A stretch of 63,505 nt of DNA, counting the filler, from Folioceros fuciformis (lineage: Eukaryota): assembly GCA_049999805.1 (NCBI GenBank). It is 8 parts of 8 records of this genome, joined end to end, with 100 filler letters (N's around TTAATTAATTAA, not from the genome) between each part and the next. Parts side by side here need not be neighbours in the genome. Positions count along the whole stretch, not along the records: positions 1 to 6,839 come from JBNGIO010005329.1; positions 6,940 to 12,421 come from JBNGIO010005330.1; positions 12,522 to 21,009 come from JBNGIO010005331.1; positions 21,110 to 28,662 come from JBNGIO010005332.1; positions 28,763 to 35,002 come from JBNGIO010005334.1; positions 35,103 to 41,622 come from JBNGIO010005335.1; 2 more parts are not named here. One strand, 5' to 3'. Positions within the stretch are counted from its first letter, which is position 1. Every line of letters starts with the position of its first letter. This document shows, piece after piece, positions 1 to 63,505 of the stretch. The notes beneath the pieces were generated by a model that saw nothing but the letters and a program-made list of their open reading frames with translations, was not told where the DNA came from and did no database searches. Made by a program: the position numbers and the translations under genes.

Positions 1-231
1 TGTTAAGACTGAAAAGTCTATAACCACGCCACTAGGGTTACTCTGATTAGGGTTAGTTTATTATAGATATTAAATATGATTAACCCCAGATATGAACAGA
101 TATAAGTGAACAGTCACATAGTTTAGTTTTAGTATTTAAACCCTTATTGTTGAGTGTTCAAAATTATTATCAATAATCCTTTTTGCTAATCATGTGATTT
201 TCCTAAGCTCCGCTTTACCTAGATCCTAACA
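1..231 (+). repeat. 5' LTR of Copia-A
   Basis: TGTTAAG...CCTAACA termini, directly followed by the PBS; first 47 nt repeated at 6793-6839. Confidence 0.93.
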
Positions 232-242
232 TGGTATCAGAG
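232..242 (+). promoter_or_regulatory. Primer binding site (tRNA-iMet)
   Basis: TGGTATCAGAG directly after the LTR terminal CA. Confidence 0.95.
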
Positions 243-553
243 TTTATTTTTTTTATTCAGATATTTGATTTGATATATATATTTGTGGAGAGTTTTGTCT
301 ACACAAATATTCAAATGTCCAGACTTGAGTACATATTTCCGCTGCAATTATCTGATATGAGCGGAGCTACTATAGGCCTAGCTACATGCATTTAGGAAGA
401 GAAAATGCGAACTATATAATCCACAGATCATAATTTTTATGGTCTCTGGATCATATGTCAGCATTTTTTCCTCCTAGATAATGCTACATATAGCCTACAG
501 TAAATACATCTGCTACAATCTTGCGATGAGCAGAGTGGAAAAATTAGGCAAAA

Positions 554-982
554 ATGCGTCGTCGTAATTTTGAGAACAAAATCTTGTTTCCTAGATTCGA
601 TTCGAATGCTTCTTGGAAACAAAATGCTCAAAATTTTCGACAAGTGACTCATTTTGATCAGCGATCTACTCGTCACAGACCTGTACAGACGGGGAGACGT
701 CCTTGTGGGATTCGCCACACTGTGCAGCCCTGCTTCAACAATCACAAGCAAGCATTCTGTCCAGGGATCAAACTGCGGCTTAATGACTTCAGCAACCTGC
801 AGTTTCAAGTGCGCAATTTGATCAACAGATGCGTAATTCTGAAGTCCCTTCTAGATGGGTTTCTACTTGGAAGCAATCGAAAGGATGCACAATCAATAGC
901 CGATTTCGAGCCTGCCATAAATCAAGATTTCTACAAGGCATCCACACATCGGAAGGGAGTTCGCAGATCCTTACCTTTCTGA
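554..982 (+). CDS. Copia-A accessory ORF0, 142 aa (Arg-rich N-terminus, helical C-terminal half)
   Basis: ATG ORF between PBS and gag; same position and shared motifs with ORFs in Copia-B, D and E. Confidence 0.65.
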   Translation: MRRRNFENKILFPRFDSNASWKQNAQNFRQVTHFDQRSTRHRPVQTGRRPCGIRHTVQPCFNNHKQAFCPGIKLRLNDFSNLQFQVRNLINRCVILKSLLDGFLLGSNRKDAQSIADFEPAINQDFYKASTHRKGVRRSLPF

Positions 983-1222
983 ATTCGGCTGGATTCGTGG
1001 TCAGCGTTCGGCGTGCGAATCCAGGAAATGCCAGATACGAAAGGGCGCATCCAATCGTTGCACCTCTCCATTTCTAATCCTCCTACTGCGAGAGGTAATC
1101 GTGTCAGTGCAAGGGGCATACAGGCGCGTATCTCAACCGGTACTTACCTGTAACCGTCTTGTCTCGCGGCCTCTGACCTGCACTCGAAGGTCTACCGTTG
1201 GACCTTGCGAATCACTCCGGCG

Positions 1223-4200
1223 ATGAGCACCAGGGGGATACAGTTTGGTTCTGGTGACGAGGATGACTCGGCAGATGCAGACGGCTTGGCCTCTCCCGCA
1301 ATGCGCGCGGGAGGTGGTGGAAGCTCTCCTGCTTCAACTGCGGCTCATCCTGGAGGCGTCGCTACACAAGCTCACGGAACTTTGACGCCTCTCGGGAGAT
1401 TCGGGACAGGGAATACAGGGGGAGCCACCGTTCCNNNNNNNNNNNNNNNNNNNNNNNNNNNNNNNNNNNNNNNNNNNNNNNNNNNNNNNNNNNNNNNNNN
1501 NNNNNNNNNNNNNNNNNNNNNNNNNNNNNNNNNNNNNNNNNNNNNNNNNNNNNNNNNNNNNNNNNNNNNNNNNNNNNNNNNNNNNNNNNNNNNNNNNNNN
1601 NNNNNNNNNNNNNNNNNNNNNNNNNNNNNNNNNNTACAGGGGGAGCCACCGTTCCTGGCAGAGTTCCTGCGGCAGGGGGTGCCTCTTCTGTGCCCGGGGG
1701 TAGCGCCCAGCACATGCCTGGTGCGCCTGCTCTCGAAAGTGGCGGATTGTTTCCGAATCCTCTGGCCGGTTTTTATGCTGCACCGGGAGGCTTCGGGATT
1801 CCAAATTGGTACACAGGTTTGAGTGGAAATTATGGTTCGTTTGGTGGCCCAGCTGGCTATGTACAAGTCCCGCCCGTGCCACCTCCACCTACATTTCCTC
1901 CTGTACCACCTTCAAATCCACCACCACATGTTCCTCCTGTTCCCCCTGTACAACCGACTTCTCCTGGTCCTGGCTCACCAACGGTACCACAGCACGTTTA
2001 TCAGCCTGCTTACACCATTGAGTTCAAAGAACGTGACCGGTTTAATGGAACTAAATACCCTGTCTGGAGCGTACGTATGCGAGCTGCACTTGAAGCTCGA
2101 CACGTTTGGTCAGTTGTGACAGGACAGTACCCTGAACCTCAACCCACTGCCACTCAGGATGATAGAGACAGGTGGGTTAATGCAAACAGCGTTGCTCGTG
2201 CTTTGCTCATTAGTGGGCTGGATGAAGTGCTTGTTCCCGATGTTGCTTATCTCTTAAAGGCTGAGGACATCTGGAGGCAATTGGCACAGACACATGATGT
2301 GAGGAACATTCATACCCTGTGCCATGTACGAACCGAGCTGTTCTCACTGCGCATGAAGGAGGGTGAGAAAGTTGGTACCTTTATTGCCAAGTTCAGGCTC
2401 TTGCGTTCCCAGCTGATTTCATTGGGGACACAACTTGATGACGTCAATGCCGTTGCACAATTACTAAGCAGCTTGCCTCCCACTTATCAGTCCTTTGTAT
2501 CTAGCTACGGTGCCATCCTCAATGCTGCACAACAAGCTGCAGCTCTTGGGTTGGCTCCGCAGATTTCTTTCACTGAAGTGGTTGGCGCCTTACTCCAAGA
2601 AGAGCAGAGTCGGGGCCACCATTCACCTGGAAAGACAAAGGTTGATAAGGTCCTTTACTTGAACAAACAAAAGTTTCAAGGGAAAGGTAAACACCCGTCT
2701 GGTGTTGGTGTTTCCAAACCAGTGACTGGCAAGCGATCTGGCTCCTGTAATTGGTGTGGCATCCAAGGGCACTGGGAACGCGAGTGTAAGAAGAAGAAAA
2801 ACGGAGAACCGAAAAAGGCCGAGAAAACCCAGAAGGTGGTTGAGGCACATTCAGTTTCCAAAGACAGGTCTTCTTACTCCAGTAAGACGCCTGTGGTGAT
2901 GACTGTGTGTCACCATATTTCAGTTTGTGAACCTGACTCATGGTATCTGGATTCGGGAGCAACTTCCCATATCTGCCACAATAAGAACTTGCTTACTAAT
3001 TTCACTCCTACAAGAACAAATGAGAAGGTTCTCTTGGGAGATGAACTTTCACAGACAGGACTTAAAATTCACGGCAAGGGCTCTTGTACCTTTCAACTGA
3101 AGGATGGCACTGCTCTTCAGCTTGATCACGTCTTATATGTTCCTACAATGGCCAAGCAACTTCTGTTTGTCAGCCAGCTTATGAAGCTTCGAAAATTTGA
3201 TCTCAGCTTTTCTGCATCTGGTTGTGCTCTTACGTACACAGGTGCTGCACAAGGTGTTTCCCTAGCTCGTGGGATCTTGGTTGATGACCTTTATAAGCTG
3301 GACATATGCTGTAAACCTGCACACAGCGTTTCTGTGGCTACCAACACACAGTCCTCGTTAGCCCTACTTTGGCATGCTCGTTTAGGACATGCAAATAAAA
3401 ACAGACTTCTAAAAATGTCCACCATGGACTGCTATCGGGAGCCGCTGCCTAAATGTTTTAAGGAACTTCCCCTTTGTGACTCATGTATTCTGGCCAAGCA
3501 AAAGGAGTTACCTTTTCCAACTGCTGTTGCTCACCGGACTTCAAACGTCCTTGATCTTGTGCACACAGACATATCTGGCAAGATACATGTTCCTTCTTTA
3601 GGAGGCTCCAACTACTACCTCACCTTAATTGACGATTATAGCAGATATTGCTGGACATATCCTCTTACTAAGAAATCAGATACCTTCTTGGTGTTTCAAG
3701 AGTGGCTTCCCATGGTTCAGCGTCAGACTGGTCGGCTTCTTCGCTGCTTGCGTTCTGACAATGGGGGCGAGTTTGTGAATCCCGCTTTTGACCAGTTTCT
3801 TGCAGACCGTGGCATCCTGCGCCAGCTTGCCGTTCCCTACACCCAACAACAAAACGGTGTGGCAGAACGTCGTCAGCAAACTCAGCTTGGCATGACTCGC
3901 AGCATGCTTCAGTGGTCTGGACTGCCTAAAGCTTACTGGGCAGAGGCAGTTGTTACAGCAACATATATTTTGAATCATCTTCTTACCGATTCTGTACCAG
4001 GGCGCACTCCTTTTGAAGTCATGTGGCAGTGTCGACCTAGCATACTTCATCTTCGTGTCTTCGGGTCTCCTGCATATGCCTATGTTCCTGCACAAAAACG
4101 CAAGAAGTTAGATGTTCGCGCACGGCTCTTTATTTTTGTTGGTTATGGTGAAGAGACCAAGGCTTATAAGCTCTATGACCCTATCTCTAGGTCATGTATT

Positions 4201-6375
4201 TATGCCCGCAGTGTCACTTTCAAGGAGCTTACTCAGCCTGCTGTTTCCCATCCTGATGATGTTCCTCCTCCCGTCCTTTCTGAGGATGACTTTGACACTT
4301 CTGTTTCCGAATTTCCTCAAGATTTATACATGGTTTCCTCTTCAGAGGGAGTGGCTGCTAGTGGTTCCGGGGGTGATCCTTTACCCTCATCTGCAAATCC
4401 GCAGCATGCTTCGCCGCTTGCATCTCCTTTGCCTGATCAGCAGCAGGAAGATGTTTCAACACCTGCTGATTTAGCTATGTCAGATGATGATTTGCAGGAA
4501 CCTCTCGCAGCACACTCTGAACACTTACCTACTGATGTAGTGGCACCAGCCCCTATGACTGATTTTATGGACGAGGATATTGTTGCTTCAGATGATGACC
4601 AAGATACTCCTGTTCCAAATATTCCCGTCCCTGCCGAGCCTAGGTATCCTAGCAGGACAAGAAACCCTAGATCTCAGTGGCAGGAACGACCATACGAAGC
4701 CATAGATTTTCGGAACATTAGATCTTCCAGATTGGTCACGAAATTACCTGCTGCTTTCTCCTCTTCCTTGGAGCATCCTCCTGAGCCCAGATCATATAAG
4801 GAGGCCATTACAGGTCGCGACAGGGATAAATGGCTTCCTTCCATACAAGATGAGTACAATTCACTTGTCAAAAATGGAACTTGGGAGCTTTGTCCTTTAC
4901 CTGCTGGCCGTAAGGCAGTCAGCTGTAAGTGGATATTTAAGCATAAACTGAATGCTCAAGGACAAATTGCAAGATACAAATCCAGACTCGTTGCTCGAGG
5001 GTTTTCCCAAGTGGCTGGCGTAGACTACACAGATACCTTCAGCCCTGTGGTCAAAACTCAATCCATCAGGATGATTCTAGCTTTAGCAGCTGCTCGTGAC
5101 TGGGATTTAGAACAGATGGATGTATCAACGGCTTTCCTTTATGGAGAACTGGAAGAGGATATCTTTATGGAACAGCCGGAGGGCTTCGTATATCCTCAGC
5201 ATCCAACTTGGGTTTGCAAGCTTAAAAAGACAATATACGGGCTTAAACAAAGCGCAAGGGAATGGTATAAAACTATCGATGCTTACCTTAAATCGATAGG
5301 CTTTACCCAGAGCTCTGCCGATTCCAATGTCTATATCCACATTAGGAAAGGACACATTGTTGTTCTAGCTCTCTATGTTGATGATGCCATTTTAGCATCT
5401 GACAGCCGAGAGCTCATGGATTGGATTAAGCAGATGCTTCACAAACAATACGAGATGCAGGACATCGGAGCTCTTACTTTTGTGCTTGGTGTTCAGCTCC
5501 TACGGGATCGTGCTCAGAAGACCCTTATCTTGCACCAGACAAAGTATATAAATGAAACCCTGCGGCGTTTCCATCTTGATCAAGCAAAACCCGTTAGTAC
5601 CCCAGGAGTAGTCGGTGCAAGGCTTACCTTTGAACATTCTCCACAGACAGATGCCGAATTTCAGGACATGGCAGAAGTTCCATACCGCCATGCCGTCGGC
5701 TGTCTTAATTATATTGCTTGCTGGACTCGTCCTGACATCCAGCATGCCGTCAGCTGTGTTTCGCAGTTCCTCGACAAACCTGGCAAGGAGCATTGGGGTG
5801 CTGTTAAACGCATTCTGCGTTATTTGAAGGGCACATCAACATATGGAGTTTGTTACTGTGGTATTTCTCCAGAGTCTGACTTTGTTCTTCAAGGCTTCGC
5901 TGACGCCGACTGGGCTTCCGATCCAGAGACTCGTCGCAGTCTTTCAGCTTATTGTTTCACTTTATGTGATGCTGTGGTCACTTGGAGTACGAAGAAGCAG
6001 GTCACTGTAGCCCTTTCCTCCACCGAGGCTGAATATAAGGCCTTGACTGAGTCAGCGAAGGAGGCAGAATGGGCCTGCAGTTTCCTTGCAGATCTCCAGT
6101 TTCCCCAGGCTCAACCAACTCGCGTGTATTGTGACAACCAGTCAACAATAGCGTTAGTCGGCAACCCTCGTTTCCATGCCCGCACAAAACATATTGGAAT
6201 CCAGCACCATTTTGTGCGTCACTCAGTTGAGCGCAAGATTGTGAAGATTGAATACATCCCAACAGATCTCAATCTAGCCGACCTGCTTACCAAGGCTCTC
6301 CCTAAGGCTAAGCATATGTTCTTTCTTGAAGAGATGGGGATTACAGATTCCCTTGGGTATCTCCCATTAAGTTGA
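1223..6375 (+). CDS. Copia-A Gag-Pol polyprotein
   Basis: ORF 1690-6375 holds zinc knuckle CNWCGIQGHWEREC, protease WYLDSGA, HARLGH..CDSC, integrase D-D-E (HTDISG/RSDNGGE/NGVAERR), RT YVDD and RNase H ADADW/TEAE/CDN. The 21 nt flanking the N-gap (TACAGGGGGAGCCACCGTTCC) are duplicated; merging them extends the frame to ATG 1223 (inferred start). Confidence 0.93.
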
Positions 6376-6399
6376 CATGCAGTCCGCTGGAGAGCGCAC

Positions 6400-6449
6400 C
6401 AGGTCTTTGCGGATGAAGCCTTCATGCCTGCATCCAATCGCATGGCCTG
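6400..6449 (+). other. 3' UTR stem-loop with GGATGAAGC core (Copia-A)
   Basis: CAGGTC..TGC-GGATG pairs with CATCC..GCA..GGCCTG; similar fold in Copia-B and E. Confidence 0.55.
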
Positions 6450-6452
6450 CTG

Positions 6453-6746
6453 TTATTCTGGCAATGGGATTCGCGCTCCTGCTGCCAATCTCTCCACCAG
6501 ATCAGATCTTCTGCATTGTGCCCTGGTGGCCGCATCTGTCCCATTTTCCGGCTTCACGGTTACCATCAGTGCCAGCTCAATGTCCCATCCTGCTAGGGCG
6601 ATCAGTTTTCTTGCTTCCAGTTTTTTTGTATTTTCGCACTTGTGCCTTGCGCGCCCATTTCCGCAGTCTTTTCTATACGTGCTTGGCGAGCAAGAACAAT
6701 GCAATGGCAAGTGCACAGCTTGAGAGCGCCAGATGCGCTGCTGCAC
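6453..6746 (-). CDS. Putative antisense 3' accessory ORF of Copia-A (97 aa, GTG start)
   Basis: Open frame between pol stop and PPT; stop abuts the hairpin; weak motif match to the Copia-E antisense ORF. Confidence 0.35.
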   Translation of the reverse strand: MQQRIWRSQAVHLPLHCSCSPSTYRKDCGNGRARHKCENTKKLEARKLIALAGWDIELALMVTVKPENGTDAATRAQCRRSDLVERLAAGARIPLPE

Positions 6747-6792
6747 TTATCATCGTTGCTGGTGTTCTGACCGTGTCGTGGTTAAGGGGGTG

Positions 6793-6839
6793 TGTTAAGA
6801 CTGAAAAGTCTATAACCACGCCACTAGGGTTACTCTGAT
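6793..6839 (+). repeat. 3' LTR of Copia-A (truncated by gap)
   Basis: Identical to 1-47, preceded by the PPT. Confidence 0.95.
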
Positions 6840-6939
6840 NNNNNNNNNNNNNNNNNNNNNNNNNNNNNNNNNNNNNNNNNNNNTTAATTAATTAANNNNN
6901 NNNNNNNNNNNNNNNNNNNNNNNNNNNNNNNNNNNNNNN
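6840..6939. other. Artificial contig linker N44-TTAATTAATTAA-N44 (also 12422-12521, 21010-21109, 28663-28762, 35003-35102, 41623-41722, 62222-62321)
   Basis: Identical 100-bp construct seven times; the 12-mer gives stops in all six frames. Confidence 0.97.
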
Positions 6940-7236
6940 TATTATTTAATTATTTAATATTATATCTTTAAATAATATTAAACTAATCACCCAACCCTAT
7001 GGCCCGGTACCGAACCTAAACCTTCCCAGGTCTAGGACCAAACCTATACCCACTCTTATAACCAAACCAACTATTTCCTGGTCAATTAACTTAATTAGCA
7101 CAAAGAAAAATAGGAAAAATGACCAGAAAATCAAGGAAAATTAGGGAAAATAAGTTGAAAAAGAAAACCAAACCATACCACTATTAAACCTTTTTCAACC
7201 AAAACAAACTACTACCCCAAACTTTGGAGGTTCACA
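6940..7236 (-). repeat. Terminus of high-copy LTR family TGTGAACCTCCAAAGTTTGGGG (copy 1)
   Basis: Same terminal sequence at 20909-21009 (+) and 35103-35143 (-), each with different flanks and running into a contig break. Confidence 0.8.
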
Positions 7237-8186
7237 TCGACTGATTACCTCCTGCCCGCGCATCCCCTTTTGCGCTTCCCTTCCTTGGTTCACCACAAAA
7301 CCGCCTCACTCTCCTCAGAAACAAACGCACACACACATGAACAGCAGCAATCTGTTGGACGCCTTCCACCCGCGTGATCTCACACGTTAGATACACCCCC
7401 TGCGGTCTCAATTCAGCTTCTTCATAGCCTCTCCAGTCTCATCGCGACCAATCACACACCACGTCTCATTGCACCCCACACACATTACCCACCTCGCCTC
7501 CGGGGTTTCCCCGACTTTGTTCTCTCTTACCCCACTCACCAATTCTCTGTATACATTCTGCCCGTCTTAACAGTCGTCGAATCACTTCCACTCCGCTTCA
7601 CTTCCTGCTCCATTTCTTTTGGCTTCCTTTTCGCATTCGCTCTTACCCACTACTCGGCCACTCGCTCCTCCTCCTTCTCACACACGCGCACTCCCGCGCT
7701 CTCCTTTCTCCGGTTCTTCAGTCTTCTTTCTCAGCGATGCCCCCTCCTGGGCTCCTATTAACATTGAGGAATGGTGAGGTACCGGGGCTAAGGGAAGAGG
7801 AGTCCCTTCCACTCCGAACTCGCGGATTCGGCTCCGACACCCGCACCACCCCACATGACCACCTCAAGGATAGCTGGGGAGCTTCTCTCCCACTCGGCGA
7901 GGCTCCTCCTCCCGATTCGTCCCCGGGCTTGATCACGGAGCGCCCACCACCTACACCCGCACCCCAGGTTGCTACGTGCGCTCGCTTGCCTGGACCTCTT
8001 GTCCAGCAACGGCCATCGCGAGGTCCCTGCACGGTCGACTATTCGGCTGGTTCTTGCTGATGTCTTAGGCGTTCAAACCGGCCTCTTGTACACGGTGATG
8101 GTGGCAGGGGAGCTGCACTCTTAAATTCTAAGCGACTTAGGTCCTAATAAAGCAAGGTAAAAAAATCCTATACTAGCCTGCATTTA

Positions 8187-10748
8187 CTATCGCCCTTTCC
8201 CACGCCGCTGGCGGCTTCCTCCTGGCCTTCGCGTGTCACCCCTTGCCGCCCCTCCTCTCGCTCTTCTGCCCCTCCGTTGGCCCGGCAGATCCTCCCAGAG
8301 GATCTCCACATCACTGCTGCTGCTGCTGGACCCGGTTGGCGGCGCAGGTGGGTCCCGCCGCTGTGGTCCACCACTCCTCCTCCTTCTCTGGTTGCTGAGG
8401 ACAGCCACAGGCCCCCGTTCTACCCAACGCTGGGCCTCCTCTTCCGTCAGTTCCTCCAGAACTGCCTCCGCATAGCAGTGGGGCAGTCCTGTAACCCACG
8501 AGCTGTAGTGGTAGAGTCCCAGGCTCGTCCTCAACTGTAGGCCATAGCCCCGCGCCCCTCCTGTGCCCATACGTACATACAGAAACAGCTTCAGAACCCT
8601 GGCCCCTTCTACATACAGGCCTGGCACATAGGAGGCCTCCTCCTCATACTGCAGCACAATCCGACCTTCTGTCATAACAGAGGTGCTTACCCCGTCCTCC
8701 CTTGGGCTACCTCGGGTTGCCTGCTCCCCCTCTTGCTGGGGTACTTGAAGGTTCTCTGCCTGCCCAACTGTTGCCTCCTCCGGCTCTATCCTCCTGGTAC
8801 GGGTCACCCTCCTGGAGCGCCTAGGGGCAGGCGCCCCTACTACTTCCTCCTTCGTTTTCCAGGGTTGGTTCTTCAGCTATCCTGGGCCTTGCTGGGCCGC
8901 CGGTAGCCACGTCGGCTACCCGACTACTGGTAGTCCCGTTGACTACCGGAGTACGGGTAGTCCCCTCGACTACCGTTCCCCTGGTTCGGCTACCGGTAGC
9001 CCCTTCTGCTACCGGGGTCGCCAACTGACTCGGACGCCCAGCCTTGCTCTTCCCCTTCACTCTCTCTCTCTGGCCTCATCCTACTCCCGCTTGTATCTGT
9101 CAGCCAACTTCTGAGCCTACTCCACAGCGACTATCTCCATCTCCTGTGCCCTGGCCATTTCCTGTTGCATCTCCAACTTAGTCTCGTGAGCCTCCCTCAC
9201 CTGAGCTAGCACGGTCCCTTGTTGCTCTTTCAGCGCTTGCACTTCAGCCCTCGCCTCGCGCGCCTCTTCCTCAGCTTGAGCCTTCTCCCTGTCAAAGACC
9301 CGCTGCTTCTCCTCCAGTAGTTGCCGTGCCCTCTCCGACTTCGCCTGTTGCCTCCTTGCTTCAGCCTCTCGCTCACGAGCCTTCTCCTCCTTTCCCCAAG
9401 CCTCAGCCTCTCGCTCCGCTTGTACACTTAACCATGTCAGGGCCCTAGCAGCCTGATCCAAGAGGTCTGCTTGGGCCTGCACCATCGCAGCAGTCAGCCC
9501 GGGTAGGTCCATGTCCTGCACCCCTCCGGCGCCCATTCCTCTCGCCGTGATTTGTCTGCCCAGGAATTCTCGCAACTTGTCCAGGTCCCCCACCTGCAAC
9601 CTGTCTCTCTAAGGCTTGCACCTGAAAATGTCCTTCCACCTTGAGGAACCCTCCTGTGCTGAAACGTGCCCTAACTTATCCTCCTGTCTGGAGGAAACTG
9701 TGTCGGCTGCCATCGCCTGATCCGGTGGCTCCTCGGGTCTTGTCTCACCCTGACCTTGCTCTTCCAACCTTCGGTCCTTGATTCCCTGGACAGCTGGTTC
9801 TCGTTCTGCCTCCTGCTGACCCGTCTGCTCCAGGGCTGTCCCCCCTTCCTCCTGATTAGCCCCCATGCTCACACTTTGTCTTCTGGTCCTTTTCCTCATG
9901 GCAGGAGTCTTCTTTTGTGGCGCCATCCTCTTCCTGAGCTTGACTGGGGTTTCCTCCTGCGAGGTATTCCCACTGTCAGCTTCCCAACTGTTGGAGGCAG
10001 CCCTTGCTGGCTCAGTGGGCTTCCACTTCACATCGCGAACTGGCTTCCACAGGTGCAGCAAGGCCAGCCTTTCTAGCTCAGTGACAAGGTTAGCGTAACT
10101 GTACACATGGATTAGAAACGAGGAAATCATAGAAGGTTCAAGGGTGGGTTGGATCAGGTTCTGCCTCTCCTCATCCATCCGGGTGTATAAAATCCTCCCC
10201 CAGTCGATCCTGGTGCCCTTCACTACTTCATGCACAAACAGGAGCATCTGATCGGACAGATAATCCTGTTTGCGTACCTGGAAGAAGCTCAGGAACCACC
10301 TGGCCAATCCCAACAGCTGGGGACTTGCCATGTCGCGCACCAGCCACCCGTTCGCTTCCTTTCTCGTGCCTGCCTTGAGGAGCGTTTCCGCGGCTCCCGT
10401 TTCGCCACGCCTCTTCAGGGACTCTAGCACCAGTCCCCCTTCCTCCTGTTGGTCGCACCCGTAGACCCTCCTAATCAACTCCAAGTTCCATTCCTGGGGT
10501 CTGCTTGTGATCCCCTCCTCGCGTACAGGCTCTATCAGCCTCAGGGCGCACTCCCTGACTAGCTGGGGTGCTGCATGGTTCCACTTCTGGGTCATAAAAG
10601 TCAGACCCAGCTGTGCCACCAACTTTCCTGCCCTGACCTTCCAGTGCTCCATATTTGGCCACAGGAGTAGGTCGATTCGGGGGATAGGAGGCCCCCCCTC
10701 CTGTCTAGAGGCTGCTGCTCCAGGGATCAGTTCAGACCGCGACCTCAT
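8187..10748 (-). pseudogene. Degenerate retroelement accessory gene (plant-transposon-protein-like domain, then coiled coil and low-complexity tail)
   Basis: 379-aa ORF 9609-10748 continues in frame past a TAG into coiled-coil ORF 9117-9599, then fragments 8821-9060 and 8187-8807. Motif LLFVHEVVKGTRIDWGRILYTRM resembles extra ORFs of Athila/Tat-type elements (recognition only). Confidence 0.5.
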
Positions 10749-11507
10749 CCTGGCTGTCCTCCTCCCCTCACGCTTGGGCTCGGAACTCTTCTGTCCTAGT
10801 CACGTTTTGGCTCTTCCTCTGTTCGCCTAGCTCTCTCCACCGCTCGCGCCTTGGAGGTCTCCCACTCTCCTGTGCCTGCTCAACCCTCATGCCCTACGCC
10901 GTCTGCCCCGTCATCCTGGCGCTTTCTCCTCCTTCAGCCGCTTCACGCTTCAAGTTACTCCCGCTCCCCGCGCTTTCGGATGCTGGACAAAGCTCCCCTT
11001 TCTCTAGGGTTTTTATGTCCTACCTGCTTTCTCTCCTTACCGCCCGTCGGGCTACCACCAGTCGTCCCTCCGGCGACGGTTGCCCTGCTGGCTACCGTCG
11101 CCCCGTCGTCTCGGCCCTTACTTCTGCCTAAGTCCACAACTGGCCTGCTCCCTAATCATTTTATTTCCTTATTTCTCCAAAAAAAGGGGGGGGGGGGGGG
11201 AAGCATATATGGAGACCTAAGGGGCCCGGACCACCAAAGGCCAAGGACATACCCCACTCACCTACCTACAGACCTGGTCCTTAATGTTCTTAATGACCCG
11301 AGGGCCAAGGAGGCACTCGCTCATTCCCCCTCCTTGTCCCGGTCTCCAGTACACCCCAAACCCCAAAGCCCAAGAGGGACTTTGGGCATAAACACCCTGG
11401 TCTTGTTTACCTACTAAGCCGATTTGCCTATCCCTTCACAAAAAAAATCACAACCTGCTCATTCCGTCGCTCAAAATGGGGGTTCCGAAAATTTTTTTCG
11501 TTCACAA

Positions 11508-11940
11508 TAGGCACATTCCTTTACTTGGAAGGGCCCCAGTACCTCCCCTACCGATTTCTACCTTCCAATCACNNNNNNNNNNCCGATTTCTACCTTCCAA
11601 TCACGTTCCTACCAATCGTGCAACACGTCTCGTCAGTAGGTAGGCACCATTCCTTTACTTGGAAGGGCCCCAGTACCTCCCCTACCGGTTTTTTCCTCCC
11701 TACACTCAATACCTTTTCCTCACAAGGCTCCCTACAACACCCTCCTCTACCCACAATCTAACTGCTCGTCTCCCTACACCCAGCAACCAACGAGTTTCCT
11801 CCGAGCCTACTCCGCTCCCTCCAACTCTGTTTATCGTTCGCCTACAACATTCAACCTTTCCCAGCGCGTACCTTCAACACGTCCAGTCATTAGGTAGGCA
11901 CCATTGCTTCACTTGGAAGGGCCCCAGTACCTCCCCTACC
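11508..11940. repeat. Three dispersed ~45-bp direct repeats TAGGCACCATTCCTTTACTTGGAAGGGCCCCAGTACCTCCCCTACC
   Basis: Copies at 11508-11552, 11641-11686 and 11895-11940. Confidence 0.9.
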
Positions 11941-12578
11941 AACTTCCAACTACCTACACCCAGCACCTTTCCCCACAAGTCTCCTCACAACACCTTCTAC
12001 ACGATCCAACTCCACATTTCCCTATGTCCAAGACTCCCAACCACACATCACAAGAACCTTTGCCATCGGCAACAAAAAGGGCACTCGCAGCCCCCCCTTC
12101 CGCCATGATGTCCACGTAGGCTTACGAAAATTGGTTCTCTATTCATCACGAAACACTTACAATCAAAGAATGGGGGCCTGGCTCAAGTTCTTTGTTCTAC
12201 TTATATAGGATGGTAGACGGCTTCCTACCTACCACTAGCCGCGGCCAGCTTTAACTACACACACCTACCAAGAGGCTAAGACCTACCAATAGTTGCTAAG
12301 GCAGTGCGCGCCGATGAAGATTAGGATTGTCGGTGCCGCCATAGAAGATTCGTTGACCCCCTTTTTCAAAAAGGTATGGCTAGGATGGCTCTTGAAGGGA
12401 GGCAGAGTCTGAAGGTTGAGCNNNNNNNNNNNNNNNNNNNNNNNNNNNNNNNNNNNNNNNNNNNNTTAATTAATTAANNNNNNNNNNNNNNNNNNNNNNN
12501 NNNNNNNNNNNNNNNNNNNNNCATCTTCCGCTGCTATGCTAGGTATGTCTAAGCAGCAATTAAACACATCTAGCAAAG

Positions 12579-13188
12579 ATGTCTCGGAGAAATAGGTATA
12601 GGCAATATAGGGCTAGGAACAACCAGGATCGTGTCACAAGCAGACCTACGGCAACACCAGCGTTGCTCAGATCCTCAAATTTTCCAGCCAGACAAGAACT
12701 GCCCTACCTTCGTTCTCCAGCCTTTAGAAATCCTTTCTTCCCAGATCTGCACAGGAATAGCGTGCCCTATACTTGTGCATCGAGCCTGGTTAGGTCAGGA
12801 AGGCAGAGAACAGCAAGCTTCTCCGAGACTGACAAATTTCAGACTAGGTCTTTCACCTGCAGAGTTGAACAGAATTTTGGGTCCTCTGCAAGAGCAATTG
12901 CTGGAAGACATAAATAGGGTTGAGAATACCACCTGGCTCAGGAAAAGGGAAATTGTGACCAACATTGACGTTGTCAGGATCCAATTGGAGCAGGTGACAG
13001 AAAGGCTGAATTGCATCCTTAGGTTGGAAAGCAAATCTATCGTTCACGGTCTAGAAGGCGAATCCCTTGGTCAAGGCTCCCGCTGCATGGCTAAACCCCA
13101 TCCATCCTCTTGCACCAGATCACAAATCCCTGGATCAGGAGTGCTAGATCTGAAACAACACAGCAGGAAATTGAAACGTCGCGTCTGA
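12579..13188 (+). pseudogene. Copia-B accessory ORF0 (probably one frameshift)
   Basis: MSRRNRYRQYRAR start in frame 12579; coiled-coil half in frame 12631-13188 aligns without gaps to Copia-E ORF0. Confidence 0.65.
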
Positions 13189-13476
13189 GAAAGGAGGCGA
13201 CATCAGCAGAATCGTGGCCAACTTTTGGTGCAGCCATCCGCGATCTACAGCCATCCTTGGCAACCTGATCTGCAGCAGCCCGATCCGGAGTGATCCTTCA
13301 GCAACTCGATCAGCAATTCTCAGCCGCGATCCCTAGCCGCGATCCTCAGCGGCACCATCTCAGCGATCCGTGACATCAAGAGGCGTATCTCCTATCTCCA
13401 GGCGTCGGCAGTCCACGAAACCCTTGACTTCTTTGCACAAGGATAAAAATAAGGCTACCTCGCCCGCGTTTTCTCC

Positions 13477-16400
13477 ATGGAGGAGAACATAGATCCGCTG
13501 CCAGATTCCATCACAAATCATGGAGTCGCTGGGGTTCTCTTTGGTGGACCAGCAGCGACCGACGCTTCCATAGCAAACCTCGCGTCCCTTTTCCAGGCTT
13601 TTGCAAGCTTTGCAGGCTTCAATTCCTCGGGGACGCAGACCCCTACCAGATCGCCTTCCACCAGAGCCGCCTCCACATCGCTAGGTCCCGGAGCCGCTGC
13701 CTCCACATCGCGAGGGTTTGGAGCCGCCGCATCCACTTCCACTTTTGCCCCAAGCACAGGGCCCGCAAATCCCCTGCCAACACAAGGAATTAAAGTTGGG
13801 AATCCTCTGCCCAGCCAGGGAGCAGGATTCGCCCCTCTCTGTCTTCGTTTGGAGTCGGATCTGGGTACCCCTATGCTGGACCAGGAGGCGGTTTTGGAGC
13901 GGGTCCTCCACCTCTGCGACCATTTGGAGCAGGACTCGGTAACCCAGGCACAGGTTTTAGTGACCTAGGAGCGGGACTCGGTGCCGGCTTTGGGAGTGGT
14001 TTGGGAGCAGGTCCTCTTCCTAACCCTTACCAGCAAGTCCCCCAACCCGGTGGTCTGCCTCCTCTTCCTCCGTATCCTCNNNNNNNNNNNNNNNNNNNNN
14101 NNNNNNNNNNNNNNNNNNNNNNNNNNNNNNNNNNNNNNNNNNNNNNNNNNNNNNNNNNNNNNNNNNNNNNNNNNNNNNNGTAGTGAGTGGGCAGTCTCCT
14201 CAACCTGCTGTCAATGCCAGCCAAATCGACAAGGATAGATGGGACAATGCCAACAATGTAGCGCGTGCCCTGTTGATTAGTGGCCTTGACGAGGTTTTGG
14301 TTCCTGACGTTGCTTTCCTGCTCAAGGCCGAGGACATCTGGAATCAGCTTTCACAAACTTATGATGTGAAAAACATACTGACACTGGTAGCAGTTCGAAG
14401 TGAGTTCTTTTCTCTTCGAATGTGGGACAACGATAAAGTAGCAGCTTTTGTGGCTAAGTTTCGACACTTACGTTCACAGCTTACCTCGCTTGGCTCCCCT
14501 ATGACAGATCTTGATGTTGTCGCCCAGTTGCTGACTAGTCTTCCCTCAAGCTATCAGCCGTTTGTCTCTAGCTATGGCGCATCCTTGCGTGATGCTGCTA
14601 AAGCCATGGCTGTCGGTCAACCAGCGTAGATCAGTTTAACAGATGTTGTTGGAGCCTTGTTTCAAGAAGAGCAGACACGAACTAGCTCACATTCCAACTC
14701 TGGCCGCACTAAGATGGATAAGGTACTTTTTAGCTCTAAATCTAGGCCAGGCAACTATAGCAAAACCAGATCTGGACACTCACCTGCAGCTGGTTCTTCC
14801 AAAGACTCCAAACCGGGCCAGATCAAACGCACCGGCTCGTGTAATTGGTGTGGTGCAGCTGGCCATTGGGAGAGGGAATGTTGTAAAAAGAAATCTGGGG
14901 AACCCAAACGAGCTGAGTCTTCTCAAAAAGGGGCTGCTACTCACACTGTCTCCAAGGCCAAATCTTCCTCTGGCCAGTCTGCCACCAAGCAGTCGGTGGT
15001 TTTAACAACTTGTTTGTCTACTTTTTCCAAGACAGATAATGCCTGGTACTTGGATTCAGGAGCAACGACACACATATGCCACGACAGGAGTTTGATCAAC
15101 AATTTCGTTCCTCTTCTTACCTCTGAGAGGGTGCTGCTCGGTGATGAACTCACCCGTTCAGGTTTGAAGATACTTGGCAAAGGTTCTTGCCATTTTCAAA
15201 ATTCCCGTGGCCAGCACTTCCAGCTTGATGATGTCCTTTACGTCCCTAATATGGCAAAACACTTGCTGTCCGTCAGTCAGCTGTTACGTACTAGTGCCTA
15301 CAATATCGCTTTTACTTCTACAGGCTACTGTATTTTTCACACAGATTCTAGCAAGTCCCTAGTTGCTCAGGGTCTCTTAGAACATGACCTGTATCGCCTG
15401 GATATGGTGTGTGTTCCTACTTGTCGCGCTCACCTTGTTGCTAAGTCGCAGGAAGCACTTGCCCAACTTTGGCATGCACGTCTAAGTCATGCCAATCAGG
15501 ACAAGTTAGTTCGGATGTCTAAGCTTAATTGTTATCGGGAACCTCTTCCCAAGTGCTTTCGAGAGTTACCTAGTTGTACAGCCTGCATTGTATCTAAGCG
15601 GAAGGAGTTGCTTTCCCTTCGACGCCTGCACATAGAACTTCCAATATTTTAGAACTTGTCCATGCTGACATTTCTGGGAAGATCCATGTTGCCTCTCTGG
15701 GTGGCTCTCTCTACTACTTGACAATTACTGACGACTATAGCAGATACTCTTGAACTTACCCAATGAAACGCAAGTCCGACACTTTTTAGTTCTTCCAGGA
15801 GTGGCTGGTTATGATCTAGCATCAAACAGGCTGCCTTCTCCGCTGCCTCAAGTCCAACAATGGGACTGAATTTGTTAATTCTGCCTTCAATGAGTACTTG
15901 GCAGCACATGGGATTACTCGTCAGTTTAGTATTCCTTACACCAGTAACAAAACGGGGTTGCTGAGCGTAGGAATCAAACTCTTCTTAATATGACCAGGAG
16001 TATGCTAACATGGTCTGGTTTGAGCAAGGCGTATAAGGCCAAGGCTGTCGTGACTGCTACATATATTCTCAACAGGTTGCTTACCTCAGCTTTGCCTGAT
16101 CGCACACCTTTTGAAGCGATGTGGCAGCGCAAGCCCAATCTCCTTCACCTTCGAGTTTTTGGCTCCCCAGCCTATGCTCTTATCCATCCTGAACAACGTA
16201 AGAAACTGGATGATAAAGCACGACCCCTTGTCTTTGTTGGCTATGGGGAGGAATCCAAAGCTTACAAGCTTTACGACCCGACTTCAAGGAGCCTGGTTTT
16301 TGCCCGCAGCGTCAGCTTTAGGGAACTTCACTCTCCTACCCCTTCCTTTGATGGGCTTGCTTCTGAGTTCCCCTCTCTGCCTGTGTCGTCTGCCTCTCTA

Positions 16401-18580
16401 GACACTGATGCGTATGATTCCCCTGCTGAGTATCCCCAAGATGTCTCTTATGAACTGCCTCATGCCTCTCCTATGCCTACTGGCCGTTCAGGGGGTGGAT
16501 TTGTGCAGCCTGGAGCTACATCTCAGCAACCCGGAGCTACATCTCAGCAGCCCGGCACTCAGTCACCACCCACTGCGCAGCCTCAACAGCTTGGGTCATA
16601 GCCTGGTTTACAGCCGTCACCGTCGCCAGCTTCAGTCCGATCTCCTATCACCATTTCAAGTCCAGCTAACTCAGATTTACACTTATCTGTTGAAGAACTT
16701 GATGATACTCTCGCCATGGACGTGATAGGTGATGCAGTCTCCGCTACTGATGAACCCGAGCCTGTAGATCCTGTCATGGATAGTCATGAGACTCTGGACG
16801 TCATGGCTGATCCTTCTTCACCTACTTCCGAACATGCGCAGGTGGATGAACAAATTTACACTCACCTCGAGCTTGAACCCGCTGAAGTAGAGTTGCCTCC
16901 TCAATCTGAACCTGTTGAGGAACGCAGATACCCCAGCAGGTCACCCCCATCTCGAGACTAGTGGAATGAACGGCCCTACCAGCCGGAAGACTTTAGGCAG
17001 CCTCGTTCAGCCCGACTTTGTGAAGCCTTCTCCACAAGCATCGTCCATCCTGCTAAGCCACGTACATACAAGGAGGCAGTGAATGGCAAGGACAAACACC
17101 ATTGGATCCCTTCTATCCAAGATGAGTATGATTCACTTTTTAAGAATGGAACTTGGGAATTATGTCCCTTGCCCGCTGGACGTAAAGCTGTTAGTTGTAA
17201 GTGGGTTTTCAAACATAAGCTCAATGTACAAGGAGAAATCGCCAGGTACAAAAGTCGTCTTGTAGCCAGGGGATTTTCTCAAGTTGCTGGTGTGGATTTG
17301 CACGAGACTTTCAACCCCGCGGTGAAGACACAGTCCATCTGGATGATGCTAGCCCTTGCAGCAGCCAAGGACTAGGATCTCAAACAGATGGATGTGTCTA
17401 CAGCTTGTCTCTACGGAGACCTCGAGGAGGGTATCTATATGGAACAGCCTGAGGGTTTCGTGGATCCTGCACATCGCACCTGGGTATGTAAGTTGAAGAA
17501 AACGATTTACAGTTTGAAGCAAAGTGCCCGAGAATGGTATAAGTGTATCGACAAGTACTTGAAGTCCATTGGGTTCATCCAAAATCCGGCTGATGCTAAC
17601 GTGTACATCTACAACAAGGGTGGTCACATGGTTATATTAGCCCTCTATGTTGACGACGCTATCCTAGCCTCTAACAACAGGGAGCTCTAACCTTTGTCCT
17701 CGGCGTGCAGCTTATTCGCGACAAGGCTCATCGCACCCTTATCCTTCATCAAACAAAATATATTGGTGAGACTCTTCGACGTTTTAACCTACAGGATGCC
17801 AAACTAGTGAGTACACCTGGTAGTGTTGGTTTGAAGCTTACCTCTGTGCAGAGCCCTCAGGATGACGCAGACCGCGAGCTTATGCGCCTGGTGCCTTATT
17901 GGCATGCTGTTGGGTGCCTCAACTACATTAGCTGCTGGACCCGACCCGATATCCAGCATTCAGTCTTTGCTGTCTCACAATTTCTTGAGGATCCTGGTCA
18001 GGTGCACTGGGTAGCCGTTAAAAGAATACTGCGTTACCTCAAGGGTACCTCCACATATAGACTCTGCTTCCGAGTTGGAATAGATGAAGCTGTCAGCCTT
18101 CAGTGTTTCTGCGACGCAGATTGGGCCACCGATCTTGATCACCGCCGCAGTCTCTCTGCCTATTGTTTCCTCTTGTCAGGTGTAGTTGTTAACTGGAGCT
18201 CCAAGAAACAAGTTTCAATAGCGTTGTCCTCAACCGAGGCAGAATACAAGGCCCTTACAGATGCAGCCAAGGAGGCTGAGTGGGAACGCTCTTTCCTTGG
18301 TGGTTTGAACTTTGTGCAAAAGGACCCTACTGTGGTTTACTGTAACAATATGTCCACTATTGCCTTGGTAGGGAATCCGCGCTTCCACGCTCGGACCAAG
18401 CACATCGAGATACATCACCACTTTGTTCGACACTCAGTGGAGAGGAAGGTGGTTAGCATTGAGCACGTCCCCACTGAGCTGAATACTGCGGATGTGCTCA
18501 CTAAAAGTCTACCCACGCTGAAGCATAACTTCCATGCTGAAGCTCTTGGTCTGGTGGACTACATAACCTTCCAGCCCTAG
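13477..18580 (+). pseudogene. Copia-B gag-pol pseudogene
   Basis: CNWCGAAGHWEREC, WYLDSGA, YVDD and CDADW in successive ORF fragments; short in-RT deletion near 17690. Confidence 0.92.
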
Positions 18581-20908
18581 CAACAGACAACACCAAGATG
18601 GTTCGGCTGGATGAAGCTTTGCTGCTCTACCCAATCGACCGTACTCACTCCGCGCTAAATGTCTATCACCTAACCAGTGCCGTGGTTAAGGGGGTGTGTT
18701 AGAAATAACCCCCGTTAGGGTTATGTATTTGTAACCAGCGTCATGGTTAGTATAGTTTAGGTTAATTATCCAAAGGTCACTTAAAGTGATATATAAGACA
18801 CAACCTTTCCTTGTAATTATTGATTCTTTATTCATTGTTGTTTTGTACAATGCGTTGGCTGCTTTGCCTAGCAACTTGCATTCTTCACAGTTTTCTACCC
18901 ATACCTATACGGACCTCTATATTCTTTGGAGACAATCATGGATCACGAGAATTCAACTCCTTCATTCTTTGTGCGACATTCTCTTGGTTTCTCCACGAAA
19001 CCTAGAGGTAAATGTTGTGGCGATGTCAAGGAAGGCACAAACTTCATCATGGCTTTCATGGAAGCCATCATTGAGCACTATGTGATAGAAGCGTGATGAA
19101 CATGCTAACAAGCGTGATTTGCAAGCCCAAGGGCATGGAGGTTCCGCAAATAACCGTATAAGGATGGGAGGAAAGATTCCAAGGTCCCCCAAGTCTATAA
19201 AAAGCGCTAGTTGTCTTGATCATTTCATGCTTTCCGTATGCCTGTCTAATGCTTTCAATCAAATGCCAGGTATCGTCTTCAGCAACATCCTGATTGCTTG
19301 TCGGTGACTATATAAAACTGTTTCTGAGAGCATTTTCTTTCTTCTTCCTTTCTACGCATTAATTCATGCTTGGTAAGAGAGACCTCTTACCGCAACCTGA
19401 TGTGCATGAACAAATGATTGGCTCATGGATGCTATGGGTAGGGAGGGAAGAACGTGTTGCACTGTGCTTTCATACACAGCCCCAACTCTAGGTTTGAAGA
19501 AGTACAAAGTGGTGGTCTTTTGGTTTTCACATCGTTCGTTTTCATCTTTAGGATGTATATTTCAGTTTTTGAGCAACCAAAGCTGGAACAAGATGTCACT
19601 CACTCAAATCGCATTTGGAGCTCCTCAAGAGCCTCCATGTAACGGTGACACTAAACAAAACCGAGCGGTAGGTCACTAGATGGTCACTCATTGCCGCTGT
19701 GGTGCATTAGACGAACGACATCGTGCGAACCCATCGTCACCCGTGGCTAAGGCCACCACATGCCTTCATCGACACTTGCTTAACAAAAACAAATACGAGT
19801 AATGATCATGCCTCATGAAGTTAGGACGAACTCTTCAAGAGTGCTGATCGTTAGGAACTCATTTTTTATCGAACTTGGCCCACTGCGAGAAGAGTATTGG
19901 ATCGATCATGGTGTGTGCTAGTCCTCGGGATTGGAAATTTAATGACAGAAATACAGCAAAAGAGAATAGTAGGATGGGGTTGATTGTGCGAAGCCATGAT
20001 GTATACCAGATTTAGCCCTTGCGGCCCGGTGACGGAAATGTATCGTGTGCAAGCTTCCAAGCATGGCCTGAGGTTGGCCCTCGAGTCCCCAGTACAACTT
20101 TCACCCCTAAAGGCCCCGTCTTGCCTCTCCCTCAACAGAGCGCAGTGTGCAATCACATGGTTGTTGGTGCAAGTTTAGGGAGACGCCATTGGATGCTAGG
20201 GAATGGGAAGGGACTAGGCAACGCTGACTCCCATGACTGTGTGCATCTAAAGACGCTTAAGATCACAGTCCCCCTTGGTAGACTATACAATGTCATACAT
20301 GTGGACCATCCCAATGAAAGGGGCTGTATGCTTGTCACACAGATCACATCTGCAGATAGAATTGCAGTGGAGTTGTGTGTGCCCTTCTCCATGCTGGTGG
20401 GTGCGAAGTATGATGGATCTAGGTTCGTGCATGGAACCATAGTAGCAAAGATAATGGAGGCTGTCTCGTTCGTATAGTTTGCCACGGAGCAGCTTGGTGC
20501 CGGGGTGCTTCATTGAACAACATGAGCGACTCCTAGCTCGCAAAGTTGTTAGCCTTGAGCAGACAACTTTGCGAGCCAGGAGCGAACAACTTTAGTTGCA
20601 GCACCCACAGGCTTGGAGCCCAAGACTCAGGAAGAAGCAGACCACATGCAGCTAGTCTGCCTGGTGGCACAACTGAACTACAACAAGTAACACGGTATTG
20701 GACCGTCTGGCATTAAGCGGCCTCCTTCAACCTGGGACAAAAGAAGGGGAGAGATCCTCGTTCGCCCAGCCCACACTGCCTATCGAAGTGGTTCTACCCC
20801 TGACTCTCGACCGACTCCTGCTTCCACCTAGGAAGAAGAGGACTGACGAAGAGCCCTACCTTGTTCGGTAGTCCTAGAGGACTTAATTTGTTGAGTTTCA
20901 TGGATTTA

Positions 20909-21009
20909 TGTGAACCTCCAAAGTTTGGGGTAGTAGTTTGTTTTGGTTGAAAAAGGGTTAATAGTGGTATGGTTTGGTTTTCTTTTTCTACTTCTTTTCC
21001 CTAATTTTT
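20909..21009 (+). repeat. TGTGAACC-family LTR terminus (copy 2)
   Basis: Near-identical to the reverse complement of ~7136-7236. Confidence 0.8.
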
Positions 21010-22834
21010 NNNNNNNNNNNNNNNNNNNNNNNNNNNNNNNNNNNNNNNNNNNNTTAATTAATTAANNNNNNNNNNNNNNNNNNNNNNNNNNNNNNNNNNN
21101 NNNNNNNNNTCCTCTTCAACAAGCACCAGACCATGTTGATTTATTTGATGATCCGCCAGCTGGAGTACCTGTCCATGAGGCTTCAGTACCTGTCCAGATT
21201 GAACCTTCCTTAGTTCCTCAAGAAAGCAGGTACCCTAGCAGGTCTCGTCCTCAAGAGAGCATTGGAGAGAGCCACCTTATCAGTCTGTTGACTATAGATC
21301 TACTAGGTCGGCTAGGTTAGCTGAGTATTCCTTCTTGCAGTCACTGACTAGCCATCCCTCTGAGCCTGGATCATACAAGGAAGCTGTCAGTAGTGCAGAC
21401 AAAGATCATTGGATTCCGTCAATACAAGATGAGTACAACTCGTTGATGAAGAACCAAACTTGGGAATTGTGTCCACTTCCTGCAAGCAGAAAAACAGTCA
21501 GCTGCAAGTGGGTTTTTAAACATAATCTAGATGCAGAAGGCAAGATAGCTCGTTACAAATCCCGTTTGGTAGCACGTGGTTTCTCCCAGGTTGCAGGTAT
21601 AGATTTCCATGAGACCTTCAGTCCTGTAGTGAAAACCCAGTCTATTAGAATGATTTTAGCACTAGCAGCTGCACGTGATTGGGACTTGGAACAAACGGAT
21701 GTCTCTACTGCATTTCTCTACGGCGAGCTGGAAGAAGACATTTTTATGGACCAACCTGAGGGCTTCGTCGATTCTGAGCATCCCGACTGGGTCTGCAAAC
21801 TCAAGAAGACCCTTTACGGCCTCAAGCAGAGCGCTAGGGAATGGTATAAATGTATTGACAAATACCTCAGATCCATCGGTTTCACTCAGAACCTTGTTGA
21901 CGCAAATGTTTACATATACTATAAAGGAGGCCACCTAGTTGTCCTTGCGCTTTACGTCGATGACGCCATCCTGGCGTCAAATAGCAAAGAACTGTTATGC
22001 TAGGTCAAGCAAATGCTGCACAAACAGTACGATGTGAGAGACATAGGTCAACTTACCTTTGTGTTAGTTGTCCAGCTCCTCCGAGATAGAGCCAACAAAA
22101 TTCTAGTACTTCATAAGACCAAGTACATTGATGAGACTCTACGTCGTTTCAACTTAGACCAAGCGTAAATCTTTCGTTATCGAAGACTAATGTATACTCA
22201 TGCGCTCCCTTCAACATTTCCTTCCAGACCTCATAGCAAGCAACCAACAAGTTGCAGACCCAGCCAGCCATAGCTCCTACTACAAAAGGAAGGAAGGAGA
22301 AAAATTCAGCCTACTTGGTTACTGTGATGCGGATTGGGCTGCTAACTCTGATACAAGAAAATCAATCTCTGCATACTGTTTCAAGTTGGTTGGAGGAGTA
22401 GTCACTTGGTCGAGTAAAAAGCAAACCTCAGTCTCACTATCATCAACGGAGGCTGAATACCAAAGCAGCTAAAGAAGCTATCTGGTTAAGAAGATTACTT
22501 AAGGATTTTCAACAACCATAGTTTGAACCTTCAGAAATCTCTCCTTTTATGTGATAACCAATTAGCTTTGGCTCTTGCTAGAAACCCTATATATCATGCT
22601 TGGACCAAACACGTGGAAGTGCACCACCATTTTATAAGAGATGCTGTTAATAACAAGGAGATCAAGCAAGAATACTGTAAGACAGACAAGAACTCAGCTA
22701 ACTTGCTGACTAAACCACTTTCAAAGGAGAAACACTAGACTCATAAGGAAAATCTCAGCATGGTAGACTATTCAGCAAATCAAGTGACTAAATGATGAGC
22801 AATTTCACCAGCTATCCTGGCAGTGGAGGTAAAG

Positions 22835-23460
22835 CTAAGTCAATTCAAAGTCACATGTGTTAGTGGATAAGTAGATAGTGTCTTCTTTGTCGTCACTTTC
22901 TAGCTCAGTTTGGTACAACTCATCTTCATAGAAGTCTATCTCAGGCTTCTACACCGTAATCTTGATATGATGGCAATTGTAGCACTTCACAGCTCCTGTA
23001 TAATAAGGCACACACACAAGTCAGTAGTTAGTAAATTCCAACTCAGTTTATAGCAAAACATAACAAAAGTGTGCATACTATCTGCTATAACTCACTGTAG
23101 AAGGAAATGATTTGCTGTCTTGGTTGCATGCCCCTCCATATCTCAAAATCAAGCCTTGATATCCATAGTTCAGTCTCTTGGCAGTAGTACGCTCTTGGAC
23201 TGCCTGGATCATTCATGTTTCCCCTAGTGAACAGCCCTTGAACGAAGATAGATCCCTTGGGCAGCAGGTGATAGTAGAGACAAGGTCGCGTCCTTTCTCC
23301 ATCCTACAGCGGATGAATCCACTTGATTATAACAGCTGGTTGAGGAACAGGGCGCACTACAACAGCGTTGTCATCACAGGGCAAGAAGGATCAACAATCT
23401 ACTGGATTTTGCAGCAATATTCTCAGAAGCCTGTAGAGATTTAGCAGGAGTAGCCATCCT
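22835..23460 (-). pseudogene. Spliced antisense gene relic in the 3' region of Copia-C
   Basis: Minus-strand intron 23095-22996 (GTGAGT...CTAAC...TACAG); splicing joins ...QQIISFY to RAVKCYNCHHIKIT... in frame; internal TAG stops. Confidence 0.5.
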
Positions 23461-24564
23461 GGCCCATTCTCAACACCAGCATGTAAAACAGGAGCACGCG
23501 AACTCAGGGTTGATGGTACTTCAAGCGTGCAAGCTCAGTTGAGATGTGGGGGTGCTCCATGGGATCTGATGTGAGGGCGCCTCGGACTGTGCAACCCGCA
23601 TCCACGACACAAAGCCCGTTTGAGTTTTGGTCATATACGATGCAAAGAGGCTTTGGGGTTTTAGTATTTGGGGTTTATGTATTTTCATTACTATTCTAAT
23701 TTGTTAAATGCCAAGAAATTGTGTGGAGTGATTTCTTACACCCAAGAACCACCAAGGGGCCACACTTCTCCTTATTATCGTTGCAGTCTTATGATTCGCT
23801 CCCAAGGGAGTGAACTAGTGTCAAGGTTTCCTCCAATTCCCTAATCTCACCCTATTTATCAGCCGGTTCCTAGCCCTGACCACGCTACAACAAAAAGGTC
23901 AGAATCCCTAGCCTATCTTTAGCTCAGCCCACCGATTCCACTCTCCAGCACTTTAGCCCTTCATTTTAATCTTTCACTTCCTCACTTCAGTCCTTCACTT
24001 CTTCACTTCACTTCACACGTCAGCACTCCAGCACTTCATCTAGACTTGAGCACTTCTCTTCAACTCACTTCAACACTTCTCTTCAACTCACTCCAGCACT
24101 TCAACACTTCTCCTCAACTCACTCCAGCACCTCACTTCATCTTCTACTCCAAAAATCTGCAGTTCAACCTGGAATTGAGGACACAATAACTTTTCCCCTT
24201 GCAGTCTTCAAGGCAGAGGTATGAGGATTAGGGCTGGATAGCCTCCTTGGCTCACGGCCTTGCCACTTCACCTCAACCGACTTGCAAAATGATCAGCCAT
24301 TGCGGATCTAGCCACACGGATCTAGGTAGTCTAGGGATCCACCACATCCCCCTAATGGCAAGGGGGATCAAGCCCTTGGTTAGACTCACACCGGATTAGC
24401 CACTCTAATCCAAAACCTACACACAAGGTCAAGGGAAATCACACCGTAAGACCAACCCCTTCTCAATGGCAAGTTCGGCCTTTTATACTACCCTAGCCCA
24501 GGACCCCATCTCTGTCTACTAGGGTTAGTCTCAGTCCACTGCCGACAGTCTTTCTCTCCGACCT

Positions 24565-24662
24565 AGCCTATCCCTAATTCTGACCTAAACCTAACTCTAA
24601 CCTAACCCTAACTCTGACCTAAACCTAGCCCTAATTCTGACCTAACCTTAATCCCGACCTAA
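24565..24662. repeat. Degenerate CCTAA/CTCTAA/CTGACCTAA short tandem array inside the solo LTR
   Basis: Telomere-like short repeats; similar tract at ~27595-27630; CACTTC-rich array at 23970-24140. Confidence 0.8.
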
Positions 24663-25679
24663 GAGGGGTTGTGTCCCTTGGACACCACTGGGTACCCTTA
24701 TCAAAATTGACCAACCTCTCAAGACTACCAAAATTGTTGGTACCTCTCAACACTCTCCCCCTTCTCTCAAATCATTCCATCCCTTTCCTTCAGAGCATCC
24801 TGCAACCCTTTAGAGCCTCTACCTCTTCAGGTTCGTTTAGCCCCCACGCTGCTGGTCTGGTGCCCTTGAAGGGCAACCTTGTAAACCTGGCACTCCACCA
24901 TTTGGCTCCTCGCTTGCGAGCAGCACGTCTGTATTCAGACCTTCTGTCTGCGAGCAGCCAGACATGCTGCTCGTAGATGGACAGCCAAATGTTAGTTATG
25001 TCCTCTGGTTGATCACACTCCAATATCTGGATAGGGCCATTTGCCAGTCCCTCGGCTTTGTCCGCATGCATTCTTTTGGCAGCCTGCGCCTCTAACCCTT
25101 GTCCAGGCCACTATAACTCCCTTGAACTGAAATGGATCCCAAGACTGGCTGCAACCTTACTGAGCAATTGTCCAGTTCCTTTGACCTTCTCGTCAGGGTT
25201 CAAGCCAGAGTGTAGCAACTCATCAGCATACCATACCCGTAATTCGCACCTTTGGAGATCCTCCATGATGTTTAGCAAGAGCCTGTGGCAAGCCAGGCTA
25301 CTTCGGGAGGGATGCGCCACCAGCTGCCCATTGCTCACGCTCATGGCTTCGATCCTCCTCAACCTCCTCACAAGCATCCGTCCGCTCAACATCATCCCCG
25401 GAGCTTTACGGAGCCCACATTGTTTTCACCCTCGTCAAATAGGAGGACTTCCACAGCAAGCTACTACTGGAAAATGGGTGGCATAGAAAAGGAGTCAGAC
25501 AAGTCCCCTTACAGTCTTTCACCAGCTGAGGCCGTCGCTCCGTCGTGTAGAAGGCTGGTGCAGGACAGTCTGGATACAAGACATGCAAAGGACACCCCCG
25601 GTCTAGTTATCATGCTTCTTCAAGATCTTCACCACTATCGACCCATGCTCGAGACTCAACCCCTCCTGCTTTGCACCGG

Positions 25680-25858
25680 CCCAGCTTTGACCGCCCGAAA
25701 TCCGCAACCTTAGCATTCCGCTTTCCATCCAGCCGAATGTTGTTAGCCTTGATGGCTCTATGGAAAATCGGCTGGCTTGCCTCGTGGTGCAGGTACGCAA
25801 TCCCCAGTGTACCCCCCAACGCAATTCGCACACACATCGAAAGATCCAGCTTTGACAT
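25680..25858 (-). pseudogene. Captured receptor-like kinase fragment (subdomains VI-VII)
   Basis: [49 protein letters not shown] matches the RLK/Pelle pattern LAYLH..PIFHRDIKASNILLD..AKVADFGLS; catalytic HRD is HRA. Confidence 0.88.
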
Positions 25859-28189
25859 CCCGCCATGCCCGAATCAGTCCGGACCGCTACTCTAGGCCAC
25901 CGCGAGTAGCAGGAGTCTCCGCGCTGCTGCCCACCGCCTGCAGCCGATCCGGCCAACACCTGCTATACGCCCTGCCGGGCCNNNNNNNNNNNNNNNNNNN
26001 NNNNNNNNNNNNNNNNNNNNNNNNNNNNNNNNNNNNNNNNNNNNNNNNNNNNNNNNNNNNNNNNNNNNNNNNNNNNNNNNNACTTGGTGACCCAACCCCC
26101 AGCAGGAACACCCTGCCTGATCTGCTCCTACCTGGCTATCTGGCTAGAGGCCCCTAGCTGGCCTTCCATCCGGATCCAATCTGACTAGCCGCCAACTGTA
26201 GCCGACTGCCTGCCTTCGGGATCCGACTTTGGCCGGCCTGTTGGGTCCTCCAGCCTTCGGCCTTACCTGATCTATTGGTCGCCCGCCGGCTCGTAGGTCG
26301 CTTTGCTATTGCTCACAGCCGGCCTTTGCAAGCCAGCCGCTATTTGGCCGATCAGCCATGCCACCTGCCTGGCACAGCCGACCCGCCTCTAGCCTGCCAT
26401 CCATCCAGATCCGTCCCAAGTCGCTCAGGCTGCCCACCTGCTCGGCCTGCCTTGCCTGCCAATTGGCCATAGCCCAGCCATTCGGCCTGGATCTCCCCCG
26501 GCCACCAGTCGACAGGCGGCGGCAGCCTGCTGCTGGATGTTGGGCCGGCTAGCTGCTTGTTCCCTGCCTTGGCGACCCGCACACCCAGGTCCACCCCGAC
26601 TAGCCCGACCAGCTGCCTCCCTTGGATCTGGCGCCACCCCTAGATTCGGATGTCGCGTCGCCGCCAGCCCTGATCCAGCCGGGCCACCTGATACATCCAA
26701 CCCCCGGCTGGCTTGCTGGATCCACATTGGCCAGCCGCTGGCAGCTGAGCCACTGCTGGTCCAGTTGCCCGTCTACAACCGTACCCATCTGGCTGGCTCT
26801 ACATGCATGGCTGGCTGAACTCGCGCCGCCCTGCCTCCAGCTGTATTCAGCCAGCCAGCCCTGTCCTCAGCCCAGGTCCGGCCAGTCGATCATAGGATCG
26901 TTGCTACTCAGCCCACTGCAGCCCGGCGGCTTCTCCACAGCAGCCGCTGAATCGGCACCTGCTGCCTGGCCGGATCGGACCGCCTCCTGGATTTGGCAGC
27001 CTTGGCCGGCTCCTAACCGATCTGCTAATCTGCGGCCCACCGTGAATCACCCTGGCCGGCCCTCTGACTTCCGCGGGCTTCAGCCGGAATCCAACTTGCT
27101 AGCTCCGAACCTGGCCTCCTGGCGGGTTGGATCTGCTAGCCACCAGCTGCCACCAGTCGCTTATCCAGCCAGGCCGATTGAAGCCCCTAGCCAGCCATCT
27201 TGACGGACGCGATCCAGGCCAGCCGGCCATGACTGCCTAAACCCTGCGTCACCTGACTGCTGCCACCAGGCTGCCCCCCTTGCACCTACTACTAGCCGAT
27301 CACTGGACTCCAATCCGGCTGTTTGGTTCCTGCTGGCCAGTCGGCCCCCTTCCGGATCTAGCGCACCCACAGTCTTAGCCCCGTCCTGCGTGGCTGCCTT
27401 CTTTCAGGGCCTCGGCCCCAGGCACCTTTATCTCCATCTCCGTTCCTAGCTTCCACCAGAACTCTCCCAGGAAACCCCGACTCACCGCCCCATGACCAGT
27501 TCTAGGATTCCCTATTCGTCTGGTCATCCTATCCTGAGGAACCGGGCCTGTGTCCTACCTACCACACACCCTATCTAGACCCTATCGACTCACCGTTAAC
27601 CTAACCTCTAATCTAACCTAATCTCCTAACCACTCCTCTACGAAATTCAATCGGAAACCCAAAAAAAACAAACTCTGCCATTTTCCAGGGATCAGTTCAT
27701 CATGTGGACTCCACAAATTGGCAGGCGACTTCAAGTTAGTTTACTAATGACTAGTAAGTGGTAGTGTTAGAATAGGGTCACAACCTTAACCCTAATTGTG
27801 TACTACGTCATTAGATAAGCTGGTAAACTTAATATCGGTTAGATACCTAGAGACACAACGTATTTCAACTATAAAGCAGTTTTAGGTTAAACGACACATT
27901 AACAATTTTGTATGTTCGAGTTTACGTTTTATTATTCAAGCAATGTTTCTGCCATTGATTTGTATTAAACATTAAACATTGAATAGTTGTTGATAAGTTT
28001 GCAATCGAATTCTACATGAAATTCCACTTCTGAAGAATGGAAGAGAATTCAAGGGGCGCATGCAATCCATGAATTCTCCCCCTCCACATTTTCTTCCACT
28101 CATCTTTGACCCTTTCATGCCACTCATTTATATTGTATGTTCCTATATTCTGCAGCTTTAATGTGGCATCCTCTCAAACAATTTCCTTG

Positions 28190-28662
28190 CCTACCATCTG
28201 AGCAATCTCACAACCTCAGTTGGGCTCCTTCACACAACAAGAACTCACATGGATGCCTGAGCAGCAAAGATATGGTAGTCGTTGTAGGAATGTGCAAGTC
28301 GCTTTCATTCCTTTTGAGAGAGTTGCTGATTTTGTGAAAGGGGACGAAACCTTGGAAGGTTTTCCAATAAATTTGTGCAAATTCAACATCACACTCTTCA
28401 CACTCTTGTGAACAAAGCAACTCTATTTTGCCATGCCTCCCTTTTGGGAGCGCCGAGGCTAGAAGTGGATTACGAAAGGAGAAATTCTATGTCAACAAAC
28501 AACAAAGTGAAGTTGCAACGGCAAGTAGAGGTCTATTTCAAGTGCGGCTACAAGAGGAGGTAGCAACTTCCAGGTTAGACAAAGATGCAGCAGCCTACAC
28601 CACAATTTCAAACAAAGACGGAGTAGCCTATAGCAACCGACATTGCAATTTGAAGTCGAGAA
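28190..28662 (+). pseudogene. MULE-derived SWIM zinc-finger protein N-terminal fragment
   Basis: FTQQELTW...VAFIPFERVADFVKGDE resembles the plant SWIM/MULE motif ALIPxxRVxDFVxGE; frameshifted and cut by the linker. Confidence 0.55.
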
Positions 28663-28774
28663 NNNNNNNNNNNNNNNNNNNNNNNNNNNNNNNNNNNNNN
28701 NNNNNNTTAATTAATTAANNNNNNNNNNNNNNNNNNNNNNNNNNNNNNNNNNNNNNNNNNNNGAACCAAAGATA

Positions 28775-29020
28775 CACATTCGCGAACTTATATTCAACTG
28801 AAGTCCTTGGCCTTCGACATTTCACATTGATCCAAACTCGTGACCTTANNNNNNNNNNACTCGTGACCTTATACACATTTGTAGTCCTTGGCCTTCGACA
28901 TTTCAAATTGATCCAAACTCGTGACCTTATACACCTTTGTAGTCCTTGGCCTTCGACATTTCAAATTGATACAAACTCGGGACCTTCTACACATTAGTAG
29001 TCCTTGGCCATCGACGATCA
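28775..29020. repeat. 58-bp tandem repeat (GTCCTTGGCCTTCGACATTTCAAATTGATCCAAACTCGTGACCTTATACAC...)
   Basis: Units at 28884, 28942 and 29000 (period 58), also 28803; diverged copies near 29283 and 29403. Confidence 0.9.
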
Positions 29021-30075
29021 TCTTAGATATGACCGTGGGAACTTAGGGTCCATTGTACCCATAGGCCACCCACCAAGTTCATTATTCCTATACTGTGAAC
29101 TGAAAGGAAATTGTTGTCTTTGGCAGTCAACATTTTGCAGTGCTCTGAACTCCTGAACATGTTCACGTGTGCACTCGTTGGTCATCTTTATTGTTCTCGG
29201 CTTTAGAACTTGTGTGACCCTACAGGCTAAAGCCTTTCAAAGCTTCTAATTCATCCAAACTTGCGACCTTATAGACGATTGCAGTCCTTGGCCACCGACG
29301 TTTACGGTTCATATGACCTCGCATCATTGTACTCCGCTAATGTGCACAATGGCATTTGCCCCCTTTTCATGGTCCTCTCTCGGGCACTTATAGTACTTGG
29401 TAGTCCTTGGCCATTGACGATTCTGATTGATCGAACATCGCGTCCATCCAATCCTTTGTAGACATGGGCCTTCGCCCATTGTCGGGTTCCCAAGTCTCAC
29501 CCAACGCTATCACATGCACGTGTACACTTTGAATCACATGGAATACTGTCCTGTTAAGGCCTACGGTGTGACTTCCACCCAAAGTTGTAGAAAACCAGGC
29601 AAGCGTTGGAGCAAGCTGGCAAGGCGTTGGTGTCATACTTTGTTCCATTGACATAATTCGGGAACAAAAAGGGTTTGTCTCCAACGTCATAATTAGTGTG
29701 TAGGCCACAAGTAATGTTCACTCTAGGTGGTTGTAGTACGATTCATAGCCTGATGCCCTGCAGATGGGCCATCATGGGCTGAGGCAAGGAAGACCCGGCA
29801 GATATCGGTACCTGTGGGATGAAGAGTCGATGGCGAAACCATAGCTGGCCATCCCCCTCAATTCTATCAGCGTTTACAACTCCAACGGCCTGAAGGGCAC
29901 ATCTGTCATCCGCATCCTGGACAAGAGCCTCGGGTTATCCATCCCGCCAGTCGAATGGAATACGTAACTTCGAGAGTGCGATCGTTTGCACCACACTTAA
30001 CGCATCAGCAATATGGTTACGATGGCCTTTGACGTAACAGATCTTGTATTGGTATTGCTAGAGCAACTCAACCCA

Positions 30076-30450
30076 TCAGGCTCCTTGCATGAGATAGTCG
30101 TCATCTAATGGAGATAAATACGAGGGCAGTGGTATGTCTCCAATTCGAAAGGGGCACCCCTCTAACAGTGAACGCCATGGCTTGACTGTCAAGATTTGAG
30201 CGAAAGACTCCTTCTCACTTGTTCTGTAGATGAACTTGGCTCCCATCAACCTCCGCGAGAAGATAGCAATAGTCTGCCGGCCTGGGTCTCCAGTTCTGTT
30301 GCAAGACCGCACCAACGACCAACTTGGAGACATGGGTTGTTATAATAACAGGCACCGTTTGGTTTGGGTGTGCTAACATAGGGGCTTTCCTCAAAGCAGT
30401 CTAGCTATCACGAACTTGGTTGTCTTTAATAGCAACTCAAGTCTAAACCT
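30076..30450 (-). pseudogene. Ty3/gypsy pol relic (RT connection/RNase H)
   Basis: TALRKAPMLAHPN...THVSKLVVGAVLQQ, then (frameshift) IAIFSRRLMGAKFIYRTSEKE...KPWRSLLEGCPF; the relic probably extends to ~29500-30960. Confidence 0.7.
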
Positions 30451-31252
30451 AGCGGGTTGGTTGCCCAAGTGCACGCCTCTCCTCCCCATACATTTGTTTG
30501 CATACATAGCCTCTACGCGTCCCCTGTGGGTTGTACACGACTTTGAGGTCGAAAACCAAACCGAACATTTGGCAAAAGCATGGTCAAACGGAGTGTGTGC
30601 AGAGTTACGACCATGTTTCAGGTGTTTAGGCTGGAACACAGGCAGCCTTCGGGTTCAAATCCCAAACACCACCTGTAACCATGGGTGGGTGCGCGCCTGT
30701 GCTTGGGCAAGGTTTGCTTGCAAAGTGCACGCATGTCCGGTTTGGTTGTGGCTCTCAAACTTCCGTACGTGCGAAACTGGACGCGTAATCCATGTGTTCC
30801 ACTTAAAGTGAGGGGACGCGTTCCCTTTGTGATGCCTTACTCATGCATTCAGGGACTCCACTTCAGAGTCAGTGTTGTCACATTCCATGTTTGTTCAAGC
30901 TGTGTCCCAAAGTCTGTACAAGTCATGGCAATGACGGTGCCTCTTCTCCAAGCCTAGTTCGTACATCATGCATCCCCTCTGTATAAGAATACGTAGTATT
31001 TAAGTAGTCAAAGACATATAATAATTAAATAATTATAGACAATAGCCGAAACGCCATAAGGCGTGAGGCTTGTAAAGGTCACGACTAACAATCGTGACCT
31101 AAAGACTAACCGCCGTACCCCCGCGATGGGACACGGCCAACCGCCACCGTCTCCTTCCTTCAAAACGATCGCGTGCGCAACATAAATTAATCTTTCGTGA
31201 TTCTATCTTTTCTAAGCAATCAATCCTACCATCTCTTCATGGTATCAGAGCC

Positions 31253-31429
31253 ATGGACGCTGCCATGTCTGCTAATCACTGTCCAATTTGTCTGAGTGGA
31301 GATTGTATCAAAAGTCTGGAGTTCGACCATTTCCGAATTCTTGTATCTGCACTCAAATTGGCATTGATTAGGTTTGGTAGCATGGCAGATAGGTTCCTAG
31401 CAGAAATTGTAGATCACTATTTCTCCTAG
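31253..31429 (+). CDS. 58-aa upstream ORF directly after the Copia-D PBS
   Basis: MDAAMSANHCPICLSGDCIKSLEF...HYFS*; ATG abuts the PBS and the stop lies 8 nt before the ORF0 ATG. Confidence 0.4.
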   Translation: MDAAMSANHCPICLSGDCIKSLEFDHFRILVSALKLALIRFGSMADRFLAEIVDHYFS

Positions 31430-31437
31430 AAACTACC

Positions 31438-32070
31438 ATGCCGAGAGCAAGAGGGCAGCGGAAGTCAAACCTGTTGGTAGATCGCTTCGCTGTTCAAAAT
31501 AGTCGGTTTGCACACGAACAGAATCAAAACTTGAACCATTTTCTATCGCACATTGTACTACCTGCTGTTTCCCCAACAAATTTACGGAACCAGCAGGCAT
31601 CTTGTGCATTTTCTAGGCATCAGGCGAATAGGCACCTTAGTGGTGCTCATTCCGACTATCTCACAAATTTGAAAACAAACGCTAGAAGGAAAACTGAGTA
31701 CTTGCACACAAATTCACAACAACGTTCTAGGCAACTAGAAAATAGACCACTGTGTGATAACTGCACAAGTAGTCTAGCCGTGCCAAGTCCTGCAGACCAC
31801 CTTCTAGCAGAAGTCCATAATCTTATAACATGTCAAGCCGAAACAAATCGACACCAATTTGCTGACATTGATGAGAGAATTAAGGACAATAGCAGATCTC
31901 TTGTTCTGCTGTCTCAACAGATAGCTGTACTATCCATCTCCTTTCGAAAACCTGCACCACAATCAGAGAAAGAGATTGCATTAATCAATCAGGTGCATGC
32001 AATGAAGGATATGTTCAGTAACAAGGCAGAACTTAACAATGGATCTGTAGCTGTCCCACCAAATGTCTAG
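31438..32070 (+). CDS. Copia-D accessory ORF0, 210 aa
   Basis: ACCATG context, MPRARGQRK start, heptad-like C-terminal half; positional homolog of the other ORF0s. Confidence 0.65.
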   Translation: MPRARGQRKSNLLVDRFAVQNSRFAHEQNQNLNHFLSHIVLPAVSPTNLRNQQASCAFSRHQANRHLSGAHSDYLTNLKTNARRKTEYLHTNSQQRSRQLENRPLCDNCTSSLAVPSPADHLLAEVHNLITCQAETNRHQFADIDERIKDNSRSLVLLSQQIAVLSISFRKPAPQSEKEIALINQVHAMKDMFSNKAELNNGSVAVPPNV

Positions 32071-32105
32071 CCTGCTGTGTGGATGTCACATAGAGGCAAA
32101 GAAGA

Positions 32106-35002
32106 GTGAACCCATCAGGAAGAGGCATACCTCATAGTAGAGGCCAAGCATCTGACAGTGCATCAGATTCGTTCGATCCTCTATCTCTTGGTACCTCTTC
32201 ATCTCGGTCAAACACATCTTCCTCTTCAAGGCCAGTGCCTAGTGCTCAGTCTAGCACAAGTGCTGCATCACAATTACAAGCATTTAGACAAGGACTTGCT
32301 TTGCAATTAGCAACACGCTTAATTCAAACAATGGCGGCAGCTGCACCTGCTGGGACAATAAATAACACCACGGTGCATAATCTAAAAATAGATTTCAAAG
32401 AGAAGGATAGGTTTTCGGGTTCCCAGTTTGACATATGGGCCCTGCGAGTGAAAACCATCCTCAGAGAGCACGATTTGTGGGATGTCGTCACTGGAACCTC
32501 TCCCAAACCAGCCCAAGGGTTAGCCCAGGCTGATATTGATGCATGGAACAAGAAGGACCTGCGAGAATTGGGAGTAATTCAGGCGGCATTAGATGGCACT
32601 ATGATAGATTACACACGCGATGTTGCATCAACAAAAGAGGCTTGGGATGCACTTACTCAAGCTTTCCAGGTCGTCAATGGTAACTGCAACCAGGTCCTTC
32701 TACACAAACAAGATGAAGGAGACAGATTCTATTGAGGCTCACGTCAGCAAGTTCCGACTTCTGCGCTCAAAACTAGCAACCAGCGGCTCAACACTAACTG
32801 AAATTCAGGCTTCAACAACTCTGTTGCTCACTCTCCCGGAGAGTTATAGGACCTTTGTGAGAAATTACAGCTCAAATCTCCGCAATATACAGCTTGCTAC
32901 CCCTCAGGGTCAGAACCCGGCTGTGCATTTAAGTGACCTGGTTGGTGCTCTTCTCGAGGAAGAGGCAACACGGACTGCTATCAGAGGTGGCACCTCCCAC
33001 AGAGGGGAGACCTCAAACAGGGCGCTCTTCACGCAAAGAGGCCCTCGTAGGCCACCACCTCGGCAGCCATGGTCAAACAGCAATGCATCTCAGGGTAAGA
33101 AACGTCCAGGGGCACAAACAACAAGGAAGAAGGGTTCTTGTAACTGGTGTTTGATACCAGGTCACTACGAGGCAGACTGTCGGAAGAAAAAGGCCAATGA
33201 GCCTAGACGGATTGCACCTCCAGCAGAAAGCAATCTTGTTCAAAAGAAAAATACTATACTTGCAGTATTCATGGTTGCAACAACCCAAGTGAATGATGTA
33301 TGGTACCTTGATTCATGTGCGTCAGCGCACATATGTCATAATAGGAGGTCATTTTTACATTATACTCCAATGCCACCTGGTTAGCAGGTGCTGTTAGGTG
33401 ACGACAGAGGTCTCAATATAGAGGGAGTAGGCACAGTGCCAGTCCTCCTCACTAATAGAAGTACCATCAATCTAATGGATGTGTTACACGTCTCTGCGAT
33501 GGTCAAGAACTTGGTGTCAGTCAGCAAGTTTCAACAACAACATGGCTTAGCTATTTCGTTCATAGGTCTGGACTGTTATCTTACTGACCCCCAATACAAG
33601 GATAGAATCTTGGGTACGGGCAAACCTGTCAATGACCTGTACGCACTTGATTTCACTTCCAAGTTTGGGCTGCCTGCACCTACAGTTCAGGTCAGTCAAG
33701 CACAAGTGAAGAAGCAGCAGTCTATACTATGGCATTACAGACTGGCACATGCTAACTTTGATAAAATGCAAGCCATGATTACCGATAATACTCTCTACAG
33801 AGAGAAGTTTCTGCTTAAGTTTGTAGACAAACAATTCTGTGAGGCGTGTGCTTTTGGCAAGCACCAACTTTTACCATACCGAGATACCAATCCAACACGT
33901 GCTACAAAGTTGCTTGAGTTGGTACATTCAGACTTGTGTGGACCTATGTCCATTGCTTCCCTTGGCAGAGCTAAGTACATACTCTCTTTCGTGGATGATT
34001 GGAGCCGCTATACCATCATCTACTTTATCAAACACAAGAGCCAGACGTTAGGCTGTTTCCAAGAGTATGTAACTTTTGCACAACGACAAACTGGAGAACT
34101 TGTTAAAACTCTGCGCAGCGATGGAGGAGGAGAGTACTGCTCTGAGGAGTTTACTGACTACTGTCGCTCCCTTGGCATCGCTCGCCAGATTACCACACCT
34201 TACACTTCAGCGCAGAATCCCATAGCTGAGCTTAACAACAAGCATCTCCAGCAAGCGGCGAAGTCCATGCTGAAGGTCTCCCGCTTGTCTAGGGGGTAAT
34301 GGGCAGAAGCTGTTGCGACAGCCAACTATGTGAAGATGCGCCTGCCAACCAAAGCTTTTCCAGGTGCCACCCCATATGAGCGGTGGACATCACACAAGCC
34401 ACGAATTAATCACCTACGTATTTTCGGTGCTTTAGCCTATGCACATTTGGCTGAGGACCAGTGGGTGACGCTGGATTATAAAGCACGCAAATATGTTTTC
34501 GTGGGCTACACTGAAGGTATAAAAGGCTACAAGCTCTATGATCTTGATACTAGAACAACAACGCATTCTAGAAGTGTTCTTTTCAATGAACATGCACTGC
34601 TAGAACCTCCTCAATTAGCTCCTTTGAGCACACAGGCTTCAAGCAGTCATTCAGAGGACATAGAGATAGAAGACCAAACCATTGAGATGTCTATTTCGAG
34701 TCAGACTCCAGCTCAGGTTCCTGCACCCCATGTGCAGCAGTCTAGACCCTCTGTTACATCACATCAGCCTGCCATTAGTCATCAAACTCCACTAGATGAT
34801 CAAGTCGAGGAAACTAGCTACTTCCCTGATGATGATGAGTCCAGTCGAGTCTCACATGACATGGGTATGGCCAACAATGATGATGATGCTTCTAATGAAC
34901 AAGAAGTCGATGACGGGTTAGCATAGTCAGCAGAATCTGAAATCCCTCAACATACGGAGGTCTTTGTACCTGAGGAGCCTGTCAGACGAAGTACCAGGAG
35001 AC
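32106..35002 (+). pseudogene. Copia-D gag-PR-IN pseudogene
   Basis: Fragments 32106-32735, 32620-33384, 33388-34299 and 34330-34926 with copia motifs. Confidence 0.9.
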
Positions 35003-35102
35003 NNNNNNNNNNNNNNNNNNNNNNNNNNNNNNNNNNNNNNNNNNNNTTAATTAATTAANNNNNNNNNNNNNNNNNNNNNNNNNNNNNNNNNNNNNNNNNN
35101 NN

Positions 35103-35143
35103 CAACCAAAACAAACTACTACCCCAAACTTTGGAGGTTCACA
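35103..35143 (-). repeat. TGTGAACC-family LTR terminus (copy 3), abutting the Copia-E 3' region
   Basis: Identical to 7196-7236. Confidence 0.8.
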
Positions 35144-35240
35144 CTTGGCGCTTAGCAGAAGCAAGACTTCAATAGATCAGTAGGGGCTTTTCTTCCAATC
35201 ACGGTAGTGCGCTACCATCGTCACCACTCTCTCCTACAGG

Positions 35241-35627
35241 ATGGCCTGCAGCAGCTTTGACTCCTTGGAGATGGGCAGCAGCAGCATCAAGCATCTGAGA
35301 AATCCGCCACCTGAACAACTTCCTACTCCGTCATCTCCCTCTGTAACTGGGAAGTCATGGTGGCCAAACAAGGTTGATATGGAGCTGCTGTGGCATTGTA
35401 TCAAGGCGCTCGAGATGTGCAACAAATTGGAAGACCTCATCTCATTTGCAAAGAAGAAAGCATGGGAACCGAAGGCGCTACTGGCTAAGACAATTGCCGA
35501 GGATGAACTGTCGCAACCCTTAACACCTGCAGAGTACAGTACAGTGATGCGGGAGCTTGAAGAGCTTGGCTACATCCTTCGCTCAGCATCAAGTGAGAGG
35601 CAAACCTATCACCTTACAACACTCTAG
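35241..35627 (+). CDS. Antisense 3' accessory ORF of Copia-E, 128 aa
   Basis: ATG ORF with amphipathic-helix composition (..LTPAEYSTVMRELEELGYIL..); stop 3 nt from the 3' hairpin. Confidence 0.5.
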   Translation: MACSSFDSLEMGSSSIKHLRNPPPEQLPTPSSPSVTGKSWWPNKVDMELLWHCIKALEMCNKLEDLISFAKKKAWEPKALLAKTIAEDELSQPLTPAEYSTVMRELEELGYILRSASSERQTYHLTTL

Positions 35628-35821
35628 CATGTGATGCACTCACAACTGGATTCTGAACTTAGGCTTCATCCACTGAGGGCACCACAACGTTGACTTGCTA
35701 TGAAAAGGAGACAGTGAGAGCAAGCTCTGTATTTCGTGTGGATAGCTGGACCAAGTATGGATTATTGAAAACTGGACAAGCTAACTTGCAAACTGTCTCC
35801 ATGAGGACTAAACTAGGTAGG

Positions 35822-38800
35822 TCACGTATCGGTAGTGGGCATGGAAAATGCCCTCAGCCCAAGGGCTTCTAAGTGTTTGTAATGCTTCTCCTTGGACAGA
35901 CCCTTAGTAAAGATGTCAGCAGTGTTTTCATCTGTTGCCACATAGCTAACCTTAACAATTTCACCCTCGACAACATCCCTGATATAATGGTGTTGTATTA
36001 CGATATGTTTCGTTCTTGCGTGAAATTTAGGATTAGCTACAAGCTTAGACAGGAAGGTACGCTCCCACTCAGCCTCTTTTGAGGCTTCTGTTAAGCTTTT
36101 ATACTCTATCTCTGTCGATGATAAAACTTCTGACGTTTGCTTTTTACACCTCCAATTAATAGCAACTAAAGACAATAGGAAACAATATGTGGAAAGGCTC
36201 CGACGAGATTCTGTACCGGATGCCCAATCTGCATTCGTGAATCCTCTGAGTGTAAGCTTTCCTTCATTACTACTTCTATAAGCAAGTCCATATGATTGTG
36301 CCCCTTTTAGATAGCGAAAGACACGTTTGACTACTGTCCAGTGTACCCTGCCTGGATTTTCCAGGAATTGAAACAAGGTGCTGACTGAATACTGTATGTC
36401 TGGGCGTGTTCAGTTAGCTATAAATATCAAACTTCCAATCGCATGCCTGTACAGTACTTATGCCATCTCCCTTATTTCATTTGCTGCTTGAGGACATTGT
36501 AAACTAGTGAGCTTTGTCCCAAGGGCATAGGGAGTAGTAGAAGGTCTAGCATGTTCGAGTTTAAACCGTTTCAAAAGTTCATGAACATACTGATATTGAT
36601 GAATGAGGATTAGTTTTTCTTCCCTTACTTGTAGCAACTGGATTCCTAAGCAGAATTTTAGCTCGCCAATATCTTTTATCTCGAACTTATTACTTAGCAT
36701 CTCTTTTACCTCTGCTAATAGTGGCTGATTGTTTGTGGCAAGTATGAGATCGTCCACATACATAGCGAGGATCACATATTCGGTTCCTTTTGTCAGTTTA
36801 TAGACATTACTGTCTGTAGAACTCTGGACAAAGGAACTGCTTATAAGGTACTCATGAACGGTGAGACTCGACCACTCTATTTTAGACCATAAATGGTCTT
36901 TAGTAGCTTCAGTACTTTCTTAGGGTGTTTAGGATCCTCATAACCTTCAGGCTGTATCATATAAAGATCCTCATCCAGTGCTCCATATAAAAATGTCGTG
37001 CAGACATCCATCTGTTGTAGGTCTAGGTCGAATTTAGATGCAAGGGCAAAAATCATTCTTATGGATTGTGGTCTCACAACAGGTGAGAATGTCTCTTGAT
37101 AATCTAGTCCTTCTACCCGAGTGAATCCCCTTGCGACCAATCTAGCCTTATACCTTGCTATCTCTCCCTTCGCATTAAGCTTTAGTTTGAATACCCACTT
37201 ACAGGAGATAGGCTTTCGGTCAAGAGGTAAGTTTACCAATCTCCAAGTTTTGTTCTTTACCAGAGAATTATACTCTTTGTCAACAGCAAATTTCCATTTG
37301 TCCCTTTCAAGTCCTGAGAATGCTTCTATGAGGGATTTTGGTTCCAGATGTATAGTGCTAGATGTAGAATGGCAAATTTCTGTATATGCTGTCCTGAAGT
37401 CAATTGACTCATATCTTGGCTCTTTTCATTGTTATGGTGGAGGGCGATTCCTTGTTGACCTTCGCAAAGGAGGATCTCAATCCTCATTAGGAACAACAGG
37501 AGCATGGTCTTCATCATCTCCTTCAGGCACATATAACTNNNNNNNNNNNNNNNNNNNNNNNNNNNNNNNNNNNNNNNNNNNNNNNNNNNNNNNNNNNNNN
37601 NNNNNNNNNNNNNNNNNNNNNNNNNNNNNNNNNNNNNNCATATAACTCGTCATTCAATGCTCCCTCAGCTTTGTCAACAGCTGGGTTTATGGGTGGATCA
37701 CCTTGATTTGGATCAGGAATGATAGCTTGTGGTTAATCAGGTACTAATACAAAAGGAGAAAGTATTGGGTCAACTGGCTGACCAAGCTGAGGAGATGGTT
37801 GGGTCACTAGCCGACCAACCTGTACATCTTCCTCATCCTGAGATTCATCCATTGGAAAATGAGAAGTATTTTCCCCTGTCTCACGTAAAGTTACTCCCTC
37901 AACTTCGGAAAACCCTATTGGTTTATCAACCTCAAAAAAGGTAACAGTACGTGCTAACACTACCCGCCTATTCTCATGATCGTATAGTTTGTATACTTTG
38001 GACTATTCACTATAGCCAACGAAGACAAGTGCTTGGGCTCTCGGATCTAGTTTCTTTCTCTTCTCCTCTGGGATGAGAGCAAAAGGACGAGAACCAAATA
38101 CTTGTAAGTGCAGCAAATTAGGTTTTTGTTTCTAGAATGCTTCATATGGGGTCTTGGAAGGAACGGAGCTAGTGAAAAGTCGATTCAGGATGTATGTAGC
38201 AGAAACAATAGCTTCAGCCCAATACTCCTGAGGTAAGTTTGCCCATAACAACATACTCCTAGTCATAGGCAATAGAGTTTGATTTTTCTACTCTGCCACT
38301 CCGTTCTGTTGTGGTGTGTAAGGGACTGTGAGTTGACACTGAATCCCCCTCTCTTGGAAGAGTGTATCAAAAGCATAGTTCAGGAATTCTGTTCCATTGT
38401 CAATCCGGATGTATTTAACGAAATGTCCTGTCTGTTTTTCAGCCATCAGCAGCCATTCTCAAAAAAGCTCGAAGGTGTCACTCTTCAGTTGCATTGGATA
38501 TGTCCAAGTGTACGAGAGTAATAATTTGTGATGCATAGGTAATATATGGAACCTCCCAGAGATGGGATTTGTATTTTTCCAAATAAATCTACATGCACTA
38601 GTTCTAACACATTCGTGGCTCTATAGGATGCTGCAATTGGAAAAGGATGAGCCTTCTGTTTTGCAACAATGCAGGCTTCACAAGGCGGCAGGTCCTTAAA
38701 GACTTGAGGTAAGGTTTCTAAATGACACTCTTGTAGCGACATGTCTACCAGTTTTCGTTTATTAACATGACCAAGCTTGGCATGCCACAGGACAACAAGG

Positions 38801-40284
38801 CGTTGGGAATGTTTGGAGACTAAGCTTGCCTTATGACGAAGGGTACAGATATCAAGTCTATAGAGATCATGATCAAGTGTACCTTTGAACACCAGCATGG
38901 ATGGATTTGACCTTTTGTAGAAAAGACAAATGTCCTCACTGGCTTTCATGTTATATATGCGCAATTGCATCTGCTTGCTAAGAGAAAACAAATTCTTGGC
39001 CATGGAGGGTACATAGAGAACGCCATCCAAGGTAAGAATTGATCCATCGTGAAGTGTGAACTTGCACGTCCCACAGCTTAGAATAGGGAGACTGGAATGG
39101 TTCCTTTCATCTCCCAGCAGAACTCTTTCAGCTGTGTGATCAGCTTTTAGCATATAGAACTGATCCTTGTTTTTGCAGATGTGTTACGTGGCACTAGAGT
39201 CTAAATACCAGCCATCCTCATCACTTATGGATCTAGCGAGGCAGACTGTAAGTATCTTCATCGCTGGTTTGGTGTCACCTATGTTCTTCTCCTTAATCGC
39301 AATAGTTGCGGTATTCTTAGGAGTTCTTTGAGGTTCTCCTGCCTTCTTCTTCTTGCATTCTCGAGCCCAATGACTGGCTATGCCACACCAGTTGCAATTT
39401 CCAGGTCGCTTAGATGGGCCAGAGAAATCAAAAGTTTGCACAGGTTTACCTCATGCCTTGCCTTTTCCTTTGAATGTCCTATGATTTGTTGCTAATGCCT
39501 TCTCTGTTTTGCTCTTAGGAGCTCCCATCGAAAACATTTTGCTCTGCTCTTCCTGGTACAAGGCACCGATTACCTCTTCAAGGATGATGGTGCTTACACT
39601 TCCAGCAGCAACAGCAGCATGTGCTGTTCACATAGGGCCATTCTGGTTAGTAATAAATGAATGGTACGAAGGTGGTAGTCTAGTGAGGAGCTCAGCAATA
39701 GCATCCACTTCACCGATCTTGGTTCCAGTGAGTGATGCAATTTGAGCTTTTAGGTGTCGAAACTTGCTTGCGAAGTTCGATACCTTTTCTCCCTCTCTCA
39801 TCTTTAGATTATAGAATTCATGTTTCACTGCTCACAAGGTTAACACGTTTGTGACCTTGTTGTAGGTCTTCTCCAACTGTGACCATATCTCATAAGCGTT
39901 TTCCAGGAATTCAACTTTTGGTACAAGGTCAGCATCCATGCCTCCAATTAGTAGAGCAATGGCTATGCCATTGAGCTCATCCCACTCAGCAATCTGATAT
40001 GTTGTTGGGGCTAGATTTGCATTGGGATCCAGTTTATTTAAAGTCCCATCCACAATTTTCCATACGCGTCGAGCTATCAAGGTAGCCTTTACTCGGATTC
40101 GCCAAACTGGGTACCTTGTGCCATTGAAGCGATCTTTCTCCTTCAGTTCTGACATGTATGTTGCCTTAGCAGGAGAGGTGGCCATTACTACAGGCTGGTA
40201 AATGTTGACAGCAAGCTGTATGAAACTTAGGCTTTGGGACTGACTAATGAAGGCGTTTATGGATGCAGCAGAACCTGCGAACAT
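35822..40284 (-). pseudogene. Copia-E gag-pol pseudogene
   Basis: Co-linear fragments with copia motifs and many stops. Confidence 0.9.
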
Positions 40285-40753
40285 AAGATCTTAACAAGGT
40301 AACTAAAGTTATGGCCTTAGTGACACAGGTTAGTAGGTTAAGCCCACTAGATCTCTTTTCCTTTTTTATTATTTTTGTTCTAACACTAGCATGACAAGCT
40401 AGGATAAGAGGGGAAGGATGAGTTCGAGGGGGAGGGGATACTTAAGTATTCTTGCCTCTTCGTACTCGTCCTCCATTTCATATCCCGTCTATTAATACTT
40501 AGTTTAGACTAATAACGTTTCGTAAGGTATGTATGAAAACATGACTTAATTAATTAATTTTAAAAAAGAGCATGTTCTTTCCGCTGAACCCTAACAGTCA
40601 CTTCTTGGTGTCTCTTCAAGTGGACCAATAGCATTATGAGGGATGCAAAAAATGCTAAGGGACACCTCTATGATTGTGACTCTTCAGATCTGTGGCTTTT
40701 GCAACGCCGGGTGTGGGCGCCTTCGGCTCTCCAACAGCGAAAGCAAGGAAAGG

Positions 40754-41239
40754 TCATCGAATCTGTGAAGATATGTTGCAATTGGCGGCAAATCCTCTTA
40801 GATTCATATTCTGTAGAAGAACAACAATGCTCTTCATATCTTCCTTTATTTGTTCTGATTCCACAATTGCTGTATGCTCAAGAAAATTTCTTATATCTTC
40901 AACGTTGCTCAGAATCTCTTCTTGACTCTGTAGCAACAAAGATTGAATTTTCTCCACCTGCCTTAGCACAGCCAATTGTCTGTAAACCACGTTGGTTAGA
41001 ATCACTTCTGATGATCGTTCTGTTTGTGGTGCAGTTGGATATGCCGCTTGACGAATTGGGTGTGGGCAAGGTGGAGGTGTATTCCTTCTCCTTTCGCAGC
41101 AATGTGAGGTCTGTCTCCCTCTTTGCCAATCAATTTTTGAATATCTAGCATGTGCAGAATTTCTTCTCACATCTTGTCTCTGTCCAAACAGGTGGTTAGG
41201 TTGGGGGCCACCTCTCCAGTTTGTAGACTTTCGAGGCAT
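40754..41239 (-). CDS. Copia-E accessory ORF0, 161 aa (extends to 40655 if the TGA is a mutated CGA)
   Basis: MPRKSTNWR start; coiled coil aligns with Copia-B ORF0. Confidence 0.68.
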   Translation of the reverse strand: MPRKSTNWRGGPQPNHLFGQRQDVRRNSAHARYSKIDWQRGRQTSHCCERRRNTPPPCPHPIRQAAYPTAPQTERSSEVILTNVVYRQLAVLRQVEKIQSLLLQSQEEILSNVEDIRNFLEHTAIVESEQIKEDMKSIVVLLQNMNLRGFAANCNISSQIR

Positions 41240-41905
41240 TGTGCTTGCTGCTGTTTCATCTCCCAGACAGGAAGTGAGAACTTAGTTTGTTCATTTTTCT
41301 CAGCAATTTGGCTGCTCTCTCATGGATTGCTAATGCATGCTTCTCGTATTTCTATACAGCAGCATGTTTGCTAATTTTAGCAGACTAAGTGCGGGTTGCA
41401 ATGGCTGCATCGAATGGCACAGAGGGATTAGGCTCTGATTCCATGTAAACTATCAGAAGATAGTCATTTAGCATAAAAATATGAAAGAGAGCCAGGAGGC
41501 TGAGACTTTGTGTACAATACTATATATGTGTATATCTTTAGTGTTTTAAAAACAAAACTTTGTCAATATGTATAGGCAACCCTAAGGGTATGACCCTTGA
41601 ATATAATTTAACCTAAGCAGGTNNNNNNNNNNNNNNNNNNNNNNNNNNNNNNNNNNNNNNNNNNNNTTAATTAATTAANNNNNNNNNNNNNNNNNNNNNN
41701 NNNNNNNNNNNNNNNNNNNNNNCGTAAGATATATCTTAGAAAACTCTGATATATGAGAAACGCTTGTTAGACATTTCTCAGACACCCCACGTACCTTTCA
41801 AAAATATAAAACCTAAGATACATTGATTAAACGTGTCTCAGACACAAGATGTCGTAAGCCTTGAAACCTAAGATACGCTAATTAGACGTGTCTTAGAAAT
41901 CTAAT

Positions 41906-41917
41906 GCTCTGATACCA
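41906..41917 (-). promoter_or_regulatory. Relic tRNA-iMet PBS of another LTR element
   Basis: GCTCTGATACCA is the reverse complement of TGGTATCAGAGC; adjacent LTR end is not canonical. Confidence 0.5.
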
Positions 41918-42227
41918 AGCCCTAGTGAACCATATAATGGCTATACATGCTACACAAGAGCGTCACAACCACAAAGATGCTCAAAAAAGGTCTCTACAAC
42001 AGAGCAACACCTTACATGCATCTTGCATCAGGTGGAAGAATCAAATACAATAGAAACTCACCAAGGTATCCATTGAAATATACAAGGCATCCACATATAG
42101 TACATAAATCTAGCGTTACGTAATAAAAAAATCACAGCACCTAAGATCAATTTTGTGACGTGGGTGAATACTCGAACAAAATACGATTATCCATTGATGG
42201 TATTGAGCAGAGCAATAGCCGAAGCTT

Positions 42228-42357
42228 GTTGTTGAGCTAGTACAATAGGGTCCATTGTGTGGCCGTCTCGAACTTCTTCAATTGCCGGACCTTATTGTTG
42301 AGCTAGTACAATAGGGTCCATTGTGTGGCCGTCTCGAACTTCTTCAATTGCCGGACC
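42228..42357. repeat. Tandem duplication of ~65 bp
   Basis: TTGTTGAGCTAGTACAATAGGGTCCATTGTGTGGCCGTCTCGAACTTCTTCAATTGCCGGACC occurs twice. Confidence 0.9.
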
Positions 42358-43994
42358 GCACAAGCTTGTTTAACCACATATGCATGACAAGAATAATGGC
42401 CGACGAGGTTCGCGGGCTCGTCGATAGACGGTGAGGGGACGACCCTTATAATAAGAAGGGGGCATCCTAAGAACAAGGCGGATTACCTGATGTCTACTAA
42501 GGAAACTAGTAGCTAGATTTATCCCATAGTGCTTATCTTGATTGTCAGAACGCACGCATTCTCCACGTGAATGAAAGGAGCCTGAACTGGTGATTGTGAA
42601 AGAGTGTCAGGGTANNNNNNNNNNNNNNNNNNNNNNNNNNNNNNNNNNNNNNNNNNNNNNNNNNNNNNNNNNNNNNNNNNNNNNNNNNNNNNNNNNNNNN
42701 NNNNNNNNNNNNNNGCTTTATAGATGATGTTTAGTAACCCAATAGGTGGATCCTCGAGAATGGAGAGTAGGCTATGTGTATTTTGTGAAAAAGTGTCCAT
42801 GACAACTGTGCGGTCTCAATGGCGCGACACTCACCTACAAGTCTAGCATATACCCTTTCTCGAAATGCACTTATTTCTCTCTCGATGTTTTCCCAAAGTG
42901 TTTGATTCTCACAGCACATGTGATTCCTCCAATTCATGCAACTTGTATGTTGTTACAATCTAGTGAGAGAAAATTCTTAGACTTTGAAGCCTAAACTCTA
43001 AATGTATATTCTCGTGTGGAAGGAAAAGTGATACAAGAGATAATGACCTCCTTCGTAGTTGAAAAGTGGGATTGGAGTGGGGAAAGAAATGAGATGGAAT
43101 CATTCGTGCCCTTAGAGAGGTTAGCTCTCTTTTGTTAAATCTGTTACTAGAGCAAGGTTACTCCCACTTTCTAGCCTTGGAAGCTCAATCAGGTAGGTAA
43201 TAGTGTGTTTGCTCTAGTGTGTGTTTCTCAAGGGGACATCTTGCACTGCCCCTTTATACCTTTGTAATTGTATAAGTAGTGAAAGGTGTCACAATTCGAA
43301 CTCTGTCCATGAGAAAAAAAAAAAAATGAAGTGGAGGAGAGAGATTACGAAAGACAATGCATGTAGGAGTGGATAATTCATCGTGTGGAGGTACCCTAAT
43401 GGTGCAATAGAAGTAGCAAATCAATCAAATGCTAAAAGGCTATGGGATGAAGGAACCTCGAGCCTTGGAGTTGAAGATAATAAATACAAACATCCGCGAA
43501 TATGTAGCAAGCAAGACATAAGTTAGGAAAGAGCCTCCAACCAATATATGGGACAAGATGCTACCTCAAAAGGGGATGCAAGGCACAACACAAAGTCAAG
43601 TCACCTAAGAAGGAAAAGGATGTAAAAAAGAAAACAAAACTTATCCTATCATGCATTGGGCTTCTCGAGAGAAGACAAGAAGGTTAGACCACAATGCAAA
43701 AAAAGGAGCTACATTGAGAGTTATCAGCATATAGTGAGCAACAAGAATCTTGGGGAATTCATGAGCACATCAGATGTGCTCATGATCCCATAAGAAGATA
43801 AAGGACGTGGTGTGAGGTTTGCACTCCATGATAATACTAGTGGAGACCATGACGAGAGGTATGGAAACCTTGAAGATGAGTCTCAGATAATGTGGTTCAA
43901 ATACGAAAGATGCCTTACAAGCACTTAATGTATGAATTTAGATATGTTTGAGAAGTAAAGTAGAATTTAGAAATGCTTGAAAAGTAGAAATGAT

Positions 43995-44295
43995 CTAGCA
44001 GTTTGGGTAGAGAAGTGGAAGAGATTCCACTAGTGGTTTGAACTCTTTTTATTTGGGTAGAGAACTGGAAGAGATTCCGCCAATAGTTTGGCATGGAGTT
44101 TGGACTCCTTATTTGGGTAGAGAAGTGGAAAAGATTCTACTAGCAGTTTGGCATAGAGTTTTGAACTCTCCTTATTTGGGTAGAGAAGTGGAAAAGATTC
44201 TACTAGTAGTTTAGCATGGATTTTTGGACTCTCCTTGTTTAGGTGAAGAAGTATGAACAATTCTACCAGTAGTTTGGCATAGAGTTTGGACTCCC
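43995..44295. repeat. ~60-bp degenerate tandem array
   Basis: TTTGGGTAGAGAAGTGGAAAAGATTCTACTAGCAGTTTGGCAT units, about 5 copies. Confidence 0.85.
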
Positions 44296-44779
44296 ATTGT
44301 TTTGTCATTGTGACCTTTAAATAGTGGTTGATAATTACTATTCAAAGCCAACCTATTTCATTTATAGGTTCAGAGTAGACCGAGCAATGAACGACATCGA
44401 ACACAACTAAGTATAATAAAAAAAGGGGAAGTAAGAAAGATGTCATAGTCCCATGAAATGGTAACAACAACTAACTAACTTTCATTTAAAAGGGTGGCCT
44501 TTCTGGTCACAAGGAAGTGGCCTCCCGCCTTCATCGGTTCCGGGCGCGGGATTGGGAGGCTTTATAGGTGGAGGCCGGTTGTGCCACGAGATCAAGGTTG
44601 GAATCCGCCAAGTTGCACCAGGTCCATCAGGCAAAGGCACGTCTCAAGAGGTGTCTTTTACTTGGTCGGGCGGGGGAGTTTGCAAGAGCCGCCGAGGCCC
44701 TTCGGCCAGAGCCAATGGTGTCGCTCTTGAAGGAGTCCATCGCCGCCCTCTGTGCTTTGCATCTAGGCTTTCCAAATTG

Positions 44780-46050
44780 GTCTATTGTTGATGGTATTGA
44801 GGTTTATTCTCAAAATGGTCCCCTAGCATAACTGTCTAGGAGGCAAAGGAATTCAAAAGCTCTCATACTTTTAATTGGATCTATTGAAGATTGTTGTCTT
44901 GGCCAACTTATGACTACTACACTAGAGGTGTGGCAGGTGTTGCTTTCTTCTTATGAGTTGCGTGGCTCGGTGCACTCTCAAGCCAATCTTGCTCAACTTA
45001 TGGATTTCAAGATGGGGGCGTCTTAATCAGTTAAGGACTTCATTGATCAATTTACTTCTCTCATTGTTGATTATCAAGCTTCTGGGTTGGAGGTGTCTAT
45101 GGAAATGCCAATTTTCCATCTTCTTCGAGCATTGCCTTCTTCTAATGAGGCTTTCAAATTGTCGTTTAATAATGGTTCTCTTCCACTTACTATTGAAGCT
45201 TTACGAGAGTTATTGCTCATTGAGGAGTTACGATGGAAAAAGATACGATATGATGCTAGTCCACATGAGGCCTTGCTTGGTTATCATGCGAAAAGGCAAC
45301 TTGTCTCTCATGTTTTCAATGTCATCAGCAAGTACATATTGCCTTTTCTATATTGAAGTAATCTTACTATTACTAATGTTGTGTATCCTTCTTTATCTGC
45401 TGTATCTTCTTCCTCTTCTTCCCCTTTTGAGTTTTCTCTCCTTGCTCTTTTGAGTGCTGGGAGCTTTGTTGATAGTAAGTGGCATATTGATTTTGGGGCA
45501 TCTTAACATATGACACGTCGACGAGACTTGTTTTCAACTTTTTGTCCCCAATTTGATGGTCAGCAAGTTTATCTTGGTGACAATTCTTCTCATCAGATTG
45601 CAAGTGTTGGTGATATTGGAGTTGTGGAGTTTGATGGTTCTACTACATATCTCCGTGATGTGTTGTATGTTCCTGGTTTACATAAGAATTTGTTGTTTGT
45701 TCGTGCGATGTGTCAACTTGGTTATTCTGTTGAGTTTCATTCTGACCATTGTACAATTAAACGGCTTTCTACTCAAGATGTTGTTGCTACAAGCCATATT
45801 GTTGGTCAATTATATAAGTTGGATTGCAAAGGAATTCAGCCATAGGTTAAGGGTTATTATGCAGAGTTGCCATTATAGCAATTATGACAACTCTTCTTCT
45901 ATAGGCAGCGTATATGTCTACTTTCTACACTACTAAGGAGGCTCTTTGGTTGTGTCTTCTATTACAAAAACTTGGCCATCCTCAAAAAGTGCTTAATTCT
46001 TTATATCCAGAGTTTCATCAACGTATGGGACATATCCTTGTGCCTAGTTC
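44780..46050 (+). pseudogene. Old, internally deleted copia relic of another lineage (gag, protease, RNase H remnant)
   Basis: IDFGAS*HMT...VYLGDN...DVLYVPGLHKNLL and KEALWL...FHQRMGHI. Confidence 0.75.
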
Positions 46051-46396
46051 TTCATCCTCTCCTACAGTTAAGGCTAGTGATTTAGACGTCTCCCTTATTT
46101 TGTCGCTCATAATGGCCTCTAAGCATAAGCATAACTTTTTTCTCTTGATAAATTTTTCCTTGTATGGTTCATTGGGGCTCCTCATCTAACAGTACTAATA
46201 TACAGCTGGGCGCCGTAAGCTATCATGCATGTAAGAAGAGTGATGCTGCTGGGCGGGGCCGGGCAAAGCATTGTGTTGGCCCTTCACCGAAGTGTGGATT
46301 GTATATTTCTCACAGAGAATATACAACGCGTTTAGCGGTTAAACACGGTATGGCTCCTTTTATTTAGGGTGATCGCAATAGAACGAATGTCCTGTT

Positions 46397-47501
46397 CTAC
46401 CACGGTGTCTGATTGGAGCAGTCGACGTTGTTCCCTGGAGAAACGCCGAGAATGGAGCAGTATCGGTTATAGAAACCAATGCGGTCCTGCTCACTGACGT
46501 GATTCCCACTGGGGCCGCACTCTAAGCCGCCGTTGATGATGTTTGTGGTGACTCCGAAGCCGGGGAGGCGGTTGGCGGCCTGATCGGCGCTGGAAGGGCT
46601 CCACTGTCCTACCATGACCGAGTGAGCAGACGGCTTGGGAGTCTGTGCAGTGTTCCAGAACCAGAGCGCTGTGTTCCACGATACGACATTGTCTGTTGCC
46701 ACAAGCTCTGGATTGTTGAGCAGGTCCAGGCCCAGAGCGGCTCCTGCTTGCCCGTAGTTGTAATTCCTGGCACCATAATGACATCACGCGCATTTAGTAG
46801 GCAATTCAGGGATGCATCCTCCACGCGCTAGCTAGGGAATGTAATGGTGTGGAACAAGGGCCCGAGGATTGGATGAAGGGACACGGAGCGCTAGGTCGAC
46901 GCACCAGGCTAGCTGCATGGGGCCTCGGCCGCAGTAGTTTTTGCCTGGTGCGCATGGATAGGTGGGAGAGGAGGCGCAGTACGCAGAGCAGGCAATCTCC
47001 GTTATGTAGCACAGGCCCCAAGTGTATGCGCCATCCGGAGCGCTGGCCCATCCTCCTGTCACCATAGGCATAGGCACAGGCACAACGTTCACGGTGAGCA
47101 AGTAGGTTGGAGGAAACAATCTTGTGATGCATGGACATGCGAGCAGACTTGAAGGAAGAACTTTGATGCACGCGCAATTGAGTAGGTTGGAGGAAAGAAG
47201 CCTTTGACGCATCAGACTGGGAGCCAAGGATATCTCGCTCACCGGTGGTGTCATGCGAGACTTGAGCCAAGAAAGCTGCCAGTTCTTGCCTCCTGGTGGT
47301 GTCGTCCCCGGTGTTGCCGAATTCGCTGTAGGAGGAGGCTGCGGCGATGAAGGCGTCGTAGGTGTAGAAGTTCTTTGAGGGACAGTCGCTAGTGTGGAGG
47401 AAGAATTGGTTGAACACGCTCTGGGTGATGATACTGTCCACGCCGGATCCCGTGCAGGAGCGGAGTCCGAGCTGAGGACTGCACAGGAGGAGGAGCATCA
47501 T
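46397..47501 (-). CDS. GH19 class II-type chitinase(-like) protein, 3 exons (47501-47243, 47055-46905, 46766-46397)
   Basis: [62 protein letters not shown] introns; hydrophobic N-terminus, no hevein domain. The frame is open upstream to ATG 47885. Confidence 0.93.
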
Positions 47502-49956
47502 CCACACAATTCCTGCCACATTTCCTCGCACACCTGCCTTGCTGCCTGCCGCTTCGGCACCGTGCACAGCTATGGAGGATTGAAGGAGGCCTTTCGTTGG
47601 GCGCTGCCGAGTGGGAGCTTTTCTGGGGTGAGCTTGACGGCAGCTGGAACACTCATCTGATAGTGGAACAACACAACCTGCAATTGTAGTCTTTGCTTTG
47701 TTCGTGGCATGACTTGCAGCGTCACATGAAGCTTCCACCCGGGAGCTTGGAGTTTCAAACCGATCATCTTCTTTCGAGGCCGACTGCTTGGTCAGGAAGC
47801 AGCGTGGAGGGCCATTTCGCAGCACGCGCTTGGCGACCGTACCAGGCAGATGCTTACGGTCAGTCAATTCCCGCCAGCGGAACATCTACGGGATGGGCAC
47901 ACCTCCACATATCTGAGCCATCGGCTTTGTGGTGGCGAAGGCGAATGAGAGGGGCGAGAGCACTAGTTGGAGGGGATTGAAAAGTCTTCCGCAATACGTG
48001 GGGCAACTGTAGTTCGATCGAGTCGAGTCTCGATAGCCCATGGTGGATGTCCACTCGGGACCTGCTTTCTGGTGTTTGAGACGTTACTCACGCGGCGTAG
48101 GCCAAGGTCGTCGTGACAAGGATGTGGCGTATTTATGCAACAAGTCGAAATGATGATGCATATGCATGCGTATATGCATCTTATAATTATGAGACTCCCA
48201 CCTGTACGGCATGCCGAAAGAGAATATTCTCTCTCTACTAATATTATATTTGTTTTTTCTGGGTTTGTACAAGCATATTCGTTTTTCATTCTCTATTTTT
48301 CAATTTCCCCTTGACCAAGAACTAGGCACACACACCTTCAAAAACCTACTCCTCCCTGGAAGCTTAGAGAAGGTAGGAAGACGCAATTTGTAGAAAGCGG
48401 TGGCCTAAGAGTTAAATGTACAAAGTAACTTTCTTGTTTTGGCAAAAATGACCTGAGAAAATATTGCTTCAAAAAGTGCCCAAAGAAAATGTCATTTGAA
48501 GGTGGGTAATTTTCGCAATGTGCAGTATGGTGGCATTGTAAGACACGCAGTGAAACTAGGTGAAGAACAACTTTTTTTGACGAGTTTTCAATGCACTTTG
48601 CTCGATGCGTTGATGAGAGGGTTAATGAGAGGGTTATACCCCTTGTATCGGAAGGACCTATGTTTAGCAACGTTTTGAAAACTGTGGTCCTCTTGAAACC
48701 ATTTATTTAAAATATACAAACTTATAAATGACATATATTGAAGAAGACTTTCAAACCTAAAAGCAGATTCATATAAGGAAATATATAGAATGATAATGTT
48801 TTAGAGAATATTTTGCTAGCTGTTCAAGATGTGGCCTAGTACAAAAAAGGGATCCAGAATAATCCTTTTTTGAAAGAGTCGTCCTGGCTTGTTGTGATGT
48901 AAGGGCTGGCTTTGTTCTCTATTGAAGAAGTGATGCTATCACACAAATATTAGTTTGTGTGTTGTGAACCATTCCTAAGGCACAATTGCATTTCTTGAAA
49001 GTTCAAGCAAGCCTAAGTGTTGTTGGAAGCCTAGTTTCGCTCCTTGGTAGAAGGTTGTCTATGTTCTTCATCAGAACGACAACAATGTTCGTGTTTACAA
49101 AGCTCTTAGTGCTTGCATTCATTGTAAAAAGAGAAGGTAGTTGGATTGTTCTTAGAGGATGGGTTGTGCGTGCTAGCACTTAGAGCTCGAATTCTCTCTT
49201 CTTCTTTTTTTCCCACTTAGCACTAAAACGAAATAACTTTATGTCTTGGGCTATTTGGTATGAGGCTACATGAGGCTTGGCTTTAAGTTTTCAGGTTTAT
49301 ATGAGGAATGTGGGGCTTGGCTTTGAGCGTTCTCGTTAATTTGGGCACCAAAGACAAAGTGGGTACTCAAGAGTGACTAGGTATAGCATGATGCAAGTAC
49401 CAAGTACCATGACGGAAATCCATTCTCTGTAAACTCTTATAGAATTCGTCTTCGTCGTGGCGTGCCACAAGGTAAGCGAATATTACGTCCATGGACAACT
49501 CACATATGCTGGCATTCATAGCGTTTTGGAGCGTAGAAGCTCAGAACACAGCCCAAGAAATGAACAAAACATAGATCCTTGTTGTCCACGGTCTTAAAGT
49601 TTCCACAAGACACGATCCCACGATCCCGATGAGGGGACTGGGTTTGAAATGTAGTAGACATCAATGCCTACATATATTCTTTTCCACAGCAGACAGTTCC
49701 CATGGTCAGGCGGATTGTGGTTTGTAACTTGGTCTCGGTAGCTCGTCCGCACTACAACTCCATGAATGAGCCCAGTGTGAGAAGCCGTGCGATGTTCCAG
49801 AACTTGATCTAGAATGCCTGGAAGACAGGATTCCCTTCACGCACGGTCCTTATCCGACGGGACAACAATCCCTAGCAACCTAAACTAGGGTCGTCGTAAA
49901 CCCCGGTAAATGGATGCCAGTTTCGGACCCTGACTCCTCGGAGCCTTTATGCCGCG

Positions 49957-51465
49957 ATGGAGCGTGTGGCTTTGAGGGCGGTGTGCTGTAATATGCCTGC
50001 ACTTCAGCAAATTGCAGGGGAATTCCCCGCCGGCCGCTGTGTCTGTGGTTTCTCCGTCGCTAAAGGCTTTCTGGGTTTCAGCTGGGATGGAAGGTCTCTG
50101 CTCCCAGGAGCCAAAGGGATGGAGACTGTGAAAACCAGGGCACATTTTGGGGTTGCTGCGAGCGAGAATGATCTGCAGCTTCCACGGGAGCCGAGTCGCA
50201 CGTTAGGTTTGCCCTGCCGAGGGCCCAATGTCCCTCGAGCATTGGCAAGGGCGGAGCCGCTTTCCACGCCAGAGGTGCATGCTTTGTCCTCAGATTGTGT
50301 GGAATGCCACGGGTGTCTGGTTGCATGTCAAGTTTGTGGGCATTGGAATCCTAGGTAGCAACGGACGAAGGAGGGTTGCATAGAATGACGTCTGGCAGGC
50401 CAGATTTGGGCTGATGATCCATGTAGGTGTTTGTCTGTTTTCTCGGTTTTGGGAATTGGGCGACCAAGATGTTGAGCCTCATTGAAAGCGAATTCTCCAG
50501 GTGGAGGCGTTTTTGGACTTGATCAAATGGGACAGCAAAGGGCTTGCAGTCGCTATGGCACAGCATGTAGACACGGGCGCCATTCTGATGCAGGGATTTG
50601 TAAATCGTGATGCAGTTTCTGCAACATTGGCGTCGTGTAGGGCAACCTTTTTCAGTCGGAGCAGGTCTCAGTTATGGACCAAGGGAGAGACTTCTTCAAA
50701 TTTCATCGCAGTGGAAGATGTTTTCCTAGACTGTGACAGTGATTCGGTATGACCTCGTGACCTTCTTGTGCAATCTTGTATGCTAATCATAGGCCTGGCC
50801 TGACGGGGCAATACGCTTTGACAAGATTATTTACCTGGGAAAACCTGACGGACCAACATGTCACACCGGAGCTGAAACATGCTACTTCACATCGGCCTCT
50901 CAGAAGGGACTACTTTCAAAACGGGTCAGTTAGCAAATGGTCTTCCCTGGATTTTGCCGCCGTGGATGCCAACCCTGCAGCAACTCGGGCTCCAACTGGG
51001 TGTGTTTCAGACGGCTCCTTCAACGCAGGCACTGACAACCTTGTACTCCCTGGAAGCTACAATTGCATCCCGGAAAGTCGAGCTTTCGTCAGATACTGCC
51101 AAACCTTCCTGGACGAAGAAACTTCTAACTAATCAAAGTCTTCTCTGTTCGAAGATCAGGTCTGTTCATCCTCTCGGGAGTGCATTGTTGGGAGTTGAGT
51201 CATTGAACATTCCTCACTCATTATTTTATGTTCTTCCATCCACAGAGAAGAAGCAGATGAGCTGTGCCGAACAGTCGAGCAGAACGAGGGCAAGCAAAGG
51301 ACAGCTTCTGAAATGGCGGATGTTTTGTATCACACCATGGTGCTGCTGTCCGTGCAAGATGTCAAAATGGAAGAAGTCCTTGCCCTGCTTAGAGCGAGAT
51401 TTGCTCAGTCTGGCGTGGAAGAAAAGAGCAACAGGAAACAGAGAACAGAAGCCCCCCCAGCTTGA
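49957..51465 (+). CDS. HISN2: Bifunctional phosphoribosyl-AMP cyclohydrolase/phosphoribosyl-ATP pyrophosphatase (HisIE), plastid-targeted, 5 exons
   Basis: IKWDSKGLAVAMAQHVDTGAILMQGF, SRSRSQLWTKGETS, DCDSDS|IIYLGKPDGPTCHTGAETC, KIR|EEADEL, EMADVLYH; transit-peptide-like exon 1 (49957-50274). Confidence 0.95.
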
Positions 51466-52014
51466 TTGTTACATTCACCACGGTCTGTAATTACGTGGAG
51501 CCCGTCTTGTTCCGAACGGGAGAACAAATTTTGTCTACGGTGTCCTGATCGACACTGCAACTAGAAGAATCCTTTGCGATCCAGAATATTCGGACATGTT
51601 CGTACGTTGTGCGCTTGTGGCATGGTCTGCGACACGTGGCTCTTCACTGCAAGGTCGATGTCTAAACACCCGGGTTCTGCGCGCGGCTCCCTGGCCCCTC
51701 ATCCACTCTTCGCCGTGCACGCCAGACATCTGCTCCAGTCGCCCAAACGTCTTTCGTGCACGTTTGCAACAGTTCCGCACAACAGGTGCCACGTCTGCGG
51801 AAAGTGGTGATACTGATGCCGCTGGACTGCCAAAGTTAACGACGGATCGGCATTACTCTGCTTCTGACCAGGAAAATGGGCGTGCTCTTGCTTCGCCGCT
51901 ACTAGGAGAATCGTGTCCTCCCCTTCATCTGCTGCTTGGCTACCAGGTTCAGACGCTTGATCATCGCTCTCGGCTATTCTGTGGGGTGCGGGGTGCGCCA
52001 AATTTGTTTTCCGG

Positions 52015-55000
52015 ATGGCCAGCTTGACCCTGAAGTATGTGCCCTTCCAGGCAATTCAGTCCTCATCAGTAGACAGGAAGATCGCGGGCCAAATAATCAA
52101 GAGCAGGGTGGCAGCAAGGAGCATCAGGAGGCTTGTACTGGTCTCGGGTAACGTGTGCAGCAGCTCAACATGTGGGGAGAGTACAAGCGACGGATTGTTG
52201 TTGTCCTGTGGAGGGTACCGTGGGCAAAGAATTGCAGCAGTATCGAGAGGTTTTCAAGCTGGGAGGGCATGTGGTAGGAGTAGGGATGTGGGCTTCCCGT
52301 CTGTGGACCACTTGTGCACTTCCTGCGCATCTGCAGCGAAAACCGGATTGCGAGCCACACCCTCCAAATTCCGTGAAGCAGCTGTGCAGGATGGGGAGAA
52401 CATAGAGCCAGATGTTGAGGAAGAGAAGAGGGACGGAAGGGAATTGACGGTTGACACCACTGGGGATGGCGAGCGCGGAGGCTTGTGGAATGATCTGCCA
52501 GATAGATACAAGGCTATCTTCGCAACATCGCTGGCATTTGTTATTTGTAACATGGACAAGGTTAGTATGCTCATGGCGATGAGGATATCTCTCTAGCTGG
52601 CTTGTACCCCGTGGAGTTGATGCGGAGCCTTTTGCGCAGAACAGGTGAACATGAGCATTGCGATTATTCCTATGTCTCACCAGCTGGGATGGAATGCTTC
52701 AACAGCAGGGCTAGTGCAGTCTTCCTTCTTCTGGGGTTACGCTCTGAGTCAGCTGCCGGGCGGGTGGCTCGCTAAAACCTTCACAGGGAAGTAAGTACAG
52801 GCCAACTGTCTCTGGCACCTTCTTCGCAAGACGTGCAGATCACCAGGATGGTTTCCATGTGGAAGGTGTTATGCCTGAGTATGTGTGGAAAACTCCTGCA
52901 GGAGGATACTGCGTGCAGGGGTTTTACTGTGGTCCTTAGCCACGGCAGCACTTCCAACTTTTGCTACTGTCATGCCAGCACTTCTTTTCAGTCGGCTAGC
53001 GGTCAGTTCCCGATTCGCACTATTGTCTGGAGCTAGACCACACTTCGGCACCCATATTTTTCTATTGTACCAGTCCCGCTTGCATCTGTCAATGCTTGGG
53101 TATTGGTTCTGATTATTGTGCAGGTGGGACTTGGAGAAGGAGTCTCTCCCTCATCTGCTACAGATTTGATTGCGAGGTTTGCCTTCCCTGTGGATTCCCA
53201 GTGTGTCTCCGTTTAGCTTGTTCACACAGATACTGTTTACCGTTACCCTTTTCCTTGGGAAGCTTAGCACTTTTGACACTCAAGGCTTTCTGATTCGCAG
53301 GACTGTGCCAGCTACGGAACGCTCAAGAGCAGTGGCCTTTGTCTTTGGTGGACTCAATGTTGGCAGCGTGGCTGGGTACTTATATGTGCTGTTTAAAAGC
53401 CTTTACGTTGAAGTACTTGTTGTTGTTGTTGTTTGTTAAAGTTTGGTCCAATCCATGCAGGCTTCTCATAGCTCCGCAGATAATCAAGACGTATGGGTGG
53501 GAAACTGTCTTTTACATCTTCGGCCTGGTTGGTATAATCTGGTGAGTTCTAGGTATGCTGTAGCAGAGTCGCCGTTTCCTTCTCTCGTACAGGTTGTGCT
53601 ATAACGATCGCGTCGATGTATATATTCAGGTGCTTCGCCTTTGAGAGTACATACAGCGAGGGGGAAAAAGACTCTGCACAGTCCACGCAAATATCTGGTA
53701 AGAAAAGTTTGTCCCAAAGGGGAATCTGTCTCGCTGTGCCAATGAGTTTCTTTTGCAAGACTGTTCTGCCAATGAATTTCCCCACATAAGCCAGAGTTTT
53801 CTTGTTTTCCAAGCGTTAGGGAAGAATGGCGAAGCTGAGAAGGCCATGCTGAGAATCCCTGGTACCAAGGAGACAAATTCAGAAGGCAAAGGCATTGAGA
53901 TGGATAATGAAGTAAGGGTCCGGTTTCTCTTGTCTCTTGATATTGGTCACACTGTTAAATGCCTGAGGTGTTGAGGTTGGTCTTCTCGTTAACGTTCTAT
54001 ACTCCCTGGATGTGCTCTAGCCAATACCATGGAAGGAAATCCTAAAGAGCCCAGCAGTCTGGGCAATGATCTATGCGCACTTTTGTGGAAACTGGGGACA
54101 CTACACTCTTCTGTCCTGGCTCCCCACGTACTTCAGGTTTGGCATGCGTTTCTTTCTGTGGCTGTCAACGTTGCAATATTCTTGTGAGATCTGACTTCAC
54201 ACATTTAGAATTGGGCACGTCATCTAATACTCACTGGCTGCTTGCTCACCAGCGAGGAGTTGAACCTGGACCTAACCAACGCCGCAGCGGTAATTGGAAC
54301 ACTCCTAAAACCTCAACGTACGCATCAGCCTTCTGGCCATGTAATCCTAATATTGTTGATGTCGGCTGTAGGTATCGATTCTTCCTGCAGTGTGCTCTAT
54401 AGGAGTGTCGAGCATAGCTGCCCCTCTAGCAGATAAACTGATCTCTAATGGAGTGGATACCACACGGGTGCGGTCTCATCAAGGACTAGTCGTCCCTTTT
54501 TGCTAGGTGATCTCTGCGCAGGGCAAGGGACTAACGTTTTTGATGGAGATGCAGGTCCGAAAAGTATGCCAGACCATTGCTTTCGTATCACCAGCTGCTT
54601 GTATGGCTATCGCCTGTTTAAACGAACATATGGCTCCCTGGGCTGTCGTGGGCTTCTTGACTGCAGGCATTGGCCTGTCAAGTGTGGCATTTTCAGGTGC
54701 AGTCGAGTTCAGTCACTACCGACCTGTCCATTTTTTTGAAGCTAGTTTCACCTTCAGCTTATCGTTAGCTGTGCTCCACTGCAGGGTTCTACTGTACTCA
54801 TCAGGATATATCCCCCAAATATGCAAGCGTCTTGTTGGTACGATAAGATGACCTCATCTGAACATCTAAATGTAAGGGCACTGTATCTCACATAACTGAA
54901 CGCTGATCCACAGGGCATTACAAGTACGGCCGGAGCTATTCCTGGTGTTGTAGGTGTAGCACTGGTTGGTTACATATTTGACGAAACGCAATCCTGGGAT

Positions 55001-55203
55001 GTAAGTACCCTTTCCTATCTATACCTGTGTTCCTCCATTGCTGTATGTTTCCGAACTGACTAGTGACCCTGTTTCGTGTGCAGCTTGCCCTGTTTGTCCC
55101 ATCTATTTTCTTCTACCTCACCGGAGCAGTGGTCTGGAATATGTTCGCGAGCAGCGAGCCACAAAGTTTCGAGAGTGTCCCACAGGAATCCAAGGCGAAG
55201 TAG
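52015..55203 (+). CDS. PHT4;5: Plastid MFS anion/phosphate transporter, PHT4;5 (ANTR6)-like, multi-exon
   Basis: RYKAIFATSLAFVICNMDK|VNMSIAIIPMS, GLVQSSFFWGYALSQLPGGWL, ERSRAVAFVFGG, GFYCTHQDISPKYASVLLG; stop at 55201-55203. Confidence 0.9.
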
Positions 55204-55462
55204 GTTCACACATCCAAGCAGATATAGTAGGTTGGAGAGAGAGAGAAGAAAGTGCAGGCCCCTAGGCTTGAGGATCCAACCATTCGTATGTGTACAATAG
55301 TACGTTGTGACCATTGTCAATGGCAGTAGGACGGTGTTCCACACGCACACAATCTCCCCACTCTTGTGTACAGAAGTTTCTGGACCATGGTGCTGTACCT
55401 TATCCAACAACAATCGTAATCGGACGTGCAGTACACTGAATGACAAGCGTGACGAGACCAGA

Positions 55463-56385
55463 TCAGGAGGCCCTGCTGTCCGTGGACCTGAGCCAACTAG
55501 CCCACTTGCTCAGGAGAGCATGTGGATTAGCATCCATGCGAGTACCCACTCCGCCCCAGACAAGCAAGTGGGGAATATCTTGCAGCTGCCCTCCAGTCAC
55601 CTCATGGACAGGCCTAAATCCGAACCAACTGTAGTATCTGACGAGCTGCATCAGGAGGTTATCAGCTGCAAGATTTGATACTTCCTCAGCCACAGGTTTG
55701 AAATCCATGGTATTTATTTATTTACCTTTGCATGATACTCAGGGGAGTCGTTGATGGCCAGAAGCTCAGCTTTCACGCAAGAGCAGTCTACGCCATGCCG
55801 CAGAGCTACGGCTCCTACAAAGACTGCTGCGTCCAGCAGGGATGACCGCCTCCGAGCCGACAACTTCGTCAACCTTATCGACTCCAAATGCAGTATCCTC
55901 CCTCCTAACCATGGGAGGACAAACCCTTGCGCTCGACCTAGATCTCCCCCATCCAAGCTCCATGCCTGTATAGTAAAGCCGGCACCGAGGCTTCTGAGTT
56001 CCAGCCTAGCTCCCTTCTCCTCTGCCGCTGCCAAAATCTCTGCCATGGAAGGCAAACTGTTAAGGTTTTCGCCCCTTCCACCACGCTGCCTACCACCCCC
56101 CGCATCTACACCATTCGATGGCATGCTCACCTCCTCCTCGCAAGTTGACATCCCAGCAGCTGACTTGCCGGATGCAACATCAAACAGAGTGAAGGAGCGT
56201 TCTCCTCTACTTGCACGCACTTTCCTTCGAGTGCTGCCCTTCCTCTTGAGCCGAGGGCAGTCCAACCCTGTGCAACCGTGCTGCAACGCCACAGGGTGGG
56301 GCAGCACATTGTAGCTATTCGCCGTTCCCCGGCATGAGGCTGCGGTCGTGAACGAAGAAACAGGAGGGTGCACCACGGCATCCAT
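55463..56385 (-). CDS. Conserved uncharacterised, probably plastid protein (possible GNAT-like fold), 2 exons (56385-55726, 55645-55463)
   Basis: ILHLESIRL, KAELLAINDSPEYHAK|LVRYYSWFGFRPVHEV, LLVWGGVGTRMDA; GT-AG intron; transit-like N-terminus. Confidence 0.85.
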
Positions 56386-56928
56386 GTTGAGCGAATGCAC
56401 AAAGCAACTTTTGGAATTCCTGCAATAAGATCATGGACTCGAACAAGGATCTCGTCAGGCTGGTCCACACGAATTTCACCGAAAAGTTTACCAGACCAAC
56501 GCAGCTTGATTAAATGATGACACAAATCGATGGCGAGTGTTGATATGCAAGGCCAAGCTTGCAGATGGTCCCTCACATATTTAACACTCACCACGGATTA
56601 CTATCTCAGTTTTCTGCACTCACTCTCGTGGTCTCGATGCCTTCACACGCTTACCCAACAACACGTCCAAGCTTGAGGAACTCTGCTGGGTACACGGGAA
56701 AGGAAAGTGGTAACAAAGCCAACGATATTCCATTCTTTGTGATTCAAAACTGGCTTCGCGCAATCCGGCATTTCTCCGGTAGCGTAAGTACGTACGTAGC
56801 TCACAGAACGACGACTGTGCACGAGGTCCGCGAGGAAGAGGTGGACGGATGTCGTGTGAACCCGGAATATGATCTTCGTGTGAATTTGGTCAGGGGACTG
56901 GTGGGACCTCTAGGCTCTTGAAAGTAAC
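56386..56928. promoter_or_regulatory. Probable bidirectional promoter region
   Basis: Only 543 bp between divergent start codons at 56385 (-) and 56929 (+). Confidence 0.5.
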
Positions 56929-61289
<4,361 letters not shown>

Positions 61290-62321
61290 CCATTTTTGCG
61301 AATGGCATCCACTCTGCTACCTCCGCAAGAGCGTTCATTCACTTCAAGTAAGTCCTCCTTTCCTGACGAGAACTCTTGTGCATTGTGTGATTTGCTAAGG
61401 CTGTCGATGCAGGTTGGTGTAGGTTTTGGCTGACTTGAGCAGGGTTTATTGGTCATGAACAGGATACACCTGACTAGACACGCGTTGATTTCTTCGAGAC
61501 ATTCTATGCTTGGTCACGTAGCTGAGCGAGGTGACCGCGCCACTTGCGCTGGAACTCAGACACTTTGGTCTGAGCTTTCTTCATCTCCCTATTTCCTCCC
61601 TTGCCTTCCGCACGGAGGTCCCTATATACTGTATACAGCTTGCTGTCAGGGTGCGGAAACCACGCGGCAAAGGTTACCGAAAGTCCCGGCTCACTGAGTC
61701 ACCATCCGGAGAAGCCCCTGGATACGCCGTCCTTTTGATTCTCCATCCCTCCTGGTGTCCCACCAGACCAAGATGTGACAGACTATGGTACGATCCGCCG
61801 GCCACGGCCAAAGAGTACGGACACGTCTCTATGCACTCTAGACATCTTTACGTTCTCATCGTCTTCACATAGATCAATTAGAGATCGTAATACAAGTTCC
61901 TGCAAAATAAAACATTGTTATTCCAGTAACACCTACGTGTAGTTAACGCAGTAGCAGCTGCGGGAATTGGAACCGTAGAGTCAAAAACTGTTCTAAACAT
62001 AAACTCTGTTATTTCTATCTCTCAATGCCCATAGTAGAAAATACAAAACTTAAAGCGTAGAAACTTTGTTATACAAGAATTAGAAGCTTCATAAAACTAA
62101 AAATCTAGAATTGATTTTTATAAGACTATTGATTTATAATAATAATAATAATAATAACAATAAATTTAAAATAGTAAATACTAAATTATTTTTCTTGAAT
62201 ACTTCTTGTCAAGGATAGTATNNNNNNNNNNNNNNNNNNNNNNNNNNNNNNNNNNNNNNNNNNNNTTAATTAATTAANNNNNNNNNNNNNNNNNNNNNNN
62301 NNNNNNNNNNNNNNNNNNNNN

Positions 62322-63505
62322 ATAATATTTCTCAAGTTAGAGAGAGGTGAAGTCAGAGAGAGAGAGAGGCTCCTATAAGATCAGGTGAGCCTGTAGGAAG
62401 AAGGAGTCATTCACTTTTGGGAGTCAGTCTATCTCTTTGTGAGCTCTTGGAGGTCCTCTCTTCTTGAGCTCTTGTGGTCTGTCCCTGCTTGGTCTAGGAC
62501 CTGCAGTGTGTTGCCGGTTGTGCAACGTCTGGTAGGATCGCAAGCCGTGTGTTGCCGGCTGTACAGTGTTTGGTAGGATCGCAGGCAGCGTGTTGCCGGC
62601 TGTACAGTGTCTGGTAGGATCGNNNNNNNNNNNNNNNNNNNNNNNNNNNNNNNNNNNNNNNNNNNNNNNNNNNNNNNNNNNNNNNNNNNNNNNNNNNNNN
62701 NNNNNNNNNNNNNNNNNNNNNNCGTGTGTTGCCGGCTGTACAGTGTCTGGTAGGATCGCGGGCAGCGTGTTGCCGGTTGTATAGTGTCTGGTAGGATCAC
62801 AAGGTGTAATGACCAGGGTGAAGGGGCTTGCCCCTAGCTCTTGATTGGAAAGGGTGTGTCTTCCTCCCGACCTGTCCACTCTTGTTCCTTGCTTGGTCAA
62901 GTGCTGTAGGCCGGCCATGTCTCATGGCGTCTGGTAAGGTTGTGGGGAGGAGATACCCAAGAGGGGAGTGTGTTCCCTTCTTCCTTTTGTTTGGGGTTAG
63001 TCTAGTGACTCTTGCCGGGTAGGAGGAGTCCGTAGGGAAGTGTAGAAGGTAGTGGTGTCGTTGCTGGTTGCTGGTAGTTGTTGGTGTTGGTGCTGGAACG
63101 AGAGAGTGAGTGAAGTGAGTGAAGGAAGTCGTAGATCTGAGAGGTTAGAGTCGTTGTAGTGGCTGGAGTGAGTTTGTGGGCACCGAGAGAGGTGCAGCTG
63201 ACCGTCGGACAGCGAGGCCTGTCCTACGCCTGATCGGAGCTGGAGGGGAGCCCTCGAATCCATCATCGAGTTGATCAAGTCCGACCCTCCATCCACAGCA
63301 GCAAGGAACCCCATCGCTCCTTCGTGGGAACGAAACCCAATGTCTCAACGACAGTGGGATAAGTGTGGCCACTAAAGGTGGAACCCGTCGGCAATCAGTG
63401 CCCGGGGTTTTGCCTCCACAAGCTTGTACAGATCATTTAAGGGATAAGCCTTGGCCAAGAGGAGTCCATCTTGTTCGATTTGGCACTCATCAGGCTCGGA
63501 TTCGA
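62322..63505 (+). mobile_element. Probable LTR or non-coding part of a retrotransposon
   Basis: No coherent ORF; GAGTGA/GTTG-rich tracts resemble the minus strand of the 23722-27715 solo LTR; contains a tandem array. Confidence 0.35.
62508..62800. repeat. 41-bp tandem repeat GTGTTGCCGGCTGTACAGTGTCTGGTAGGATCGCAGGCAGC
   Basis: Units at 62508, 62549 and 62590; array continues past the N-gap. Confidence 0.92.

Follow-up and report, generated by a model that had tools for sequence, protein, structure and literature searches.

Open frames ahead of gag in four diverged Ty1/copia elements of Folioceros fuciformis: a possible fast-evolving 5′ accessory frame

Copia elements are usually regarded as gag-pol only. 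The 63,505-nucleotide window of Folioceros fuciformis DNA analysed here (filler included) raises the question of whether four of its Ty1/copia elements (named A, B, D, and E) carry an additional gene, ORF0, ahead of gag, as had been proposed in a sequence-only reading of the window. Unplaced contigs, joined artificially by linkers (N44-TTAATTAATTAA-N44), make up the window, and the four elements are therefore not neighbors. Their domain order (gag, protease, integrase, reverse transcriptase, with integrase ahead of reverse transcriptase) is that of Ty1/copia. The Pfam domains of A comprise DUF4219 and Retrotran_gag_2 (110-301), Pol_BBD (410-491), gag_pre-integrs (525-596), rve (615-709), SH3_retrovirus (773-841), and RVT_2 (1054-1297), all with E of 1e-7 to 1e-69, and B, D, and E align to the A gag-pol with the domains in the same order (tblastn). 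The motif TGGTATCAGAGC, which we take to be the usual tRNA-Met type primer-binding site (PBS) of copia elements, has four matches in the window with at most one mismatch against 0.32 expected. Three of these lie upstream of A, D, and E, where a tRNA-Met-type PBS adjoins the 5′ LTR. The proposed order of PBS, ORF0, and gag was thus found in A, D, and E; B keeps ORF0 ahead of gag, and its PBS is not visible because the contig begins 57 nt ahead of the ORF0 ATG.

Intact gag-pol is found in A only, after its N run (1435-1634) was bridged via public contigs by joining 1413 to 1635, and the other three of the four elements are decayed copies. Gag/protease identity among the four is 35-54%, with A as the closest relative of B (54%), which indicates several families and does not support the single, possibly undescribed lineage suggested earlier. 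Directly 3′ of the A pol, a 153-aa ORF (6377-6838) with a negative codon score and no Pfam family overlaps the LTR piece at 6793-6839.

Table 1 Features of the four Ty1/copia elements, in window coordinates.
Element	Feature	Position	Strand	Remarks
A	5′ LTR, 3′ part	1..231	+	contig starts within LTR; 1-47 matches 6793-6839 at 100%
A	PBS TGGTATCAGAGT	232..243	+	1 mismatch
A	structured leader	244..553	+	8 upstream ATGs opening short ORFs
A	ORF0	554..982	+	142 aa, pI 11.4, start MRRRN
A	spacer ORF0-gag	983..1222	+	in frame with ORF0 and gag; 2 stops
A	gag-pol	1223..6375	+	one frame, about 1643 codons once N run bridged
B	ORF0, ATG frame	12579..12917	+	112 aa, pI 11.7, start MSRRNRYR
B	second frame	12574..13188	+	204 stop-free codons; contains helix block (EIVTNIDVVRIQLE...KSIV)
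B	spacer	13189..13476	+	ATG-poor; part of 895-nt stretch
B	gag-pol	13477..18577	+	broken: frameshifts, stops, N run; tblastn pieces in several frames
D	PBS	31240..31251	+	exact
D	structured leader	31252..31437	+	3 upstream ATGs; their ORFs end 8 nt before ORF0 ATG
D	ORF0	31438..32070	+	210 aa, pI 9.7, start MPRARGQRK
D	gag to integrase	32331..34887	+	truncated by contig end
E	PBS	41432..41443	-	1 mismatch
E	ORF0	40754..41239	-	161 aa, pI 9.9, start MPRKSTNWR
E	ORF antisense to ORF0	40636..41148	+	170 aa; shadow frame or rival coding strand
E	gag-pol	35855..40284	-	decayed: stops, N run

Sense ORFs were confirmed at the proposed coordinates in all four elements (Table 1), including the frameshifted ORF0 of B, in which the ATG frame gives way to a second frame containing the helix. 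The longest sense ORF of each leader was compared with 1000 dinucleotide shuffles of that leader. The ORF0 length was reached by 11/1000 shuffles in A and by 0/1000 in both D and E; for B, the ATG-ORF length was reached in 105/1000 and the stop-free frame in 3/1000. Counted per frame with the ORF0 frame first, stops number 0/7/6 in A, 0/18/5 in B, 0/11/19 in D, and 0/10/5 in E, where 5.1, 8.4, 10.4, and 8.9 per frame are expected, and stop avoidance is confined to the ORF0 frame in all four elements. No tandem repeats were found within the four ORF0s. The four open frames are not chance; ORF0 is at most a candidate for a conserved, selected gene. These results bear on a somewhat unlikely alternative, in which ORF0 would not be a gene and RNA-level constraints would shape the leader, leaving open frames and basic starts as by-products picked by eye. 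The avoidance of stops in one frame and the lengths exceeding shuffles, each in four of four elements (B by its stop-free frame), argue against such by-products. The antisense ORF over the E ORF0 argues for them, as its codon score exceeds that of ORF0 (0.269 vs 0.106), with no Pfam family matched by its product.

The beginning of the encoded proteins provides a second line of evidence. In a statistic devised after inspection of the data, residues 2-9 contain 3-4 Arg/Lys in all four ORF0s. The comparison set consisted of 200 window ORFs of at least 50 aa, namely the four ORF0s and 196 others. At least three Arg/Lys in these residues occur in 11 of the 200, made up of the four ORF0s and 7/196 others, and at least four occur in four ORFs, three of which are the ORF0s of A, B, and D. 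The Arg-rich starts noted before are therefore unusual in the window. The Arg codons used vary by element (CGT, CGG, AGA, AGG, CGA). This variety suggests the protein level and not the DNA level, and together with the rarity elsewhere it argues against a non-coding leader. Over their first 50 residues, the ORF0 proteins carry net charges of +9 (A), +10 (B), +8 (E), and +5 (D), whereas 59 ORFs of at least 100 aa average +2.2 (sd 3.5). AlphaFold2 modelling from the single sequence predicted a confident helix at residues 75-122 of the E ORF0 (pLDDT about 89) following a disordered region (residues 1-74); the predicted fold of the D ORF0 is low-confidence (pLDDT 58). A heptad-like helix had been described for all four proteins. 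The helix part agrees with the model of E, but the heptad part is weak throughout, with a crude heptad score that is reached by 71, 36, 16, and 11 of 300 shuffles in A, B, D, and E, respectively.

Similarity among the ORF0s is limited to parts of the proteins. In pairwise Smith-Waterman comparisons (10 tests, each against 300 shuffles), the sole pair above shuffles was B (frame 2) with E, and the ungapped alignment reported for this pair stands marginally (z 3.3, 2/300); the other pairs gave no significant score. B, D, and E have a helix block in common, which scores 53 over 40 columns against 19.5 +/- 10.1 for local shuffles and is reached in 3/500, with 1/500 at 50 columns, where the register of D shifts, and 18/500 at 30 columns. 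Of the weaker matches claimed for A and D, that of D holds within this block, while A is at chance level (87/200 shuffles as good) and resembles the other ORF0s in its first residues only, despite being the nearest relative of B in gag/protease. The supposed C-terminal basic His motif, whose comparison requires stop read-through in D and E, is no better than chance: with blocks of 8, 10, and 12 residues, 135, 82, and 244 of 300 shuffles, respectively, did as well. Comparison of the leaders by tblastx and blastn gave no E < 0.06. Significant similarity across all four ORF0s is lacking, and conservation as originally described is mostly unsupported. Nor did a shared profile-level family emerge: the ORF0s matched no family in Pfam, a full phmmer search with the E ORF0 against 1.84 billion representatives returned 0 matches, and a word-seeded protein search with those of A, D, and B returned no homologue. 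A protein language model gives ORF0s low recognition, at 1393 and 1085, where 2300 is attained by 91% of known families. The missing similarity of A and of the C-terminal motif, the lack of homologues in these searches, and the low recognition are all consistent with ORF0 not being a gene. The basic start together with the B/D/E helix block nevertheless suggests some constraint on the product.

The region around ORF0 was then considered at the RNA level. The leader of A (232-560) has a folding energy of -98.1 kcal/mol (z -6.3; equally stable shuffles 0/100) and that of D (31240-31445) a z of -3.66 (1/200), and structure of this strength is compatible with a leader shaped by RNA-level constraints. 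ATGs upstream of ORF0 number 8 in A, 3 in D, and 6 in E; A, with a ratio of 1.00, and E, with 1.05, are at the expected frequency. These upstream ATGs and the stable structure make simple cap-dependent scanning to ORF0 unlikely. From the ORF0 start to the gag start, 27 sense-strand ATGs were observed in the four elements against 53.9 expected, again in a statistic devised after data inspection. The observed and expected numbers are 7/10.2 in A, 1/12.4 in B, 8/15.1 in D, and 11/16.2 in E, and as few ATGs were found in 143, 0, 7, and 50 of 1000 shuffles, respectively; the depletion is thus strong in B, significant in D, borderline in E, and not significant in A. The gag-pol regions have ATG ratios of 1.07-1.23, and the opposite strand over the ORF0-gag stretch is not depleted (8-22 CAT). 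In B, a single ATG occurs across 895 nt, past the ORF0 ATG up to the gag ATG, and ATG is the most depleted of the 64 trinucleotides in this stretch. Among 327 N-free 900-nt segments, a ratio of at most 0.70 occurs in 8.9%, at most 0.55 in 4.3%, and at most 0.2 in 0.9%. The ORF0 AUG has A at -3 in all four elements and C or T, never G, at +4.

The ATG depletion between the ORF0 and gag starts is a new observation. By itself, it would be equally expected of a long untranslated leader before gag, and a plain long 5′ UTR accounts for it equally well if ORF0 is not a gene. Against this, the AUG-poor stretch opens in each element at an ATG in adequate context, with the ATGs upstream undepleted in A and E. 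The same moderate AUG context followed by an ATG-poor stretch would also suit a long regulatory uORF, whose translation would throttle gag-pol or sort the RNA to translation or packaging and whose peptide would be unimportant; place and openness are retained and sequence is not, which speaks for such a uORF. We consider it quite improbable, since its effect needs no frame open over 112-210 codons, and the common basic N-terminus and the weak B/D/E helix block suggest that the product itself is constrained.

The spacer between ORF0 and gag bears on a further alternative. One related copy of A, about 6.5% diverged, was seen in public contigs. In its spacer, 7 nt are deleted at 1073 and 6 nt inserted at 1204 relative to A, and as these account for all 13 gap letters of the alignment, there is no indel inside the A ORF0. 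ORF0 and gag share a frame in A and B, the Gag N-terminal regions of both extend over more than 230 residues before DUF4219, and the gag frame of D is open for ~80 codons ahead of its first ATG, from ~20 nt past the ORF0 stop, all of which would fit ORF0 as an extension of the Gag N-terminus (decayed, reached by read-through, or spliced on) and not as a separate gene. Such an extension is highly improbable, given the two in-frame stops that part ORF0 from gag in the intact A, the four in B, the stops in every frame of the 470-nt spacer of E, and the spacer deletion in the related A copy, which is unlike coding sequence.

Our leading, still tentative, reading is that ORF0 represents a fast-evolving 5′ accessory frame of Ty1/copia families, with gag reached by leaky scanning. 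It builds on the observed ORFs, frame-specific stop avoidance, basic N-termini, ATG depletion, AUG contexts, and leader structure, from which we infer that ORF0 is translated, that leaky scanning takes place, that the protein binds RNA, and that it is under selection. ORF0, lying between the tRNA-iMet primer-binding site and gag, would be translated from the full-length element RNA. The structured, uATG-rich leader before it would need to be unwound or circumvented, through a shunt or a transcription start further downstream. The moderate AUG context would allow part of the scanning 40S subunits to initiate at ORF0, and the AUG-poor stretch would let the remaining ones continue to the gag AUG. 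The product would be small and basic (pI 9.7-11.7), disordered and rich in Arg/Lys in its N-terminal part and helical in its C-terminal half. Its most likely ligand is nucleic acid, and probably the RNA of its own element. In a more specific version, which we regard as unlikely, several copia families of this genome would use a bicistronic genomic RNA as plant pararetroviruses do, combining a shunt past the leader, an Arg-rich helical RNA-binding ORF0, and leaky scanning to gag-pol; this pairing of accessory gene and translation strategy would be undescribed for Ty1/copia.

If the accessory-frame reading is true, copia elements would gain an accessory function through a 5′ ORF that keeps its position and begins with a basic, RNA-binding-like stretch. 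It would also provide a convergent parallel to the gene expression of badnaviruses and tungroviruses, with two ORFs read off one RNA; Caulimoviridae are related to Ty3/gypsy rather than to copia. If ORF0 is not a gene, the four elements caution that retroelement leaders can mimic genes through composition bias and through open frames confined to one phase.

Comparable arrangements have been described in other systems. According to PMC3485330, the grass elements Retrosat2, RIRE3, RIRE8, and FRetro3 carry a fast-evolving ORF0 upstream of gag-pol, with about 10% similarity compared with >60% for gag-pol and a kept position; it has neither homologues beyond these elements nor a known function. Compared by description, the elements here likewise have an extra sense ORF ahead of gag-pol that holds its place while its sequence diverges. 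The Retrosat2 group differs in its size (>12 kb, LTRs >3 kb) and its placement beside Ty3/gypsy references in the reverse transcriptase tree (PMC3485330); the present elements are Ty1/copia with an ORF0 of merely 112-210 codons. Neumann et al. 2019 (PMC6317226) record eORF-5′F as a category of plant LTR retrotransposons, copia and Ogre/Tat elements included. They report 582 Ty1/copia elements with eORFs, which form 45 groups without similarity to one another and are read as fast-evolving or independently acquired. An eORF-5′F has at least 250 codons, lies 5′ of the polyprotein in forward orientation and outside tandem repeats, and is never fused to the polyprotein (PMC6317226). The ORF0s share the position, the strand, and the absence of tandem repeats, but with 142, 112 (204 stop-free), 210, and 161 codons in A, B, D, and E they fall outside this class.

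Rice tungro bacilliform virus and badnaviruses have a long structured leader with short uORFs followed by small ORF(s), whose start codons are weak or moderate, and a capsid-protease-reverse transcriptase polyprotein, an order resembling that seen here; a moderate AUG context with ORFs I and II kept AUG-free permits leaky scanning (PMC5902531). The ORF0s resemble ORFs I and II in their moderate start and few internal AUGs. They differ from the viral ORFs in lacking homology to them, and near-total AUG depletion is limited to B (1 ATG/895 nt), with partial depletion in D, E, and A. Within copia, elements of the SIRE clade have an env-like extra sense ORF of highly heterogeneous sequence between pol and the 3′ LTR (PMC6317226, PMC7264820), the only copia eORF singled out in the text of PMC6317226. 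Both cases are Ty1/copia elements with a heterogeneous extra sense ORF, which lies 3′ of pol in the SIRE clade and 5′ of gag in the elements described here.

The stretch is composed of eight contigs chained by N44-TTAATTAATTAA-N44 linkers, which place a stop in all six frames. Since these linkers lie between contigs, the 63.5-kb window is a pseudomolecule of unplaced contigs in which adjacency across a linker is meaningless, and the four retroelements A, B, D, and E reside on separate, repeat-rich contigs. The 1553-aa ORF of A carries the Pfam domains DUF4219, Retrotran_gag_2, Pol_BBD, gag_pre-integrs, rve, SH3_retrovirus, and RVT_2 in this order. B, D, and E align colinearly with the A polyprotein, and all four elements are classified by sequence as Ty1/copia. 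Within a 170-186-column gag/protease block, identity is 54% for A-B, 45% for B-E, 43% for A-E, and 35-39% between D and the other three; the elements thus represent several families. A 200-N run in the gag of A (1435-1634) is bridged by public contigs in which 1413 joins 1635, with 21 letters fitting both sides, and the gap appears to be empty, its flanks overlapping. With this join, 1714-6375 is read in the frame of the ATG at 1223 and the gag-pol of A is uninterrupted over ~1643 codons; A is the sole intact element of the four. A 153-aa ORF starts 2 nt past the pol stop of A and extends into the 3' LTR; it matches no Pfam family and has a negative codon score, and is therefore probably incidental.

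Coordinates of the elements, ORF0s, and other features in the window
Feature	Position	Strand	Remark
Linkers	6840-6939, 12422-12521, 21010-21109, 28663-28762, 35003-35102, 41623-41722, 62222-62321
Element A	1-6839	+	begins and ends within LTR; 1-47 = 6793-6839
Element B	12522-21009		contig begins merely 57 nt 5' of ORF0 ATG
Element D	28763-35002		truncated within integrase
Element E	35103-41622	-	decayed
Copia-type PBS, A	232-243
Copia-type PBS, D	31240-31251
Copia-type PBS, E	41443-41432
Fifth PBS	41917-41906	-	leader just 183 nt before contig start, uninformative
ORF0, A	554-982
ORF0, B (ATG frame)	12579-12917		112 aa
B frame 2	12574-13188		204-codon stop-free frame with helix block
ORF0, D	31438-32070
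ORF0, E	41239-40754	-
ORF antisense to E ORF0	40636-41148	+	170 aa
ORF past A pol stop	6377-6838	+	153 aa
Chitinase-like ORF	46806-47885	-	359 aa
GC-rich stretch	8101-9300	+	~59% GC
CCTAAAC / CCTAACC arrays	24562-24662, 27597-27619		degenerate
Tandem repeats	44037-44287, 42213-42357, 28859-29015, 62503-62622		periods 63, 66, 58, 41 nt

Each element possesses a small sense ORF (ORF0) between the PBS and gag, located where the sequence-only reading had placed it. That reading held ORF0 to be conserved in all four elements, selected, and possibly the mark of a new copia lineage; the presence of the ORFs, where they lie, and the basic residues at their starts hold up, but most of the alignments claimed for them do not. 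Dinucleotide shuffles of a leader seldom yield a sense ORF as long as its longest one (A 11/1000, D 0/1000, E 0/1000). For B, the 112-aa ATG-ORF is ordinary (105/1000) but the 204-codon stop-free frame is not (3/1000), and the four ORF0s exceed chance, in B by way of this frame. The ATG frame and the helix frame of B are both open over ~113 codons of 12579-12917, which exceeds the need of one frameshift. The avoidance of stops is frame-specific: none occurs in the ORF0 frame of any element, while the other two frames contain 7/6 in A, 18/5 in B, 11/19 in D, and 10/5 in E (expected 5.1-10.4 per frame). No tandem repeats were found within the four ORF0s.

The Arg-rich starts reported for ORF0 are real and unusual. 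At least three R/K in residues 2-9 occur in 11 of 200 window ORFs of at least 50 aa, four of these 11 being the ORF0s, and at least four R/K in 4 of the 200, three of which are the ORF0s of A, B, and D. The net charge of the first 50 residues is +9, +10, +5, and +8 in A, B, D, and E, compared with +2.2 ± 3.5 for 59 ORFs of at least 100 aa. The Arg codons are unlike between elements, so the basic start does not reflect a shared DNA motif. These R/K tests, like the ATG tests described below, were framed post hoc with the data already seen. A codon-usage score trained on gag-pol gives 0.04-0.23 bits per codon for the ORF0s versus 0.22-0.48 in control windows; the ORF antisense to E ORF0 scores 0.27, so the score does not discriminate. 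That antisense ORF, which scores above E ORF0 and matches no Pfam family, could be either a shadow frame or the true coding strand.

At the sequence level, conservation of ORF0 appears mostly undetectable, and most claimed alignments fail. Among ten pairwise local alignments, B (frame 2)-E alone is marginal (z 3.3, 2/300 shuffles), and leader-against-leader blastn and tblastx returned no match below E 0.06. The tblastx patches in other frames for A-B and A-E (IYSSQTCT/ILSSQICT and LLQQSQASILS/LLLQSQEEILS) were rejected as chance (E ≥ 1). The proposed B/D/E helix alignment is partly upheld: with the C-terminal halves shuffled, its ungapped 40-column block scores 53 versus 19.5 ± 10.1 and is reached in 3/500 shuffles (50 columns, 1/500; 30 columns, 18/500), but the register of D changes at length 50. 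The match claimed for A is equaled in 87/200 shuffles, which is awkward since A is the nearest relative of B. The C-terminal "basic His motif", which in D and E presupposes stop read-through, is at chance level (135/300, 82/300, and 244/300 shuffles). As for the heptad-like helix, a crude heptad score is weak, but single-sequence AlphaFold2 modeling of E ORF0 predicts a confident helix at residues 75-122 behind a disordered stretch (1-74); the all-helix model of D ORF0 (pLDDT 58) is too weak for use.

Three features absent from the earlier reading concern how ORF0 and gag might be translated: a shortage of ATG, the context of the ORF0 AUG, and the folding of the leader. From the ORF0 ATG to the gag ATG, sense ATGs number 1 against 12.4 expected in B (0/1000 shuffles as low), 8 against 15.1 in D (7/1000), 11 against 16.2 in E (50/1000), and 7 against 10.2 in A (143/1000), the depletion in this sole intact element being not significant. 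The ratio of observed to expected is 1.07-1.23 in gag-pol and, from PBS to ORF0, 1.00 in A and 1.05 in E; the opposite strand of the ORF0-gag stretch shows no depletion. ATG is the most depleted of the 64 trinucleotides in this stretch of B. Over 327 N-free 900-nt windows, the ratio is ≤0.70 in 8.9% and ≤0.2 in 0.9%. In 4/4 elements, position -3 of the ORF0 AUG is A and position +4 is C or T, a moderate context past which a fraction of the scanning subunits can move on (PMC5902531). Folding of the PBS-ORF0 leader is strong in A (z -6.3) and D (z -3.66) and not in decayed E (z -0.5), and upstream ATGs opening short ORFs number 8 in A, 3 in D, and 6 in E. A plain long 5' UTR would also be compatible with the ATG depletion, and it is conceivable, if unlikely, that RNA-level constraints together with picking by eye produced these patterns and that no gene is present.

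We tentatively read ORF0 as a real, fast-evolving 5' accessory ORF that would be translated from the genomic RNA of the element and may be under selection, with the gag start reached by leaky scanning past the ORF0 AUG across the ATG-poor stretch. Given the upstream ATGs and the structure, ORF0 is unlikely to be reached by ordinary scanning, so this reading has to assume either shunting or an internal start site. ORF0 would encode a small, basic polypeptide whose N-terminal part is disordered and whose remainder is helical; judged by these properties, it most likely binds nucleic acid. A translated long uORF that regulates gag-pol and whose peptide sequence is indifferent is a rather improbable alternative. 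That ORF0 is an N-terminal extension of Gag, either decayed or spliced, is less probable still: ORF0 and gag share a frame in A and B and the gag frame of D is open upstream, but two stops separate them in intact A and a 7-nt deletion lies between them in a relative of A.

This related copy, ~6.5% diverged and the one seen in public contigs, has listed indels at 1073 and 1204, both in the spacer between ORF0 and gag; among the indels listed for this single copy, beside which there are 33 more, none falls within ORF0. Nor does any of the 40 sequence variants listed, out of 1981. Only 5 pieces of run X4, guessed to be RNA, aligned, all in pol. Against 1-6839, C>T (502) and G>A (537) differences are strongly overrepresented in run X3, a DNA run of the same sample; a bisulfite or enzymatic methyl-conversion library would give such a pattern.

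Beyond the window, no Pfam family was found for ORF0; a HEPN_Swt1 match to E ORF0 was rejected as sub-threshold (16.6 bits, cutoff 27.5). Full phmmer of E ORF0 against 1.84 billion representatives gave 0 matches, and a word-seeded search with the ORF0s of A and D and B frame 2, confined to near lengths, gave none. The best ESM Atlas scores were 0.81 and 0.85, under the 0.9 lead level. No related loci were found in viral contigs, and one 1076-nt metagenome contig matched 23 residues, too little to be of use.

Elsewhere in the window, the chitinase-like ORF encodes part of a class I chitinase domain (Glyco_hydro_19, profile positions 1-68 of 232, E 1.9e-21) and probably represents a single exon of a chitinase gene of the plant type. 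The CCTAAAC / CCTAACC arrays lie inside a C-rich contig and resemble the plant telomere repeat. In the GC-rich stretch, 900-nt windows hold 0 ATG versus 3.9-5.0 expected, and the nearby minus-strand ORFs of 379 and 162 aa match no Pfam family. The tandem repeats comprise 2.2-4 copies.

Extra ORFs are well recorded in plant LTR elements, mostly 3' of pol (PMC7264820). Neumann et al. 2019 (PMC6317226) found eORFs of at least 250 codons in 582 copia elements; these form 45 groups unlike one another, and the scheme includes a 5'-forward category. For copia, their text singles out the SIRE 3' ORF alone. The ORF0s described here lie under that length criterion. No copia 5' ORF with a leaky-scanning signature was found in the literature searched, and the supplementary tables of PMC6317226 may list copia groups with such 5' extra ORFs. 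Among known systems, the "ORF0" that precedes gag-pol in Retrosat2, RIRE3, RIRE8, and FRetro3 comes closest; it keeps its place at a similarity of ~10% and has no homologue elsewhere (PMC3485330). ORFs I and II of Rice tungro bacilliform virus and badnaviruses are kept AUG-free over ~900 nt (PMC5902531), and the layout proposed for the leaders of A, B, D, and E would be that of these viruses.

Follow-up and report, generated by a model that had tools for sequence, protein, structure and literature searches.

A candidate conserved stem-loop in the untranslated linker downstream of pol in Ty1/copia elements of Folioceros fuciformis

Do the Ty1/copia elements of this stretch of DNA carry a conserved RNA signal in the short untranslated linker that separates the pol stop codon from the PPT? 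Outside yeast Ty1, we know of almost no cis-acting RNA signals in Ty1/copia elements. The first-pass annotation of the window (the whole 63.5 kb stretch of DNA that was analysed) described a covarying hairpin with an invariant 9-nt core downstream of pol in several copia elements, and proposed that it was a cis-acting RNA element. A full-text literature search, covering titles and the openings of abstracts, returned no account of copia elements having a stem-loop conserved in the interval from pol to the PPT.

The core, the second box and their position

The sequences quoted for elements A, B and E are present in the DNA at the coordinates given, and the core, GGATGAAGC, was found exactly three times in the window (at 6411, 18609 and, on the minus strand, 35671), in each case after a pol stop. 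The expected number is 0.49, and at least three copies were obtained in one of 100 shuffles. All three copies are in the sense orientation, each within the pol stop–PPT linker of a Ty1/copia element. The features to which we refer are as follows.

1–243, plus strand: 5′ LTR of element A (1–232, TGTTAAG...TAACA) and PBS TGGTATCAGAG (233–243)
6373–6375, plus strand: gag-pol stop codon of element A; frame open stop-to-stop over 1267–6375, with RVT_2, rve and gag domains
6376–6792, plus strand: untranslated linker of element A from pol stop to 3′ LTR, 417 nt; PPT AAGGGGG at 6784–6790
6400–6449, plus strand: stem-loop of element A, 50 nt; core 6411–6419, right box ATCCAATCG 6432–6440; MFE −16.9, z −1.74; flank duplex −14.0, p 0.011
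6793 onwards, plus strand: 3′ LTR of element A, cut at 6840 by an N gap; 6793–6839 matches 1–47 with 100% identity
18578–18580, plus strand: pol stop codon of element B
18581–18696, plus strand: linker of element B, 116 nt; LTR from 18697
18598–18642, plus strand: stem-loop of element B, 45 nt; core 18609–18617, right box ACCCAATCG 18629–18637; MFE −13.9, z −1.76; flank duplex −7.7, p 0.195 (0.067 with shorter flanks)
22784–22853, plus strand: longer hairpin of element C, with GATGAGC only and without the core; z −0.61
35631–35685, minus strand: stem-loop of element E, 55 nt; core 35671–35663, right box ATCCAGTTG 35651–35643; MFE −17.7, z −2.94; flank duplex −17.1, p 0.002
35822–35824, minus strand: pol stop codon of element E

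The PBS of element A is presumably of the tRNA-iMet type, judging from what is generally known of copia elements. The last 16 nt of the element B linker are identical to those of A (CGTGGTTAAGGGGGTG). In the C-terminal alignment the pol of element E has two in-frame stops and a 20-column gap relative to A and B. A contig of ~93% identity in each of two DNA sequencing runs spans 5802–6822 of element A; 21% of the query words were found in these two runs, and there was no RNA run among the matches listed. A sequencing run presumed to be RNA (X4) aligned with element A (1–6839) in five short pieces, none of them on the linker.

The spacing of the core from the neighbouring landmarks varies among the three elements. 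It begins 36 nt (A), 29 nt (B) and 151 nt (E) downstream of the pol stop, and it lies upstream of the PPT/LTR junction where this can be defined (6793 in A and 18697 in B). The distance from hairpin to PPT is ~340 nt in A and 45 nt in B, and is undefined in E. A second box, AYCCA, is found 12 nt (A), 11 nt (B) and 11 nt (E) 3′ of the core; in A and B it extends to AYCCAATCG, of which CCAATCG is common to both. The remainder of the three linkers cannot be aligned. Amino-acid identity among the pol proteins of A, B and E is 56–65% over the last ~200 residues and 44–68% across pol segments. As the rest of the linker is unalignable while pol itself is only 44–68% identical, the core is under constraint. 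A 9-mer common to all three linkers arose in eight of 20,000 dinucleotide shuffles; all of the core-bearing sequences (n = 3) come from this single window.

Folding and covariation

The hairpins described for A, B and E are the MFE folds of these sequences (z scores as listed above). Using fixed 55-nt windows, they fall within the most stable 5.6, 6.9 and 3.7%, respectively, of their own elements. When the core was excluded and the flanks alone were compared with background of the same geometry, A (p = 0.011) and E (p = 0.002) exceeded it in pairing, whereas B was within it (p = 0.195, ranging from 0.07 to 0.37 with the choice of flank). Fisher combination of these values gives about 4e-4; the test took in all three occurrences of the core and no selected subset.

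G–U pairs had been described as favouring the sense strand of the elements. The sense and antisense MFE values are −16.9 and −16.7 for A, −13.9 and −16.7 for B, and −17.7 and −13.3 for E, which indicates no such bias, the antisense fold being equal or better in two of the three. Thus A and B, whose antisense hairpins match or exceed the sense hairpins in stability, give no preference to the sense strand of the RNA. Covariation, the other property claimed for the hairpin, is not demonstrable with three sequences. RNAalifold applied to an automatic MAFFT alignment (n = 3) found only the invariant GGAUG/CAUCC stem, with none of nine pairs compensatory and a covariation term of +1.55, and the outer stems were not placed in common columns by MAFFT. 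When the columns of A and B are instead matched by their offset from the core, the outer stem at offsets −11 to −7 contains two pairs changed on both sides, one changed on one side and two unchanged; the double changes appear only with this matching.

Element C, which had been included among the bearers of the hairpin, has the 3′ end of pol yet lacks the core, and its longer hairpin is no better than shuffled sequence (51 of 200 shuffles were equally good). We therefore do not count it with A, B and E.

Rfam 15, a search that the first-pass annotation had proposed, gave no match at the gathering threshold anywhere in the window; its families take in cis elements of retroviruses as well as the hammerhead and further self-cleaving ribozymes. 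With the limit relaxed to E ≤ 10 at the three hairpin sites, five unrelated sub-threshold matches were obtained, none of which overlaps the hairpins consistently; one of these, an antisense xrRNA match of 16.6 bits (threshold 31), reaches no further than the 5′ portion of the B hairpin. No ribozyme was matched at these sites, and the suggestion of self-cleavage finds no support. Relatives were also sought further afield. A metagenome scan yielded 80 distant copia loci (39–50% amino-acid identity), 75 of which continue for 100 nt or more beyond the pol stop; in the first 400 nt downstream of pol these 75 contained no exact copies of the core (0.1 expected) and two with at most one mismatch (2.9 expected), so that the core is not enriched. 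Relatives were not found in viral contigs, and a 20-nt word across the PPT/LTR junction had no match in the genome-contig and viral-contig collections.

Alternative explanations

The alternative that carries most weight, although we consider it unlikely, is that what is conserved is a primary-sequence motif, either an RNA- or DNA-binding site or a constrained ancestral patch of the linker, in an incidental hairpin context. On this account GGAT...ATCC amounts to a trivial palindromic pair of 4 bp, and the pairing outside it is owed to chance and to the boundaries chosen in the first-pass annotation. The conserved parts are indeed without covariation, and palindromes of the form GGAT-N8-60-ATCC occur in the window at chance frequency (47 observed, 51 expected). 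The flanks of B pair no better than background, and the antisense strand folds equally well, as a palindrome acting at the DNA level would. On the other hand, in a test that used every core, no more than 1.1% (A) and 0.2% (E) of controls with the same geometry equalled the flank complementarity, and in all three elements the MFE falls in the 3.7–6.9% range of percentiles given above.

The core could also be a start codon with its context (GG ATG AAG C) belonging to a small downstream ORF that has decayed in B and E, possibly expressed from a subgenomic RNA by way of the pyrimidine-rich...AG just 5′ of the core. An ATG does lie inside the invariant core, and a pyrimidine-preceded AG is found 3–20 nt upstream of it in A, B and E; the frame in A is open over 6413–6838 and encodes 141 hydrophobic amino acids, ending in the LTR. 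However, the ORF from the same ATG is 15 amino acids long in B and eight in E. The conserved boxes of A and B are in different frames, because their spacing differs by 1 nt. Long open frames in the A linker carry little weight, since the pol frame is likewise open for ~115 more codons past its stop. The ORF has no Pfam match, and a search of 1.84 billion protein representatives returned a single match (E = 4.3e-5) to a repetitive protein. With neither length (141/15/8) nor frame conserved and no homologues, an additional ORF (aORF) downstream of pol was rejected, and we regard this reading as highly improbable. The stem-loop module is non-coding: the spacing differs by 1 nt between A and B, and so does the frame relative to pol.

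Least probable of all is that the shared 9-mer is pure coincidence or a coding remnant of the integrase (W-D/A-E-A ... N-R). Three observations speak for it: the core occurs in four of the 80 copia loci, being read as F-W-D-E-A in the integrase region in three of them (L054, L058 and L080); the integrase of element E itself carries GGCTGAAGC...ATCCTGAATCG; and single 10–12-nt matches between linker and window are at chance level (E 1–15). A chance origin is countered by the rarity of three-way sharing in the shuffles (8/20,000). As for the integrase, no linker frame resembles the polyprotein (searching the linkers by tblastn with the polyprotein gave nothing below E = 2), and the spacer is about 7–9 nt shorter than the integrase segment and lacks collinearity with it; this origin was rejected on both counts.

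A role as an aid to reverse transcription, through pairing with the 5′ leader (as in Ty1 CYC5/CYC3) or with the primer tRNA (as in the bipartite site of Ty3), appears very unlikely. The location is suggestive, the hairpins lying in the 3′ cis region as does Ty1 CYC3 (PMC7969010), and the leader of element A (984–1057) has three words of 8–11 nt in common with the hairpins. These words are direct repeats, however, and not complementary, and the reverse complement of the core, with up to one mismatch, occurs nowhere in A. Duplex energies between hairpin and 5′ region stand at 0.67 (A), 0.33 (E) and 0.02 (B) relative to shuffles, and the partners differ. With no consistent 5′–3′ complementarity across A, B and E, cyclization of the Ty1 type was set aside. 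There are no tRNA genes in the window. The words shared by leader and hairpin in A, which were noted post hoc, are co-located, have p values of 0.025–0.04 each and are not seen in the leaders of B or E.

Comparison with known systems and possible function

A conserved module of ~45–55 nt that can form a stem-loop after pol is likely to be real, because the 9-mer is shared three ways, AYCCA follows at a near-fixed spacing and the flanks pair above background in A and E. Shared sequence within a foldable hairpin looks like a conserved control element rather than chance. Of the cis-acting RNA element originally proposed, the conserved and foldable element in the linker stands, borne out by the shuffles, the second box and the flank pairing, but statistical covariation, the preference for the sense strand and element C do not. 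In our view there is about an even chance that it is a lineage-specific cis-acting stem-loop of the 3′ untranslated linker of a Ty1/copia group. Its inner stem, GGAU(G)/(C)AUCC, would be invariant in sequence and composed of the 5′ core GGAUGAAGC and the AYCCA box 11–12 nt on; the apical part would be variable, and the outer stem of 8–11 bp would differ in sequence between elements while keeping its pairing. If RNA is the active form, the core may be read sequence-specifically by a protein, since it is the sequence and not merely the pairing that is invariant; this protein could be encoded by the element (Gag/NC or a leader ORF product) or by the host. The element would then have a post-transcriptional role in the export, packaging or stability of the full-length genomic RNA, comparable to that of CTE, RTE and MTE, which occupy the corresponding position in simple retroviruses and in mouse IAP and MusD. 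Against this reading count the small sample from a single window, the lack of compensatory pairs in the RNAalifold result, the variable spacing from pol stop and PPT, the within-background flank pairing of B, the antisense folds of A and B, and the lack of the core in element C and after pol in the 75 distant loci.

A 2025 review (PMC12786077) describes export elements 3′ of pol in IAP (RTE) and MusD (MTE); according to the same review, there has so far been no direct study of how the RNA of plant LTR retrotransposons is exported. What RTE and MTE (PMC12786077), and likewise the CTE of MPMV, have in common with the present stem-loop is that each is a structured non-coding RNA of a simple retroelement, placed after the final ORF and ahead of the 3′ LTR, whose stems and internal loops contain conserved sequence that is presumably read by a protein. 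The stem-loop reported here occupies that position on the genomic RNA. No similarity of sequence or structure between CTE, RTE or MTE and the hairpins was found with Rfam at E ≤ 10. CTE, RTE and MTE, as generally known, measure ~150–400 nt, contain several helices and belong to retroviruses and retrotransposons of vertebrates, whereas here there is one stem-loop of 45–55 nt in the Ty1/copia lineage.

Yeast Ty1 is of the same superfamily (Pseudoviridae), and in it sequences in the same region of the genomic RNA, CYC3 and PPT1, are needed in cis for retromobility (PMC7969010). CYC3 differs in that it pairs with the 5′ CYC5, and no conserved complementarity of that sort was found here. The PPT-flanking IR of Sireviruses and classic copia elements is likewise an inverted repeat that is conserved in the 3′ non-coding region of Pseudoviridae; it adjoins the PPT and is closed within the LTR (Bousios et al. 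2010; PMC2829016). Taking a left arm that borders the PPT and a right arm ~18–28 bp inside the 3′ LTR as its definition, this IR is present in A (6773–6784/6813–6824) and B (18670–18688/18732–18750). The hairpins, which stop short of the PPT by 340 nt in A and 45 nt in B, are a separate feature and do not match this definition.

In their leaders, A, B and E contain ORF0-like ORFs with a basic N-terminus, the products of which have no detectable similarity to one another and no Pfam match. By analogy with HIV Rev/RRE, Tat/TAR and lambda N/boxB, in which a basic protein would correspond to these leader ORFs and its target to a hairpin whose internal loop is conserved, an ORF0 product with an Arg-rich N-terminus might bind the GGAUGAAGC/AYCCA stem-loop, and perhaps also a module like it in the leader (984–1057 in A), to export or package unspliced genomic RNA. 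We think this very improbable. The RRE differs in being an element of ~350 nt within env. If true, the pairing would give a retrotransposon of plant or protist type a two-part post-transcriptional system resembling Rev/RRE.

At three copies the stem-loop is, for now, a well-founded candidate and not a discovery. A motif that is invariant across elements with ~50–65% identical pol would provide a handle on a factor acting on the genomic RNA, and would serve as a marker of the lineage.

Copia-type elements in the window

The 63.5 kb window is built of short contigs chained through N44-TTAATTAATTAA-N44 spacers, and its copia-type elements were mapped by tblastn using the polyprotein of the first contig as the query.

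Copia-type elements and spacers
1–6839, plus strand: element A; gag-pol frame open over 1267–6375 except for an N gap
6784–6790: PPT of A (AAGGGGG)
6793: start of the 3' LTR of A
~14180–18580, plus strand: element B; frameshifted, 55–68% amino-acid identity to A
21233–22768: element C; RT/RNase H fragment
32388–34887: element D; gag to integrase only, 30–34% identity (tblastn, A polyprotein)
40194–35822, minus strand: element E; 44–54% identity (tblastn, A polyprotein)
6840–6939, 12422–12521, 21010–21109, 28663–28762, 35003–35102, 41623–41722, 62222–62321: spacers

Element A encodes RVT_2, rve, gag and other copia domains. The best database proteins reach just 45–52% identity, so they do not include the host. 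Bases 1–47 of A are identical to 6793–6839, giving A a 232 bp LTR (TGTTAAG...TAACA) followed by TGGTATCAGAG, which we take to be a tRNA-iMet-type PBS; with its ends overlapping by 47 nt, the contig is a collapsed copia element. In B the 16 nt preceding the LTR start at 18697 (CGTGGTTAAGGGGGTG) are identical to those of A. Element E contains two stops in frame, its C-terminal alignment with A and B has a gap of 20 columns, and a PBS-like TGGAATCAGAGC (41433–41444, minus strand) directly follows its ...TTTACA LTR end. The contig includes just the final ~178 nt of the 5' LTR of E, and no 3' LTR match was found, so that the PPT/LTR boundary of this element is undefined. We also note a 97% identical inverted match of 101 nt between the start of contig 2 (7137–7237) and the end of contig 3 (20908–21008), which is likely to be an assembly overlap or a shared repeat.

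A conserved module between pol and the PPT

Exactly three copies of the 9 nt core GGATGAAGC are present in the window (0.49 expected; at least three in one of 100 shuffles), within hairpin strings that the first-pass annotation had quoted correctly. Every copy reads in the sense direction of its element and lies in the untranslated linker past the pol stop, with a second box following at a fixed spacing.

Hairpins, cores and second boxes
6400–6449, plus strand: A; core at +36 from the pol stop, ATCCAATCG 12 nt after the core
18598–18642, plus strand: B; core at +29, ACCCAATCG 11 nt after the core
35685–35631, minus strand: E; core at +151, ATCCAGTTG 11 nt after the core

Individual 10–12 nt words shared by a linker and the window are no more than chance would give (E 1–15); what carries the argument is that three linkers coincide in one context. 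When the linkers (417, 117 and 295 nt) were shuffled with dinucleotides preserved, a 9-mer present in all of them arose in eight of 20 000 trials. Outside the core and second box the linkers do not align among A, B and E. The module GGAUGAAGC-N11–12-AYCCA is conserved in the pol–PPT linker of three diverged copia elements.

A coding origin was considered, as the core was also found in four of 80 copia loci from a metagenome scan, in three of which (L054, L058 and L080) it is read as integrase-region F-W-D-E-A codons, and the integrase of E holds a core look-alike. An integrase remnant was rejected at the protein level, the linkers showing no resemblance to the polyprotein in any frame (all E > 2). 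Since, in addition, the core-to-box spacing differs by one base between A and B, the frame of the core relative to pol differs between these two elements, and the ORFs from the core ATG are of unequal length (141, 15 and 8 codons in A, B and E), the module is non-coding. The 141-codon ORF of A (6413–6838) is hydrophobic, crosses the PPT and continues into the LTR; homologue and Pfam searches with it gave no credible homologue. The pol frame is likewise open for ~115 further codons in the A linker.

Folding of the module

The hairpin boundaries proposed in the first-pass annotation do correspond to MFE hairpins (z = -1.74, -1.76 and -2.94 for A, B and E). As these boundaries had been picked to pair, fixed 55 nt windows (core offsets -15 to +40) were also tested, and these rank among the most stable 5.6% (A), 6.9% (B) and 3.7% (E) of same-length windows of their own element. 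The GGAUG/CAUCC inner stem is formed by the conserved sequence itself; the flanks were therefore tested alone, pairing the 15 nt left of the core with the 20 nt right of AYCC against all same-geometry pairs of the same element. The pairing energies are -14.0 kcal/mol in A (p = 0.011), -7.7 kcal/mol in B (p = 0.195; 0.067–0.365 at other flank lengths) and -17.1 kcal/mol in E (p = 0.002). All three core occurrences entered this test, so there was no selection on pairing, and the Fisher combination is ~4e-4. The outer helices of A and B lie at the same offsets (-11 to -7), with the pairs C-G/A-U, A-U/U-G, G-C/G-C, G-C/G-C and U-G/U-A, while E has a 7 bp outer and a 3 bp middle helix of other sequence. 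Together, these findings favour a real stem-loop, and the foldable structure enclosing the module spans 45–55 nt.

Other parts of the earlier description fared less well. RNAalifold on an automatically built MAFFT alignment returned the invariant inner stem only, with none of nine pairs compensatory and a positive covariation term, and no unbiased alignment of the three sequences, with their indels, places the outer stems in common columns; 'covarying' is thus a description, not a statistic. The supposed sense-strand bias of the G-U pairs is not borne out, the antisense fold being as good in A (-16.7 versus -16.9), better in B (-16.7 versus -13.9) and worse only in E. The longer hairpin assigned to C is no different from shuffles (z = -0.61), and C is without the core. 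GGAT...ATCC pairs as such occur at chance frequency (47 versus 51 expected).

Distribution and possible role

Among the 80 metagenome loci, the pol C-terminus of which is just 39–50% identical, 75 have at least 100 nt past the pol stop. Within 400 nt after pol these contain no exact core (0.1 expected), two matches with up to one mismatch (2.9 expected) and 31 with up to two (36.7 expected). Given its absence after pol in these distant loci, the motif is lineage-specific rather than a general copia feature. Two DNA runs contain 21% of the sampled words, and one contig from each aligns to A 5802–6822 at ~93% identity with just two 1 nt insertions, so that a relative keeps the whole linker. In one DNA run of the same sample (X3), C>T was seen at 502 places of 1–6839 and G>A at 537, with other changes few, the pattern expected of bisulfite-type conversion.

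In each of the three elements, the long 5' leader contains an ORF with a strongly basic N-terminus.

Leader ORFs
554–979, plus strand: A, 142 aa
12579–12914, plus strand: B, 112 aa
41239–40757, minus strand: E, 161 aa

BLASTP between pairs of them gave no similarity with E under 2, Pfam returned no family for any, and their C-terminal parts appear heptad-like by eye. A putative Rev/RRE-like pairing of such an ORF with the hairpin, proposed by analogy, is an unlikely possibility. In the A leader, 984–1057 holds three hairpin words in 75 nt, namely TTCGGCTGGAT (B left flank and core start), GAATCCAG (E right arm) and GCATCCAATCG (A right box), and a stable 10 bp hairpin (~989–1024) lies in the same stretch. 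The stretch, noticed post hoc, is a possible 5' relative of the 3' module; neither the B nor the E leader showed the shared words.

No Rfam family matched at gathering, and at E <= 10 the three hairpin sites drew only unrelated hits below threshold; these models include ribozymes, which leaves the suggested self-cleavage without support. Ty1-type cyclization is likewise unsupported by a core reverse-complement search in A and by hairpin/5'-region duplex energies. PMC2829016 describes a PPT-flanking inverted repeat in Pseudoviridae, 'precisely positioned' in Sireviruses and classic copia elements. It is present in A and B and, being PPT-adjacent, is a feature distinct from the hairpin module.

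Inverted-repeat arms flanking the PPT/3' LTR junction
6773–6784 and 6813–6824: A, 12 nt, 92%
18670–18688 and 18732–18750: B, 19 nt, 74%

In position and kind the module comes closest to RTE of IAP and MTE of MusD, which are export elements from simple retroelements (PMC12786077), and to the Ty1 3' cis region (PMC7969010); it may be likened to these, and membership in none can be claimed. In our view, GGAUGAAGC-N11–12-AYCCA is probably a functional cis element, and the balance tips slightly towards the hairpin being part of its function. Most likely, a protein would recognize this 3' stem-loop of the genomic RNA sequence-specifically and would act in export, packaging or stability.
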